Assembly: GCF_026210795.1 (NCBI RefSeq)
Contig: NC_089436.1
Span: 248,001-312,000 of the forward strand
DNA from: Rhizophagus irregularis
Taxonomy: Eukaryota
Reading direction: 5' to 3'
DNA: 64,000 nt
Shown: positions 1-64,000 of the stretch, in pieces
Layout of the letters: the number at the start of each line of letters is the position of its first letter
How positions within the stretch are numbered: position 1 is the stretch's first letter
Made by a program: the position numbers and the translations under genes
The notes under the pieces: generated by a model
What the model was told of the DNA's origin: nothing
Seen by the model: only the letters and a program-made list of their open reading frames with translations
Database searches by the model: none

Positions 1-215
1 GAAAAGATTCTAGTAATGAGGAAACCAAAGTATGTAGCTAATATTTTAACTGTAAATTTATTTTAAGGTTATCTCTTATATTTACTACTTTACTGAAATA
101 TTCAAATCTAAAATAATATCTTAACGATATCATTATGAGATCGTAACGATTTCATGACGATTTTCTAAAATGATAACATATTGATATAGTTACGACTCTC
201 TTAACGATAACGTAA

Positions 216-508
216 TAATACTGTGACGATACAGTGAATGATAACAAAACGATATCATCCAGATATTTATTGATACTGAAATAGCATCATTTTAGTATCA
301 GCACGATATCGACGCAGCAATGATACAGTGACAATACAGTGAATGATAGCAAAACGATATTATCCCAACACTAAGATAGCATCATTTTGGTATCAGCACA
401 ATATCGTCGCAGCAATAATACAGTGACAATACGGTGAATGATAGCAAAACGATATTATCCCGACACTAAGATAGCATCATTTTGGTATCAGCACGATATC
501 GTCGCAGT
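216..508. repeat. ~95-bp tandem repeat, 3 copies, in a GATATC-rich repeat region
   Basis: GAATGATA(G/A)CAAAACGATAT...TAGCATCATTTT(G/A)GTATCAGCAC recurs; GAATG at 341 and 436 gives period 95. Confidence 0.8.
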
Positions 509-1946
509 ATTATTACATTATCATAACTGTATCAGCATGTTATCATTTAAAAATCGGCATAAAACCAATATGTTCCCATATTGATGTCGTTGAGATGTAT
601 AGAAAACAACTAATGATTATTTAGAATATCAATCATGATATCTTAACGATATTTAAATGTTATCAGCTTGGTATTATGACAATAATTAAAGTATCAATTT
701 TATTAATAATCAAAATTTACTTATTACATATCTGATCATAAATAATAATTACAACATTGTTACTAGTGAAATTACTAGAACTAACTTTATTTCCATAGTA
801 TATGTGAAATTTAAAGCATTTACAATTATTTAATAATACCATTCAGTTTTTAAGAAATACGTGTAATTAATAATAATACCTACCATACTTACCGAAAATA
901 AGATGCAACAATTGCAGACACAAGTGCTATTTTAATACATACTAAATCCCTGATAGACATGGAATGATTGTTTTGATTTTACCGCCAAGTCTATGGAAGC
1001 AACATCTTTAATTGTTCCTAAAAATACTCTAGTTGAATATGATATAAAGATAACGAGTGAGTAATAATATAATTTACTTATAATTTTTGATATTATAAAA
1101 ACTTTGTTTATTAATAACCTTTTGCAATATTTTATCGCCAATAGTTCTGCGCTCCTTGATAGGTTGTTACTTCTTGGATGGTTGATATACGCTACATATT
1201 TCGTGTTGTCGGTCTTGATCAATACTGTCTGATCGGAATGGCCCTGTATTATAGAAGGGAAAATAAATTGCTCTTAGCTCCAGGTGATTGATCATCTAAA
1301 GAACGAAGTATTAGTATTAGCATCTCATTTTTAAAGAATAAAGAAAATCAAGACTTCGAAGTAGTAAAACCTTCGAAATCTTTGTATAAACTCTGTCCAA
1401 TGATCAAGAAACTTAGAAATATAAAAGTGAACGTTAGATAACATTTGTTAAAATTTTTTTTTTGAAGTTTACCTTCAAAGTAAAGTCCAGGTCCGAACCT
1501 TTGGTGATATGTGTCCTGGAACTAACAAAAAAAGCAAATGAAGACGTTAGTTAACGTTTCGTTTAAGTGAAAAATAAAAAAATCAGATTTTTCAAGCTTA
1601 CCTTCGAGTAACAGCCTGGAAGCCGTGAACCTACAAAAGAGAAACTGAAATGTTTAGCTTCATTTAATTGAGAAACAATAAATAAAAGAATTTCAAAGTT
1701 ACCTTCTAGGTGTAGTAAACTTTCGTTTGGAAGAGTCACTGAGCCATTCACCCTTTTAGCTTCAAACTTCTTTTTCTGTTGCGGAGTAACGCCCTAGAAT
1801 GCAATCGTGCTGGAAAATCCGAGTTCGCGGTTGCCACAATCTTTCCTATCAACGAGGCAAGTTTTCGTACGGGAGAATTTTGAGTTGTTTCGCCTTCTGA
1901 CATTCCCTCACTAAGCTCTTTATTTTGTGTTTTGGCAATTTAAGTG

Positions 1947-2463
1947 TTATTGCCTTTGAATCGAATTTGAAACCCTAAGTAATCGATCACCCGTGTAGGA
2001 GTTAGATAAGATTTGTTTTCGTTTACTATGAACCCATGGTTCTACTAGCAATTTTACGATAATCGAAGCATGGTCTTGAGCCTGTTCTTTTGATGAAGCC
2101 ATTATCAACAGGTCGTTTAGATAATCCACTATCCTTATCCCCTGAACTTGATATTCTGGGACTTGTTGTCAAGCCGAACGGTAAACATGAGGAAATCGAA
2201 TGCAAAATATTTTCGTTGGAACTCTGCTAGCGGTATGTGATAGAAAAAGCTTGATTGAGGTCGATAGTGACCATAAAATAGCCGCGTCTCAACAATGACT
2301 TTACTAGGTCTAGTACATCTTGAAGTGGTTGTATTGAACGCGTTAGAATTTTTGAAGATTTGTAGCTACTTTCGTTATGCTGTTTAGCTCTGGCGGTTTG
2401 ACTGGCCACCCTGGTTGTCGTTTCCCGCAGGTTGATTCTTCCCTTTCCAAGTATTACTCTCAT
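1947..2463 (-). pseudogene. Degraded reverse transcriptase fragment, DIRS-like
   Basis: Broken frames with FMVTIDLNQAF (DLxDAY-like) and YLNDLLIMASS (YLDD-like). Confidence 0.55.
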
Positions 2464-2989
2464 TTCTTCCTTTATAGTTGTTGTCGTTAGGTTTCTTAAT
2501 ATTGTGAAAAAAAACAGTAGTTAATCTGAAAAATAACTTACTTCAAACTTCAAAGGTATCAAATTTCAAAGAAACTGGTAATTATTTAACTTTAAATAAA
2601 TATTTAAAAATAAAAAGTTTGGCGTAGAGGGATTTTATCAGTAAAACAAAAAAACAAAAAATTTAAGGTTTTTATTGGTTAATCAGATCCAGTCACGTGA
2701 AATAGCATTGCTAAGTCACGAATATGAAGATCAATCTCTTCAATTGACACCCTAAGCTGATAACGATAGTCTGAAAAGGATTTTCTACATTGATCTATAA
2801 TTGATTTCGCTGTGCTACTATAAGTTTCAAATTCGGGAAAAATTTTTCGTACTAGTTTTTCAAAAACGAGACCAGGTGGGAACCGAGATCTTAAAAAAAG
2901 ACATTTTATTTCTTCGTCGATTAACCTATATTTTTCCTAAATAATAATAAAAGTTTTTGTGAAATATTTATGAAAATTATAGTCACAAC

Positions 2990-4195
2990 TAAAGATGGTG
3001 CCGCAAATAGGCAATTGCGGAATAATTGCGATTTGCGACATTGCGGAACATTGCGGATTTTGAAGTCTACATATCCGCAATTCCGCAATCAGTAATTATC
3101 CGCAATTCCGCAATTTTTCCGCAATTCCGCAAATAATCCGCAATTCCGTAATTAATTGCGAAATTGCGGAAAATTGCGGAAAAAAATATTTTTTTTTATA
3201 ACTAACTATTTTTTTAAACTTACTAGTCTAAAAAATAAGTTCGTTATTAATAAAAATATTTAAAAAAAAATCATTTTTTCGTTAATATAATATTAAAAAA
3301 AATGATTTATTTTTTTAAAAAAATTTTTTTAAAAAATTGATCGGCCGGATTATATTACGGTTTATTAACACCGTTAAATTAACCAGCCGATATGGTTATT
3401 AAATTTATAAAAACAAAAAGAAAACGCTAGAACTATTAGTTCCGGCATATTTATATAGAAAAAACAAAAAGAAAATGCCAGAACAATTAGTTCTGGCATA
3501 TTTATATAGGAAAAATAAAAAGAAAACGCCAGAACTATTAGTTCCGGCATATTTTATATAAAAAAAATAAAAAGAAAATGCCAGAACTAATAGTTCCGGC
3601 ATATTATATATAAAAAATTAAAAAAAATGCCAGAACTAATAGTTCCGGCATATTTTATATAAAAAATCAAAAAAAAAACGCTGGAACTAATAGTTCTGGC
3701 ATACTTTATATAAAAAATCAAAAAAAAAACGCCGGAACTAATAGTTCCGGCATATTTTATATAAAAAATCAAAAAAAAATGCCGGAACTAATAGTTCCGG
3801 CATATTTTATATAAAAAATTAAAAAAAAATGCCGGAACTAATAGTTCCGGCATATTTTATATAAAAAATCAAAAAAAAACGCCAGAACTAATAGTTCCGG
3901 CATACTTTATATAAAAAATCAAAAAAAAATGCCGGAACTAATAGTTCTGGCATATTTTATATAAAAATTAAAAAAAAATGCCAGAACTAATAGTTCCGGC
4001 ATATCTTATATAAAAAATAAAAATAAAACCACTGAAACTAATAGTTCCGGCGTTTTTATATATTATATAAGATTGCAAAAAAATACAGTTCCGGGCAGCC
4101 AATCAGAATTGCGGAATTACGGATTACTAACCGCAATTCAACACTAAATTCCGCAATATTGCGGAATTTGAAAATCATTTGCGGACCCATCCTTA
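2990..4195. mobile_element. Non-autonomous hAT-type element (MITE)
   Basis: Imperfect 19-bp TIR TAAAGATGGTGCCGCAAAT / ATTTGCGGACCCATCCTTA; perfect 8-bp TSD GTCACAAC at 2982-2989 and 4196-4203; many subterminal TTGCGG/CCGCAA motifs. Confidence 0.85.
3405..4055. repeat. ~60-bp tandem repeat, about 11 copies, inside the hAT MITE
   Basis: Unit GCC(A/G)GAACTAATAGTTCCGGCATATTTTATATAAAAAA with internal palindrome GCCGGAACTA-A-TAGTTCCGGC. Confidence 0.9.
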
Positions 4196-4589
4196 GTCAC
4201 AACAACTGAATGTATCGATTGAAATACAATAAACGCTTACATTGGATGCGGTTGATGGCGCGTGTACTGGCTGCTGCACTGCTAGTGCTAATTGTGACAT
4301 ACTATCCTTCATATTTAACATTTGAGTGGCTAGCTGCAGGATATCCGGATGATCAACTAGCCAATTGCAGATTTGCAATTGGTTTGTCATCGATTCGAAT
4401 TGGGGGGAAACTTGACGTCATATTTATTTTATTAATAATAAATGAAGATATTTATGTATAACAAAATATTGTATTAAACAAGATTTTACCAGAATAGTTA
4501 TCGTCTTCTTTTTCTCTATAATCTTGATCATCTTCTCTTTCATTTCTTCTCCTCTTAATTCTTTCTCTATTCTCTATTTCTCGTCCTTC

Positions 4590-4836
4590 TTGTTCTTGAC
4601 GACGACGGAGGGGATTCTGACGTTCTCGTTCTTGTTCTTGACGACCATGGTGAGGATTCTGGACGTTCTCGTTCTTGTTCTTGATGACCACGGTGAGGAT
4701 TCTGACGTTCTCGTTCTTGTTCTTGACGATCACGGTGGGGATTCTGACGTTCTCGTACTTCTTGTTCTTGATGATCACGGTGGGGATTCTGACGTTCTCG
4801 TACTTCTTGTTCTTGACGACCATGGTGAGGATTCTG
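4590..4836. repeat. ~39-42-bp tandem repeat (encodes R/E/Q-rich repeat on minus strand)
   Basis: GATTCTGACGTTCTCGTTCTTGTTCTTGA(C/T)GA unit about 6 times. Confidence 0.8.
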
Positions 4837-7800
4837 CTGATCTTTGGAAAGATCTTATCATTATTTATTATTGTTTTATTATTGTGTGTTATTATTGTTT
4901 GTTTTTAATAGTTTTTAAGTAAAATTAATATCTTCAATTGTATATAATAAAATGCAAAATTCATTAAATTCATAAATTAAGATTCTATGACTGACCTCTG
5001 AGAAAATCTATTTCGTCATCCTCATTGCTTATTTCATCGTTAATTCCTCCATCCTCATCGTTAAATTCATCATTAACTTCTTCGTCTGTTCCTGATGCAG
5101 TTTTTGCTCGACCTTGATTAGTTTTTGCAGCTTTTGATTGACTTTGAGCAATTCCTGCAGCTTTAATTCGACTTGCCGCAGACTTTGACTTTTTAGTAGG
5201 TTCTGTTATATAGATAGCATTAAAACCGCTATTCAAAAATCAAAAAAAAATCAAAAAAAAAGGAACCAAAAAATATTCAAATATTACTTGATCGAACCAT
5301 GATTTAAGAATACCAATCAGATCAGAAAAATCTTAACTCTTGGGAAAATAAAGTGTCTTCTGCTCTATTGTATTTATATCTGACTCTAGCAGTATAAGAA
5401 CCTGTTTATTGGTAATCATGCCTTGTCAAACCATTTTCTGAATGCCACTTTTCTGAATATACTTCTCCCGAAATCAATTATCTAAAATGCCAATTTTCCA
5501 AATAGGATCTTTTCCTGAAATATTCACGAATCTGTATTTCCTGAATTCCAAATTCCTGATGCTCAATTTCCCAAATCCCGAAACCTAATATATCCTTATA
5601 CCCAATATCCCGAATGGGCAATTTCCCGAAATATAAAATAATATACTGTAATCTCTTTTAATTCATATGATTTATTATAAACTGTGTAATAGATAATGGA
5701 TGAGAATTATTGTGATAAATACTTTGTTTCCATAAATCGGAAATTGGCTGATACAGATGTACATATATCGTAAATGGATCAACGGATCGATCTGTTTATA
5801 TACTGCAGTCACGATAACAAAATTTTCCGGTTATGCACTTAACTGCTGTAATCATTGACCTATCGCATATTATTTAAAGTAATGTAAGAATATTAAATAA
5901 TTGGCCAAAGATATGCACATATAAGATCAAATGATAAAAGAATGAAGTCAAAAAAAAAAAAAATTTTTTTAAAAAAAAAAAATTTGAAAAAGGAGTGCAG
6001 TGCAAGGAGTACAAAAAAAAAAATTTAAGGGGCCGAAATGCAAAGCGGATAACCCAAATCAACCCTGATCAAAGTATGTATCCTGGGAAATTTTCATAAG
6101 ATAAAAAGGAAAAAAATTTGTGTATTATTAATTTGGAACATAATCATTGTGCTATAAACCCGATTTAGGTAGTAACTAATATGTATTTTATTTATATTTT
6201 AAAATTTTTCTTCGTTTAAGAGCAATGATATAAAAAACAACATAAAAAACATATTTTATATACAATATACAGTATATTCGACTTTTTAGTATACTGTAAC
6301 GTTCCTCCAAATAAAAGAATTGGTATTGATATTGACCCAAAAAAGAAAAGATGTAGTTAAAATTGACCGTAGCCCAATTGTAGAACAATATCCAAAATAT
6401 TGTGTGAACGCTAAAACGAATTTGCGTATTAAATATATTTTTTACAACTCCAACGGATGATCATGCATAATTAGATAAGCCATGTAACGGTTGTTACAAA
6501 TAAATTTACAAAATGTTTATATTATACTGTACGTGAATTTTATGATCTTTATATATATGTAAGAAAAATATTTAAAGAATTTATTATATAATCTTAATTT
6601 TATTTATAGATAGACAATAATTAATTAATTGATTAGGTTCGTCAACGAATTATATATACTTTAGTAACAAACCTATTTCTGTTTCCTTGTCTAATACGCG
6701 TTGCTAACTCCTGCACGCTATAAATTTTTTTCTAACGAATATCACATCTCCCTTTTCAAAATCTTTCTCAATATTCCTATCCGAATGAAGGCTTTGATTT
6801 TCAAATAATTATTTTTTTGGATTATTGGCGTCTAATATTGACACAGCCGTAACCTCTTACTCTTGAGTGAGCCTTTCGCTAGAACCATGTAGAAACTTGG
6901 ACATTTTTTGATAAATGGTATTTGTGGAGGTTCGGGTGCAATTGGTGTAAAAAGTTTTTTTGTTAAAATATTTTTTTACATGAAATTAATGAAAAAATCT
7001 AAAGGATGATGACTTTTTATACCTTTTTTTATAATGTTAGAAATCTTTTTCAAATTCATTCAAAAATTCAAAATTCGTTAAATTCGATCGTTGAAAAAAA
7101 TTGATAATTTAATAATTGAAAAGAAGGAGCCTCAAATTTTCATTTTCCCTATGGAAAAAACATCATGAGGCATGAGACTTCGTTATTTCATTATCATTCT
7201 CACGAGGCAATCACTTGCCATTATATTAAACGTCCATATAAGGAACTGTAACATTTTTTTTTCGTGAAATGATTTTTTTAATTAATTAATAAATCCAAAA
7301 AAAATTTTTTTTAAGGAGGTTAAAAAAAAAAAAATCTTGGATTGAAACGTAATGATATAAGTTACAGGTCAGCAGCATCAGTGTAAATATATAGTTATAT
7401 ATTTATTATTAAAACATGACCTCTCCTTCAAGGAAAAAGAATCATACAATATATTTTAGATATTTTAACATGAATATTTGTAATTGCATACTTCAATCCC
7501 ATAATTCACAGTTTTTTATAAATTATTAAATTTTTTATTGTAGTTACAAATCGTTACCATCCTAGCAATAGGCGTTGTACAATTGGTAGATCTAGCTCTG
7601 CTCTACCATTTCGTCTAACGATGGACATTGTATAACTGGTATCATTTTTTTTTTGGGTTGTCATTAGTACCGACGTCCTCGTCATGCAACCTGGGTACTA
7701 GTAATATGCTAGTAGCAAACGGGTACTACTAAAATTGAAAAGAATGAAGCTGAAGCAAACAATTAAACTTTTTTTTATTGTTATTACACGTGAATCTTTT

Positions 7801-8321
7801 TTACTAGTTATGAATTTTTTTTATCCACTAATAAAAAACTTTTTTCACATGGTTTTTTCACGTTTTTTTTATATGTATACATTTTTTAAAATATTGATGA
7901 ATTTTTTTATGTGATAATTATGTAAACAAGTCATTTTTTTTATAAAATAAATATTTCCTAAAATGATAATATTCCTCGAGTTTGATCGTTCGATTAATGA
8001 TCTCAAGGCTATCTCTTTTTTTTTGTATATAAGAACGAAAAAATGATTATTTTTTTAGTACTCCAACGTAGCGGAAGAAAATTTTTTAGGTATGAATTTA
8101 TAAAATTTTTTCTTTATATAAATTGACTTCAATAATTTAATTTATTTTTATTGATAATTTATTTAATAGAAAAATCAAAGCAGTGGTTTTAATTTTTTTT
8201 TTTTATTAATTCAACGCGCAGTCAGCAGCAGAAAAAATTTTTTTAGGTACGAATTTAATAATTGACAATTCATATAGAGAGACAATTCATAAGCTACTAT
8301 TAACAATTAATTGATTAAAGC

Positions 8322-8552
8322 ATGTCGCCACCTGGATCATCAAGAAAAAGGACGAGAAAGACCTATTTCCAGCGTCATACTTATCGTCAAAAAGACAAAG
8401 AAGAAAGAAGATGGAAAGATAAATCCTATGAATTGGAAAAGAAATATGATAATCTTTTGGAAAATTCTGCATTTTTTCTTATTTGGGGATTTTTTATTAT
8501 TGTAGTTTTTATTTTTATTTTTATTGCTATTTTAATTAATAAATACTATTAG
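8322..8552 (+). CDS. Possible small protein with basic N-terminus and C-terminal transmembrane segment
   Basis: 76-aa ATG ORF ending in a hydrophobic stretch; two GT...AG intron-like segments upstream (~8089-8169, ~8247-8277). Confidence 0.25.
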   Translation: MSPPGSSRKRTRKTYFQRHTYRQKDKEERRWKDKSYELEKKYDNLLENSAFFLIWGFFIIVVFIFIFIAILINKYY

Positions 8553-8714
8553 TATAAATACTTCTAATTTCATTTGCTGATTTTGATCACTTTTGACTAT
8601 ATTCTCAAACCTGACTTTTTAAAAATGATCGAACCCAACTGTACCACCACAGATTTGATGGTGATGCAGGAGACTAAAATCAAAAATTCGACCATGATCT
8701 ACATTAGATATTGG

Positions 8715-9196
8715 GTCGTCGGGCTGGTAGTGTGTCTCGCTAGCGCTCACCCCACCTCGGCCATGGCCTCGCAGTACCTACATCTCCCCTCCGTGGGACA
8801 GGAAATCCCCATAGATCCTCCACAATCCTCCACATAGATCCTCCACAAAAATATATAACAAAAAAGGATAAAATAAGGGAAAAGAGAGGAAAATAAGAGG
8901 GAATCAGAAGAGTGTGGAGGATGTGGAGGATGTGGAGGATGTTTTAAAAAAATCGGGAGAGGGTTCCCCCAGAAAAAAGTTTTGATTTTACCCCCCCAGA
9001 TCCTCCACATCTTCCACATCTTCCACACGTACAGGATTCCATTCATTTTCCTATTGGAAGCAATGAGATAGCAAACCGAGTTAACAGGTAGGTCAATAGC
9101 CCCTAGAAGGCCTGTAGAACCGCAGGAGGGTAACCGGGTAGGAGCGCGGATCTTTGGAAAAAATATATTCGGCAATTGAAGATTAGGTAACTATAA
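8715..9196 (+). repeat. Left terminal inverted repeat
   Basis: Near-identical reverse complement of 39632-40112; starts GTCGTCGGGCTGGTAGTGTGTC. Confidence 0.95.
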
Positions 9197-9225
9197 ATTA
9201 GTACTCGATTTAATAGAACGAAAAA

Positions 9226-11739
9226 ATGACCACTCAGGCTCAAGTTATCCCTAAATTCGGTGAACAAACGAAAGCCTTCAGTATCGATGAGCTTAAACGG
9301 CTTATTGTCGCTGCAAAGAGTATGAGTGATCTTGATCAAGCCAAGAGGTATCTTTGCAGTTATTTCATTCCCTGTGCAGATCCTCATGGGATTTTCTGGT
9401 GGGACCCGGATAGTAAAAGTTTGAAACACGTTATTGACAAAAATATTGGTAAACTTATCCGTCCAATCACGAAGGCATTCTACACACAACCTGAACAAGG
9501 ACCCTCTCAAAAGACTGAGTTCAACATCTACAAGTGGTTTATGATCGAGAATACCGATGTATGTAATGCAACCTGTGATCCCCATAAACAGCGAATCTTC
9601 AGATCCTTAACCGGCCAACTCTATCTAAATATCTTCCCAGGATTTCTCCACGTCTTGCATCCGATATCCACCTTTGAGTCTACAATTCACCTCGCGGTTA
9701 AATTTATCTTCTCCCACATTCAGGATATCTGGTGTTCGGGTGATTGGAATCTCACTGAGTATATCATCAAGTGGTTGGCCGGTGTATCTGCTGGAAGAAA
9801 GATGTACTCGATTCTCTACCTAAAATCCGGACAGGGTTGGGGTAAAGGTATTATAACAGATTTCATTCAGCGCAGCGTCCTAGGCACTCAACTCGTTTAT
9901 AAGACCAGCGATCCTCAGACGATTCTTGGAAGTTTCAATGGGCAATTACAGGGTAAGATTCTTCTTCTTCTCGAGGAAATGCCCACGGAAAAAAGCCAGT
10001 GGAATAATTTGTATCGCTCTTTGAAGGATAAGGTAACGAGTGACATAATGGAAATCCATGAAAAATACAAGACACCAACGCATTACAAGAACTTTATGTC
10101 TACTATCGTCCTAACTAACGAAAATGCTCTTAGAGTGGAGAATGATGATAGGCGCACAGTGTTCTTAGATGTGTCACCATCCCGCAAAGGAGACCTCAAC
10201 TACTTCAAAAAACTCGGTGACGTTATGAAATACCCAGGCGCCAGTGAGGCGTTCTATGCTTACTTAAGAGCCATCACAGACACTTACCCGGACTTCAATG
10301 GAAATCCGCCACCCATGACAACATCCAAACAGGAATATATCATCTCGACTCTTCCCCCGCTATTCCAATTTATAAAGGACACATACCTCGTAGTGAAAAA
10401 TTATATGACCGACCTACCTGTTCAAGAATTTTATAGGGTATATACTTTATATTGTGAAACTCATTGCATTTCACCCCTATCAAAGATAAACGCTTCTAGA
10501 ATTCTATCAAATGAGTTGGGTATAAAAAGTAAAAAAATGCGTATAGGTAAAACAACACCGCAAGTTTACAGCATATCCAGGGAGGACCTCTACAAGAAAT
10601 TCCTTGGCAAAAACTGGATTAATGAAACAGACGAGATAAATATAGAAGGAATAGATGTAGATACTCCCGAGAAGCCCACGTCTGATCCCAAAGCCTTAGA
10701 GAAGTTCTTGGCAAATATATATAGCATTCCTGCTAACAATTCACAAGACGTACAAGAAAAACCCGCTGAGAAAAAACCCAAACCTGTTATCAAAGAGCAA
10801 CCGGTTTCCAAAAGGGCGCCTCCACCGCTTCCACCCAAGCCTGACCACTTAAAAGAACGTCAACAAGAGTTAAGGGAAGAACAACCGGATCCCAATGAAG
10901 ATACTAATGAGTCAGACACCGATGAACCTATAGATAGCTTCTCAGATTGTTATCTATCTGACGAGGAACCTGACCAAGAAGAACCCATCCCCGAGCCAGA
11001 TGACTACGACATTTTAGACGACTTGTTATCAGACTCGGATTCTACAACCGTGGACCCAGTTCTTGAGCAACAACCCGCAGAATCTTCCACAAAATCCGAA
11101 TCCCTCGCAGATTCTAAATTTTCTACAGAACCTGTAGTAGTACCGGCTTCCGAAGAGCAACTTATCCCAGAACCCGACACAGAACCAGAAGTTGATCGGG
11201 ATCCTGAACCAAAGGAAGGTACTCGAGCACACTGGGCTTGGCATGAAAGGCACCGATGGGATCGCAAGCCGTGGGTTAAAAATTCAAAGGACCAGGCCTT
11301 CGATGATCTCTACAATACAGGTAAGGAATTATGGGCCAAGTACCAAGACGCGTCAGATGAATACGACTGGGAAATACTCGCGTTTGAAGTAGAGGAATGT
11401 CCTACAACGCGTATTGAGGACGAGTACCAGTACTACCTTAGGGAAGTAGTAGACCGCTTCAAGGACTGGATCGAATATAATGGATACTTACCTAAAACAC
11501 CTAGCCGTAAAGAACTCGCAGATTTAATAAGAGTATACAAGGATAATCGTGATGCCGAGATTATTCCCACCCCCTCTGGGTATGAAACTATGAGGGCAGA
11601 TAAGGGTAAAGCGCGAGAGATCCCCAAGGAATGTCCAAAAACCGATATGGAACGTGAATGGGAAGCCACCAATGGACTCATCGACGACTGGGATGAAGAG
11701 GATCTTGATCGTGTATGCAGCAAGATTGACTCCTTTTAA
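9226..11739 (+). CDS. SF3 (D5-like) helicase with C-terminal winged-helix-like region and long acidic/Pro-rich tail
   Basis: Walker A SGQGWGKG, Walker B LLLLEEM, motif C VLTN, DRR arginine finger; intact 837 aa. Confidence 0.85.
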   Translation: MTTQAQVIPKFGEQTKAFSIDELKRLIVAAKSMSDLDQAKRYLCSYFIPCADPHGIFWWDPDSKSLKHVIDKNIGKLIRPITKAFYTQPEQGPSQKTEFNIYKWFMIENTDVCNATCDPHKQRIFRSLTGQLYLNIFPGFLHVLHPISTFESTIHLAVKFIFSHIQDIWCSGDWNLTEYIIKWLAGVSAGRKMYSILYLKSGQGWGKGIITDFIQRSVLGTQLVYKTSDPQTILGSFNGQLQGKILLLLEEMPTEKSQWNNLYRSLKDKVTSDIMEIHEKYKTPTHYKNFMSTIVLTNENALRVENDDRRTVFLDVSPSRKGDLNYFKKLGDVMKYPGASEAFYAYLRAITDTYPDFNGNPPPMTTSKQEYIISTLPPLFQFIKDTYLVVKNYMTDLPVQEFYRVYTLYCETHCISPLSKINASRILSNELGIKSKKMRIGKTTPQVYSISREDLYKKFLGKNWINETDEINIEGIDVDTPEKPTSDPKALEKFLANIYSIPANNSQDVQEKPAEKKPKPVIKEQPVSKRAPPPLPPKPDHLKERQQELREEQPDPNEDTNESDTDEPIDSFSDCYLSDEEPDQEEPIPEPDDYDILDDLLSDSDSTTVDPVLEQQPAESSTKSESLADSKFSTEPVVVPASEEQLIPEPDTEPEVDRDPEPKEGTRAHWAWHERHRWDRKPWVKNSKDQAFDDLYNTGKELWAKYQDASDEYDWEILAFEVEECPTTRIEDEYQYYLREVVDRFKDWIEYNGYLPKTPSRKELADLIRVYKDNRDAEIIPTPSGYETMRADKGKAREIPKECPKTDMEREWEATNGLIDDWDEEDLDRVCSKIDSF

Positions 11740-11822
11740 TAAGATAAGCACTTCTTAGTTATCTTATATTTTTTGTATAAAAAACCTATATTACAACTGA
11801 ACACAATTCATAAATACATCAA

Positions 11823-13676
11823 ATGGTTTATTCAGAGATTGTCCGTGCTTTACCTACAAGACCGGATATCAAAGAATTACAGTATTCAGGCGCAAGATTT
11901 TCCAGAGGAGCAATAGCAAGACTTGGACAGCGACTCCAATCCCGGTATCTGACACATAAATTTCAGATTCTGCTCCCCTATGAAAACTGGAAACCCGGTG
12001 GATGGACATCAGGAAACCAACCAGCCAGCCTCTTCTCACTCTTGGACCACTATGATGAAGCACAACTACCGGACGACGCAGACCCCGATTATTTCGAACG
12101 ATTTATAATTTATATAAGAGATACCCCACCGGTTGCAGGGGGTTGCAACGGGGAGCTAAATGATTGCCTGTATGAATGCCTAAAATATATCTACGGCACA
12201 TTCTCTAAAATGCCAAAGTCAATCGAAAAGCCCGAGTATATCAAAAAGGCATTAGGTCTCAATCGCGATGCTCCCATCCCAGTTTCATGCATGGACAAGG
12301 TTGAACAACTCGCAGGAAGTCTCGCAATTAATATTGTGGGGGACATTACCCGAATCTCTAAGAGTAAGTCCGATAGATGTGTAACACTCATCCTATCAGA
12401 AGGCCATTACTCCCTCGCGTTAAATCCCAGAAGACTCCATCCCAGTAAAATAGATAGAAAGCGTAATTTACCCATTGTATACCATGAAGATGGGACCAAT
12501 AATGTAGTCACAATATACAACGGCAAAACGGTTAAGTCTTGCACAATTGGGCAGTTTCAAAAAACTAAGAATTCCAAGAGTTCTTTCATCCCCGTCGAGA
12601 AAAACCGTAAGACTGGGGTATATGAAACTCTCGAAGAAGCATATCAGAGAATCCACGAGGAGCAGAATTCCTTTCTACAGGAGACAAAGAAGTTCAGTTT
12701 AGGAATCGACTTATCATACCATAACTGGTCTTACAAAAGAACGGCTCTCTGGTTATTCGAACGATTAAGTGTAGGGATTCCGGCCAATGATCCTCTTGAC
12801 CCGATAGAAGTAGAGTGGTTAAGTGATGCAATGATGGGAGGATTAATCTGGGCAGATAACGAGTGGAAGGGCTATGGAAGACAGTACGACGCAACAAGTT
12901 TATACCCGAGTATCCAACAATCGAACGCGAACTTTCCAATCAGACGGGGTAAATTCCAGACACTTAATGACTTTGTTGACCACAGGGGTTATGCCTTGTA
13001 TGGATTATTCCGTGCCAAGGTAAGTGGGAATAATATTCTCTTCCGACAGAATAAAAGGGGAATCTATACATTCATCGACTTACAACGAGCAAAAAAACTT
13101 GGTCTCAATATACAGTTAATACAGGATGGGAAGCCAAATGCCTTGATATATGACAGAGACGCAAGAATCCCTGGGACCGTAATATTCGGTGAGTACGTAC
13201 ACTTCCTCTTCAAAATTAAAAACCAGGGTGGCATAGCTGGCCGCGTGGCAAAGCGAGTTCTCAACACATTATGGGGAGCATTATGCCAGAGGAAGCGTAA
13301 TTACAAGACACTCACCACAGATCAAACAGACCCATTTACATTTCCAGAGGGCCATACACTCGACTCTATCATACCAGTAGGATCTGACCAGTGGCGATTC
13401 CAGTTTACAAACCCGGGTAATCCCTTCAAAGGTGAGTATCCCAGGATCGTCCCATTCTTATTAGCACGTGGACGCAAAATCACATCTGAGGCAATTCAAC
13501 CATACAAGGATAAAGTACGACGTATCCATACAGATGGATTTATTTTAGAAGAGCAGCCAGATAGCCCTGCACTTTTCACTTGTTCAGAGAATGCAGATAC
13601 GACTTTAAAGACTTTCAAGTTTGAAACCGCGGGATACTGCCATGTGAAAAATGCGAACAAGGTTATCTGGACATGA
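11823..13676 (+). CDS. polB: Divergent family-B DNA polymerase with putative N-terminal OTU-like domain
   Basis: Motif A YDATSLYPS, motif B KRVLNTLWG, motif C IHTDGF; NDCLYEC...GHY near N-terminus. Confidence 0.85.
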   Translation: MVYSEIVRALPTRPDIKELQYSGARFSRGAIARLGQRLQSRYLTHKFQILLPYENWKPGGWTSGNQPASLFSLLDHYDEAQLPDDADPDYFERFIIYIRDTPPVAGGCNGELNDCLYECLKYIYGTFSKMPKSIEKPEYIKKALGLNRDAPIPVSCMDKVEQLAGSLAINIVGDITRISKSKSDRCVTLILSEGHYSLALNPRRLHPSKIDRKRNLPIVYHEDGTNNVVTIYNGKTVKSCTIGQFQKTKNSKSSFIPVEKNRKTGVYETLEEAYQRIHEEQNSFLQETKKFSLGIDLSYHNWSYKRTALWLFERLSVGIPANDPLDPIEVEWLSDAMMGGLIWADNEWKGYGRQYDATSLYPSIQQSNANFPIRRGKFQTLNDFVDHRGYALYGLFRAKVSGNNILFRQNKRGIYTFIDLQRAKKLGLNIQLIQDGKPNALIYDRDARIPGTVIFGEYVHFLFKIKNQGGIAGRVAKRVLNTLWGALCQRKRNYKTLTTDQTDPFTFPEGHTLDSIIPVGSDQWRFQFTNPGNPFKGEYPRIVPFLLARGRKITSEAIQPYKDKVRRIHTDGFILEEQPDSPALFTCSENADTTLKTFKFETAGYCHVKNANKVIWT

Positions 13677-13769
13677 TTGCTAAGAACTGGTAGGTTTATT
13701 TTTTACCGACATACCGTGATGGCATAATTGAATAAATCTATAGAACATGTAATTTTACAAGATACCCAA

Positions 13770-14264
13770 ATGCAAAATACCGACGGATTAGGTAGACAAG
13801 ACGATGAAAGTTTCCACACGTGGGCTAAGCGCATTCAGAATGCTGTGCAATATTATGAGACTTGTAGTAGAATAGGTTTTCATAGGCGGCTACCTTATCC
13901 AAGGTCTCGTCAAGCTGTATATGCTTATATTGTGCACATTAGGAGAATAGTATCACGACTATTAAATAGGTGGTACTGTACCTACTGTAAATCTTTTATT
14001 GATCGCGGATGGGGAGCCGACGCTTCCATGGATCAAGCGGTACGACTACATTTATATAGTTGCCCGAAGCATTTTAATTTCGACTATTATACTCATCATG
14101 CTGAAATGATCCAGAAAGCCTTTAGGAGATATATAGAAAGAAGGAACAATAAAGCAGCTAGGATCATCCAGAAAGTCGCTATCCCTTGGTTATATAGACC
14201 AGGCTCTCCATTGATGCAAAAGGCCGAGCGACGCTTCTACTGTCTTGCAGTATCCCAAGTGTAA
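13770..14264 (+). CDS. Protein with C2HC Zn-binding motif and IQ-like motifs
   Basis: First ATG at 13770; CTYC...HLYSC; IQKAFRRYIER and IIQKVAIPWLYRP. Confidence 0.6.
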   Translation: MQNTDGLGRQDDESFHTWAKRIQNAVQYYETCSRIGFHRRLPYPRSRQAVYAYIVHIRRIVSRLLNRWYCTYCKSFIDRGWGADASMDQAVRLHLYSCPKHFNFDYYTHHAEMIQKAFRRYIERRNNKAARIIQKVAIPWLYRPGSPLMQKAERRFYCLAVSQV

Positions 14265-14346
14265 ACCCCGAGGTTCATATTTATTTTTTCTCATTCGAAT
14301 GAACAGGTAACTGAAGATTTATATTTTTTACAAAGTACAAAGAATC

Positions 14347-14817
14347 ATGTCAACATATACCGAATTCGCAAGCATTGTTAACAGCACTGACAGCACTAGT
14401 GAGGAGGTTATTTACGAGGCATCGCGCATTCAGCCTGATGTTGTCTCTGACGAAACTGTCTACAAGATTATCTGCGCATTAAAAGATACTATAGTAGTCG
14501 CATTAGTATCTGGATTTAGCAAAACCAGTTACCTCGTCCATGATCACGTGAAGTATATCAAGCGAATCCAAACGGCAAATTCTCCTGTATCATATGTGAA
14601 GTTCGTGGCTAGAAAACTCTTCCCAGATAATGCGGCATATACTGCTAAAATAGCAAAAATCCGCGAATCATACAAGAATAAACAAGCTCTCCTAGATAAG
14701 CTTGAGACCCTCTTCGAGTTGTATTATAATGTGACTAAGGACTCATCAACAGGTCCCCCAAAGCGAGCTGTCACTATGAATGAGGCTGAGAAAACCTTAG
14801 CAGAACTTCTTATATAA
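14347..14817 (+). CDS. Hypothetical protein, 156 aa
   Basis: Intact ATG ORF with the element's shared upstream motif and downstream T-tract. Confidence 0.65.
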   Translation: MSTYTEFASIVNSTDSTSEEVIYEASRIQPDVVSDETVYKIICALKDTIVVALVSGFSKTSYLVHDHVKYIKRIQTANSPVSYVKFVARKLFPDNAAYTAKIAKIRESYKNKQALLDKLETLFELYYNVTKDSSTGPPKRAVTMNEAEKTLAELLI

Positions 14818-14910
14818 GCGGTTTCTGTATGAATTTAGTTTATATTTTTTATCCATATGTAATAGGCATACAGTAATTGAAGATAACTATAGTATAAGTA
14901 ACACAACATC

Positions 14911-15314
14911 ATGTTGGACCGATTACCAGTAGAAATAGTCGAACGCATTATCGCAAAGATCCCGGATACTGACCTTATTGCAGTGAGTAAGGTAGATAGA
15001 GTGTGGTGGCAGGAAGTTCGTCGAGAGGCATATAAGAGGTGGAAAAATTATGCCACTACGATCGGGGATGTGTACTGTGAAATCCGAGCTCTCAGAAAGC
15101 ATTATATAAAGAGGGAAATTGACTGGATAACGTTTGAAGATGTAAACGACCTCTATAAAAGATGGATAAACCGCCTTACCGAGGATTAGCTTTATATTAT
15201 GGAGAAAATGCTTAGGAATGGGATGGTCGTGGACTCCAAGAGAGGGAAACCATAGAGTATGCATTAAGTGAACAAAGATGGGGAGGCGATCCTCGGGGAC
15301 TGGGAGTGGTATGA
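14911..15314 (+). pseudogene. F-box protein, disrupted
   Basis: N-terminal LDRLPVEIVERIIAKIPDTDLIAVSKVDRVW F-box pattern; TAG at 15187-15189, coding-like sequence continues with a probable frameshift near 15236. Confidence 0.65.
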
Positions 15315-15652
15315 ATGGACTCAACAGGAGTAAGCATTTTGTACTTGACTTTCGTAGGAATTACCCTGCAGAGTCATATTTTTTAGATCCGGCCGGCATT
15401 ACCGCGTAATCCCGAATTACCGAAAAAGGAAATTTATGTTACACAAGATTCCAAACGCATTTTTACCAAAATCGATTTTTTGTGGAACGGGTATCGCCCA
15501 AAAAGGAAACGATCTACGTACCGCATGAAATCACGTGACACTCTACACATTTGTTCAGGGTATCACGTGACATGAACTCCGTTCACATTTTCTGTAATAT
15601 AATCCATAGTTTTTCCATGAATGCTTTTTAGGCCAATAATCCAATAACTTAT

Positions 15653-15757
15653 TCATCAGGTATCCTCGTGTTTCGCGACAAGGACTGATGACCATGTAAC
15701 CTCATCATCAGGCATCCTCGCATTTTTTGACAAGGACTGATGATGATAAGGACTGAT
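15653..15757. repeat. Two tandem imperfect hairpin units plus a partial third; LINE target site
   Basis: TCATCAG..TCCT..AGGA.CTGATGA (15653-15691) and TCATCATCAG..TCCT..AGGA.CTGATGATGA (15702-15746), then GATAAGGACTGAT (15745-15757). Confidence 0.85.
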
Positions 15758-15860
15758 AGATCTCTTCCCGTCGATCTATTGACCAAAAATTTTCAGAAAG
15801 AAAATTTATATATCTTCGTACTAACAACTCTTATATTTTACCCAACTCATACCTTCTAAC

Positions 15861-17984
15861 ATGTCTAGAAACCTTGCTAGAAGAGGTGGCGGCAGCTATA
15901 ATCCTAATAGTAATAAGGCTGCTCGTCAAGAAAAGAAAAATAATAAAAAACAACTCTCCGATAACTCTGGCTCCGATAGTGATAGCACTACTCAAAAACG
16001 TTCCCGCATTATCACTGATAACACCATGGATGAAGATTTCGTTGCCGACGTGCCGGCTGACGGTGGTTTAGTTGGTTCAACTTCGACCGCTATTCCTCAA
16101 CAAAATAATTCCCGCAGCACTTCTCAAGAAAATACTCAAACTTCTACCCCGAAAAATTCTGCTGCGCCCACTGCGCCTGGCCAAGACACGTCCTCTGGAG
16201 CTAACGCGTCTATTCATGCACCACGAAACAAAGAAAATAACTCATCCCCTAACGCGTCCCTTAATATGGACGTAAATGATGGTACATCGCCCGATCAGGC
16301 TGCCGATCCCTCCCCAACTATTACCATTAATCGTCAAGATTTCCTGGCTGCGGCTGCGCCCAACTCTGCTCCCCAAACTCTTGAAAAACTTAAAACTAAT
16401 AAGGCAATCATAGATGCCGTTAACAACTTATTTTTAGAAACATACGAGTCGTATACCGGTCGGGCTCGTATGACTGGTTCAGGGGACGCTAAGCGTCTTA
16501 TCATTCACTTCCATACTGCGGAGGCTCGTGACATGTGTGTTGGTAGCACACACTCTGAATTTCCGGACCTACAATTCCACCTGTACGATCCCAAACAGCT
16601 CCGGTCAGATGAAGACCTCCGTGCAATTCAAGTTACGGATATACCGTTCTTTATTACTAAACTGCAACTCCAATCCTATTTCAAGAAATTCGGCAATCTC
16701 CTTGCCCTCCATCTTTATTCAAGGAAAGGTGCTAAGATGCAACAAGCTCGCATTGTCTATGATCACGCCGATGCCATCTCCCGCTTCACAAATCAATGGG
16801 CAGTTTACTGCTTTTCCACCTGCTTACGTGTTACCCCTTGCCATTACTCTTTAGATCAAAAAGCTGCTCGAAGAGCGTTCGTGGCTGTTCTCTCTGGACT
16901 TCCCGCTAATACTAAAGATATCCATCTCGCTCCTTTGGTCAAAGAACATGGAGCAAAAGCTATTAATATTCCCCTTTCCCTAAACTCTTATAAACCCAAA
17001 CCTTGGTCTTATATTACCTTCAACTCGCAAGAAACAATGGATGCCGCTATGGAGCAAACTATTGGTTTCCAAGGTCGTACTCTTCGATGGGGTACATCCA
17101 ATGATTCGAAAGCTCTTTGCCACCGATGTGGTAAACTCGGTTGTGCTCCTACCTCCTGCCCGCTTAATCAACGCCGAGGTCGTTCACGTACACGTGACCC
17201 TGTGGCTGCTCTTAAAGAACGTTTCAACATCGGCCATAGACCTGCCCAACAAAAAACGCCGCGCAACAATTCTCGTTCTCGTTCTCGGTCTAAATCTCAG
17301 GATCGTTCTGCTTCTGCTCAACGTTCTAATTACAATTCCAATAGCTCTAATACTAATGGTAATAACAATAACAATAACAAACCCTCCTCCTCTGGTTCAG
17401 CCCATTCCTCCTCATCTGCCCATGGATGTACACCTTCCAACAACCGTAAAGGCAAAGATAGATCTGTTTCCTTTTCGTCCAATGCTCGCGCTCCACTTCC
17501 TGATCCGAATTCTTCTAATGCCCTCGAGGCTGCCCTTAAGATACTTAACGTATTGCAAACTCTTCAACAAGATGTTGCACGTGTGGAATCTCGCATCTCG
17601 ACACTTGAACTTAACAATCAACGGCTGTCTGCTATTGAAGCTCACCTAGGCATCAATCCTCCCTCCGTACCTGTTGTCATTTCTAAACCTGATCGGATGG
17701 AAGAAGACCCTCCCGAAACTACTGGTACCTTAATCCCACATCCTAATGCTCCTTCGTCTTCTGGAACTATGAAATCCGCTCCCCCCAAATCTGCGCTTTC
17801 CAATGTTTCACATTCTGTTCCCATAACCAACTCCAACCCTTCCCCGCAAGATGAATTGAACTCTGTTATTCAAGATCAAAAAGCGATTAAAGATACCTTG
17901 CAATCGCTCACTGGTTCCATCCAAGGTTTTATTGCTTCTCTTGGTGGTTCTTCCTCCGATCGAGCTTTGGCTCCTTCGCAATAA
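15861..17984 (+). CDS. LINE ORF1 (RRM-like domains, Cys/His knuckle, RS-rich region, coiled coil)
   Basis: IQVTDIP...FKKFG and SYITFNSQE RRM-like patterns; CHRCGKLGC; intact 707 aa. Confidence 0.85.
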   Translation: MSRNLARRGGGSYNPNSNKAARQEKKNNKKQLSDNSGSDSDSTTQKRSRIITDNTMDEDFVADVPADGGLVGSTSTAIPQQNNSRSTSQENTQTSTPKNSAAPTAPGQDTSSGANASIHAPRNKENNSSPNASLNMDVNDGTSPDQAADPSPTITINRQDFLAAAAPNSAPQTLEKLKTNKAIIDAVNNLFLETYESYTGRARMTGSGDAKRLIIHFHTAEARDMCVGSTHSEFPDLQFHLYDPKQLRSDEDLRAIQVTDIPFFITKLQLQSYFKKFGNLLALHLYSRKGAKMQQARIVYDHADAISRFTNQWAVYCFSTCLRVTPCHYSLDQKAARRAFVAVLSGLPANTKDIHLAPLVKEHGAKAINIPLSLNSYKPKPWSYITFNSQETMDAAMEQTIGFQGRTLRWGTSNDSKALCHRCGKLGCAPTSCPLNQRRGRSRTRDPVAALKERFNIGHRPAQQKTPRNNSRSRSRSKSQDRSASAQRSNYNSNSSNTNGNNNNNNKPSSSGSAHSSSSAHGCTPSNNRKGKDRSVSFSSNARAPLPDPNSSNALEAALKILNVLQTLQQDVARVESRISTLELNNQRLSAIEAHLGINPPSVPVVISKPDRMEEDPPETTGTLIPHPNAPSSSGTMKSAPPKSALSNVSHSVPITNSNPSPQDELNSVIQDQKAIKDTLQSLTGSIQGFIASLGGSSSDRALAPSQ

Positions 17985-18031
17985 CTGACTTCTCACTTCC
18001 TTTCCCCGTACTTTATTATCATTGTGCTCTA

Positions 18032-21000
18032 ATGTCAGACAATTTTAATTATGATACATTTGTTCGTAACCCACCCAACCCCGTAGCTACTTATAATTTT
18101 TCAGAACATGAATCTTTATTTACTACCACAAATTCTTCTCCTATCCCTAATTCTTTTAATATTTCATCCTTTAATGTTAATGGTCTTCGCTATAATAGCC
18201 AAGTTAAAATTGAACAAATTTCAAATTTTTTCAATCTTAAACATATTTCATTTGGTGGTATCGTAGATACCCATTTATCCCCTAAACAAATTCATTTCTT
18301 ATCTAAACGCCTCCCTAATTACACTGTATTTTCATCTGATATAGATAAAACTAAACAAGTTAAATCTACTGGTGGCGTTTCCCTTTTCATTGAAAAATCT
18401 TTTGCTTCACACGTACAAGATTTTGTTTCACATTCCTCACGTATTTTATCTGTTGATCTTTATTTTAAAGGCAACGTTAAATTGCGTATTTTTGTTATTT
18501 ACATTCCCCCTGTTTCTGATTCTAAATTACGATCGGAAACCATTGACCTTCTTCTACAATTATTAGTGCAAACTAAACAACAAAATTTTTATCATGCCAT
18601 TTGTGGCGATTTCAATATGCACTTAGATGCCTATTATCCTATTTATTTTAACCGCCCTTCTGTTGCTTCCCAACGAACTTATCGTTTGCTACACCATCTT
18701 TTATCTCATGGATATGAAGAAACCATTCCTGTTAATGCTTCTGATTCCTTAGGCACCTTCCACCGAGACGATCAAGTTACTCGTATAGACTATGTTTGGT
18801 CTTGCCCAATGCTGAAAAGCTTTGCTCTCACCTCCTATATATTTGACGCTCAGGACACCTGCTTTTCCGATCACAATCCCATCATCACTTATTTCGATGA
18901 ATCACTCTTGTTCGCGTCTATCAAGGTTGCTCGCGCTAAACAACTTCAACGTCGAACTCGCCGTATATTCAAATTCAATTCAGTCACTGATCAGCAATGG
19001 GAATCTTTTTCTACTCATACTGATTCTTTATGCAACGAACCGCCGTCATCCTTCTCAACTTGGCATATTAATCAACAATGCGAATATTTACATTCTCGTA
19101 TAGTGAAAGCTGCTAATGCCTCTCTTCCATCCGTCCTGGTTGGCAATCAACATACGCCTACAGTGCCTAAAGAATTGGAAGCCCTAACTCAACATTATCG
19201 TTTCCTCAGCCGTCTTTTGCATTCGATACGTTTATTGCGAAAATATCCTTCTACTTATTATAATAGACATGAACGTACTTGGTCCACCCATTTCATTAGA
19301 CTTCAAAAGATTCTTCATCTTTATAAGAAGGTTATTCCTTCTCCCCCTATTTTACCTTCTTCTTTATCCTCATGTAGGCAAGACGATTTTAAATTCTTAC
19401 TGGAATCTTTAAAAACTATCTCCAGTGCCCTCCATGGCTTTCTTCTTTTCAAAGAAAAAGATTTTCAAGACTCTTCCATTCGTGCTAAATTGGACGATAG
19501 GGACAATAATTTTGAAACCGATATTTCCTCCTTTATTAATTCTGCTCTCTCAAGGACTCGACGCCGCATCACCTTGGATCGTATTTTCATCGACCACCCT
19601 ACACAACCAAAACTTTTAACAGACCCGCATGATATTGACGACGCTGTTATCAATCATTTCCAGAATTCCGTCCCTATAAAATCTTCTCCCCCGGATAATA
19701 TTTCCATTCTCCCGGATAGATGGTCTTCTGCTTATCGCCCTATGGATGATGTGGATTCTTCTGTTTACAACTCCTTGTTGGATCCTCCTACCCTTGAAGA
19801 ATGGTTGTCTACGGTCTCCTCGATGCCAAATGATAAAGCTTCTGGTCCCTCTATGATCACCTATGAGATGCTTAAACATCTGGGTCCCGTCACTTCAGCT
19901 TTGGTTCTAATCCTGGTACAATCGTGCCTTCGCACCGCTGATATTCCTGATTTATGGCGTCAAGCTATGGTTTTCCCCATCCCTAAACCTCACGAATGGA
20001 AATGTCAACTCAAAAATACCAGACCTATTACTTTACTTGAAGTAATTAGGAAATCTTTGGTTAAACTTTTTTATAATCGTCTCGCTTCCATTTTGGCTTC
20101 AAATAAAATTCTCAAAGGTGGTAACTTCGCTGGTCTCCCTGGTGGTTTTTGTCGCAACCCTATTGTCGTCCTGGAATCTATTATCCATGATGCTCATGTC
20201 AACAAATCACCGCTTTGGATCCTTTCGCAAGATATTTCAAAGGCTTTTGACTCGGTTGATCTCAAGATGTTGCGTTTCGCTCTTGAACGCATTAAACTTC
20301 CTGCTACAGCTATCAAGTTTATTCTATCCCTTTTCATGAAACGCTCTAATCACGTTTTTACTGCTCATGGTATTACTCCTTCTTACCGTGTTCGCATTGG
20401 TATAGATCAAGGCGAAGTTATCTCTCCTTTACTTTGGGTTATATATATAGACCCTTTATTGACGGTTCTTAAGAATGAAATGATGGATCCATATACACTT
20501 CATGCTCCCTCTTTATCTAATCCCTTGGCTGAATCAAATTCAAATGATTTACGAATTAACAACTTGGTCTTTATGGATGATTCCACTTTAATTTCATCAT
20601 CCAAATCTGGAATGGAATCGATGCTCTCTATTACGGAAGAATTTTATCAAATCAATAATACTTCCGCTAACCACAGCAAATATGTTTTAATTACTAATTC
20701 GTTGCCTCCCACTTCAGTTTTTTCGCCTTCTCCAGTCGTGTTTGACTTGCAATTATCCGGTTTGAACAAAGTTCCTTCCATTTCTATTGTGCCTATCTCC
20801 ATAAATAGCTCTTTTCGCTTCCTGGGCGTCTGGTTTAATGTCGCTGGATCTCGCGATTTCGTCAAAAAGCAAGTTGCTAGAGAATGCAACTCCTTCGCCG
20901 CTACTGTTCGCCTGCCAAATTATCTGCTAAACAAGTAGTTTATTTACACAATACCGTCCTTATTCCGAAATTGGAATATCGCATGCAAGTCACTCACCTC

Positions 21001-23652
21001 TCCGAATCTGAATGTGCCTTGGCAACCAGCAGTATCCGTTCCCTGGTTAAACACAAGGCCAATTTTTCACGTGTACTCCCAGATTCTATTTTGTTTTTAT
21101 CTTAAGGCTTGGGCTTGATTAATTTATTTTTTCACCAGTCACAAACACATTTAACTAATTTATTTTTATTAGCTAATTCTTCCTCTTCTTTTATGAAAAA
21201 TTTATTTTTATATAGATTACGTTTAATTCAATTTTCTTTTTTGATTCCTATTTCCCCGTTGTTAGTTAAAGATTGGACTATATGGTCTAAACTTTTTGCT
21301 TTTAAACAGGATTATATCGCTTGCACTATTGCTCTCCTGACCACAACTCCGTTTGAGTTGTCGCATTCACGTCTTTCAACTTTGCCTGACCTGACTCTAC
21401 CTGATGGTCATACACCTTTATTTGACATTATGACTCCTAATATTTTTATCTCTTACTTCCGACGTCTTAGAAGTTTGCATCTATATTACCTATCTCAATT
21501 TATTACACCCCAAGGAACCCATATGATTACTTGGAATGTTTATTTATCCCGTCTATCAAGTAGAAAAGGTCATCGAGTCCTCCCCCATAAATGGTTCAAT
21601 GACATCAGCCAATGTGTCACTGTTCCAAATTCCAATTCTCTACTCTTGGATCAATTTTCTTCTGATGCTTTTCCTTCAGACATTGATTTGGTTCCAGCTT
21701 TTGGTTCCTCCAGGAAATCCATGAAATGGATCGTGACTTTGGACGAAGATGGCTCTCCTCTTTTTGGAAAACAACTCAGCAAACAACAATATTCATGCAA
21801 GATTGTCCATTGGACCTCTGATTGTGTGACTCGCCCTAATGACGTTATTACGCTCACTCCTTGTCCTGGTTGTTCTAAACATGTACCGACTACTCATACT
21901 AAAAATAATCCAGCAGATGTTACTCCTTTATGTATCATCCCAAAACTTTCTCCTCTTAGATCTTTAATCCTTCCAACATCGCAGGAGCGTATTAGAAATG
22001 ACACTACCGCCATTACTTCTCCCTTTACTTGGGCGGACCTTGATGAAATTGTAAGATCATATTATGGTCGTTTGGACATTCAACCTAATTTTTCACAAGC
22101 AGATGTGGTTACTTTCCCTTCTCCTTCTCTTCCTTCTTTTTTGGACTCGGCTGCCTCTCTTGCTTTTGCTGCCTCACCGTTAGCGACCCCTCCTGATAAT
22201 CATTATTGTTTTTATACTGATGGTTCTTTAATTAACCTTGGCACTCCTGATGTTTCAATGGGTTGGTCTTGGGTTCAAGTCCTAGATGGTGCTGGTTTTT
22301 TCCAATCTATCGCTGCTTATGCTCATGGAATTATTCACAATTGGCCTTCCTCTACAAGAGCTGAAACCGCTGCTATACATGCCGCCCTTACAGTCACTCC
22401 TCCTTCTTCAACGGTCACTATTTATACTGACTCTCAATCAGCCATAGATGGTCTTCGTCTATGTGCTTCTTCTTCTTATTCCAATAGTAGGCTTTATTAC
22501 AAGACCACCAATTTTGAACTTTGGGCTATTATTGAACATCTCATTTCCTCCAAGTCTTTATCCGTCACGACTGTTAAAGTGAAAGGTCACTCTGGTAATT
22601 TTTACAATGACTATGCGGACTCCTTGGCCAACTCTGCACATACTTCTTCCTCTGCAATCCTTCTTTCTGATCTGGATCAAGTATCTCCTCACGATTTTAT
22701 ATTAAAATATGATGATATTTTATGCGAATCCAACCCACGATGCCTATTCAAACAATATTCGCAGATGCTGTGGATGCATAGATTAACGCATTTGTCGCGT
22801 TTTATCTTTACTAGTACTTTATCTTCCATTCCAGATTTCGTGATTGATTGGGATCTCACCTGGTTCTCTTTGAACTCTGAACCTCAGCACGATGCCTCTT
22901 TTACCCGAGCTCATGCTTCCTCTCATCACACCTTCAAATTCAAACTCTTTTTGGAAGATTTACCTACTTTGGAATATCTCAAAAGAATTCGCCCGGACTT
23001 GTATATCGATATTTTATCATGTCGTTCATGCCTCGACTCCAAGGAAGATTTCATGCATTTGTTTATGTGCAAATGTAGACGAATCGCTATGGAACAGATT
23101 CTCCTCTCATACCAAAATCACTTTATCAACAAACTTCAAGAAGCTGGTGATCTCGTTAAGAAAGATCCCTCTTTAATTATTAACAAATTTAAATCTCTTT
23201 CTTGTTGGTCCTTTTCTTCTTCAAATTGGACTTCATATAGTCTTGTCCGTGGCTGCCTTCCGATATCCTTTGTCGAATTTTTTGAAGAACTTTCTATCCC
23301 ACGTAATTCTGCGATGAAGGTTATCTCTGCTATCTACAACCATTTTATCCAAAAGATCAGAAAACGAATTTGGCTACCGCGCTCCTATGATAAATCAAAA
23401 TGGGAAGACGCGATGAATATCACCCATAAACTCAAACTTTCTCGGCCTTCAAATTTGCCAAAGTCTACGTACTTACCTTTCTCAACTTTACCTCCTCCGA
23501 CCCTTTCCGACGCCGCACGTGACTCCGACGTTGATTATTTAAAGAACTCGATGAAATATGGTTTGCCTTGGTTTAATCACTATTCGGGTTTTATGGGTCG
23601 TCTAACGGTGCAACTTACTAACAGCTTTAGCAGGGTGGTGTGTCGATTTTAA
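18032..23652 (+). pseudogene. LINE ORF2 (AP endonuclease, RT, RNase H, Zn finger), disrupted
   Basis: SFNVNG, GDFN, RIDY, SDH; QGEVISP, FMDD; FYTDGS, YTDSQ, VKGHSG. 1-bp deletion near 20910 and TAA at 21103-21105 relative to copy 2. Confidence 0.9.
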
Positions 23653-24043
23653 TAATGGGCGCATTATTCGTTGGTTTGTTTGCATAGTTGCTTCTTCTTA
23701 GGTTGGAATATATCTAGGCGGGGGATCAGGATAGTTTTAGTGTTATGCGATTTTTTCCTTTTCGAATTAATTTTATAGCTTTATTACTGTTTTGGAGACT
23801 ATATAGTTTTATTTTTAGTTATTTTTATTTTTCTACTTTTGTACTTTAAAAAAATTTTATGTTATTTTTGTAAGTTCGATAAATAAATTTAATAAAGATA
23901 AAGGCTACTATGCCATGTTTGCCTTGACAAGGACTGATATAGATCTCTTCCCATCGATCTATTGACCAAAAATTTTCAGAAAGAAAATTTATATATCTTC
24001 GTACTAACAACTCTTATATTTTACCCAACTCATACCTTCTAAC

Positions 24044-26167
24044 ATGTCTCGAAACCTTGCTAGAAGAGGTGGCGGCAGCTATAACCCTAATAGTAACAAG
24101 GCTGCTCGTCAAGAAAAGAAAAATAATAAAAAACAACTCTCCGATAACTCTGGCTCTGATAGTGATAGCACTACTCAAAAACGTTTCCGCATCATCACTG
24201 ATAACACCATGGATGAAGATTTCATTGCCGACGCGCCGGCTGACAGTGGTTTAGTTGGTTCAACTTCGACCGCTATTCCTCAACAAAATAATTCCCGCAG
24301 CACCGCCCAAGAAAATACTCAAGCTTCTACCCCGAATAATTCAGCTGCGCCTACTGCGCCTGGCCAAGACGCGTCCTCTGGAGCTAACGCGTCTATTCAT
24401 GCACCTCGAAACAAAGAAAATAACTCATCCCCTAACACGTCCCTTAATATGGACGTAAATGATGGTACATCGCCCGATCAGGCTGTTGATCCCTCCCCAA
24501 CTATTACCATTAATCGTTAAGATTATGTGGCTGCGGCTGCGCCCAACTCTGCTCCCCAAACTCTTGAAAAACTTAAAACTAATAAGGCAATTATAGATGC
24601 CGTTAACAACTTATTTTTAGAAACATACGAGTCGTATACCGGTCGGGCTCGTATGACTGGTTCAGGGGACGCTAAGCGTCTTATCATTCACTTCCATACT
24701 GCGGAGGCTCGCGACATGTGTGTTGGTAGTACACACTCTGAATTTCCAGACCTACAGTTCCACCTGTACGATCCCAAACAGCTCCGGTCTGATGAAGACC
24801 TCCGTGCAATTCAAGTCACAGATATACCATTTTTCATTACTAAACCACAACTCCAATCCTATTTTAAGAAATTCGGTAATCTCCTTGCCCTCCATCTTTA
24901 CTCAAGGAAAGGTGCTAAGATGCAACAAGCTCGCATTGTCTATGATCACGCCGATGCCATCTCCCGTTTCACGAATCAATGGGCAGTTTACTGCTTTTCC
25001 ACCTGCTTACGGGTTACCCCTTGTCATTACTCTTTAGATCAAAAAGCTGCTCGAAGAGCGTTCGTGGCTGTTCTCTCTGGACTTCCCGCTAATACTAAAG
25101 ATATCCATCTCGCTCCTTTGGTCAAAGAACATGAAGCAAAAGCTATTAACATTCCCCTTTCCCTAAATTCTTATAAACCCAAACCTTGGGCTTATGTTAC
25201 CTTCAACTCGCAAGAAACAATGGATGCCGCAATGGAGCAAACTATTGGTTTCCAAGGTCGTACTCTTCGATGGGGTACATCCAACGATTTGAAAGCTCTT
25301 TGCCACCGATGTGGTAAACTCGGTTGTGCTCCTACCTCCTGTCCACTTAATCAACGCCGTGGTCGCTCACGTACACGTGACCCTGTGGCTGCTCTTAAAG
25401 AACGTTTCAACATTGGCCAAAGGCCCGCCCAACAAAGAACGCAGCGCAATAATTCACGTTCTCATTCCCGGTCTAAATCTCGGGATCATTCTGCTTCTGC
25501 TCAACGTTCTAATTCCAATTCCAATAGCTCTAATACTAATGGTAACAACAATGGCAATACCAAACCCTCCTCCTCTGGTTCAACCCACTCCTCCTCATCT
25601 GCCCATGGATGTACACCTTCCAACAACCGTAAAGGCAAAGATAGATCTGTTTCCTTTTCGTCCAATGCTCGTGCTTCACTCCCTGATCCGAATTCTTCTA
25701 GTGCCCTTGAGGCTGCCCTCAAAATTCTTAATGTCTTACAATCACTTCAACAGGACGTTGCTCGTGTGGAATCTCGCATCTCGTCCCTTGAACTTAATAA
25801 CCAACGGCTCTCTGCTATAGAAGCCCATTTAGGCATTAATCCTCCTTCTGTTCCTGTCGTTAATTCTGAACCTGATCGAATGGAAGAAGACCCTCCTGAA
25901 AACACTGGCACCCTAATTCAACATCCCAATGCTCCTTCATCTTCTGGTCCAACGAAATCCTCTTCTCCTAAATCTCAACCCGACAAGACTACACACTCTG
26001 CTCCCACTTCCACCGCTAACCCTTCCCCGCAAGATGAATTGAACTCAGTTATTCAAGATCAAAAAGTGATTAAAGATACCTTACAATCGCTCACTGGTTC
26101 CATCCAAGGTTTTATTGCTTCTCTTGGTGGTCCTCCCTCTGATCGAGCTTCTGCTCCTTCGCAATAA
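24044..26167 (+). pseudogene. LINE ORF1, copy 2, one in-frame stop
   Basis: TAA at 24518-24520 where copy 1 has CAA. Confidence 0.88.
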
Positions 26168-26214
26168 CTGACTTCTCACCTCCTTTCCCCGTACTTTATT
26201 ATCATTGTGTTCTA

Positions 26215-29200
26215 ATGTTAGACAATTTTAATTATGATACATTTGTTCGTAACCCACCCAACTCCGTAGATCTTATAATTTTTCAGAACATGAATCTTTA
26301 TTTACTACTCCAAACTCTTCCCCTATCCCTAATTCTTTTAATATTTCATCTTTTAATGTTAATGGTCTTCGCCATAATAGCCAAGTTAAAATTGAACAAA
26401 TCTCTTTTTTTTTCAATCTTAAACATATTTCATTTGGTGGTATCGTAGATACCCATTTATCCCCTAAACAAATTCATTTCTTATCTAAACGCCTCCCTAA
26501 TTACACTGTATTTTCATCTGATTTAGATAAAACTAAACAAGTTAAATCTACTGGCGGCGTTTCCCTTTTTATTGAAAAATCCCTCGCTTCTCATGTACAA
26601 GATTTTGTTTCGCATTCCTCACGAATTTTATCTGTTGATCTTTATTTTAAAGGCAACATTAAATTTCGTATTTTTGTAATATATATTCCTCCCGTTTCTG
26701 ATTCTAAATTACGATCAGAAACCATTGACCTTCTTTTACAATTATTAGTGCAAACTAAACAACAAAATTTTTATCACGCCATTTGTGGCGATTTCAATAT
26801 GCATTTAGATGCTTATTATCCTATTTATTTTAATCGCCCTTCTGTTGCTTCCCAATGAACTTATCGTTTGCTACATCATCTTTTATCTCAAGGATATGAA
26901 GAAACTATTCCCGTTAATGCTTCTGTTTCCTTAGGCACCTTCCACCGTGGTGATCAAGTTACTCGTATAGACTATGTTTGGTCTTGTCCAATGCTGAAAA
27001 GCTTTGCTCTCACCTCCTATATATTTGATGGCCATGACACCTGCTCTTCCGATCACAATCCTATCATCACTTATTTTGATGACTCACTCTTGGCTGCGTC
27101 CATCAAGGTTGCTCACGCTAAACAACTTCAACGCCAAACTCGCTGCATATTTAAATTCGATTCAGTCACTACTCAACAATGGGAATCCTTTTCTACTCAT
27201 ACTGATTCTTTGTGCGACGAACTGCCATCAACCTTCTCAACATGGCATATTAATCAACAATGCGAATATTTACATTCTCGTATAGTGAAAGCTGCTACTG
27301 CCTCCCTTCCATCTGTCCTGGTTGGCAATCAACATACGCCTACGGTGCCCAAAGATTTGGAAGCCCTAACTCAACATTATCGTTTCCTCAGCCGTCTTTT
27401 GCATTCGATACGTTTATTGCGAAAATATCCTTCCACTTATTATAATAGACATGAACGTACTTGGTCCACTCATTTCATTAGACTTCAAAAGATTCTTCAT
27501 CTTTATAAGAAGATTATTCCTTCTCCCCCTATTTTACCTACTTCTTTATCCTCATGTAGGCAAGACGATTTTAAACTTTTATTGGCATCTTTAAAGACTA
27601 TTTCCGATGCCCTCCATGGTTTCCTTCTTCTCAAAGAAAAAGATTTTCAAGATTCTTCCATTCGTGCCAAATTGGAAGATAGGGACAATAATTTTGAAAC
27701 CGATATTTCCTCCTTTATTAATTCTGCTCTCTCAAGGACTCGATGCCGCATCACCTTGGATCGTGTCTTTATCGACCATCCTACACAACCTAAACTTTTG
27801 ACGGACCCGCATGATATTGATAACGCTGTTATCAACCACTTTCAGAATTCCGTTCCTATAAAATCATCTCCCCCTGACAATATTTCCGCTCTTCCAGATA
27901 GATGGTCTTCTGCTTATTGCCCTATGGACGATGTGGATTCTTCTATTTACAACTCCTTGTTGGATCCTCCTACCCTTGATGAATGGCTGTCTACGGTCTC
28001 TTCGATGCTGAATGACAAAGCTTCTGGTCCTTCTATGATTACCTATGAGATGCTTAAGCATCTGGGTTCCAATACTTCAACTTTGGTTCTAATCCTGGTA
28101 CAATCATGCTTTCGTACTGCTGATATTCCTGATTTATGGCGTCAAGCTATGGTTTTCCCCATCCCTAAACCTCACGAATGGAAATGTCAACTCAAGAATA
28201 CAAGACCTATTACTTTACTTGAAGTAATCAGGAAATCCTTGGTTAAACTATTTTATAATCGTCTAGCTTCCATTTTGGCTTCAAATGAAATTCTCAAAGG
28301 AGGTAACTTCGCTGGTCTCCCTGGTGGTTCTTGTCGCGACCCTATTGTCATTCTGGAATTTATTATCCATGATGCTCATCTCAACAAATCGCCGCTTTGG
28401 ATCCTTTCACAAGATATTTCAAAGGCTTTTGACTCGGTTGATCTTAAGATGTTGCGTTTCGCTCTTGAACGCATTAAGCTTCCTGCTACTGCTATTAAGT
28501 TTATTTTATCTCTTTTCATGAAACGCTCTAATCGCGTTTTTACTGCTCATGGAATTACCCCTTCTTACCGTGTTCGCATTGGTATAGACCAAGGCGAAGT
28601 TATTTCTCCCTTGCTTTGGGTTATATATATAGACCCTTTATTGACTGTTTTTAAGAATGAAATGATGGATCCATATACACTTCATGCTCCCTCTTTATCT
28701 AATCCCTTGGCTGAGACAAGTTCAGATGAATTACGTATCAACAACTTGGTCTTTATGGATGACTCCACTTTAATCTCATCATCCAAATCTGGAATGGAAT
28801 CGATGCTTTCTATTACAGAAGAATTTTATCAAATCAATAACACTTCTGCTAATCACAACAAATATGTTTTAATTACTAATACGTTGCCTTCTACTTCAGT
28901 TTCTTCACCTTCTCCAGTCGTGTTTGACTTGCAATTATCTGGATTGAACAATGTTCCTTCCATTTCTATTGTGCCCATCTCCATGAATAGCTCTTTCCGA
29001 TTCCTAGGCGTCTGGTTCAATGTCGCTGGATCTCGCGATTTTGTCAAAAAGCAAGTTGCTAGAGAATGTAATTCTTTCGCTGCTACCGTGCGCCCTGCCA
29101 AATTATCTGCTAAACAAGTAGTTTATTTACACAATACCGTCCTTATTCTGAAACTGGAATATCGCATGCAAGTCACTCACCTCTCCGAATCTGAATGTGC

Positions 29201-31835
29201 TTCGGCAACCAGCAGTATCCGTTCTTTGGTTAAACATAAGGCCAATTTTTCACGTACACTCCCAGATTCTATCTTGTTTTTATCTCAAGGCTTGGGATTG
29301 ATTAATTTATTTTTTCATCAATCACAAACACATTTAACTAATTTATTTTTATTAGCTAATTCTTCTTTTTCCTTTATGAAAAATCTATTTTTATATAGAT
29401 TACGTTTAATTCAATTTTCCTTTTTGATTCCTATTTCCCCATTGTTAGTTAAAGATTGGACTTTATGGTCTAAACTTTTTGCTTTTAAACAGGATTATAT
29501 CGCTTGCACTATTGCTCTCCTGACCACCACTCCTTTTGAGTTGTCACGTCCACGACTTTCAACCTTGCCTGACCTTACTATACCTGATGGTCATACACCT
29601 TTATTTGATGTTATGACTCTAAATATTTTTATATCTTACTTCCGACGTCTTAGAAGTTTGCAACTTTATTACCTATCTCAATTTATTACACCCCAAGGAA
29701 CCCATATGATTACTTGGAATGTTTATTTATCCAATCTATCAAGTAGGAAAGGTCATCGAGTCCTCCCACATAAGTGGTTCGTTGACATCCACCAATGCGT
29801 CACGGTTCCAAATTCCAACTCTCTGCTCTTGGATCAATTCTCTTCCGAAGCTATTTCTTCAATTATTGATTTGGTTCCAGCCTTTGGTTTCTCCAGAAAA
29901 TCCATGAAATGGATCGTGACTTTAGACGAAGATGGCTCTCCTCTTTTTGGAAAACAACTCAGCAAACAACAATATTCTTGCAAGATTGTCCATTGGACCT
30001 CTGATTGTGTGACTCGACCTAATGATGTTATCACGCTCACTCCTTGTCCTGGTTGTTCTAAACATGTACCGGTTTCTCATACTAAAAACCAACCATCCGA
30101 TGTTACTCCTTTATGTATCATCCCAAAACTTTCTCCACTTAGATCTTTAATTCTCCCAACAACGCAGGAGCGTATTAGACATGACACCACCAATATTACT
30201 TCTCCCTTTACTTGGGCAGACCTTGATGAATCTGTACGATCATACTATGGTCGTCTGGACATTCAACCTAATTTTTCACAAGCAGAAGTGGTTATTCTCC
30301 CTTCTCCTTCTCTCCCTCCTACTCTGGACTCGGCTGCCTCTCTTGCTTTTGCTGCCTCCCCGTTAGCGACTCCTCCTGACAACCATTATTGTTTTTATAC
30401 TGATGGTTCCTTAATCAACCTTGGCACTCCTGATGTTTCAATGGGTTGGTCTTGGGTTCAAGTCCTAGATGGCGCTGGTTTTTTCCAATCTATCGCTGCT
30501 TATGCTCATGGAATTATCCATAATTGGCCTTCCTCTACAAGAGCTGAAACCGCTGCTATACATGCCGCCCTCACAGTCACTCCTCCTTCTTCAACGGTCA
30601 CTATTTATACTGACTCTCAATCAGCCATAGATGGTCTTCGTCTATGTGATTCTTCTTCTTATTCCAATAGCAGGCTTTATTACAAGACCACTAATTTTGA
30701 ACTCTGGGCTATTATTGAACATCTTATCTCCTCCAAGTCTTTGTCAGTCATGGCTGTTAAAGTGAAAGGTCACTCTGGTAACTTTTACAATGACTACGCG
30801 GACTCTTTGGCCAACTCTGCGCATACTTCTTCTTCAGCAATCCTTCTCTCTGATCTGGATCAAGTATCTCCTCACGATTTCATATTAAAATATGATGATA
30901 TTTTATGTGAATCCAATCCTCGACGCCTATTCAAGCAATATTCGCAAATGCTGTGGATGCATAGATTGTCGCATTTATCGCGTTTTAACTTTATTATTAC
31001 TTTATCTTCCATTTCAGATTTCGTGATTGATTGGGATCTTACCTGGTTCTTATTAAACTCTGAACCTCAACACGATGCCTCTTTTACTCGTGCTCATGCT
31101 TCCTCTCATCACACCTTCAAATTTAAACTCTTTTTGGAAGATTTACCAACTCTGGAACTTCTTAAAAGAATTCGCCCGGACTTGTATATCGACATTTTAT
31201 CATGTCATTCGTGCCTCGACTCCAAGGAAGATTTCATGCACTTGTTTATATGCAAATGTAGACGAATCGCTATGGAACAGATTCTCCTCTCCTATCAAAA
31301 ACATTTTATTAACAAACTCCAAGAAGCTGGTGATCTCATTAAAAAAGATCCGTCTTTAATTATTAATAAATTTACATCTCTTCCTTGTTGGTCCTTCTCC
31401 TCTTCAAATTGGACCTCTTATAGTCTTGTCCATGGCTGCCTTCCAAAATCCTTTGTCGAATTTTTTGAAGAACTTTCCGTTCCACGTAACTCAGCGATGA
31501 AGGTTATCTCTACTATCCACAATCACTTTATCCAAAAGATCAGAAAACGCATTTGGCTACCGCGCACCTATGATAAATCAAAATGGGAAGACGCGATGAA
31601 TATCACTCAAAAACTTAAACTTTCTCGGCCTTCTAATTTGCCAAAGTCCACGTACTTACCTTTCTCCACTTTACCTCCTCCGACCCTTTCCGACGCTGCA
31701 CGTGACTCTGACGTTGATTATTTAAAGAACTCGATGAAATATGGTTTGCCTTGGTTTAATCACTACTCGGGTTTTATGGGTCGTCTAACGGTGCAACTTA
31801 CTAACAGCTTTAGCAGGGTGGTGTGTCGATTTTAA
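26215..31835 (+). pseudogene. LINE ORF2, copy 2; 5' lesions, RT-RNase H part open (26868-31835)
   Basis: Frameshift near 26270 and TGA at 26856-26858 where copy 1 has CGA; same domain motifs as copy 1. Confidence 0.9.
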
Positions 31836-32187
31836 CAATGGGCACATTGTTCGTTGGTTTGTTTGCATAGTTGCTTCTTCTTAGGTTGGAATATATCTAG
31901 GCGGGGGATCAGGATAGTTTTAGTGTTATGCGATTTTTTCCTTTTCGAATTAATTTTATAGCTTTATTACTGTTTTGGAGACTATATAGTTTTGTTTTTA
32001 GTTAATTTTATTTTTCTTTTTGTACTTTAAAAATTTTTATGTTATTTTTGTAAGTTCGTTAAATAAATTTAATAAAGATAAAGGCTACTATGCCATGTTT
32101 GCCTTGACAAGGACTGATGACGATGTCACTTGGTTATTGTAAATTGAAGATAACAATTAGGTATGTAGACACGTACAGAAAAAAGAC

Positions 32188-32772
32188 ATGTCATACCCTT
32201 ATATAACTAATCCTATAACCGGACGTCCAATCCGTGTTGGTGGAGATACCTTTAATCGAATAGTTATGGAATCCCATGATTATATCGATGGAAGGCTTGT
32301 CCGTAGACAAACCGCACCGCCTCCACCCCAGGAACAACCTGTATATTTAAATACAGATACAGGACGCTATATTCAACACGGTACTAGAACGTATCATAGA
32401 CTGGTTGAGAGTGACTATGAGGTAGTTGAGGATTACTACCTTGTCCATTATGAAGAAGAGGCGCTTATAGAGGAAATCATCAATGAAACACGCTATAATG
32501 AGGAAAATCTTGATAGCCAGCGGTTAACTTTCAATGATATACAACAAATCAGGGCCGCTATTCAGACTGACCAAGATGAATATGATGATTTTATATTACA
32601 GCAAGATACGACTAACGGGACACCTTCCTCCGGTCCTTCCGGTCATCCACGAACTTTGAAGGACCATGCCCCGAGACTTGCAGAGCTTAATATCGAGTTG
32701 TGTAGGGAATGTCTCATGCCTGTAAGCCCAAGTGACTTAACGGACAAGTTATGCAAGGACTGCGCTTTCTAA
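32188..32772 (+). CDS. Protein with two 2-cysteine-adaptor-like repeats and C-terminal Zn ribbon
   Basis: NPITGRPIRVGGDTFNRI and NTDTGRYIQHGTRTYHRL; CREC...CKDC. Confidence 0.65.
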   Translation: MSYPYITNPITGRPIRVGGDTFNRIVMESHDYIDGRLVRRQTAPPPPQEQPVYLNTDTGRYIQHGTRTYHRLVESDYEVVEDYYLVHYEEEALIEEIINETRYNEENLDSQRLTFNDIQQIRAAIQTDQDEYDDFILQQDTTNGTPSSGPSGHPRTLKDHAPRLAELNIELCRECLMPVSPSDLTDKLCKDCAF

Positions 32773-32787
32773 TGGTTAGTCCTCCTG

Positions 32788-32830
32788 TCCTCCGGTCCTC
32801 CGGTCCTCCGGTCTTCCGGTCTTCCGGTCT
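32788..32830. repeat. 8-bp tandem repeat C(C/T)TCCGGT, about 5 copies
   Basis: Directly visible downstream of the 32772 stop. Confidence 0.8.
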
Positions 32831-32956
32831 TTCCAACGGTTGATCCCTTAATGCCAGTTTTTTTTTTTTCTACAAATGACAGGTATTTAAAGATAACAAT
32901 ATATAAAAAAGATTGTGAAGGATACTAAGTGAGCGAACAATCAAAGAAAGATAGCT

Positions 32957-33516
32957 ATGTCAACATCAATCGTAATAAACCAGTGTCAGAACTGTGGAGT
33001 ATTCTCTGCAAAAGCGGCATATAGAGGATTATCCAGCGTGTTGTATAGACAGATTATAAAGAAGATTGGCGACGAGAGTGAACCTTTACAAGCCTTGGGA
33101 CTTGCCAGGGATAAGTTGGTCCAGATTATTCGTCGGGCAAGTAATGCGGATTTTACACAATTATTCACACAAAGACTGGATATGAAAATTATGGACGGAG
33201 ATTCATACGAGGATACTAGGAAGTGGTTTCTTGAACAGCTTATAGCCATTGGATGTGACAGTGGGGAAATTGCCTTATATCAGTTCTTACAGAATACATA
33301 CCCGGATGGTATTGACGAACCCTTTACTACATTCTATGAGAACTATGTAAGTCATGTAAGAAATCCGATGACTAAGAACTTTGCTTCTCGAGCCTTAGGA
33401 GCTATTGGGTTAAAAGCTAGGATGCTACGGATTGACTTCGAAGGACGTAAAAAAGCGCCATGATTCTTAGGGCTTCTGAGGAAGAACTTCGCGAGATTCT
33501 TACAAAATACTATTGA
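32957..33516 (+). CDS. Protein paralogous to the helicase C-terminal (winged-helix-like) region; probable 1-bp frameshift near the end
   Basis: LYQFLQNTY...FYENY...PMTKNFASRALGAIGLK aligns by eye with helicase LFQFIKDTY...FYRVY...PLSKINASRILSNELGIK; as sequenced stops at 33463, one more A at 33449-33454 extends it to 33516. Confidence 0.6.
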
Positions 33517-34723
33517 TCCCTACTCGTAATGCTCGACGGTCCATATGACCCTTAGAAAAGATCTGTAAAAGGACCCCGATGCCTTCTATTATTTTTTTAT
33601 TATCCAAAGGGTAACTAGACTTCAGGACTTCATATCGGGAGAATAACTCCTTTACGGTCTCAGGTTTTGGAATTTCAGTCTTTGTGGTCCTATCCCGTAC
33701 TTTTGCTAAGAAGTTTTGGAAGTCTGATCCCAGGGTCTTACCAGATAGTCCGTAGGCTTCCCGAAAGACGTACTTAATCCAGGTATCTGCGTTCTTAGCT
33801 ATAACACCGGATACGAGGAGGTGTTTTCTCTCTTTAGGCGATGGATATTCCCGAGCAAACTCGATTAGCTGGGAGGACTTTTTTGCTTCAGCTACGGCTT
33901 TCTGGCCATAAGGACTAAACTTCGATCGAACTGGGTTCAAACTCGGATTGAACGGGGATCGAACTGGGTTCAAACTTGGATCGAACGGGGATCGAACTGG
34001 GTTCAAACTCAGATCGAACTGAGATTGATCAGTGATCGAACTGAGACTAGTATCCCATCTAACCCGAATAGATAACGGATCGCTCTTGGATCTTCTAAGA
34101 TCAAATACTATAAATTCGCGTTGTAAAGTAAGGTCATCGATTACTGGAGCTAGTGACTCCGATTCTTCTGTATACTGGCGGATGATCCTCTTAGTATCGG
34201 TCAAACTTCCGTGACCTCCATGTAGGGAAATATAATTCACATTTTCACGAATAGCCTTGGGAATGGTAAAGAATCTTTGGGCCACATAGATACATGAAAT
34301 ATTTTTGTGTCGTCCGTGTGTAAAAAATCCAGTGATGAGATCCTGGGTTTTTTTAGGCGCATCCATCAAATCCTTGAAGATTACCACAGTAGCCTGGGTG
34401 GAGTTGAAGTCCTTAACATTTGGAATCTCACTATGGGATACTGCGGTAAACGGAATTTCTTCTTCTTTGAAAAAATCACGTACGACTGCCCACTTCGGTT
34501 CATCGAGGTATCTGCCAACTAGAATTACTGCATCACATAATATGTACCTTTCGCCATCCTCCTTTGCCTTCTTGTCTCCCATTAACAAATTAATGATCAT
34601 AGTTGTCTTACCCGAGTCAGAACTTCCTGCTACGGCAAGACGGAAAGGCCATGATGGGGCAAACTCATTACCCTGTCTTGAGTCGGTCGTGTACTCGTCC
34701 AAATTGTATACATAAAGATCCAT
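33500..34723 (-). CDS. A32-like (FtsK/HerA superfamily) DNA packaging ATPase
   Basis: Walker A GSSDSGKT, Walker B VVIFKDL, FTHGRHKNISCIYVAQ and IRENV signature. Confidence 0.88.
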   Translation of the reverse strand: MDLYVYNLDEYTTDSRQGNEFAPSWPFRLAVAGSSDSGKTTMIINLLMGDKKAKEDGERYILCDAVILVGRYLDEPKWAVVRDFFKEEEIPFTAVSHSEIPNVKDFNSTQATVVIFKDLMDAPKKTQDLITGFFTHGRHKNISCIYVAQRFFTIPKAIRENVNYISLHGGHGSLTDTKRIIRQYTEESESLAPVIDDLTLQREFIVFDLRRSKSDPLSIRVRWDTSLSSITDQSQFDLSLNPVRSPFDPSLNPVRSPFNPSLNPVRSKFSPYGQKAVAEAKKSSQLIEFAREYPSPKERKHLLVSGVIAKNADTWIKYVFREAYGLSGKTLGSDFQNFLAKVRDRTTKTEIPKPETVKELFSRYEVLKSSYPLDNKKIIEGIGVLLQIFSKGHMDRRALRVGINSIL

Positions 34724-34754
34724 TTGAATTTTATTCTAACTTAGTTTAAATACG

Positions 34755-35438
34755 ATGTCGACACCAATTGCAATTTATACTCCTTCAGAGCCTACTGGAC
34801 CGCCTCCTAGGGATTTGCGTGATATGAATAATATACCATTAGTTGCGGTAATTAAGGATCAAACAGATTTTTTAACTGTCAGTGATCGCATGGTTGTTAA
34901 TCGAGATGTACAAAATGCAAACCATCGTCTTAAACATGCTCTTAATTTATTAATTCATCGCTGTAGAGAAACATACGAAGAACGCGATATATTAAAAGCA
35001 GAACGCGATCGATCTCGAAAAGAACGCGATGAATTACAAGATGAATTCGAGGTTCAAGCAGGTTTGTTAGGTCTTACACAAGATGAGCTAAATATCGTAC
35101 AAGATACTATTACTGGTTTAGAAGCTAATTTGGCTGAATTGGAACGTGAGTTTGGTGGTATGCGGATGACTAATCGTCGTCTTCAGCAGCAATATAATCT
35201 TATGAGAGGAGAACGTAATAGAGCTATAGGTGAGCGTGATGTGGCACGAAATTGGCTTGTATATGCCAATAATCGGGTTCTTTTTGGAATTCGGACATTG
35301 GGACGTCTTAGGAATCGACTTTTCCAACAAATAGCTGCTCTGCGTATCCAAGTACAATGGTTTCGGATTAGACAATTGAACCCTCCTCCACCTCCTCTCA
35401 ACCATCCACAAAATACGATATGGCTGCTGTTGGTATAG
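34755..35438 (+). CDS. Coiled-coil protein, possibly the N-terminal part of Gag
   Basis: Heptad-like E/R/L-rich region, poly-Pro end; overlaps Gag ATG by 19 nt. Confidence 0.6.
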   Translation: MSTPIAIYTPSEPTGPPPRDLRDMNNIPLVAVIKDQTDFLTVSDRMVVNRDVQNANHRLKHALNLLIHRCRETYEERDILKAERDRSRKERDELQDEFEVQAGLLGLTQDELNIVQDTITGLEANLAELEREFGGMRMTNRRLQQQYNLMRGERNRAIGERDVARNWLVYANNRVLFGIRTLGRLRNRLFQQIAALRIQVQWFRIRQLNPPPPPLNHPQNTIWLLLV

Positions 35439-36906
35439 CTGCCCCCATATTTCATGGTCGGGAAGATGAAGATCTTAATCTTTTTATTGATAACTTTTTA
35501 GGGTATATTAATACCGTTGGTATTGATCCATTGGACGATGCTGGTGTACCCCCTGGTCGGGTGAGAGCGATGGGGGTTCTTCGTAGCTGTATGAGAGATG
35601 AAGCGGCGAGGTGGTTTGATGCAGAACTTACTGGAAAAAATTGGGAACTCTCGAATATTCGGTTAGTGGCTGCTGCAAATGGTGGAGTCAGTGCCACTCG
35701 CCGAGCATTCAGAGCTTTGGCTGTTCCTGAGGTTGCTAATGGATTACATGTTGGTACTTACTTACCTGGGTCTGATGCTGATGCATTTTCAAGGATTGCA
35801 GGTAATGCGGCGGTAACCGTTGGAGATGCATTTTTCCCATCACGCGCTGATATCGTTAGAACGAATTTTAAAGTTGAAGAGCAGTGGAGGCGTGCGGGCG
35901 GACGTCCTACTCATCAACCCGTTAATGGGTTGGGAAATCATGGAGGTCCATTTAATGCTGCTGTTCAGAATCAACCGATAGTCTTACAGGGGATTCTCCT
36001 GGATCAAGCATTTATGCATATGCGCACAAATTTTCCAACCGTTGTGGAAGAAAGACTTCAAATACGATTTAGTAACCTTTACCAGGAACAAGGTGAACCT
36101 GTTCGATCTTACTATAAGCGAGTTGAGAGGGCTGGGATATTGTAGGATATAATCAAATTATGGTTACTGACCAGTTCTATAGAGGACTTTTGCCGGAAAA
36201 CGTTATTGAAGCTTCCAGAATCGGGGCGGCACCTCTTAATATATTAATCGATAGATTGAGTGATCTTGAGCGATGAAAGGGCGAAATGTTCTATGGATTA
36301 CAAAGGCGTCAGGGTATTGAAAAGGCTAAAAAAGAGGAATTGGCTGGCTATACTCATCCCGTGACTCCACACGAAGGTGCTGTAATGCAAAGGTCGACAG
36401 ACGTTATTACTCAAGAACGATTACAAGAATTGCTTAAGACACAGGCCGAGGAACTTACCAAGAATTTCCAGGCGCAATTTAAACAATTACAAGCATTTAA
36501 ACCAGTTCGTAAACCACTGGTCTATAGACAACAGATTAAACCTGTTCGACCAAAACCACAGAGACGTGTTGTTCAGGATCATCAGGATCCTGATTGGGAT
36601 GATGGTTATGTAGATCATGATGTTGGTGATGACCCTGATGCTCCTGAATGGACTAGTGAGGATGATCAACATGTTATTGATCTTATTATGGGATATGAGA
36701 CGTCTAAAAGATTTCCAAAGCGACTTCAGAAGGCTAAAGATAGACGCGATGATTTGGAATTAGCCCGAGCAATGAGAAACCTCGATCTTAATGATGATGC
36801 TATGGATATTGATACTAATACCGCGAGTTTTGATGACTTGAAATTTGTTCCCGATGAGGAAGGTGGTTTTCGGATTTGTGCGGTTCGAAGTACAAAAAAA
36901 AAGTAA
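35420..36906 (+). pseudogene. gag: Ty3/Gypsy-like Gag (capsid) gene with two lesions
   Basis: APIFHGREDEDLNLFIDNF start, AARWF, MHR-like LYQEQGEPVRSYYKRV; a 1-bp shift near 36142 gives LGYNQIMVTDQFYRGLLPE; TGA at 36274-36276 is in frame with the 36286-36906 ORF. Confidence 0.7.
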
Positions 36907-37625
36907 ACTCGGATAAGGGTGTAAGTATCTCGAAACTTCTTAAATCTGTTCCAAAAAAATCAGTTAAAATGACTCCTATTAAGATTCCTGTGAAGGTTAC
37001 TAGTAGTAAGCCCACACTTATAAAAGCTGTCACCAAAAATAATTCATTAAGTTTATTAAGGTCTGCAGATTTTAGGAAATTACTCCGCGAGATTCTTTGG
37101 GAAGAATTAAAGTCTGCTCGTAAAAGTACGGAGATTCTGGAAGACCTAGTTGAGGAAAAACAAGAAGAGGATATTAGGGAAGATGACCCAATGGATATTG
37201 ACATAGTTCGTTTGGAGAATACTAAAGATCTTTTAGCGCTGGATGGGGAGGTCAATGGGATAGCAATTCAGTGTTTAGCAGACACTTGTGCTAACGCGTC
37301 TTTTATTCAGAGAGAAGCCGCTGAGGAATTAGGGTTGGATATCGACAAGAGTATTACACATAACATATCCGGCGCTCCGGGTTCTGGTAGGACATTCGGC
37401 ATGGTAAAAGGTGTGTCAATCAAACTAACCCCTGATTGTGTAATTACTGAGAATCTCGCGGTTTTAAGCGATTACAAGCATAGGGAGATTGGATTGAGCC
37501 GGACGTGTCTGAAACGTTACAATTATGATGTCCATGAATCACGTGAACATATCGCCCTTACTTGTAATGAGAAGAATGTTTTTATCCCGATAGTTTCTGA
37601 CGTGAATCGAGGAGACAAAAAATAG
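36876..37625 (+). CDS. Retropepsin-like aspartic protease, in -1 frame relative to Gag
   Basis: GEVNGIAIQCLADTCANASFIQREAAEELGL, flap-like ISGAPGSGRTFG; DTC instead of DTG. Confidence 0.75.
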   Translation: MCGSKYKKKVNSDKGVSISKLLKSVPKKSVKMTPIKIPVKVTSSKPTLIKAVTKNNSLSLLRSADFRKLLREILWEELKSARKSTEILEDLVEEKQEEDIREDDPMDIDIVRLENTKDLLALDGEVNGIAIQCLADTCANASFIQREAAEELGLDIDKSITHNISGAPGSGRTFGMVKGVSIKLTPDCVITENLAVLSDYKHREIGLSRTCLKRYNYDVHESREHIALTCNEKNVFIPIVSDVNRGDKK

Positions 37626-37639
37626 GGAATATTTATTTT

Positions 37640-38731
37640 TTATTCCCAAAACTTGCGGATTAAAGCAGGGACATCCTCCTCCAACCGGTCAGCGGGTTCC
37701 CAAGTGGCTTCAGTATCTGGGTATCGTTCCCACTTGACTAGATACTGGTCTTGACCCTTCCTGATGCGATGCCGGAGTATCCGCTCAGGTACAAATCTTT
37801 CAGGTTGCCCTCTTATCACAGAGTCAGGTGGGGGATATTCATTTTCTGGAACAATCTGCAACTCTTTTCGGGTGTACGCACATCTGGATACACCTAGTCG
37901 CCCGTGTGGTCCATCAAGAAGATACGTAGGAGGTTGTTCGGGTGAGAGTATCATTTTTTTGATGACACGGATATTGGGATTCCATCTTATGTCTCCTGTA
38001 CGAAATTTTCCATGGAGTTTATTACCGAGTACTGAGATAGGTTCATCTAACTTTACTCGAACACGCGTTCCTTCAGAGAGAAGTTCCGTCTTTTTTGACA
38101 CCTTGGGTGACCCAGTCGGAATATCTGGAGGATTTCTTTGCCAGATTTCATCTATTTTATTAACTACATCATGGAAATCTTCTGACCATTCCACGGATGT
38201 CACCCTGGTCTTCAACTCCTGTGCCACCATTCGTTTTAGGAGAGGCTCCTGGATCGCTTGGATAGCTCGTTCAGCGTATGATTGCTGTTTGTGTCTTCCC
38301 GACTCTCCAAACCTCATCATCACCCCTAGGCTGTTCAGGAAAAAATCACGTACCTGATCATTGGTGAATTCTGATCCGGAGTCTGTCTCCATTCGATGTG
38401 TTGGTGGTTTAATGCGATTTCTTCTGTAGATTTTAACAAATCCATTGAGAACCCTATTTGCAATCTTATCCTTTAGGGGTTCTGCGTCAACTCGTTTACC
38501 CGCAACTTCCACCACTACGAGAAAATAGTGGAATCCTTTGGGGTCGACTGGCATCTCTGCGAGATCTGCCTGATGCGTCGCATTTGGTTTCCATACAACT
38601 ACTCGTGGACGCTCTGATGACTTTTCCTTTAGGGGCTTTTTGTATAGGTTGTAGTGCTCCTCACCTTTTAGAATTCGTGCTGGTACTCTGGAGAGATTGT
38701 AGTATTTGTAGTAATTCTCTAAATGCGACAT
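37640..38731 (-). CDS. int: Retroviral-type DDE integrase with C-terminal chromodomain
   Basis: HQADL, ETDSGSEF, YAERAIQ triad; ERILRHR...YLVKWERYPDTEATWEP chromodomain; first ATG at 38731. Confidence 0.92.
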   Translation of the reverse strand: MSHLENYYKYYNLSRVPARILKGEEHYNLYKKPLKEKSSERPRVVVWKPNATHQADLAEMPVDPKGFHYFLVVVEVAGKRVDAEPLKDKIANRVLNGFVKIYRRNRIKPPTHRMETDSGSEFTNDQVRDFFLNSLGVMMRFGESGRHKQQSYAERAIQAIQEPLLKRMVAQELKTRVTSVEWSEDFHDVVNKIDEIWQRNPPDIPTGSPKVSKKTELLSEGTRVRVKLDEPISVLGNKLHGKFRTGDIRWNPNIRVIKKMILSPEQPPTYLLDGPHGRLGVSRCAYTRKELQIVPENEYPPPDSVIRGQPERFVPERILRHRIRKGQDQYLVKWERYPDTEATWEPADRLEEDVPALIRKFWE

Positions 38732-38775
38732 ATTATGACAAATTAAAGGAAAGATTTTGGACTTCAAATCTTAAA

Positions 38776-39096
38776 ATGACACGATTTTACTGCCTAAAGT
38801 GTAAGAAGGAAACCGAGACTGCTAGTGAAATACAAGATATGACCACAAATGGGCGTTACCGGCTGCATATTGATTGCACAGTTTGTGGTATGCATAAGAA
38901 TACTTTTACTGGGATAGACTGGGTTATCAAAAAGAAAACCAAGGAGAAGAAAAAAGAAACCGCGGCTAAAAGACATCAGACGGCGTACAATCGGCAATGC
39001 AAAAAACTCAGGCAGAAAATCTTAGATTCTGATGACACGTGTAAGCAGTGTATTGATAAATGCCTTAAGGAGGCAAAAAAGAGGAAGACGGATTAG
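38776..39096 (+). CDS. Small basic Zn-ribbon protein (DUF5679-like)
   Basis: ATG at 38776; YCLKCKKET...CTVCG; CKQC..C near the end. Confidence 0.7.
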   Translation: MTRFYCLKCKKETETASEIQDMTTNGRYRLHIDCTVCGMHKNTFTGIDWVIKKKTKEKKKETAAKRHQTAYNRQCKKLRQKILDSDDTCKQCIDKCLKEAKKRKTD

Positions 39097-39105
39097 TACC
39101 GCCTT

Positions 39106-39621
39106 CTAAAAGTATTCCTCATCATCTGAGTCATCGAGAGATACCTCTCCATCATCTGATTCATCATCCGAGTCGTCAGGAGTGCGACCTTCCTTAAGCA
39201 ATTGGATGTTGTACGTTATTTGAGTCCATTTCTCCCAGTCGGACTCTTGCGTTATAAAGTCGCATCTGAGAAGAGCTTTTTCTACTGCCACCATTCCTGC
39301 GAACCTAGTGTATTTTTTCTGATCGGCTTCAATGAAATCATCAACGGCTTTCCTGTAGTGGTCTACCGCCCTGTCGTATTTCTCCTTGGCTTCTTTATAT
39401 CGCTTCCACAACTCGGCTTTACAACCATTGTACCAGAGTCTGTTTATCTTGAGATGTTTTCCGAATTCTTTGATCGGAAGGTTTCTGACCATCTCTCTTA
39501 CTATATCCGGGTCATTGAGGGGCGATGCCCGCATTTGGATCCATTTACGGATTCCATAGATGTCTACAAGATCAAGTCCGAGGTCTTCAGCAAGAGAAGT
39601 GGCGGCGTGTAAGTTTATCAT
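39106..39621 (-). CDS. Hypothetical protein, 171 aa, acidic C-terminus
   Basis: Intact ATG ORF starting 11 bp inside the right TIR boundary. Confidence 0.65.
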   Translation of the reverse strand: MINLHAATSLAEDLGLDLVDIYGIRKWIQMRASPLNDPDIVREMVRNLPIKEFGKHLKINRLWYNGCKAELWKRYKEAKEKYDRAVDHYRKAVDDFIEADQKKYTRFAGMVAVEKALLRCDFITQESDWEKWTQITYNIQLLKEGRTPDDSDDESDDGEVSLDDSDDEEYF

Positions 39622-39631
39622 TGTATGTTAC

Positions 39632-40112
39632 TTATAGTTACCTAATCTTCAATTGCCGAATATATTTTTTCCAAAGATCCGCGCTCCTACCCAGTTACCC
39701 TCCTGCGGTTCTACAGGCCTTCTAGGGGCTATTGACCTACCTGTTAACTTGGTTTGCTATCTCATTGCTTCCAATAGGAAAATGAATGGAATCCTGTACG
39801 TGTGGAAAATGTGGAAGATGTGGAGGATCTGGGGGGTAAAATCAAAACTTTTTTCTGGGGGAACCCTCTCCCAATTTTTTTAAAACGTCCTCCACATCCT
39901 CCACATCCTCCACACTCTTCTGATTCCCTCTTATTTTCCTCTCTTTTCCCTTATTTTATCCTTTTTTGTTATATATTTTTGTGGAGGATCTATGTGGAGG
40001 ATTGTGGAGGATCTATGGGGATTTCCTGTCCCACGGAGGGGAGATGTAGGTACTGCGAGGCCATGGCCGAGGTGGGGTGAGCGCAAGCGAGACACACTAC
40101 CAGCCCGATGAC
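39632..40112 (-). repeat. Right terminal inverted repeat
   Basis: Reverse complement of 8715-9196; ends CAGCCCGATGAC. Confidence 0.95.
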
Positions 40113-40299
40113 ATTGGTCGAATAATGCACTAATTAAACGTCACGCGTATTTAAAGTTTAAAAAAGGATCATCTTTTTTAAACTCCCCTTTCCCCTTCCA
40201 CTTTCCCTCCTTTCGTTTGTCCTCCCTTTCCCTTTCGTCCTTCCCTTCCCCTTTCGTTCTCCCCTTTTCTCACACCTTCTTCCGCCTCTTTTTCTTGGA

Positions 40300-41430
40300 A
40301 GTAATGTAAGTTTCGAAACTTACATATCTTTTTTTTTAATTTTTTTTTTTAATCTTTTTAATTTTAATTAAGAAACGAACTAACGTTTCTTTTCGTTATT
40401 TTTTTTATAGGACGTGTAGGAGGACGCCGGCTTGTTCACGAAACCGGACTTTAAGGTAAAAAACGGGGAAAGGGGAAGGAGGAAGGGGTTTTGGAACCTA
40501 AGATTCTTAAGAATCTTGGTTTTATTTATTTATTTTTTTTATTATTTTGGAACGGTTTACTAACCGTTCCTTTCTTTTTTTTATAGGCTCGGTGTATTTC
40601 CGACGAATGGATGAACCAAGATTCGTAAGTAAGAGTACGAATCTTGGTTTATTTATTTTTTTTTTTAATATTATGGAACGGTTACTAATAACCGTTCCTT
40701 TCTTTTTTTAGGTTTCGGTGGAGCTTCCGAGTTCCGAAGAACAGAAAAACTAAGATTCGTAAGTAAGTACGAATCTTGGTTTTGTCTTTTTTTTAAATAT
40801 TATTAACGGTTACTAATAACCGTTTTTTTCTTTATTTTTTTAGGTTCGGGTGTCTTCCGAAGAACGGAAAAAGAGGACCAAGATTCGTAAGTACGAATCT
40901 TGGTTTTGTTTATTTTTTTTTAATATTATGAACGGTTACTAACCGTTCTTTCTTTTTTAGGTTCGGGTGGGCTTCTGAAGAACGGAAAACCCAAAGATTC
41001 GTAAGTACGAATCTTTAATTTTTTTTTATTTATTATTACGAACGGTTTACTAACCGTTTTTGTATATTTTTTTATAGGTTCGGGTGGGCTTCCGAAGAAC
41101 GAAAACCCAAAGATTCGTAAGTATGAATCTTTACTTTGTTTTTATTTTTTATTATTACGAATGGTTTACTAACCATTCTTTCTTTTTTTTATAGGTTTGT
41201 GGGCTTCCGAGGATCGGAAAAAGGAGAACTAAGGTTCGTTACGAACCTTGGATTTTTTTTTATTATTATGAACGGTTTCTAACCTTTCTTTTTCTTTTAT
41301 TTTTATAGGTTCGGTTGGCTTCCAAAGATCGAAGGAACCAAGATTCGTAAGTACGAGTACGAATCTTGATTTTTGTTGTTTTTTATTATTTTGGAACGGT
41401 TTACTAACCGTTCCTTTTTTTTTTTTAATA
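40300..41430 (+). repeat. Array of ~115-130-bp units, each a micro-exon plus intron-like segment with two hairpins
   Basis: Repeated AAGATTC-GTAAGT-ACGAATCTT, GAACGGTT-TACT-AACCGTTC and poly-T...AG. Confidence 0.8.
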
Positions 41431-44400
41431 ATTTCTTACATTTGTAGGACGGTTCCTTGGAATTTTCTTCAGCTTTGGTAAGTTTCTTTTGAAAAATTTA
41501 TTTCTGGGAAAGGGAGGTGCAGCTGGTGTTTTTTCATAGTAATTAGATAAAATTTTTTTTTTTACACCATAGCCACCATGTACGCTAGGAAAACGGAATC
41601 CTTCATGTTGCATAACTCGCAAATGTTACGTGTAGGACGTGTAGATGTCTTGGAATTGGTAAGTTTTATTTTTTTATTATTAATTTTGATTTTTTTTTAT
41701 TAATTTTTTTATTAATTTTTTTTATCTTTTAATTTGTAAAAATCGATAGTTTCACACTTCCCGGATCGAATTAGTAAGTTTTTTCACTTAAAACTTTTTT
41801 TAAAATTTTTTTTTTATTATTATTTAATTTTTTTATTATCTTTTTTTGTAGTTTCGGCTTCCTTATCCCGGATCAGTAAGTTTCAAAACGGTTCGTTTTG
41901 AAACTTTTTTTTTAAGTTTAATTTTTCCGAATTTTTATTTCAGATCGGACTTGGACTTTATTTTTTTTCTTTAGATATAGTTAGACGACTTTTAACATTC
42001 GTTCTTTTCAAGATGTGATCACGTGATTTGAACTTTATCTTTTTTTTATTTATAATATTAGATAAATGCTAATATACGTGTACTGTAGCATTTAATAAAT
42101 TAATAAATTTGAAATTGAACTAATATTAAACTAAATTAATAAAAAAAATATTGAAGAATAAATTGGTCATCTTTAGACCTTAAAATTTTGTCGAATAATA
42201 TTTATCTGAACTTGTGCCTTAATTTGACTACTATTAGACCTATAGTCAAATTTAGGTTGAACGGTAGTGTAATGATAGTTGAATATTCTTTCCGTATAAG
42301 ATGATTGGCACCCGAACTGCGCCAAAAAATTCGACCTTAATTTGACTTGTCTTTTTTCAACTAGTGTAAAAAAATCGTTTTAGCAATATTAAACTGATAT
42401 CAATATGATAATTATTTGTTGTTTTAGCGATATCAACATATTATTGATTTAACATTTTTAAAATAATATCGTTATGATATATTTTTAATACTGAATTGAT
42501 ATTATATCAATATCGTGTTTTTTCACATTTTTTTAAAAAAATATCATTGTCATTTTGACGATATTAAAGTGATATCGATTTGATATTTATTTAAATAAAT
42601 ATCTCTACGATATCTTTTTGATATATCAAATCAATATTGGAACGATATCATCCTAATATTATAATGATATCATCTGCAAATCGATATCACTACGATATAG
42701 AATTAACATCATTATTATATCAATTTGGCATTGTTTAAAATTTTGAGGTTTCTGTAAAGTATGTACTATGTAGGATTTAAATAACGAACCTGTTTGTACT
42801 GAAACCTCATTATATCAAATCATAATTTCCAGAACTGATTTTTTATAAATAATTTCACTGGATATAATGAACTTTTATAATAAAACACTATATAACGCAT
42901 CCGAACTGAACTTAACCAGCCTTATATATCAGCTATATAATAACTTTATACTTTCTATAATGAACGGTCATATGACTATATAGTAGTCCAGGCCAATTTT
43001 ATAGTGCTGGCCAGAATTACTAGTAGTATTTTCAAAAATTTATGTTAAAAGAAATTATAATTTTGGCCAGCATTACAAAATTACCTATAAAGAAAACTAG
43101 TTTGATATATTATATAACGAATTCACTATATACTGAATTAAATCTTTTAGAACGGAGGGTTCATTATATTCAGAGTTAACTGTGATATGATAGTTGGTGT
43201 TTAAACCTATACCAACTAGATTATAATGCATTTCAGCAAATCCTATGGGATGCCATTTTTAAATCAATTCAAAATTGATAGTAATTTTATCATGGTTCTA
43301 TCTGAGAGCCATCAGCTCAATTGCACATCTTATAGCATAGCAAATCTTTTGCTAAATCATGCCTCTGTTAATTTAAGTTAGTGTTATTAAGTAATATTAA
43401 TAATGAACCCTCCAAAATCTAGTGTAACATAAACATTTAATTCATATGGTAGCCTTCTGTGGTTTTCATCTATTGCCCAGTTCGATGATCTTGAGAAACC
43501 CTTGATATCATCTTTCCACTTATATAAGAATAATTATAAATATTATCAACAACAACTAAAATACTTAGAATTAATAGTGTAACTTATAAGTGGCTGTCTA
43601 AAATGTTGTTAAAGTATGAAATTAGGTGCTGTTTGATGAAGATATATCTATGTCTTTTTCAGAGTTTTTTTGATGAGAAATTCTCCTTGCATCTGGTTAA
43701 AGTTATATTTAAAGTTATGGTTAAGGAACTAAGCAAAATATATGCAGAATAATAAAATTTCTGAATTAACATAAATTGAATAATTTATGTAAATTGAACT
43801 AAGTCTAAAATAAATTGCATATCAGCATTCAGATAGTCTACTTCTTCAACAAAAGGTGTTGGCTTTACCTTATCATTCGTATTTTATGCACGTCTGAAAT
43901 GTATACCAGGTTGACAGCACAATGTGATGCAATAATTTCAAAAAAGATTTAAGTTAAAGATTTTTTTTAATGTAAAACTTTCAAATTCACACATTAGATG
44001 TATTTTTATCTGTTTTACAAAATTCACTTATAAATGGAAGGAGGTTTTGAAAGTAGATTTTGACTTTAGTATATAACAACCGATTTTATTGTCTTTGCTG
44101 ATCATTTCCAAAATTGGATTTGTCAAAAGAACAGTTTTTGTTAAATAACTCAAAAATAGCTTTCTAAACTATCTGTATATACTCTAAGTAAATTTGCAGA
44201 GTAAACAAAAATACATTTAGTGCAAGAATTTAAAGGATTTATTTTAAATAAAAAAGATTGCAATTTAATTTTTTTGGAAAAATCATTACACCACACTGTG
44301 CCATCAATCTAGTACACATTTTAAACATACTATCTTTATCATTAAATAAAGAAATGTTCAAGCTTAATTTCTCAACATTTTTCACTATTTTCTGAATTTT

Positions 44401-44552
44401 AAGGATAGCTATATATGATCCTTCAAGTTGCATTATTTTTCCAACCTTACTGAGTTGATCATTATTAAGCTAGAATTTAAAACATACATTAATAAAATAA
44501 TTAAAATAATACAAAATAAAATGAAATAATATATAAAAATGCTAAATTATTA

Positions 44553-45113
44553 CCCTATAAAAAATAAGTGTCCAGAAATTGTTCCAAAAACACACTTGTT
44601 TCTGGACACTCATTTGTCTAGAATTTGTCTAGAAATTGACCTGAAATATTTTTTCATAAAATTTGATACAAAAAGATGATCAACAGGTGACCATCATTAT
44701 AATTGCTTTTAATCTAAAGTTTTATATAAATATATAGTATTTTTGCCTTCTCAGCAAATTTAATTAGTATGACAAAGAAGGTTATGAATGTCAGTCTTGT
44801 GCTTTTTGCATTTTTTTACAAAATTAATTTATCCTTTTTTGGAAGTAGTGTCCAGAATTTGTCCAGAAATTTTTCATGTCCGGAATTTGTCCAGTTCAAA
44901 TTATCTGAATTTTTATTATGACTGGAATTTGTCCAGGTTTATCTGTCTGGAATTTGTCCAAAATTTTATACTAGACAAATTCTGGATATATTCTGAACAA
45001 AATCCGGATATGTCAAAATTTTAGGTATCAAATTTGTAGTAAAAAATAGACATTTTCTGGACAATTTCCAGACATTTTCGTAGACATTTTCTGGACATTT
45101 ATTTTTTATAGGG
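44553..45113. mobile_element. MITE with CCC...GGG ends, superfamily uncertain
   Basis: TIR CCCTATAAAAAATAAGTGTCCAGAAA / TTTCTGGACATTTATTTTTTATAGGG; TTA on both sides; internal TGTCCAG motifs. Confidence 0.75.
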
Positions 45114-46911
45114 TTAATACTGACCTTAGTAAGAACCTGTAAACACCTCTCAGTTGAGGGTCCCAGTATCTTTAAACTTTCAGTAGGATGGTTTACATTA
45201 AAGGCAGATGTAAATATGGTAACCAGATCTGATATATCTGCTTCAGTTAGAAGATTTGAATCATTTGATGTAATTTTTAGATCTGAGGCATTAATTACTC
45301 TTTACCAGATCGGACTAAGAATTAGTTAAGAATTGGTCAGGATTTGGCATAACAAAAAGTAAAAATAACTTCTTATATATATCAAAAAAAAATACTTTAA
45401 TGACGATTTATATCTGGTAGACAGATCCATTTGTGAAACTAAAAAATTTTGCCAGTTTATTACTTTTTTTAGCCAGATTGGTTCTGGTTCATCGAACTTT
45501 TAACCCATTAGCTAAAGTTTGAAAATATCATTAGTAACCTGTATATGCATATAAAAGATTTAAGAAAAAATGCTTTTATATGCTAAATATAATAAAATGT
45601 AATTATCTTAGACATGAAAGTTGATGGATTGAACTAACGTTCAGGAGTTCGTTATTGAGCCTGAAACTGTGATTCTGTGAATCATGTGACATCACACTTT
45701 CCTCTTTATCACTTTCATTTAGTTTGATCTTTTTCTACTATGAACCAAATTCTATATCTGATTCTTCAACTTCTTCAATCTCGTTTTCTCATTTTTTTGG
45801 AATTTGTAATTTTACATCTTCTAATAAGACTTCCTGTTCAATTGCATATTGAAGATATTTCTCTTACTTATGTTTTTCTGTCCAATTAGTAATCTAAGAG
45901 ATATGAAAATATATTTCTGAATTTATTATTATAAATAGTGACAACTTTTATGTGAATACCGTATCTTGATCACCTCACCCTTCTCATTATCTAGAAATGT
46001 CATGTTCTACTCCAAACAAATTGGATGATTTCAGAAGAACTCAGAAAGAAGTTTTCGATCTCGTTATAACTAGAGTTGACTGTATATGATCATGGTCATT
46101 ATGTCACATGCGATTTTCCTACTAATGTTGTTAGAATGTATTGCACGTTCATTATTAAGGATATTAGAAAGATGTTATGTTGGAATCAAGTATTGGTATA
46201 GGAATATTCGAAGAACTTAAAAAAAACCTGAAATAAGAATCACTTGGAACAGGAACTTTTGGCATTGCCGTACCACCTATAAGTGAAAAATAATCTTCAA
46301 ATGGGTTGGCTTTGTTTCATGTGAACATATAGTCAATTGTGAGTCAAATAGCATTATTTATCAACCTTATTTGAAAAACTATTTGTCATATCAAATAGAG
46401 AAATAGAAGAACTCTTAGACAGAAAAGGAAAAGTAAATCTATAACTAGGGAAGATGAAATTGAAGCTGAGAAATTAAAAGAACTTGATTGTGTAATAGAA
46501 AGAGACTTATCTTAAAGAAGAACTTCCTCTTGAGAGAAAGTCGGGAAAATTTCATTGGTCATGAAACCACTACTATTAGCTTTAGATATTTTTGAAAGGC
46601 ATGAGAAATGATTACCAACTATTTGGTTTGATCGCTAATTAGTATTTAATTTAAACCTAAAGAATTTGATTTAGATGACTCAGGAGCAAGTATTATGGAT
46701 AAAAAAGAAAAGCTTTTGGAATCACTTTTTATATTGTTGTCTTGAGGTATTAAATGTAGAAATTTATTTATCTCCTACTTTTAATCCTGATAATTGACAA
46801 TAAATGTTGATGTAGTTTATTGCCTAGTTTTAAAAATTTTACAAAGCATCAAGTGTCATATTAACTATGTATACAGTTATTTATAAATAGTTATACAGTA
46901 TATTATCTGGA

Positions 46912-47195
46912 CACTGAAGTCCGTTTCATCAAAACCCATTTCGCCAAAGCAATTCTGCTGAAGGGATGTTTCAATGAAATGCCATTTCGCCGAAATGCCA
47001 TTTTTCCAAATGGACATTTTACTGAATGGCCATTTTACAAGGAGATTTCATTACTAATATTTTTGAACGATTTGGAAAAAGATTTGGCAAAATGTTTATT
47101 TGACAAAACGCCCATTCGAAGAAATAATCCCTTCAGCGAAACTTCTCTTTGGCGAAATGGCATTGGAAATAGACTTCAGTGAAACGTACGTAATC
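46912..47195. mobile_element. Small MITE-like remnant
   Basis: CACTGAAGTC / GACTTCAGTG inverted pair and repeated TTCGCCGAA-like motifs; no clear TSD. Confidence 0.45.
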
Positions 47196-48453
47196 ATAGT
47201 CATAATGATTTTTTTGAAATTATTTTACTGCTTCTAATTTACAATAAAGCATTATTCTTGAAATACCGCATGTGCTTATATAAATAGTGCTAAATTTTAT
47301 TATGAATTTTAATATAAAGTGATCACTTAAAATACTGGAAATATTATGCAAATAGCAATTTCAGTAATAAGTAATTATTTTAAAAAAATATAATAATGTT
47401 TTAAGTTTTTCTTAATACTCAATAATTCAGTTGCAATTGTTTATAAACTTTTGATAATCTTACTTTTAGTTTGTATAAAAAGGGTGAATTTTTTTGAATA
47501 GATTATATAAATTAATTCAGGGTCAAAAATTTGTTGTAAGTGTAATAGTTTAATATTAATAATTTATGCAAATTTCTTAATCACAGATCATTATTTATGT
47601 AAAGGCAAAAATTAGAAATTTTAACATTTCAACTTTATAGGAAACAATCGACATTATTTGATATTCCAAGAATAAATTTCTTATCTCGATTAGAATCTCA
47701 CAAACATAAATTGCTAGTATCTTATCAATAATATATTATGACATTATACTTTCAGATTTGAGTTTTTGAAAAATTATTGCATATAGTTTTAGTGTATAAT
47801 TATCGCAGGTCCCATCAAATTTGATGAAATCACATGTTTTTAAAACCTTAGGTGTTAGCCAGTAATGGACGCTTGGTATAATTTCAATTATACTTACCAT
47901 CTATACTGAATCCATCCCATGATTCCCATCACATCATATTCCAATATACTCCCAATTCTAAACCCTAAGTCCCATATAACAGATATCAAGTTATTAGTCA
48001 TATTTAATGTAAATAAATGCATAAAATCTTCATCTTAATAACTGTATAGTCAAAGATAAATTTTAGTAATTTTAGTGAACGCTCATTTCTAAATTAATTA
48101 AATTTTATTTTTGATGTTACGACAAGAACAGAGTACATGTAGTGTACAAAACAGAGATTGCTAACCCTTAGAAAAGGGCAGAATACATCAATATATAAGT
48201 TACTAACTAATCCCAAGAAACCCAGAAATCGACCCGCCAATTTGTAGAAGACTTATCAATTGATTTGGCTGAAAAGTGTAAAATTTCATTTACAGCAAAT
48301 TTCAAAATATACGGAACACTTGAGAAATTTGATTGTCGGGTTGTCGGGTAGCCGGGTTACTCGGCAGTAGGTTGTTTATTAGAAAAGTATAAATAACACG
48401 TGACGAGTATAATGAATAGTAGTATATCAGATTATATAATAGGGAATCCTTAA

Positions 48454-49325
48454 CCTGTACCCCGGGTATACGATATTATTCTGTTCCCCCTTTTTCTTAA
48501 ATATGATTGGCTCAAAATTGTAGCCACAAATTTCGTGTAACTTTATCTTAGAAAATATTTTATTTCGCGAAAAAAAATGAACGAAAAAAAAAACAAGAGC
48601 GAAAAAAATTTAATTACACATATAACAAGAAAGAAAAAATTTTTTATAACACTTAATATATTTTATTCAGTTTTTTCAGTTTAATAATTTTATTTTGTAT
48701 TTTATTAAACTTTAATAAACAAACACAAAATTTTCATAGTAAAACTTGTATATACACAGTAAATTACTAAATTTTATTACAAAAATGTTGGTCAACTCTA
48801 TGAATACTAACTCAGACATAACGAAAATTAATATTTAAATACTTTTACCGTATATTCATTAAACAGTTATACTTATTCAAAATTAGTTATGTTTGGACAA
48901 GATGTTTAAACTACGCGACAAAGTATCTGTATAAAATATAACAAAAAATTAAATATAACTTCACAAATATTCACATTTAACTTGATAAAATTAAATACTT
49001 AATAGTCCCATATCTGCAGAACAACTTTATTTAACCCTTAAGTACGCGTTTACTTTGGATAAGCTGTTGTAATTATATTAATAAAGTTAAAAAACAAGCG
49101 CGCACTGTAATTTTTACTATAAAAACTCTAGTAATTTGATAAAATTTTAAATTAATCATATAACTTCATACCTTTATACCTGTCAAACGATTTCATAGAA
49201 ATAAGAAAAAGTGAAAGAAAAAGAGAGAAGAGAGTGTATATACAGTTTATTGCACGATAAACAAATAAAATCAGTGTGTGACGTAAGGGGGAACAGGATA
49301 AGTAACGTATATCCCTAGGAACAGG
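48454..49325. mobile_element. piggyBac-like non-autonomous element
   Basis: TTAA at 48450-48453 and 49326-49329; ~38-bp imperfect TIR CCTGT...CTGTTCCCCCT. Confidence 0.8.
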
Positions 49326-49676
49326 TTAAGCATATCAGCTAATTATCGAAATTGGATCAAATTTTAAACCCCAAATCATAATAATTTTGATCAACGTTAC
49401 ACTACATCAATTAGTAAAAAAAAAATCAAATGATCAAATTTAGCGAACTCACCCTAAAATAAAAAAAAAACATATGAAAAAACGCGTCAAACCGATGAGC
49501 AGAGCCAAAAACCGATGAGCTTGAGTAGCAGAAGGTAACTGGCGTCTCGCGATTTCAATGTTGACCATTACTAATGGTAACTTTTAAAAATTTATAAAAT
49601 AATATTTATAAAGTATTTAAAAAGTATTCTTATCGTTATGCTTAACTTTTCAGATTATTGTAGTGGTAATATTAAT

Positions 49677-50312
49677 ATGTCAAGCACTATTCCACTCATA
49701 ACTACATCAGAATTTTCCTGTTCCGCTTGTCAAAAAATATTCAAGAAGCAAAGCGGACTTTCACGGCATTTGACTATTGTGAAAAAATATAACATTCCGC
49801 GAAATAATTTAGATAATTTGTCAGAAACAAATAATAAAAATTTTAAAAATATCCTGGTTTATTTAATTCATTGCAAACTTCCAAATGGGTTCAAAAAGGG
49901 AGGTCGCCAATTAGTATCTCTTGCTTGTACTGAGCATCAGTTTTTTGATATTTTCAAAGGATATATTCACCATCATAGCAATAAAAATATTTACAAATGT
50001 ATTTTCCGAGGCACTATTGGATATCAAACATTAAGTGAAATCTTGAATAATCCATTATGGGGTTGAAGATTTTATGATGAAGAACAACAAACCTACGTTG
50101 TCTTGTTTGATGATCCGCCTCAACATTTAAAAAATAATCCATTAGCTATTGCGGCCAATTGTGCTGAAGGTATAACCACTAAAAGGCGCAAATCAAAATA
50201 TAATCCTGGAGAAGTTACTATTGAATGGAAGATTAAAGCTAAAAAGGATGCAAAAGAAAATTATTGTGAAGCGGGTTTTATATATATGCATTTTTGGGTA
50301 AAACAAATTTAA
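49677..50312 (+). pseudogene. C2H2-like zinc-finger protein, one in-frame stop
   Basis: CSACQKIFKKQSGLSRHL; TGA at 50064-50066 in frame with the 50103-50312 ORF. Confidence 0.6.
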
Positions 50313-50582
50313 ATAGATATTTTTATAGAATTTTTAAATTGTTTTATTAGTGGGGAAATTTATTAAAATTTTTTATCACACGTATGTATATATAATAAAT
50401 AAAAATTGACTTCTAAATATATTTTAAGTACAACGGCAAAAATAAATTTAAACTTATTATAGAGTGATGCGAATTTTGTCATACTGATTTATAAATAAAT
50501 ACACAATATTTTTTTTTTATCGCAATAATTGCCAAAAAATGTTAATATATTTACAAAAATATTCTATACAAAACATTAAAAT

Positions 50583-52852
50583 CTATAAAATATGAATATA
50601 TTGAGGTTTAGGATATGAAAGAGGAATATTATTTTGAGTATAAAAAAAAAGCTGATTTTCATGTTCCATAATCTCTCGAATAGCTGAAGTTTTATTTTGA
50701 AACTTTCCACCATTCTTAAGAGTTTTACGAAAAAAATAAGAAACATGATTATGATTTTTTTTTTCGACAGCACTGCACGAAAAAGAATTTAATCCCCACC
50801 TTTGATGTTTAAGCATAAATTCCCAAATATGCGACACTAAGACATGAATATAAGGAGTTAAATCTGAGGATCGGTAAAGTCCTTGTACTAAAATAATATT
50901 AGTCTCAGGATTCACCACAGTTTTTTTTAAAAATAACTCATACCATTCTTTTGCTTTCAAGCGAAAATAGTGTGGATTTGTTTCTCTTTCTCCCAAAAGG
51001 TCATACAATTCAGCAAATCCATTCCATAAGCTTCTAATTAATGCAGCACGTTCTGGATCAAAAAGCTTAGCCAAATTAAATTTTCGAAGAACACAAAGCT
51101 TATCATTTCCCATCAGGGAAGTATAACACCAATTGTCAGTATCACGAATCTTCCAAAATTCAAAACGGATTTTTAAGGTTTCCATCTCTTTAATTATAAT
51201 ATTTCAAGTTATATCATTAAATAATCCCTCATTTTTGATTTCTTGTAGCACTAATTCCCATAAACGATCAGTAATACGCAACATAATATGAAGTTTATCT
51301 GGCACATAATGGTCAAGTGGAATCATATTAAAAAGTGGAGGTGAGTGATGACCTGGATATGCTTTTGGATTTTCATTTAAAATACTCATCTTTTTACTAA
51401 TTATCCATTCAGTTTGCCTATCTCCACGTTGATTCTTAGCTATCTCACACCATGGACAAAAATAATTGGAGTTTGCCGCGTTAAAACCCAAGCAGGTGGC
51501 AAGAAACTTCCAATCAGAGCTAAAATAAAGCTTAAAGTTCCAAACTATATTATCAATGACCATTCCAACACTACTCAGCTCTTGCAATTCTCGAATAAGA
51601 GTATCTGCTGCAATTTTTAAGGTTGAATAATTTTCAGTTCCTGGAAAAAGAACAACTGTATAATGGTAATTTGGCTCAAAAAGTTTTGCTGAATCATCTA
51701 ATAATGCTACAGTGATCATAACGTGTTTTACCTTTCGTCCAACGTTACGACCATCACCAGAGATACGAAGATGAATAATTGGCGATGCTGGATCTAATTT
51801 TTCATTTTGAATATATGCTGGTACTATATATTCAAGAATTTTTTTAATACTCCGATATGCACCTTTACCAATTGCACTGTTAACTTGCTCAACAATTATC
51901 GGATCAGTTATATCAGGTTCTTCTGAAAAATCGGGTGTAATAGTACTAGGAGTTAAGTCAACAAAATTAATTGGTATTAATTGTTCCATGTGAGCATCAA
52001 TCTCCTGACGAGTTTGAGAAACAGCATACTCCCGAGGTAATTTTGATTCCATAGCTGCAAAATAGCGATATGCATCACGTGGAACATTTTCTACATCTTG
52101 TATACGAACCACTGATTGCAATTTTTGTTTTTGCTTATTAGGGTTTTTTTCTCCAAATGTTGTATAATAATCCTTATTTTGTACAGTAAATTCCAATGTC
52201 TTTAAGACAACGCGGTCTTTAGGATTGTAGTAATTTTGAATTGAATTTTCAAAGTTTATTTGTGCACATTTTGCAAGACCTTTAGCATGTCTGATTTGTG
52301 TAGTTTTACTTGATTCATCATGTAGTTTTAATGCCCATGGTTTGCTTTTGCGATTTCTATCAATACATTTTAATTGAAGTCCATAGAGATGAACTCCAGA
52401 AACTGCAGTTTTCTTATTTGGAGTTATTATCTGATAAAATAATTACATATTAAATCATTTTCTTTGCGAGCTTATACAAAAAATAAAAATATAATTGAAT
52501 TAAAACTTACATTATGTAATTCAACGGAAGCATCAAATGTAGATTGAACTGAAACAACTTGGTGCTGAAAATTATTTCCAAAACAAATTAAGTAATGTGG
52601 ATTACCTTCTATATAATATATGGAACATTGAATAGTTTGACAGTTATTAGACCGGCCCCAGGTAGTTTCAATAATATAATTGTCAGGAACAGGAAAATAA
52701 TTAGGTGCTTCTGTAAACTTCAATTGCGCAACTGGTGGGTAGACACCTTCTTGAATAACAGTATAGTTAAATTTCCGGTCACCATAATATATTATTTCAG
52801 GTGAAGCAGGATAGTTTTCCTGCTCATAAGGTCTTTGCTTAGAATTTGACAT
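50583..52852 (-). pseudogene. RAG1/Transib-like DDE transposase with FYR-like N-terminus; 2 exons, one in-frame stop
   Basis: Exons 52852-52511 and 52430-50583 (phase-0 GT-AG intron); ISGDG, SSDWK, CPWC, DKLH, PYIHVLVSH, VEKKNH; TGA at 51206-51204. Confidence 0.7.
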
Positions 52853-53494
52853 TGAAATACAGTAAAACGCGTAAAATAAAAAAGTTGACATTAAAAAATT
52901 GTGCAACAGATCGCTTTAGTACTATGAATAACGGAAAATCTGCATAGTAACTTTTGGTGACGCTAAATGTGTCAGATGATTGACCATCATTATTATTGGC
53001 TATAAAAATTTGGGGTTATCTCAAAAATTTAGGGTTACGGTGTAGATTAGCGCATATGGATTCCCCTATATAATAACCTACTGCCGAGTAACCCGGCTAC
53101 CCGACAACTCGACAATCAAATTTCTCAAGTGTCCCGTATATTTTGAAATTTGCTGTAACTGGAATTGGATTAGCCGATCGGAATTTGCACATGCGTCAAA
53201 AACATCAAGTCTTATTATTCAAATTTTCTTAATAATTCTGCCTGAAATTAAATAATCTGCAAGAATTGCCTTTTGGGTCATCATAACATTATCCAGGTTC
53301 CGGGATATTTTTAACCCGGATATTTATCCCGCGATATCCGAAAAAATAATTATCCGGTTGAATCGAAACACTACATCTGTGCGACGTTCCTTAAATTACA
53401 TAAGGGTGCATGAAACGATTGAAACGAATACTCTCATAATAACTTTCGATGAAACTTTTATAATAAATTACAACGAATCAATTATTAAAGAAAA

Positions 53495-56400
53495 ATGTCA
53501 ATTAAAAATTCGTATGCTGATATTAACTGGTTAGAAAATTTCGTTACTAAAGAATGTATCACATGTTATGAGTATTCGGACTTCAAAAATGTACAACAAA
53601 TAGGAAAAGGTTCTTTTGGAAATGTCGTGCGTGTTAATTGGAAAACCACTAACCATTCATTCGCTTTGAAGTCTTTTGATAATGGTGAAATAACTCTTAA
53701 GGAAGTTGTCAATGAGGTATCGTATGAGAATAATTTAATTATTTTAATAATTATAAATTATGAAAATTAAAATAATGTTACTGTATGTATATAAATACTC
53801 AAGTTAAAATTACATCGGAGCGTTGATCTTCATAAGAATATTATACGAATATTCGGAATTACAAGAGAAGAAACTTGTAAGTATTAGATAAGATCTTTTA
53901 AAAATAATTATTTATTATTTATAATTTTTTTTTTTATCACTCAAGATGAAGTTCATTCAATAAGATATTCATTCGTTTTGGAATACGCTGATAATGGTAC
54001 ACTTAATGATTATTTATCTAAGCATTTTAATGAACTTGATTGGAGCGACAAAAATCAATTAGCATTACAATTGGCAAGTGCTGTAGCGTTTATACACGAT
54101 TGTAACATAATTCACCGTGATTTGGTAATGTATAATTTATCTAATTTTCAAAATTTGAATTATCAGTTATAGTTTAAATAAATTAACCATAATTTTATTT
54201 AAAGCATGCAAATAATATACTTATACTTCAGAAAAATATTAAATTAGCAGACTTTGGTTTATCAAAAAAAATCGACGAAAAATCAAATAATACATCAAAA
54301 ATCTTTGGTGTAATTCCTTTTATAGATCCAAGAAGTCTGGATAATCGAAATTATAAATTAAATAAAAAATCTGACGTATATAGTATTGGAGTTTTGATGT
54401 GGCAAATTTCAAGTGGATATAAACCTTTTTATGATGTTGGTTATGATGGAAGATTGATATTGGATATATTAAATGGAAAGAGAGAAGAAATTATTGATGG
54501 AACTTACGTTGAATATAGTAATTTATATAGAAGTAAGTATGATTGAAATGTTTGCGTTATTTTTTGAATGTTAATTTTGTAATCTTTATTGTGTCTGTTT
54601 TTTTTTGGAATAGAATGTTGGGAAGATAATCCAAGTGAACGTCCAGATATACAAAAAGTTGTATCAACTCTTAAATCAATAATTTCTCATCAACAAAATA
54701 ATTCAAACATTGAGATTACCGCAAATGAAATAAATAAAAATTATACGATTGGAAATCATCAAATGGATCCGAAATCTAATGATGAAATGTTAGATATAAA
54801 TAAAAGTCTAGTAATATCAGATTTACAAAATCACAATTCTGTTCAATCATGTACATCATATCAAGAAATGGATATAAATAAGAGCCTATCAAGTTCACAA
54901 TATAAAACTTCTATTCATTATAGTTTATCAAATATATCAAACCGAATAACTTCATTAAATGTATCAATTGACGATAATAATGACAATATTATAGATAATA
55001 TTAATAATAAAGTTGCTGATGAATTAATTAAATATGTAATAAAAAATCATAATAGAGGTATTACTTTCGACCAAATTAAACAATTTATTAACCAACAAAT
55101 ATTGGAACTAGATCATGCAATAGAAAAACTCATAAAATGGGTATTAAAAAATCAGACTAAATCACAGTATATTTATTTTCTTGGATTATTTTATTATTAT
55201 AATATTGGTGTAGAAGAAGATAGTGTTAAAGCTTTCAAATTATTTTTGAAAGCATCTGAAGATAATTTTTCAATAGCTCAAGTTTATTTAGCTAAATGCT
55301 ATAATGATGGATATGGAACTGGATGTAATAAAAAGTTGGCATTCAATTGGTACAAAAAATCTGTAGAAAATGGAAGCATTATTGGACAATTTTATCTAGG
55401 ATATTGTTATGAATTAGGTATTGGAACTCATAATGATGAAAAAATGTCAGTCTATTGGTATAAAAAAGCTGCTAATAATAGAAATACAATAGCAAAATTT
55501 TATCTTGCAGAATGTTATAGATTAGGGAAAGGAGTTGAAAAAAATGAAACTAAAGCATTTAAATATTATGAAGAATTAGCAAAAAAAGAAGTTGCAGATG
55601 CACAATTTCAACTTGGAAATTGTTTTTATTATGGAATTGGAATTGAATTGGATAAGGAACAAGCTTTATATTGGTACAGAAAATCAACAATAAATGGAAA
55701 TATAGCTGCTGAATATATTCTTAAAAAATACTATAATGAAAAAATAAAAAATAAAGCAAGGAATAAAAAAATAATTAAATTTAAGGAAGTAAATCAACTT
55801 GGATTATATTATATTGGAAAAATATTAATAAAAACGAATTATGAAAAATCATTTTATTATTTTCAAAAATCAGCAGAAAATGGATATAAAGTTGCACAAC
55901 ATGATTTGGGTAAATGTTACAGAGATGGTACAGGTGTAAGAAAAGATGAAAGAAAAGCTTTTGAATTATTTAAAAAATCAGCAGAACAAGGATATATTGA
56001 AGCAAAATTTCGATTTGGTCATTGTTATGATTTAGGAATTGGAACTGAAATTAATAAAGTAAAAGCATTTGAATTATATAAAGTAGCTGGTGCAAAAGGA
56101 AATGATGATGCACAGTTTAATTTAGGTTTATTGTATCAATTAGGAGAAGGAGTTGATAAAGATGAAAAAAAAGCGTTTGAGTTGATTAAGAAATTAGTTA
56201 AAAAAGGATATTTAAAAGCTCAATTTGCACTTGGATATTATTATTCAAATGGAATTGGAACTGAAATTAATAAAGTAAAAGCATTTGAATTATATAAAGT
56301 AGCTGCTGAAAAAGGAAATAATGATGCACAATTTAGTTTAAGTGTATTATATCAGTCAGGAGAAGGAGTTAATAAAGACGAGAAAATGGCATTTGAATTA

Positions 56401-57009
56401 ATTAAAAAATTAGCTGAAAAAGAATATTTAAAAGCTCAATCTGAGCTTGGATATTATTATTCAAATGGAATTGGAACTGAAATTAATAAAGTAAAAGCAT
56501 TTGAATTATATAAAATAGCTGCAGAAAAAGGAGATGATGATGCACAATTTAATTTAAGTTTATTATATCAATTAGGAGAAGGAGTTAATAAAGATGAGAA
56601 AATGGCATTTGAATTAATTAAAAAATTAGCCGAAAAAGAATACTTGAATGCACAATTTGCACTTGGATATTTTTATAGTAAAGGAATTGGAACTGATATT
56701 AATAAAGGACAAGCCTTTGAATTATATAAAATAGTTGCAGAAAAAGGAGTCAATTATGCACAATATAATTTAGGTTTATTATATCAATCAGGAGAAGGAA
56801 TTGACAAAGATGAAAAAAAAGCATTTGAGCTAATTAAAAAATTAGCTGAAAAAGATTACTTAAAAGCCCAATCTAAACTTGGATATTATTATGAAAAAGG
56901 AATCGGAACTGATATTAATATGGAACAAGCATTTAAATTATATACAATTGCTGCAGAAAAAGGATGTGATGATGCAAAACATAATTTAAGCTTATTATAT
57001 CAAACATAG
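53495..57009 (+). CDS. Tyrosine-kinase-like protein kinase with C-terminal Sel1-like repeats; 5 exons
   Basis: GKGSFG, ALK, HRDL|HANN, DFG, SDVYSIG; approximate exons 53495-53716, 53803-53876, 53946-54124, 54205-54532, 54614-57009; many AQFxLGxxYxxGxG repeats. Confidence 0.88.
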
Positions 57010-58079
57010 AAAGAGATGATAAAGATGAAAAAAAAAAGCATTTGAATTAATTGAAAAATTAGCTGAAAAAGGATACTTAGATGCTTAGTTTATATTTAGG
57101 CATTATTGTAAAATGGGTTATACAAAGGGGACGCATTTAATTTATCGACAAATTGCTTCACTGACAAATGATTTGCTAACAAGCTTTTGTTAGCAGAATC
57201 TTCCTACTGACATTTACAGTATTCATAATTAATTAAATGTATTTTTATTTTTATTTTTTTTTAAAAAACAGTATTTTTATGTAATTATTAAGATATGTAC
57301 TATATCTGCAAAATTTTTTATTTATTACTACATAACATATTTTTTTTTTGACTTAGATCGGTTTTCAATTTTGTTAACTTTGTCAAAATACAGTACATGA
57401 AATAAAATAAATACAGGAAAACCAGCTTTTAATGTTAATGGATAATATTTACTATGTCTACTTACTTTTTTATTTCAGCTAATAATAATAAAATATTACT
57501 GTCGGCGAAATGGCTGTCAATAAAATATTTGAAGGAGAAGGGATCCTATAAGTGAAACATATGTCGGTGAAGTGATCGTTGGCAAAGTAGTTTTTGGTAG
57601 GATGATTATTACAATTAGAGGCTCTAAAAAAAAGGAAATAGCACAATTCTTAAGAAGAAAGCAATATAAGTGAATGACAAGTAGTTATATTAGTTTGTAA
57701 ATTTGTATAAAAGATTTTTGCAAAATTTTATTTATTTATTGTTATAAAAAATGACAAGTTTAATTCTCTAATTGATTATTATTCTATGTAGTTTTCAAAA
57801 CGGCACATATATATATTAACATAATTTTTTTTCCAGTTATAAAGTAATTACCCAAATGCTGAAAATATTATGCAAAATGGCAAGTTCATTAAACAAGAAA
57901 AGTAAATATTTAAAAATAGTATAATAATTATCTTTTTCCTATCTCAATAAAGAAAAAAAAATAATTCAGTTGCGATTGCTTATAAACTTTAATAATCTTA
58001 ATTTTGCAAGAAAAATGGGAAGTATTTTTTTTTATGAATAAATTAATTTAGGGTTGAAATTTGTTGTAAGTACAATACA

Positions 58080-61026
58080 CAGTGAAATTCGATAAACTGG
58101 ATCTATCGGTTCCACTAAAAATATCTGGTTTATCAGAATATCTGGTATAGCGAAAAAATTTTGATATATTGAAAATCTATTAGGCGACATAAAGTTAAAA
58201 ATTTGGTTCTCATATCCCGGCCGGGTCACCAGAGTGGGAATCTTAAATTTTTATTTTTTTTGTTAACCAATTAAATTGCTCTAAACTATGTCACATGATA
58301 AATTAAATTTGTATGCATATCTGATATATCGTAATACTATCTGCTATGTAAAAAAATTAAAAAAAAAACTCTTTCCCCTTTTTTTCTATTTTGTTAGTTT
58401 TCTGCAGTAATTTTGCATTAATTTTATTTTTTAGTTTCTATTTGAAACACCTAAAGGGAAGAGGCCCTGAAGGGCACCTTGGGCATAAGACGAGGTTTTA
58501 TTGTTCTCATTACACCTATATTCAAAGGGTTGGTTATGTCTTATTTTCCAAGAGCCGATGACTTTGCTTCAGCACTCGGATATGACCATACACCTGCTGG
58601 TCCTGATGACTTTATTTTCAACTACGATACTACACCAACAGTATCTCATACTGAAGATACCTTGTTAGATACTCTCTCACTTCATAATGACTTTGAAGAT
58701 TATAGGTCCTTTCTTTCGCCTGGAAAAAATTATATTTTTTCTACGAAATATGAAAAGTTTTACATGACTCCACATCATAGAGCCAGTTTCAACAAGATTT
58801 ACAATTTTAGGCGTTCAAAAAGTTTTTTTTTTGAGCTGGTTGATCAATTACCAAACACCAATCAACTTCAATTGAAGATTTACACAAATGATTATCATAT
58901 GTCCTCTACCCCGATTAATCACAATTTTACGAGCCAACTCCTGAATTTTAAATTTCAAATATCGAAACAGCTCACGCACTTTTTTTCAACACAAAAAGTT
59001 ATTTCTCGACGATTACAAGAAAAATTTTTTACTTATATTCATAAAAAATTATTGGAGCTTTGGATTTTATAATATCACGTGCCCAAAAAGAAGAAAAAAA
59101 TAATCACATGACTAAAACTTTTTTCAATTTTTCGTATAAGAAATATAGATTTTATTTCGGTATTTATATCCCATGTAATCACAGTGAAACAGTGAATCTG
59201 TTGACTAATACCGTTGCGACCTGTACCATTTAGGCTCCTTTTGTTATGTCTAATCATTGTCACGCCTGTATTATTCATCACAAACACCTAGTCCTGTATT
59301 TTGTCTCAAAAGATCACAAAATTCCTGACGTCAGTTATTGCAAAACTTTTAAAGATTTTCACGCATCCCACCTCTATAACAGATGGGCTAAGAAGAAGAA
59401 ATGTCACAACTTCTCGAACCAACTTGAAATTTCTTTTACCACATCGTGCCATGCGTATGATACAAATGTTGTCGCTAAAAAAGGACTTGATTTTATTTAC
59501 GGTAAAAAATATGGGAATCTTTAATTTACCTCCAGTTAATCTCCAAAAGTCAAGAAAAGACAAGAAGCATGCTTTAATGCTTTGGTTAGACATACCTTTC
59601 ACAACGCTAAGTTGGATAATAATGCGTTGATAGATGATAAACTCTGAGCTGCACGACGTCACAAATTATTGTTTCAAGAAAATCAAGGTGAATACCGGAA
59701 AGACTTATGCAACCTAGTAATGGAAGTCACTGACGCTCATCATAATTATGAGCTAAAATTACTCAAACTTTCAATTGAAGTCACACCTAAAGTGCCGCCA
59801 GTATCTGGACATCTACTTAAGCGTGAATATAAAAAGAAAAGAGAAGAAAGGAAAAAGAAATAGCACTTGCACAAAAAAAGCGTGAAGATAACAAAATATT
59901 AGAAAATTTACGATCTTGGGTCACGCGTTATGAAGACGCTTTCATCATCAGATACTATAGGGATGAAATCGGTTTGGCGTACCAGCTTTGCACCATCATG
60001 GACGATAGACCGCTTAAACGACATGCCAACGATAATGGCAATTTAGATACGCATTATGGTCACCATAAAGATAAAAAGGTCTGTATATTATCCGCTTTGA
60101 AGGATTTGGAAAATAGTTCATCTTTTCGTACTATTTAAGTACTTGTTAGTTTTTTATATATAGATTTATATATAATATATATTAGTTTCTATTTGTACAT
60201 GTTTATTAGCATTTTAGTTCTTTTTTTTTACGTTAAACTTTTAACAACTTAAAATAGTGTAAACCATTCCACCTCTTACAGTATTTACAGGTGGCAGCCC
60301 TTGGGTTGAAAGAAAAATACGGATTAGTTCTTGTCATTTTAATTGACTTTTCTTTGGTTCCCGTTCTTCTTTCAGTAGTAAAGGGGATCAGGCTGGTTCC
60401 AACGTTTTAAAGAAGTTCGGGTCCATCCTGATGATGGATGATAGCTAGAAGTAGGATAACTCATGTTTGGTATATGTCCTGTTTAATAGTCTGTTTGACT
60501 TCACATAAAATAAATAAAATATCTGCTATGTAAATGCCTAACATTTAACGAACAATAAAAAAAAAATTTTTTAAAAAACTACAATAAAACATGAGAAATA
60601 AACTTGTAATTAACTTGATATATAAAATCTGTCTGACTTTTTATTGAATTGTTATATTAATATAAATGTTACATATGAAATCTTCTGTATTACATGATCG
60701 GATGAAAAAAATTTTATTCTAAAAAAAAAATAAAAGGCCATGCAGCCAAGTTAAATTGAAGCAAATTTTGATATGAGAACCAATTTTTTAACTTTATATC
60801 GCCTTGTATTGAATTTTTAAAAATTTTTCATGCTACTAATATACGCTATATTTTAATTTTTTCATCTTAGTTTTAAGTCAGAGGTCATGAAAATGAATAT
60901 AAAATATTTATAATTGAATATATAAGTAATATAACCACCAGAATTAAGATTCTGGCCTTTACCACATCACGTTACTTAAATTTTATTGGTCAATTATCAC
61001 GTGATATGGTTTATCGAATTTCACTA
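58080..61026. mobile_element. Tc1/pogo-like MITE containing a nested insertion
   Basis: CAGTGAAATTCGATAAAC / GTTTATCGAATTTCACTA ends; second inverted pair at ~58183-58216 and ~60771-60804. Confidence 0.65.
58353..60519 (+). mobile_element. Retroposon-like insertion with degraded unknown ORF(s)
   Basis: 15-bp TSD TATCTGCTATGTAAA at 58338-58352 and 60520-60534; A-rich 3' end TAAAATAAATAAAA; broken ORFs ~58515-60138; no RT motifs seen. Confidence 0.7.
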
Positions 61027-61606
61027 TGTATTTGTCATGATTTTTTTTATTGGAATCTTATTGGTTCTTAAAGAAATGAACATTACGCTCGATATCAGAT
61101 GTCAGCACAACATTAATTGTTTGAGTAATTTGGTAATAAATAATAGAATATTTTTTTGAGATTTTTTATGTACACATAGTATTAAGTCTAATTTCATAAA
61201 AAATCCGATAAAAAATAATGACGATCATTAATAATACAAAGATTTATTTGGATTGAGTACCATTACTGTTTTATAGATATTAATAATAGAGAAAATTTAT
61301 TCATCGCACGTGCGATGACATCGCTACCCCCCATTTTATTTATCACGTGATAAATCCAATTAAAATATAGCACGATTATTGTGTTACAATAAATATAAAC
61401 AATTTTATAGCTTCGTCGATAGTTTTTTTTTCTAACACTCTTTTTAAATAAAAAAAACAACCTGTTTTTTTGCTTAAAAACGCGTTAAAGTTGCTTCTTA
61501 ACATTTAAAAATACTTTTATGTACTAGTAAAGTAGCTCAAAAACTTTAATTGTTCAATTATCATAAAGAAATTGGGTTACACGGCTCAAGCAGTGATTCG
61601 TGAAAC

Positions 61607-64000
61607 ATGGAAAATGATAACACTCCACAGGTTAGTCAATTGCGCACATTTTTTTTTTGTGAAATACTACTGAAATACTATTGAAAGTGCTTAAAAAAAA
61701 TTAATTTGGGGTAAACGGCATATGGTATAGAGTTTTAATAGTGTTAATTTCTTAACAATTAACATCAATAGCATTATTTATTAGTTAGATAGCGTTAAAT
61801 GTACATTATTTATTAGTTAGGTGACGTTAAATAGCGTTAGATATATATTAATTAACGTCACAAAGCATTATATTATTGCGCATTAATTTATTGGTATTAA
61901 ATAGCATTACTTTAATGTGCTTAACAGCTAACTTATTTATTAATCTATTAAATAGCAAGAAATTGAAACTGAAGTTGAAATTCCCGTAGAAATTATTCTT
62001 GGTTCAGAATTAGAAAGTCTTGACTCTACAAATTATCCTTCATTAACACATCCTATAGAATTATCTGTTAATTCAAAATTTAGTTCGTGGGAAATTGCTG
62101 AACATTATCTAAAGGAATATGGAAGGCAAAAGGGATTTGTAGTTAATAAATACCGAGTTGAATATATTCAATTATCAAACTCAACTGTTCAAATTCCCAG
62201 AAGAAGAACATTTGCTTGTGAATATGCTGGAAAGTACAAACCTAACTATAAGTCTAAGCAAATTGATCAACAACGTAATAAAGGGTCAAAAAAAACTGAT
62301 TGTAAATGGCGGGTTCACTTGAGTAAAACTATAAATAATAATTTCATTCATGTAACGTCTATCCATCTTGAACACAACCACAAAATACTTGCTGATAATA
62401 CACAATTTGCTACAACATTCCGAAAATTTAATCAATCTATAATGAATGAAATTGAACATGCAGTTATACATGGACGTTGTGATGCATATACTATAAGAAA
62501 TCTATTACAACCATTATTTCCTGACCAGCTTTTTCTTACACAAGATCTTTCAAATGCAATTCAAAAAATTAAACGTGAAAAAAAAATAGCTGGAACAGAT
62601 GCTTCTCATTTGTTAAAATTTCTCCTTGAATGACAAAAAGAAGAACCTATGATGTTTGTTCAACCTTTAATAAATGCGGATAGTGATAGACTGTGTGGTA
62701 TATTTTGGATGACGGAAAATCAAATTATTTTGTGGACGCGTTATTCAGATGTTATTTTACACGATAATACCTCTAGAACTAATAGATATAACTGTCCATT
62801 ATCTCTATTTATACTTGTTGATAATGATGGTAAATCACGTTTAGGAGCACAAGCTTTTTTAAATGATGAAACTCAGGAAAGTTATGAGTGGATTTTACAA
62901 CAAACGCTAAATGCAACAGGAATTGAACCAAAAGTTATAATCACTGATATGGATCCTGCAATGGATGTGGCATGTCAAACTACGTACAAAAATGCGTATC
63001 ACATACATTGCATTTGGCATATGACCCAAAATTTACCTAAACGTCTCAAAAATAAACTTGGTGCTGCAGATTTTAAGATATTTTTTCATGATTTTTGGAA
63101 AACTCGCAATTCACTATGTGCAGAGGTTTTTGAACAACGATTTCAAGCTTTATTAAATAACTTTCCCAGTGGCAGTGATTATTTACATGACCCAATATAT
63201 TCAACACGCCATTCATGGGCACGAGCATTTACAAACAGAATATTTACAGCTAGTATACAGTCAACACAGCGTGTGGAGTCAATAAATGCCATTATTCATA
63301 AAGTTGTTAATTCTAGCTCTACAATGGCAGAAGTAGCTGAGGCATTAGATTCTCGAATGCAAAAAGAAGAAATAAACAAGAATTTTATAGCATGGAAATA
63401 CAAATCAACAATATATCATCAGCCATTTGTTGTGGAAAATTTTTTTAGTAACGTTAATAATATAGTTCAAAAATATTTTTCACCAAGAATTGTTGGGGAA
63501 ATACATAAACAAATGTGCGAATCAATAATTTATAAATGTGAAAAACTAGATATTAAAGATGCATTTGAGTTTATTGAGGATCAACTGGTGAGTAAAAAAT
63601 TAAAATTATAGTAGAATGATATAATAAATGTTTAACTAGTACTATTATGTATATATTTTTAGGATCAAAATGAAATTCCCGAAAATCAAGAAAGCCAAGG
63701 AACGTCAAATGATCAAGAAGAAACCAATAATATTGAAGATTATTACGATTTTCGCCAGACATACTTAAAATCATTGTTAAATTCAGTACCAAAAGAAATG
63801 ATTAAAGAAGTATGGCGTATCATTCCATATATGGTGCCAAGTTCATATCAGCATATTATTATTCTTAACGATGGAACCCATTTATGTACATGCTTGTTAT
63901 TGGTTTCATATGGAATTATTTGTCGTCATTATTTTAAATTAATGATTGAAAATCCAAACGCATTATTCCATATAATGCTAATGCCAACAAGATGGCTTCT
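61607..64000 (+). pseudogene. Mutator-like (MULE/FAR1-related) transposase with SWIM finger; runs off the window
   Basis: LHDNTSRTNRY, IITDMDPAM, HCIWH, STQRVESIN, CTC...ICRH; introns ~61631-61955 and ~63589-63662; in-frame TGA at 62631-62633. Confidence 0.85.

What the first reader, a model, noticed from the sequence alone, without database searches (positions are those of the whole stretch)
8715..40112. Polinton-like DNA element carrying retrotransposon-type Gag and aspartic protease instead of a jelly-roll capsid module
Seen: a TIR/TSD-bounded element with PolB, SF3 helicase, A32 ATPase and DDE integrase. After removing the LINEs nearly all ~15 kb is assigned to ORFs, and none looks like a long beta-rich capsid or an adenain. 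Between ATPase and integrase (34755-37625) lie a coiled-coil ORF, a Gag-like ORF and a retropepsin. The module starts 31 bp from the ATPase start and ends 14 bp from the integrase stop, so there is no room for LTRs. There is no RT/RNase H, and the integrase is on the opposite strand, so this is not a nested Gypsy. Known: typical Polintons encode double and single jelly-roll capsid proteins and an adenovirus-type cysteine protease. Inference: a chimeric dsDNA virus-like element that may package its DNA in a retroviral-fold capsid matured by its own protease. Polintons in this fungal group are probably not new as a class; this morphogenetic module may be.
Basis: partly seen in the sequence, partly recalled or inferred. 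Interest (0 to 1): 0.95.

Follow-up and report, generated by a model that had tools for sequence, protein, structure and literature searches.

The report
Fungal Polinton with retroviral-type capsid gene
A family of virus-like DNA transposons in root-symbiotic fungi has no recognisable gene for the usual viral coat and instead carries a retrotransposon-type capsid gene and protease but no reverse transcriptase, so it may wrap its DNA in a retrovirus-style shell, which has not been tested.

Summary
Observation confirmed. 8715-40112 is a Polinton/Maverick of a Rhizophagus irregularis-type fungus: 482-bp TIRs, 5-bp TSD, helicase, short protein-primed PolB, A32 ATPase, chromodomain integrase; 15.0 kb once two tandem LINEs are removed.

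The Gag models confidently (pLDDT 91) as a two-domain retroviral/Ty3 capsid. All top 36 structural matches are CA proteins. It carries a ~120-residue insert with no known fold.

The block is a family trait, not a nested Gypsy. All 17 soil-metagenome relatives with enough upstream DNA have coiled-coil and gag head-to-head with the ATPase (ATPase 45-83% identical). Protease follows in 8 of 8, through a -1 overlap at exactly nine As (10 of 10 junctions). dN/dS is mostly 0.13-0.5. No RT-bearing parent and no jelly-roll or adenain candidate was found.

This copy is decayed. Particle formation and DNA packaging are untested.

Prior art: Glomus Polintons were listed as ATPase-positive and capsid-less (Krupovic 2014). 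A figure legend in Starrett 2021 labels 'Matrix/Capsid/NC/Pro' on an element that is probably the deposited Rhizophagus MELD virus, without discussion.

The parts
8710..8714 (.). left target-site duplication ATTGG
8715..9196 (+). left terminal inverted repeat, 482 bp
9226..11739 (+). D5-like SF3 helicase (DUF5906) with acidic tail, 837 aa
   Evidence: homologues in L036, L041
11823..13676 (+). short protein-primed-type PolB, 617 aa; motifs A/B/C kept; no exonuclease motifs seen by eye
13770..14264 (+). small ORF, 164 aa, weak IQ-motif hit
14347..14817 (+). conserved small ORF, 156 aa, function unassigned
   Evidence: L010, L026, L027
14911..15335 (+). F-box-like ORF, broken after 15189 in this copy
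15744..23938 (+). inserted LINE copy 1 (RRM ORF1; endonuclease-RT-RNase H ORF2)
23925..32118 (+). inserted LINE copy 2, tandem, 93% identical to copy 1
32188..32772 (+). conserved ORF, 194 aa, weak 2C_adapt hit
32957..33463 (+). conserved ORF, 168 aa, usually next to the ATPase
33500..34723 (-). A32-type packaging ATPase, 407 aa (Walker B altered in this copy)
34755..35438 (+). coiled-coil ORF, 227 aa, overlapping the gag start by 19 bp; matrix-like position
35420..36906 (+). gag: two-domain retroviral/Ty3-type capsid, long helix, spacer; no CCHC knuckle; frameshift near 36133 and stop at 36274 in this copy only
35633..35995 (+). ~120-aa domain inserted between helices 3 and 4 of the capsid N-terminal domain; no structural match
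36894..36902 (+). run of nine As at the gag/protease -1 overlap; likely slippage site
   Evidence: 10 of 10 junctions
36858..37625 (+). retropepsin ORF in the -1 frame: basic linker, then Ddi1/Ty3-like protease with D-T-C-A site
37640..38731 (-). rve (DDE) integrase with C-terminal chromodomain, 363 aa
38779..39096 (+). DUF5679 small ORF, 105 aa
39106..39621 (-). small acidic-tailed ORF next to the right TIR, 171 aa
39632..40112 (-). right terminal inverted repeat
40113..40117 (.). right target-site duplication ATTGG

Best explanation
This is a decayed copy of a fungal Polinton family that keeps a coiled-coil gene, a retrotransposon-type gag and a retropepsin gene between its packaging ATPase and its integrase, has no recognisable jelly-roll capsid gene, and likely uses Gag particles to carry its linear DNA between nuclei and hyphae.

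Shown here: the anatomy, the predicted capsid fold, family-wide gene order, the conserved -1 overlap at nine As, purifying selection, and no RT in any relative found.

Inferred steps: (1) The excised element is copied from its TIRs by PolB and the helicase, as in other Polintons (established knowledge). (2) Gag is made from its own ATG, and a minority Gag-Pro fusion arises by slippage at the A9 run. Constant run length across different codon phases and only weak downstream folding fit transcriptional slippage at least as well as ribosomal frameshifting. (3) Gag assembles a shell that the protease matures, with the inserted domain probably facing outward. (4) The shell takes up the 15-kb DNA with integrase, helped by the retained ATPase, as an intracellular particle suited to a multinucleate, fusing mycelium. 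Step 4 is the weakest.
For: Fold: AlphaFold2 model of a natural open sister copy (P0016, 314 aa, 74 sequences), pLDDT 90.7, pTM 0.80. Among 48,161 solved chains, ranks 1-36 (Z 9.8-5.9) are all retroviral, Ty3, Copia, Arc, PEG10 or PNMA capsids, covering both domains; the first unrelated chain is Z 4.8. All 31 rows shown by Foldseek-PDB are CA proteins, though none reaches E 0.001. 33 of 74 aligned homologues hit Retrotrans_gag at E<=0.1. ESM Atlas top hits are Retrotrans_gag at 0.93-0.94.

Gene order, found with an ATPase query that is blind to gag: of 47 metagenome loci, 36 include the ATPase start. 34 of 36 have the coiled-coil ORF head-to-head. 17 of 17 with at least 1,100 bp upstream, plus L028, carry gag; these 18 are 12 groups at 90% identity. 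Protease follows in 8 of 8 that reach far enough (4 groups), and integrase tail-to-tail in 6 of 7. L010 holds INT-Pro-Gag-CC-ATPase-PolB on one 11-kb contig; L041 holds Gag-CC-ATPase-PolB-helicase.

Expression signals: nine As and a -1 protease frame at 10 of 10 junctions (6 groups); own gag ATG overlapping the CC stop by 16-19 nt in 12 of 14 loci.

Selection: dN/dS 0.13-0.52 in 6 of 7 gag pairs and 0.28-0.39 in 6 of 6 protease pairs (pairs not independent).

No RT family was listed for any of 110 close gag relatives (longest 921 aa) or 43 second-clade protease relatives (longest 1,096 aa). The 150 representative hits reach at most 893 aa; 14 long ones scanned had no RT.

Krupovic 2014 report that capsid-less Polintons tend to lose ATPase and protease together. 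Here the ATPase stays conserved (dN/dS mostly 0.1-0.3) beside gag.
Against: No particle, expression or binding data. Every known user of this capsid fold packages RNA first (established knowledge). The clade of this copy lacks the CCHC knuckle (0 of 110).

A 15-kb duplex needs an inner diameter of about 37 nm at phage-like density or 46 nm at half that (densities recalled). Ty3 T=9 has a radius of about 24 nm to the CA layer, so the fit is tight, and CA lattices have no known portal for an A32 motor.

Gag and ATPase do not track each other closely: Spearman 0.20, Mantel p 0.054 over 14 elements; window versus L001 is 91% in ATPase but 37% in Gag. That argues against a rigid ATPase-capsid interface.

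The protease site is D-T-C-A or D-S-A-S in most of this clade, not D-T/S-G, so activity is uncertain. One near-identical gag pair gave dN/dS 2.0, and the coiled-coil ORF is weakly constrained (0.42-0.82, 3 pairs). Hosts of the metagenome contigs are unknown.
Confidence: 0.5

Rival explanations
1. Gag forms PEG10/Arc-like particles that carry RNA or proteins (element mRNA, integrase, or decoys against host silencing), while the element's DNA moves without a shell; the ATPase is kept for another DNA-translocation job.
For: Architecture matches PEG10 (coiled coil, CA, -1 protease; recalled), and PEG10/Arc/PNMA are among the closest folds. The second clade keeps a CCHC knuckle (21 of 41). Gag and ATPase trees are only weakly congruent.
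Against: The module sits exactly where the missing capsid module would be needed, head-to-head with the ATPase within tens of bases in 34 of 36 loci. Without RT, packaging RNA cannot spread the element.
Confidence: 0.27
2. Gag-Pro is a non-assembling accessory: a scaffold for replication compartments, or a restriction factor that poisons competing LTR retrotransposons (like Ty1 p22/Drt2).
For: Fast turnover and swapping of the CA part; an endogenised Ty1 CA-CTD restriction factor is among the structural matches (rank 36).
Against: Both CA domains, the post-CA helix, a ~470-490-aa length, the slippage run and the protease are all kept over deep divergence. No LTR family with this gag was found to be a target.
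Confidence: 0.13
3. A true but unrecognised jelly-roll capsid exists, in a small ORF or supplied in trans by a helper element or giant virus, and gag-pro is a passenger.
For: Polinton capsids are often too divergent for Pfam; the presumed capsid ORF of control contig L048 also had no Pfam or PDB hit. The small ORFs were not folded.
Against: No unassigned ORF above 200 aa in the element. Of 111 ORFs of at least 200 aa in 47 loci, the 7 unassigned are a long PolB, an F-box protein, a 215-aa ORF, one antisense frame and three from a bacterial chimera. Glomus Polintons were already scored capsid-negative.
Confidence: 0.07
4. The block is the eroded remnant of a Gypsy element that inserted into this Polinton.
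For: This copy's gag is broken, and gag-pro is of retrotransposon origin.
Against: Sister copies are open at both breaks. The same order holds in 12 divergent groups. No LTRs, no RT, and purifying selection.
Confidence: 0.03

Closest known systems
Glomus/Rhizophagus Polintons P_Gi1.1, P_Gi1.2 and Polinton-1_GI (Krupovic, Bamford, Koonin 2014, PMC4028283; passages and three rows of supplementary Table S1 read)
   Same: Same fungal genus. P_Gi1.2 (11,019 bp) is scored ATPase +, major capsid -, penton -, protease -. Bellas and Sommaruga 2021 (PMC7805220, passages) repeat that no capsid gene was detectable.
   Different: No gag or retropepsin is mentioned ('gag' has 0 hits in both main texts). Those elements are 11-12 kb, this one 15 kb.
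Rhizophagus glomeromycete fungus MELD virus (NCBI taxid 2707321), probably the element labelled Matrix/Capsid/NC/Pro in Starrett et al. 2021 Fig. 5 (PMC8502044; section 3.4 and legend read)
   Same: The legend lists retroviral Gag/retropepsin labels and a D5-like superfamily 3 helicase among elements with Polinton-type PolB.
   Different: The figure itself and supplementary Table S1 could not be seen (supplement text cut), so the link between label and fungus is my inference. The text read does not discuss the module, and gives no test of conservation, selection, fold or the slippage site.
Canonical Polintons/Mavericks (Polintoviricetes)
   Same: TIRs, TSD, protein-primed-type PolB, rve integrase with chromodomain, A32 ATPase.
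   Different: No double or single jelly-roll capsid or adenain found; gag-pro instead; shorter PolB; SF3 helicase present.
Ty3/Gypsy Gag-Pro and its domesticated forms PEG10, Arc, PNMA (Ty3 structure: Dodonova 2019, PMC6525542, passages read)
   Same: Four-helix NTD plus CTD capsid fold; Ddi1/Ty3-like protease; protease reached through a -1 shift as in PEG10 (recalled).
   Different: No LTR, RT or RNase H; integrase on the other strand; ~120-aa insert in the NTD; no zinc knuckle in this clade; carried by a DNA element.
Caulimoviruses (pararetroviruses)
   Same: DNA genome inside a shell of this capsid fold; their coat proteins appear as weak matches.
   Different: They package RNA and reverse-transcribe it (established knowledge); this element encodes a DNA polymerase and no RT.

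Membership tests
Polinton/Maverick | long TIRs and 5-6-bp TSD | tested here: met
   482-bp TIRs, 5-bp TSD
Polinton/Maverick | [quoted passage not shown] | tested here: met
   PF03175 E 1e-5, just below cut-off; motifs A/B/C in 6 of 6 copies; short, activity untested
Polinton/Maverick | retroviral-type (rve) integrase | tested here: met
   rve E 2e-7 and Chromo E 9e-18
Polinton/Maverick | A32/FtsK packaging ATPase | tested here: met
   Pox_A32 E 3e-10; conserved family
Polintoviruses (jelly-roll virions) | double jelly-roll major capsid protein | tested here: not met
   no unassigned ORF above 200 aa in the element or room for one; no tblastn hit with the presumed capsid ORF of control contig L048 (a weak single probe)
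Polintoviruses (jelly-roll virions) | single jelly-roll penton | tested here: inconclusive
   small ORFs gave no such Pfam or PHROG hit but were not folded
Polintoviruses (jelly-roll virions) | adenovirus-type cysteine protease | tested here: not met
   no Peptidase_C5 hit; the motif scan finds the control L048 ORF only
Ty3/Gypsy LTR retrotransposon (Metaviridae) | Gag with two-domain CA fold | tested here: met
Ty3/Gypsy LTR retrotransposon (Metaviridae) | retropepsin | tested here: met
   catalytic Asp invariant in 12 of 12, third motif residue often not Gly
Ty3/Gypsy LTR retrotransposon (Metaviridae) | RT and RNase H in the same pol gene as protease and integrase | tested here: not met
   protease ends at a stop; integrase antisense; no RT in relatives
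Ty3/Gypsy LTR retrotransposon (Metaviridae) | flanking LTRs | tested here: not met
   no repeat pair above 15 bp; 31- and 14-bp spacers
Virus (forms genome-containing particles) | capsid protein encloses the element's genome | not testable with these tools

The most novel reading that the evidence does not exclude
Glomeromycete Polintons are DNA viruses that replicate without reverse transcription, replaced their whole jelly-roll virion module with a retrotransposon Gag-protease module, and package 15-kb linear dsDNA in a retroviral-fold shell with a new surface domain, with help from the ancestral A32 ATPase. That would be a capsid swap between two virus realms.
Probability: 0.4. Interest if true: 0.95.

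Novelty: new variant of a known kind. Interest (0 to 1): 0.82.

Why it matters
It offers an answer to an open oddity: mycorrhizal Polintons keep a packaging ATPase but have no detectable capsid. If Gag is their shell, a retroviral-fold capsid would enclose DNA that was never RNA. Capsid lineages that anchor virus classification would then have been exchanged between Polinton-type and retro-type elements.

It would also suggest how large DNA elements move among the many nuclei of arbuscular mycorrhizal fungi, where Mavericks are reported as expanded (PMC11952901, passages). The claim is directly testable by expressing Gag and Gag-Pro from a natural intact copy.

Tried and rejected
No whole genome is held for this window, so copies could not be counted or aligned end to end.

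Complex prediction (ATPase with Gag) was not available; nothing was folded and no verdict exists.

Viral-contig scans: the ATPase alignment gave 1 locus, an ordinary Polinton-like virus contig L048, used as control. Clade-2 Gag and PolB gave none. The Gag alignment was too diverse to scan.

The inserted domain folded alone (pLDDT 84) matched 0 of 48,161 chains at Z>=2 and nothing credible in the viral library. This does not prove a new fold.

Sequence searches against solved structures: single-sequence search missed CA; the Gag profile gave PEG10 CTD at only E 0.019, below a spurious RGP1 hit; the PolB profile found no polymerase.

No RNA holder was listed, so nothing is said on expression. 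Contig depths are similar over PolB, ATPase, gag, protease and integrase but are not used as copy number.

Contig co-occurrence of gag and ATPase gene models (25 shared of 51 and 41; 6 of 17 small contigs) is only suggestive. The 110 proteins are gene models with false introns, several per locus, and P0100 looks like this very copy, so they are not 110 independent copies.

The genomic setting of the second Gag clade (one ORF: coiled coil, CA, CCHC, DTGS protease, stop; Rhizophagus, Entrophospora, Diversispora, Racocetra) could not be read. Its coiled coil did not match the Polinton coiled-coil profile significantly.

Literature: nine full-text searches. 'polinton + retropepsin + capsid' returned only the two versions of Starrett et al. 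Subscription papers, Repbase and GenBank annotations were not searchable. Four look-ups in the scan's own findings gave nothing on this element.
Full report
What is there. The window is A+T-rich fungal DNA; close homologues of the gag gene are all named Rhizophagus irregularis. A higher-GC block at 8715-40112 is bounded by 482-bp TIRs, 98.3% alike, and a 5-bp duplication ATTGG. A contig in another run diverges right after 40112, and one flank contig stops aligning at 8714, which supports both ends. Two tandem LINE copies fill 15744-32118. The remaining 15,023 bp are 86% coding. Pfam assigns an SF3-type helicase, a short PolB (weak), an A32 ATPase, a retropepsin and an rve-chromodomain integrase.

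This copy is decayed. Its gag has a one-base gap near 36133 and a stop at 36274; contigs from four other runs are open at both, as are sister gene models. The ATPase Walker B differs from 27 of 27 relatives. I therefore folded a natural open sister copy (P0016), not a repaired one.

Is the ORF a Gag? Yes, at the level of a confident prediction. The 314-residue model has pLDDT 90.7. Against 48,161 solved chains, ranks 1-36 are all retroviral, Ty3, Copia, Arc, PEG10 or PNMA capsids (Z 9.8-5.9, both domains), and the first unrelated chain scores 4.8. These Z values are modest for a helical protein, and Foldseek gave no E under 0.001. The uniformity of the hits, 33 of 74 homologues matching Retrotrans_gag and the Atlas result carry the call. 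About 120 residues are inserted between the third and fourth helices of the N-terminal domain. Ty3 helices 1-4 equal HIV helices 2-4 and 7 (PMC6525542, passages), so the insert lies where HIV has its extra helices; that it faces outward is my inference. Folded alone it is ordered (pLDDT 84) and matches nothing.

Is it part of the element or a nested remnant? I searched soil metagenomes with the ATPase alone (47 loci). Of 36 loci that include the ATPase start, 34 have the coiled-coil ORF head-to-head; the other two have under 170 bp upstream (the coiled-coil profile was built from nine of these loci). All 17 loci with at least 1,100 bp upstream carry gag, as does L028. These 18 fall into 12 groups at 90% identity, with ATPases 45-83% identical to the window's. 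The protease follows in 8 of 8 loci long enough (4 groups), and the integrase faces it in 6 of 7; L026 has another small ORF there. One group (L021, L024, L031) pairs the module with a different, long PolB. P0008, a gene model of another R. irregularis copy, begins with the antisense reading of the ATPase and runs into coiled coil and gag, showing the same adjacency. The hosts of the metagenome contigs are unknown; named gag relatives are glomeromycetes.

Signals of function. At 10 of 10 gag ends (6 groups) the protease lies in the -1 frame behind exactly nine As, in differing codon phase, with only weak downstream folding, -7 to -9 kcal/mol. Gag has its own ATG overlapping the coiled-coil stop by 16-19 nt in 12 of 14 loci. 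dN/dS is 0.13-0.52 in 6 of 7 gag pairs (one near-identical pair 2.0), 0.28-0.39 in 6 of 6 protease pairs and 0.42-0.82 in 3 coiled-coil pairs (only pairs above 55% identity were printed, and pairs share sequences). The catalytic Asp is invariant in 12 of 12 proteases, but the motif is often D-T-C-A or D-S-A-S; the nearest solved proteins are Ddi1 and Ty3 protease. Gag evolves faster than the ATPase and is swapped between elements: rho 0.20, Mantel p 0.054, and window versus L001 91% in ATPase but 37% in Gag.

No retrotransposon parent was found. No RT was listed among 110 close relatives or 43 relatives of a second-clade protease, and none was found in 14 long relatives scanned. The second clade is a single ORF of coiled coil, capsid, CCHC knuckle and DTGS protease ending in a stop; its genomic setting is unknown. 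These searches can miss long polyproteins.

No jelly-roll module was found. The element has no unassigned ORF above 200 aa. In the 47 loci, 7 of 111 ORFs of that size were unassigned, and none is a plausible capsid. Probes from a control Polinton-like contig found the ATPase and PolB but no capsid, penton or adenain. The small ORFs were not folded, so a penton is not strictly excluded.

How it most likely works. Replication and integration follow the Polinton pattern (established knowledge). Gag, with a little Gag-Pro made by slippage, likely builds a shell matured by the protease. The best reason for a DNA element without RT to keep such a shell beside a conserved packaging ATPase is to carry its own DNA, probably inside the multinucleate, fusing mycelium. 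Krupovic 2014 note that capsid-less Polintons tend to lose ATPase and protease together, which makes the retention here meaningful. Against this: the fold is known only for RNA-first packaging, 15 kb is a tight fit in a Ty3-sized shell, there is no known portal, and Gag does not track the ATPase. I put this mechanism at 0.5, with RNA- or protein-carrying particles the main rival.

What is known. Polintons in this fungus are known and were scored capsid-less: P_Gi1.2 has ATPase but no capsid, penton or protease (PMC4028283 Table S1 rows; PMC7805220 passages). A 2026 preprint mentions fungal A32 ATPases from fragmented assemblies with no mention of gag (10.64898/2026.06.19.733378, passages). [quoted passage not shown] I could not see the figure or Table S1, so the match is inferred, but likely. 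In nine searches of the held library I found no paper that analyses the module.

Verdict. Real, conserved and strange. It is a Polinton by TIR, PolB, integrase and ATPase; it is not a jelly-roll polintovirus and not an LTR retrotransposon. It is a new variant of a known kind, probably labelled once in a figure and apparently not examined. Interest 0.82; 0.95 if DNA-filled Gag particles are shown.

Noticed in passing
window 15677-15760, 23926-23940, 32106-32125: Both LINE copies sit at the same 13-15-bp motif (GACAAGGACTGAT), itself repeated in the Polinton's spacer. A contig in run X12 shows the LINE-free junction (table 5c). This may be a LINE that prefers a Polinton target site.
   Followed up: partly
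window 11823-13676: PolB is only 617-641 aa in 6 aligned family members, with a Cys...His pattern resembling an OTU protease near the N-terminus (recalled) and no exonuclease motifs seen by eye; possibly a proofreading-less polymerase.
   Followed up: partly
window 8715-8723 and 40104-40112: The termini read GTCGTC and GTCATC, a 3-base repeat like the ends used for jump-back priming in adenovirus (recalled), rather than the AG ends usual for Polintons (recalled).
   Followed up: no
L001:2-1194 and P0239 versus window 34755-36130: The capsid part appears swapped at the gag ATG: near-identical coiled-coil end and ATPase but 37% identical CA.
   Followed up: partly
L007:2508-2882, L010:6269-6793, L036:2128-2850, window 14911-15335: The family carries variable F-box genes; in L007 an F-box is fused to a piece resembling the capsid C-terminal domain.
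   Followed up: no
L012:2041-3045: Bacterial ABC-transporter-like sequence joined to the ATPase contig; probably an assembly chimera.
   Followed up: no
L048 (viral contig, 15.9 kb): An ordinary Polinton-like virus with ATPase, adenain-like protease and long PolB whose PolB is 41% identical to that of L024.
   Followed up: partly
window 3354-4090 and 40340-41470: Arrays of short palindromic units with ~50-bp and ~120-bp periods; the second begins just right of the element.
   Followed up: no
window 54583-57113: Long ORF with 108/216-bp repeats resembling Sel1-repeat genes typical of this fungus (recalled).
   Followed up: no
window 48282-48376 and 53072-53166: A 95-bp inverted repeat pair 4.7 kb apart enclosing minus-strand ORFs; probably a DNA transposon.
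   Followed up: no

Follow-up and report, generated by a model that had tools for sequence, protein, structure and literature searches.

LINEs that target transposons (Tx1) and retrotransposons that favour virophages (Ngaro) are already known. The available sections of PMC4494074 describe Tx1 as an animal clade, whose transposon-targeting members include Tx1L in Tx1D, Tx1-Mar in Mariner-N4_AMi and Tx1-9_AMi in Harbinger. Ngaro, a tyrosine-recombinase element, is found in the endogenous virophages (EMALEs) of Cafeteria; according to excerpts of PMC8547959, 91% of type 1 lie inside EMALEs and 20 insertions divide into 9 intergenic, 7 genic and 4 in a TIR. R1, R2 and Utopia are co-transcribed with their targets, and R1 leaves 14-bp duplications (excerpts of PMC3414825 and PMC4640811). 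Maverick/Polinton-like elements have been described from Glomus and Rhizophagus, with recent expansion in R. irregularis; the available parts of the four sources concerned (PMC8647823, PMC11075540, 10.64898/2026.06.19.733378, PMC8502044) contain no mention of a resident LINE, and a figure legend in the last of them gives a Gag-like/retropepsin-type gene for one element. The literature searched contained no case of a LINE using a single site in a Polinton; Repbase or the TE library of PMC11075540 may already name the family.

The fungus considered here, R. irregularis, is a root symbiont, and the window is the whole 64,000-nucleotide stretch of its DNA that was analysed. It holds a Polinton-like element (15 kb itself, with 482-bp TIRs and a 5-bp TSD) inside which two full-length LINEs lie head to tail (Table 1). 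It seems to us probable that these are two separately derived copies at one intergenic Polinton site, that their subfamily recurs there in other copies of the element, and that insertion likely proceeds via target-primed reverse transcription (TPRT) after an AP-type endonuclease nick at a TTTTGACAAG-like motif.

Table 1. Features of the Polinton-like element, its two LINEs and their junctions (window coordinates)
Feature	Position	Strand	Remarks
Left TSD of Polinton-like element, ATTGG	8710..8714	.	5 bases identical at 40113-40117
Left terminal inverted repeat	8715..9196	+	7 mismatches in 481 aligned bases against right TIR
D5-like primase/helicase	9217..11739	+	DUF5906 2.7e-17; phrog_1829 DNA primase 8.3e-15
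Short protein-primed PolB-like gene	11814..13676	+	DNA_pol_B_2 1e-5; phrog_1907 7.7e-4
First intergenic hairpin	15653..15693	+	Contains unused 13-mer copy at 15677
Second intergenic hairpin	15702..15745	+	LINE target is its 3' arm; z -2.95 over 15640-15760; no Rfam match
Left target-site duplication, 20 bp	15728..15747	+	Single C/T difference from 32105-32124; empty-site contigs
10-nt target-like extra AAGGACTGAT preceding LINE1	15748..15757	+	Identical extra at tandem junction in run X6
LINE1	15758..23924	+	ORF1 15861-17984 (RRM, zinc knuckle); ORF2 18032-23652 (APE, RT, RNase H, CCHC); no poly(A)
Middle junction	23925..23940	+	14-bp duplication plus 2 extra bases
LINE2	23941..32104	+	Layout as LINE1
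Conserved 43-nt 3' tail	32062..32104	+	Common to related elements at other sites
Right target-site duplication	32105..32124	+	Runs on into Polinton DNA
A32-like packaging ATPase	33500..34735	-	Pox_A32 2.7e-10
Gag-like protein and retropepsin, several frames	34740..37625	+	Retrotrans_gag 0.024; Asp_protease_2 4.5e-8
rve integrase with chromodomain	37640..38770	-	rve 1.8e-7; Chromo 9e-18
Right terminal inverted repeat	39632..40112	-	Pairs with left TIR 8715-9196

The host element combines long TIRs and a TSD in the 5-6 bp range with an rve integrase and a packaging ATPase, as expected of a Polinton/Maverick, and it resembles the Glomus and Rhizophagus elements, as far as the sections available describe them, in its TIRs, PolB-like gene, rve-chromo integrase and A32 ATPase. 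The PolB-like product (620 aa) scores just below the curated Pfam cut-off for DNA_pol_B_2 (25.1 versus 25.8), and its PHROG match is weak. Neither a double jelly-roll capsid nor a cysteine protease was detected among the element's ORFs with Pfam and PHROGs, profiles that a divergent capsid may escape; in their place, and unlike the usual Maverick/Polinton, the element encodes a Gag-like protein (AlphaFold model pLDDT 31) and an aspartic protease.

Both LINEs are of the APE type, with an AP endonuclease, reverse transcriptase (RT) and RNase H in ORF2 and a nucleic-acid-binding, RRM-containing ORF1 (Exo_endo_phos, RVT_1, RNase_H, RRM_1); they lack LTRs and are bounded by target-site duplications (20 and 14 bp, judged against the empty site). 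Aligned end to end they are 93.0% identical, with 567 substitutions (413 of them transitions) and 7 gap bases in 5 gaps, and identity falls to a minimum of 84-85% at 17506-18005, that is, at the ORF1 C-terminus. The lesions differ as well: ORF2 of LINE1 shifts frame near 20910 and is cut by a stop at 21103, whereas LINE2 has a stop in ORF1 (24518) and a frameshift near 26271 plus a stop at 26856 in ORF2. A preliminary description of two diverged head-to-tail LINEs inside a Polinton-like element, with a reworked ORF1 C-terminus and distinct lesions, is thus borne out by this alignment and by the TIRs and TSD of the host.

Did the two copies arrive separately, as that description also held, or did one give rise to the other in place? 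Purifying selection is visible between their ORFs (dN/dS of 0.175 for ORF1, and 0.132 and 0.138 for ORF2); their dS is 0.21-0.25, compared with 1.5% divergence between the host TIRs; and only 3 stops are seen where 17.2 would be expected had the coding differences arisen neutrally in place. Together, these values support separate arrival. A local tandem duplication, or an assembly artefact, would account for the head-to-tail layout and for the short repeats at every joint; such an origin of the pair is ruled out by dN/dS (about 0.15, at 7% divergence) and the stop counts, and, because lesions and duplication lengths differ and a tandem junction is present in run X6 as well, we give it virtually no probability.

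The insertion site itself can be read from public contigs of three runs (X4, X11 and X6), in which window position 15726 joins 32104 directly. From this empty site it follows that 15728-15747 is the left target duplication and 15748-15757 the 10-nt extra. A 13-mer, previously regarded as the insertion site, occurs exactly at 15677, 15729, 15745 (in its GAT form), 23926 and 32106, and with up to two mismatches 11 times in the window against 2.68 expected. It is, however, only part of the true duplications, which are longer (likely 20 and 14 bp) and accompanied by short target-like leaders. Of the two copies formerly described as uninterrupted, the one at 15677 is indeed the sole unused copy, so that the 13-mer by itself is no guarantee of insertion, whereas the one at 15729 lies within the left duplication and therefore belongs to the insertion site. 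Nor is the 13-mer the LINE's own end everywhere, since it is present in the empty site and since in 6-22 contigs per run the shared 3' tail stops exactly where the LINE does and other flanks follow. The hairpins at the target hold a hammerhead-like core; a ribozyme or RNA gene at this position was considered and dropped as unsupported, Rfam matches being not beyond chance and the core being paired in the fold.

No open frame longer than 35 codons spans the empty site, and no ORF is broken by the intergenic insertion; the ATPase, integrase, primase and PolB-like frames are open in the LINE-bearing copy. This bears on inactivation, one of the two roles formerly proposed, and on the idea that the LINE chiefly serves the fungus by putting the Polinton out of action. 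A 15-kb element grows by 8.2 kb with every insertion, at a place that is likely regulatory and contains palindromes, and copying or expression could be impeded; because the site is intergenic, such a role is nevertheless disfavoured, and we consider it highly improbable. The same intergenic position favours parasitism of a safe harbour, and it is likely that the LINE uses the Polinton spot in this way, the benefit to it probably being a repeated, non-essential landing site.

Contigs bridging the LINE end and the Polinton (32069/32078-32133) were recovered in three of four runs (X4, X11 and X6), in 2-3 sequence variants each; the junction falls at the identical base in all three, and the copies are independent in lineage. 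The ratio of junction depth to Polinton-side depth (0.53, 0.34 and 0.27) is rough, as depth is no copy number. Run X6 also contains a head-to-tail LINE junction with the identical 10-nt extra. In X1, the high-depth junction is a rearranged form, no contig bridging 32078-32133 is present among the contigs listed, and one contig continues from the 13-mer into DNA absent from the window. Among viral and metagenome contigs the LINE 3' end pattern gave chance matches only (34/34 loci unrelated), and the target pattern and ATPase had no matches in viral contigs.

Further evidence for recurrence comes from an annotated R. irregularis assembly, where 15 of 35 accession clusters of the LINE subfamily have a listed Polinton ATPase no more than 15 accessions away, as against none of 26 for a sister subfamily (Fisher p 5e-5); the background, as a share of accession space, is 2.3% and 7.0%. 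The underlying ORF2 and ATPase clusters were sampled by size (10/212 ORF2 for the subfamily, 6 ORF2 for the control and 14/236 ATPase, with at most 15 members each), and accession adjacency denotes nearness to a Polinton ATPase, not the insertion base. With two accession series merged, 13 of 22 loci adjoin an ATPase, 4 have no listed ATPase nearby and the remaining 5 are unassigned either way; several loci contain 2-3 LINEs. A quick tree places ATPase-adjoining copies and sister copies on two separate, well-supported branches, the 4 loci without a nearby ATPase being intermixed with the adjoining copies. Since copy P0025 of this assembly is 99.9% like LINE2, the assembly may share the present locus, and the comparison is a within-genome test rather than one in an independent strain. 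The proposal that the LINE family targets the Polinton-like element therefore stands as a subfamily preference, seen in the cluster counts and in the same-base junctions of three runs, but not as exclusivity, given the 4/22 loci and the X1 contig.

Could a loose motif and differential survival explain this preference? The LINE might cut any TTTTGAC(C/A)AG-like site, of which the Polinton offers dozens, and insertions tolerated there would pile up without dedication. Related elements with the identical 3' tail do occupy other sites that have TTTTGAC(C/A)AG in common, the other-flank contigs share TTTTGACCAG in 7/7 runs, and flank agreement (0.51-0.67) is higher than the 99th percentile obtained with random flanks for 6 or more contigs, X1 being marginal; the 4 loci away from an ATPase point the same way. 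The 10-bp motif (one further exact match in the window) is, however, far commoner outside than inside Polintons, yet the subfamily is enriched near ATPases (15 of 35 versus 0 of 26); moreover, the long other-flank contigs agree with the LINE over no more than its final 43-44 nt, depart from the window upstream as well, and thus likely derive from related subfamilies. We therefore regard a loose motif combined with survival as quite unlikely.

Alternatively, a single old insertion, or a handful, made by chance, may have been copied along with the Polinton, the LINE having no targeting of its own. Junctions at one base are what shared descent would produce, and a young LINE group (0.9-2.8% apart) resides in closely related elements whose ATPases differ by 1.2-3.7%; for this group, and for one locus with three LINE copies about 1% apart, hitchhiking or local duplication could fit too. 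As a general explanation, however, passive copying is very unlikely: LINE and ATPase distances are uncorrelated (Mantel rho 0.16, p 0.20; 14 loci, 85 pairs), two ATPases only 0.3% apart accompany LINEs 8.4% apart, several unrelated LINEs occur at one locus (three of them differing by 6.9-8.1%), the LINE ORFs are under purifying selection, and 5' extras and duplication lengths vary between junctions.

How, then, might targeted insertion at this site proceed? An AP-type endonuclease of putative specificity would nick the motif and initiate TPRT. LINE1 probably inserted first, generating the 20-bp duplication, whose right copy would have restored a usable target into which LINE2, from another source lineage, inserted with a 14-bp duplication; restoration of the target after each insertion may thus build LINE arrays. 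Each 5' junction extra (10, 2 or 0 nt) is a suffix of the target; transcription of the LINE RNA would therefore probably begin within the target sequence upstream, much as it does for site-specific elements that are co-transcribed. The ancestor likely had the looser TTTTGAC(C/A)AG preference that still appears in the sister subfamily at other sites; the endonucleases of the two sister subfamilies are about 70% identical.

Proto1 is an L1 group with RNase H. RNase_H was detected in both LINEs (4.8e-12 and 1.7e-11), and 14 of 21 long distant relatives share the APE-RT-RNase H arrangement, so that the absence of RNase H expected of Tx1 does not hold here. The available sections of PMC4640811 name the Proto1 clade and enumerate RNase H-bearing clades without Tx1. 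RNase H would fit the I group; the target, however, is no RNA gene (Rfam). The RT is no closer to L1 than to R2 (PDB scores of 77 bits for human L1 and 86 for R2) and matched only generic RT clusters in the Atlas; its nearest relatives are unnamed, and among PDB entries no APE of an R1-type structure was matched. Assignment to Tx1 or R1 is not supported.

As far as the sections available for each system go, the Rhizophagus LINE resembles Tx1-clade LINEs in its APE type, two ORFs and favoured fixed position in another mobile element, but differs in its fungal, Polinton-like host and in the RNase H of its ORF2. Like Ngaro, it falls into subfamilies with unequal preference for a virus-like host, and it shows an intergenic bias and adjacent double insertion (PMC8547959); unlike Ngaro with its many sites, it would be an array-building TPRT LINE at one site. 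A fixed site in a multicopy sequence, a 14-bp duplication (R1), variable 5' junctions, occasional tandem copies and probable co-transcription with the target recall R1/R2 and Utopia (PMC3414825, PMC4640811), whose targets are host RNA genes; at the Rhizophagus LINE target there is no Rfam RNA or ribozyme. A dedicated hyperparasite, that is, a LINE outside the R2-like, Tx1 and R1 clades whose endonuclease has come to prefer one hairpin of a Gag-bearing Polinton-like element, which is expressed from that element's promoter and which travels with it to new loci, and perhaps to other nuclei or strains, is a tentative and rather unlikely extension.

The list of fixed targets for site-specific LINEs gains a virus-like DNA element; the setting is fungal, and the LINEs concerned probably belong to a lineage for which specificity is not known. 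The two sister subfamilies, one in Polintons and one not, constitute a natural test of target change in AP endonucleases, with relevance to tools for site-specific gene insertion. Finally, nested elements make up a large proportion of these Polinton copies in an important crop symbiont, with consequences both for their annotation and for tests of whether they still move.

The two LINEs lying head to tail in the Polinton-like element are real, as the preliminary description had held: they are 8.17-kb elements, bounded and separated by copies of a 13-mer, and are 93.0% identical over their full length (567 substitutions, of which 413 are transitions). In each, Pfam profile searches place an RRM in ORF1 and AP endonuclease, RT and RNase H in ORF2, a CCHC motif can be read in the translated ORF2 C-terminus, and the junction sequences reveal no poly(A) tail at the 3′ end; relatives of ORF2, 80-93% identical, are found across many Rhizophagus irregularis contigs. 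In 12 of 12 ORF2 N-termini from this subfamily and a related sister subfamily, the endonuclease carries Asp (GIVDTH) in place of the metal-binding Glu typical of AP endonucleases. That the pair represents two separate insertions is borne out by differing lesions, by dN/dS of 0.175 (ORF1) and 0.132 and 0.138 (ORF2) at a dS of 0.21-0.25, and by 3 coding stops versus the 17.2 expected had coding differences built up without selection. Given the low dN/dS and the stop deficit, the two diverged as active lineages and then met at this site; the stops imply decay per copy of ~0.6% (95% range 0.1-1.8%), near the TIR divergence.

Features of the window (window positions)
Feature	Position	Details
Tandem arrays flanking the host element	3354-4062; 40346-41469	about 50-bp palindromic and about 120-bp units
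Polinton-like element	8715-40112	482-bp TIRs, 7 mismatches; 5-bp TSD
TCACGTGA, two copies	15530-15575	upstream of the hairpins
13-mer, exact matches	15677; 15729; 15745; 23926; 32106	window scan; last three bound the LINEs
Left 20-bp duplication	15728-15747	of 32105-32124, with one C/T change between the two; defined by the empty site
LINE1	15758-23924	+ strand
LINE2	23941-32104	+ strand
11-bp tandem repeat	33891-34053	within ATPase frame
Gag-like protein with retropepsin	34740-37625	frame breaks: TAG at 36143; near A-run at about 36895
95-bp inverted repeats around ORFs	48282-53166	no Pfam matches for the ORFs; possibly a DNA transposon
Sel1-repeat gene and broken MULE transposase	54583-57009; 61956-63611	Pfam

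What did the site look like before the LINEs arrived? When contigs from the public sequencing runs X1, X4, X11 and X6 were compared across the LINE 3′ junction, the empty site was found in X4, X11 and X6, with window position 15726 joined directly to 32104, and a second Polinton variant, also with an empty site, occurred in all four runs. The left duplication is followed directly by 10 extra nt, and the middle junction carries a 14-bp duplication plus 2 extra nt. The 13-mer once taken as the insertion site is present at all junctions, but the duplications span 20 and 14 bp; both uninterrupted copies reported earlier are exact, but the one at 15729 falls within the left duplication. In the simplest order, LINE1 would have inserted first and LINE2 would then have entered the right-hand duplicate. 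In the predicted fold (z -2.95) the region holds a pair of similar hairpins, and the target is the 3′ arm of the downstream one; no open frame of >35 codons crosses the empty site and no Rfam family matched at the target. The double occurrence of TCACGTGA suggests that the region may be regulatory.

Contigs joining the LINE end to the Polinton at the same base come in three variants in X4, two in X11 and two in X6. With depth as a rough guide only, such junction contigs sum to 0.53 (X4), 0.34 (X11) and 0.27 (X6) of Polinton-side depth, and reach about 14x (X11) and 23x (X6) that of low-depth unique-flank contigs. A head-to-tail LINE junction in X6 repeats the 10-nt extra, whereas the form in X5 and X15 lacks the 2-nt extra; X1 has one junction with a partial target repeat and another in which the 13-mer precedes DNA not present in the window. 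An independent test used accession order in an annotated R. irregularis assembly, which follows the contigs (two gene/accession pairs are both 32 apart). From sampled clusters (10 ORF2 of the subfamily, 6 ORF2 of the sister at 61-68% identity, 14 ATPase), an ATPase lay within 15 accessions of 15/35 subfamily accession clusters versus 0/26 for the sister (Fisher p 5e-5), both adjacencies and misses being uncertain in such samples. Two accession series merged by hand, including one ambiguous accession on a 2.51-Mb contig, gave 22 subfamily loci: 12 adjacent to an ATPase by accession, one whose 50.5-kb contig also encodes ATPase and Gag-protease, four non-adjacent and five not assignable; at least four loci have 2-3 LINE genes each. 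The proposed preference for the Polinton-like element is supported by this contrast and by the same-base junctions in X4, X11 and X6. Ten sister clusters come from one 2,006,788-bp contig, hinting that the sister may have a clustered target of its own.

Could a single ride within the host account for this? LINE and ATPase distances over 14 loci are uncorrelated (rho 0.16, p 0.20; from gene models, and weak for young copies), two ATPases 0.3% apart have resident LINEs 8.4% apart, and LINEs within a locus diverge by 4-8% in three loci, the window included, and by about 1% in one. In a quick tree (44 rows, all kept), subfamily and sister occupy separate branches, with the non-ATPase-adjacent copies scattered inside the former. 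These comparisons argue for repeated targeting of the Polinton-like element rather than one ride.

Copies at unrelated sites had been named as evidence against targeting. In 7/7 runs compared, 6-22 contigs do depart from the window directly after the LINE's last base, but in the eight long ones listed the match is confined to the final 43-44 nt and the upstream sequence diverges too, from which we infer related subfamilies sharing the tail. The consensus of the departing flanks contains TTTTGAC(C/A)A at a constant offset, agreeing beyond the 99th percentile of random flanks (marginal in X1; because loci are common to several strains, the runs do not count as independent). Together with TTTTGACAAG in the Polinton target, this suggests a motif that may be family-wide and narrowed or shifted in this subfamily; its offset differs by 6 nt between the Polinton site and other sites.

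APE LINEs insert by target-primed reverse transcription. Here, the endonuclease, which sets target choice (PMC4494074), would recognise the motif, and the target-site duplication would regenerate the target. Each 5′ extra matches the end of the target sequence as a suffix, so the LINE RNA may start within the upstream target, comparable with R2 co-transcription with its target (PMC3414825). The element would work like Tx1L and Tx1-Mar, LINEs aimed at transposons (PMC4494074), and is reminiscent of Ngaro retroelements in virophages (PMC8547959) and nested retroelements of cryptophyte PLVs (PMC12220804). Target-specific families fall mostly in the early-branched, Tx1 and R1 groups (PMC4640811). 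Tx1 membership was not assigned, because RNase H is present and the RT comparison gives 86 bits for R2 and 77 bits for L1; APE-RT-RNase H is common to 14/21 long distant relatives. Maverick and LINE families are given in R. irregularis TE papers (PMC8647823, PMC11075540), the consulted portions of which contain no LINE-in-Maverick nesting, and fungal Polinton-like genes have been noted (PMC8502044, PMC4409740, 10.64898/2026.06.19.733378). Titles and abstract openings in the openly searchable literature described no site-specific LINE within a Polinton.

Without the insert, the host is 15,021 bp and encodes a D5-like primase/helicase, short PolB-like protein, A32 ATPase, Gag-like protein with retropepsin and rve-chromo integrase; profile searches detected no capsid among its ORFs, and it is labelled Polinton-like rather than a Polinton virus. 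The element is multicopy: relatives of its ATPase and Gag-protease share one contig set (several contigs <60 kb). The Gag-like/retropepsin protein stands in place of a detectable jelly-roll capsid and is kept in many copies; its frame breaks could be lesions or programmed recoding.

The LINE-in-Polinton pairing is real and supported, and carriage of the LINE by the Polinton is possible. The LINE had also been proposed as an inactivator of its host; because the site is intergenic and the neighbouring frames are open, safe-harbour parasitism would fit better.

Follow-up and report, generated by a model that had tools for sequence, protein, structure and literature searches.

How do gag and protease genes that lie in different reading frames give rise to both proteins, and what role might such genes play in a DNA element? 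We addressed these questions for a locus in the window, a stretch of 64,000 nucleotides from Rhizophagus irregularis (contig NC_089436.1, positions 248,001 to 312,000), for which an earlier note had proposed a programmed -1 ribosomal frameshift between Gag and protease, driven by a slippery heptamer and a possible stem behind it.

Anatomy of the element and of its gag-protease module

The element at 8715-40112 is a complete Polinton of about 15 kb without its inserts and, as two LINEs were inserted into it, the element proper measures 15.0 kb (Table 1). The features of Polintons/Mavericks are present, namely long terminal inverted repeats, a 5-bp target-site duplication (5-6 bp in Polintons/Mavericks), PolB, an rve integrase and an A32 ATPase. 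The match of PolB to PF03175 (25.1 bits) lies slightly below the cut-off of 25.8; its motif A reads DATSLYP and its motif C HTDG. A jelly-roll major capsid protein, a penton and a cysteine protease were not found among the element's ORFs by Pfam or PHROG, and each ORF left without assignment in these sequence-profile searches is below 230 aa, which is short for a double jelly-roll protein. Nor was a reverse transcriptase found in the element, the LINE inserts apart, and the self-comparison contained no direct repeats (LTRs) flanking the gag-protease module.

Table 1. Features of the element and its flanks, in positions of the window
Feature	Positions	Strand	Remarks
Target-site duplication ATTGG, left copy	8710..8714		5 bp
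Left terminal inverted repeat	8715..9196	+	482 nt; 98.3% inverted match to 39632-40112 (self-comparison)
D5-like primase-helicase, 837 aa	9226..11739	+	PF19263 E 2.7e-17; PHROG primase E 8e-15
Family B DNA polymerase (PolB), apparently protein-primed, 617 aa	11823..13676	+	PF03175 E 1e-5
Three small ORFs (164, 156, 92 aa)	13770..15189	+	92-aa ORF weakly F-box-like
Two tandem LINE retrotransposons, inserted, foreign to the element	15744..32120	+	93% direct repeat over 8.2 kb
Two small ORFs (194, 168 aa)	32188..33463	+	194-aa ORF with weak 2-cysteine adaptor match
A32-like packaging ATPase, 407 aa	33500..34723	-	PF04665 E 2.7e-10
Coiled-coil ORF, 227 aa	34755..35438	+	Overlaps Gag start
Gag, about 495 codons	35420..36906	+	Predicted retroviral-type capsid domain; broken here
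Candidate shift site: A9, G, stop TAA	36894..36906	+	Heptamers A AAA AAA (36894), A AAA AAG (36897)
Linker in the -1 frame, with a basic segment, a long helix and an acidic segment	36903..37190	+	Without conserved start codon
Stem of the earlier note	36909..36933	+	Not supported (folding, shuffles)
Putative retropepsin domain, -1 frame, triad D-T-C	37191..37625	+	PF13650 E 4.5e-8
rve integrase with chromodomain	37640..38731	-	PF00665 E 1.8e-7, PF00385; tail to tail with protease
DUF5679 ORF (+, 106 aa) and 171-aa ORF (-)	38776..39621
Right terminal inverted repeat	39632..40112	-	Partner of 8715-9196
Target-site duplication ATTGG, right copy	40113..40117		5 bp

A GC3 of 0.24-0.35 sets the coiled-coil, gag and protease ORFs apart from helicase, PolB, ATPase and integrase, at 0.41-0.43, which suggests that the former three make up a module of separate origin. 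The nearest named proteins come from Rhizophagus irregularis itself (identity up to 96-98%), with relatives in R. clarus and Entrophospora. A search of viral contigs yielded no relative of the protease, PolB or ATPase and, for the integrase, two weak loci (L004 and L005, 35% over 43 aa), which we set aside; a search of genome contigs found no relative. The linkage of gag and protease to PolB and the terminal inverted repeats is drawn from the window copy alone, and the convergent chromo-integrase end after the protease recurs in two metagenomic loci, L001 and L002. One database gene model, P0128, joins ATPase antisense sequence to the coiled-coil ORF.

Some features of the element stand apart from the gag-protease module. 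The tandem LINE pair, whose ends carry a 15-nt duplication (15729 and 32106), is located at a repeated motif, GACAAGGACTGATGA (15677, 15729 and 32106), a recurrence that suggests site-preferring insertion. The ATPase gene holds an 11-nt tandem repeat at 33891-34053 that encodes a repeated FDPSLNPVRSP-like peptide. Finally, the motif YTGAA (often AATTGAA), picked post hoc, precedes 10 of the 13 ATGs of element ORFs by 20-60 nt, against a background of 7%, and is possibly a core promoter.

The gag of the window is broken twice, by a change of frame near 36133 and by a TGA in frame at 36274-36276, and so this copy is itself unable to make Gag or Gag-protease; contigs of other copies are free of both breaks. 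The structure model is that of P0122, a relative from the databases that shares 98% identity with the N-part of Gag. This model is confident at residues 420-482 only, with a pLDDT below 50 for residues 169-417, which makes the N-terminal domain unreliable. Residues 420-482 matched the capsid C-terminal domain of PEG10 (probability 1.00, rmsd 2.1 over 70 columns, E 0.26) and the capsid domains of HTLV-1, HIV-1, MLV, HERV-K, RSV and FIV (Z 9.0-9.8, rmsd 1.9-2.6, 67-74 residues). A Z near 9 is modest for helices, yet all listed matches confined to residues 420-482 are retroviral capsids, and no jelly-roll fold is among the structure matches listed for the Gag model. Gag is thus predicted to fold like a retroviral capsid C-terminal domain, and the ESM Atlas features give retrotransposon Gag at 0.90, as a lead. 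The longest of 99 Gag matches, in a search without length restriction, has 840 aa; a zinc knuckle is absent from the Gag of this lineage and present in 4 of the 99 distant matches.

The model of the -1 ORF (pLDDT 76) comprises a helix and a retropepsin, with the Ddi1 retropepsin fold as a match at E 1.4e-8, and we take the protease to fold like a retropepsin on the strength of this model; a sequence search of the PDB with the protease alignment gave weak Ddi1 matches only. The triad at 37280-37290 is D-T-C, and DTC or DSC, not D-T/S-G, is found in 111 of 120 matches. With this triad in place of DTG, the protease is a putative active enzyme. The ORF ends at 37625, and 104 of 106 relatives, from a search limited to 140-447 aa, end no more than 45 residues past the YNY motif.

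At 35400-35438 the end of the coiled-coil ORF runs past the Gag ATG, in -1 phase. In the distant relatives P0381, P0390 and P0400, which also have a CCHC knuckle, a single frame holds coiled coil and Gag, and the overlap is possibly a second site of recoding or a split of one gene.

The Gag/protease junction and its conservation

Gag ends in ACA AAA AAA AAG TAA, with nine A at 36894-36902 and the stop at 36904-36906. The protease frame is -1 to Gag and open from 36858 to 37625. Thus, the A9 run, the heptamer A AAA AAG, the Gag stop and the open -1 frame described earlier were all confirmed. Both A AAA AAA, at 36894-36900, and A AAA AAG, one codon later at 36897-36903, are in-phase heptamers. 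Sites of the form X XXY YYZ are common in themselves (969 in the window), and only one A-run of at least 8 occurs in the 15-kb element, that of the shift site.

The second half of the proposal, a stem behind the heptamer, was not supported. The stem can be drawn (dG -3.4 kcal/mol); on average its pairs reach a probability of 0.002 in the window, of 0.25 in L001 and of 0.00 in L002. Folding of the 3' region gave z scores of -0.17 to +1.26 in six folds of the window and 0.27 to 1.61 in five folds of L001 and L002, relative to shuffles. In a crude scan for a 3' pseudoknot 107, 94 and 43 of 200 shuffles did better than the natural sequences, and Rfam has nothing close to threshold around the junction. 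Since no stimulator was found, the shift site is not of the classical form, and of the proposed -1 programmed junction the conserved site and frame offset stand, whereas the model of a heptamer plus a stable 3' structure is unsupported.

The earlier note had also named two outcomes that would speak against its proposal, namely other copies with gag and protease in one frame, and a protease starting at its own ATG near 36969; neither check refuted the junction. Other copies mostly keep A9 and the -1 offset: the sequence A9-G-TA(A/G) and the offset recur in 3/3 other loci (L001, L002 and L003, from metagenomes), with L001 and L002 sharing 79% protein identity. We then took A-run lengths from Logan contigs of four DNA-type runs (X1, X2, X6 and X8), each from a different study. 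The listed lengths other than A9 amount to 2.3% of depth in X1, 19% in X2, 0% in X6 (where one contig spans the stretch) and 6% in X8, shares that overstate A9, as contigs ending within the run are counted in the total. In-frame alleles occur, A10 at 0.7-3.4% and A7 at 11% in X2 and 14% in X4, a run of possibly RNA or DNA.

These data bear on another reading of the offset, as a homopolymer error or as a mutation private to one copy of a gag-pro gene that is otherwise fused. Such an origin would suit a window copy that is decayed at two further sites, and in-frame A7 and A10 alleles do occur, as does P0381, a distant single-frame coiled-coil-Gag-knuckle-protease that runs counter to universality of the junction. 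However, the offset is shared by all three other loci and by short-read contigs of four studies, the stop after the lysines is found in Gags 24-55% alike, and the minor alleles are near background decay, given that other homopolymers of X2 lose a base at 7-9%. This explanation is largely refuted and hardly credible. As a separate observation, the A7 allele at 36894, with 11-14% of depth in X2 and X4, perhaps marks a fused sub-lineage.

More distant relatives were assessed at the protein level, in the 99 matches, which are representatives of clusters at 50% identity; by a motif rule written after the C-termini had been viewed, 27 of them reach the end of Gag, and the full-length Gags (n=12) are 24-55% identical. 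Of those reaching the end, 18/27 end exactly in KKK or KKR and 24/27 have KK within the last 8 residues, leaving three with neither (P0351, P0394 and P0403). The KKK/KKR end occurs in 0/72 of the other matches, and its internal rate is 0.00035 per site. From these lysines we infer an A-run in distant relatives, the DNA itself coming from close relatives only, and the lysine-run endings constitute the strongest evidence for a conserved junction. Straight read-through was found in none of the 140 database gene models that hold both parts, a highly redundant set. Overall, conservation renders a programmed -1 Gag/protease junction well supported.

The frame behind the A-run appears to be coding as well. 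The -1 frame has no stops in 96 codons in 4/4 loci, compared with 6-13 stops in the other frames; the indels between A9 and the protease (27, 3, 9 and 3 nt) are all multiples of 3, and changes in this interval fall on the third codon position 30 times versus 13 and 12 at the other two. Among three sequences, the basic segment has a dN/dS of 0.29-0.59, the helix one of 0.04-0.16 and the protease one of 0.08-0.14. Judged from these patterns, the -1 frame directly behind the A-run is coding and under purifying selection.

This has consequences for a protease made separately from its own ATG, at 36969 or 37191. Both ATGs are present in the window and the Met at 37191, the only conserved one, is conserved widely; a Met at the 36969 position, in contrast, is found in 10/47 proteins and is lost in L001 and L002, and the helix 5' of 37191 is under purifying selection. 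YTGAA precedes neither protease ATG, though the motif was picked post hoc. We regard separate initiation as very improbable: the ATG at 36969 is poorly kept and a constrained helix precedes the one conserved Met, so that entry of ribosomes has to be from Gag.

Two further observations concern the stretch just behind the A-run (36903-37080), where dS is 0.28-0.43 compared with 0.42-2.4 further on, and which includes 26 nt that are identical across four loci. Either constraint at the RNA level or recent recombination might produce such a pattern.

Candidate mechanisms of the frame change

-1 ribosomal slippage is the usual gag-pro solution and, as the site is in phase and the stop follows directly, we consider structure-independent -1 ribosomal slippage on the A-run before the stop to be the best mechanism and, on balance, a somewhat probable one. 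Most ribosomes would stop at the TAA and release Gag, while a minority would slip back one base at the A9-G-stop to produce a Gag-protease fusion. Two lysine tRNAs would shift their pairing along the A-run, with A AAA AAA as the likeliest place, aided by slow decoding of the A-tract and by the stop right behind it, and without a stable 3' structure. The low share of Gag-protease would then set the timing of Gag cleavage. The window copy being dead for Gag, this process is assigned to intact copies elsewhere. The accessible text of PMC5009743 describes A AAA AAG as very slippery in E. coli, which has one lysine tRNA; the motifs that it gives as shiftiest on mammalian ribosomes do not include this heptamer, and sliding on A-runs is also mentioned there.

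Three lysines are kept, which is beyond the need of the heptamer and points to the length of the run as the signal. This fits slippage of RNA polymerase too, in which one A would be added on the A9 template and an A10 mRNA would be translated normally into Gag-protease. The lack of a 3' structure at the junction suits this alternative, as do endings with KKR after Q (P0328 and P0347), in which nine A would be preserved in a different phase. Eukaryotes have two lysine tRNAs. The dnaX gene of T. thermophilus, a host that likewise has two, uses polymerase slippage, according to the same partially available source (PMC5009743). On the other side, no A10 is among the 12 best-supported indels of X4, which is possibly an RNA run and has 52 further indels below these, an absence weakened by contigs dropping rare variants. 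Nine A are, moreover, short for slippage by eukaryotic polymerase II, and altogether we hold polymerase slippage to be unlikely.

Alternative splicing could also join the two frames, with a donor at A9/GTAR and the stop within the intron, so that retention would give Gag and splicing Gag-protease. A donor-like GTAAAC or GTAGGC and a matching in-phase acceptor (TAG/TAAGCC, 104-134 nt off) are kept in all four loci, which makes splicing a real rival, and each of the 141 database models links the two parts via apparent introns, which in 6 models lie at the lysine run. Yet these models use at least 8 different junctions, as is typical of predictors jumping a frameshift, and the candidate intron has no stop in the -1 frame (expected by chance at 5-14% per locus) and triplet indels only. 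Its SISKLLK peptide is retained across lineages ~60% alike; KKKT in the -1 frame of the P0096 cluster would leave no GT behind the run; and in 6/24 Gags the stop lies 1-4 codons past the lysines, uncoupled from the run. X4 has no GT-AG joint, a weak point against splicing. RNA-type contigs X18, X19 and X20 have zero depth at 36875-36941, and X19 contains a joint from 36816 to 36975, the sequence between being undefined. Taken together, we rate splicing as quite improbable, and more than 100 database gene models probably span the junction via invented introns. If ribosomal slippage is the mechanism, the junction may be a eukaryotic case of A-tract recoding that is independent of structure.

Known systems and a possible exchange of capsids

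With Polintons/Mavericks the element has in common the features listed above and a size of ~15 kb; it differs from them in its Gag, retropepsin, -1 junction and D5-like helicase, and the jelly-roll capsid and cysteine protease were not found in it. In the available part of PMC7805220, the Polinton of Glomus intraradices (Rhizophagus irregularis) has no detectable major capsid gene. Two preprints, each accessible in part, group the A32 ATPases of Glomus/Rhizophagus with Mavericks-Polintons (bioRxiv 10.64898/2026.06.19.733378) and count Mavericks among the recently expanded families in Rhizophagus (bioRxiv 10.1101/2021.03.30.436303). The legend of Fig. 5 in Starrett et al. 2021 (PMC8502044) presents a 'related element' with Matrix/Capsid/NC/Pro and a D5-like helicase, which, going by this legend, is probably of the same family. 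The accessible text of that paper leaves the element undiscussed, uses 'frameshift' once, for another locus, and offers no analysis of capsid fold, conservation or recoding for the 'related element'; the accessible part of its supplement does not mention Rhizophagus, Gag or frameshift, and its annotated maps could name the element. The Rhizophagus Polinton and probably its gene set are already known. No account of a Gag-protease frameshift or capsid replacement was found in the literature covered, whose scope did not extend to the original Polinton papers, Repbase and subscription journals.

Retroviruses and Ty3/gypsy elements with -1 frameshifts at gag-pro or gag-pol, and PEG10-like capsids, share with the element the capsid fold, the retropepsin, the -1 offset and a nearby stop. 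Unlike them, the element has no detected reverse transcriptase, RNase H or LTRs, its integrase is on the opposite strand, its shift site is an A-tract and not A AAA AAC or G GGA AAC, a stimulatory structure was not found, and its lineage has no zinc knuckle. As for dnaX, the genes of E. coli (A AAA AAG) and T. thermophilus (polymerase slippage) have the same heptamer or an A-run and two products per gene, in the portion of PMC5009743 available; their tRNA context is bacterial and their shift shortens the product, unlike the junction described here.

The Rhizophagus Polinton is seemingly capsid-less, and a different capsid may be the answer, one that can be tested. We tentatively propose, as a possibility that we would not yet expect to be borne out, that a DNA virus lineage of arbuscular mycorrhizal fungi swapped its jelly-roll virion for a retroviral-type Gag shell with a frameshift-dosed protease, packaging linear dsDNA without reverse transcription, and that it could pass from nucleus to nucleus and from hypha to hypha in the coenocytic fungus. 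The Gag shell would replace the missing jelly-roll capsid and carry the linear element DNA with the integrase. A conserved junction with a low yield of Gag-protease would be expected under selection for particle assembly. If true, the element would be a chimera of Polinton replication and a retroelement capsid, a self-replicating dsDNA. How the A32 ATPase acts with a retroviral-type lattice is unexplained by such a shell.

Outside the element, the window contains further repeats. Just beyond the right terminal repeat, at 40300-41430, lie ~10 units of 110-130 nt that are rich in short palindromes, and two more tandem-repeat arrays, at 3400-4090 and 55350-57110, have no relation to the element.
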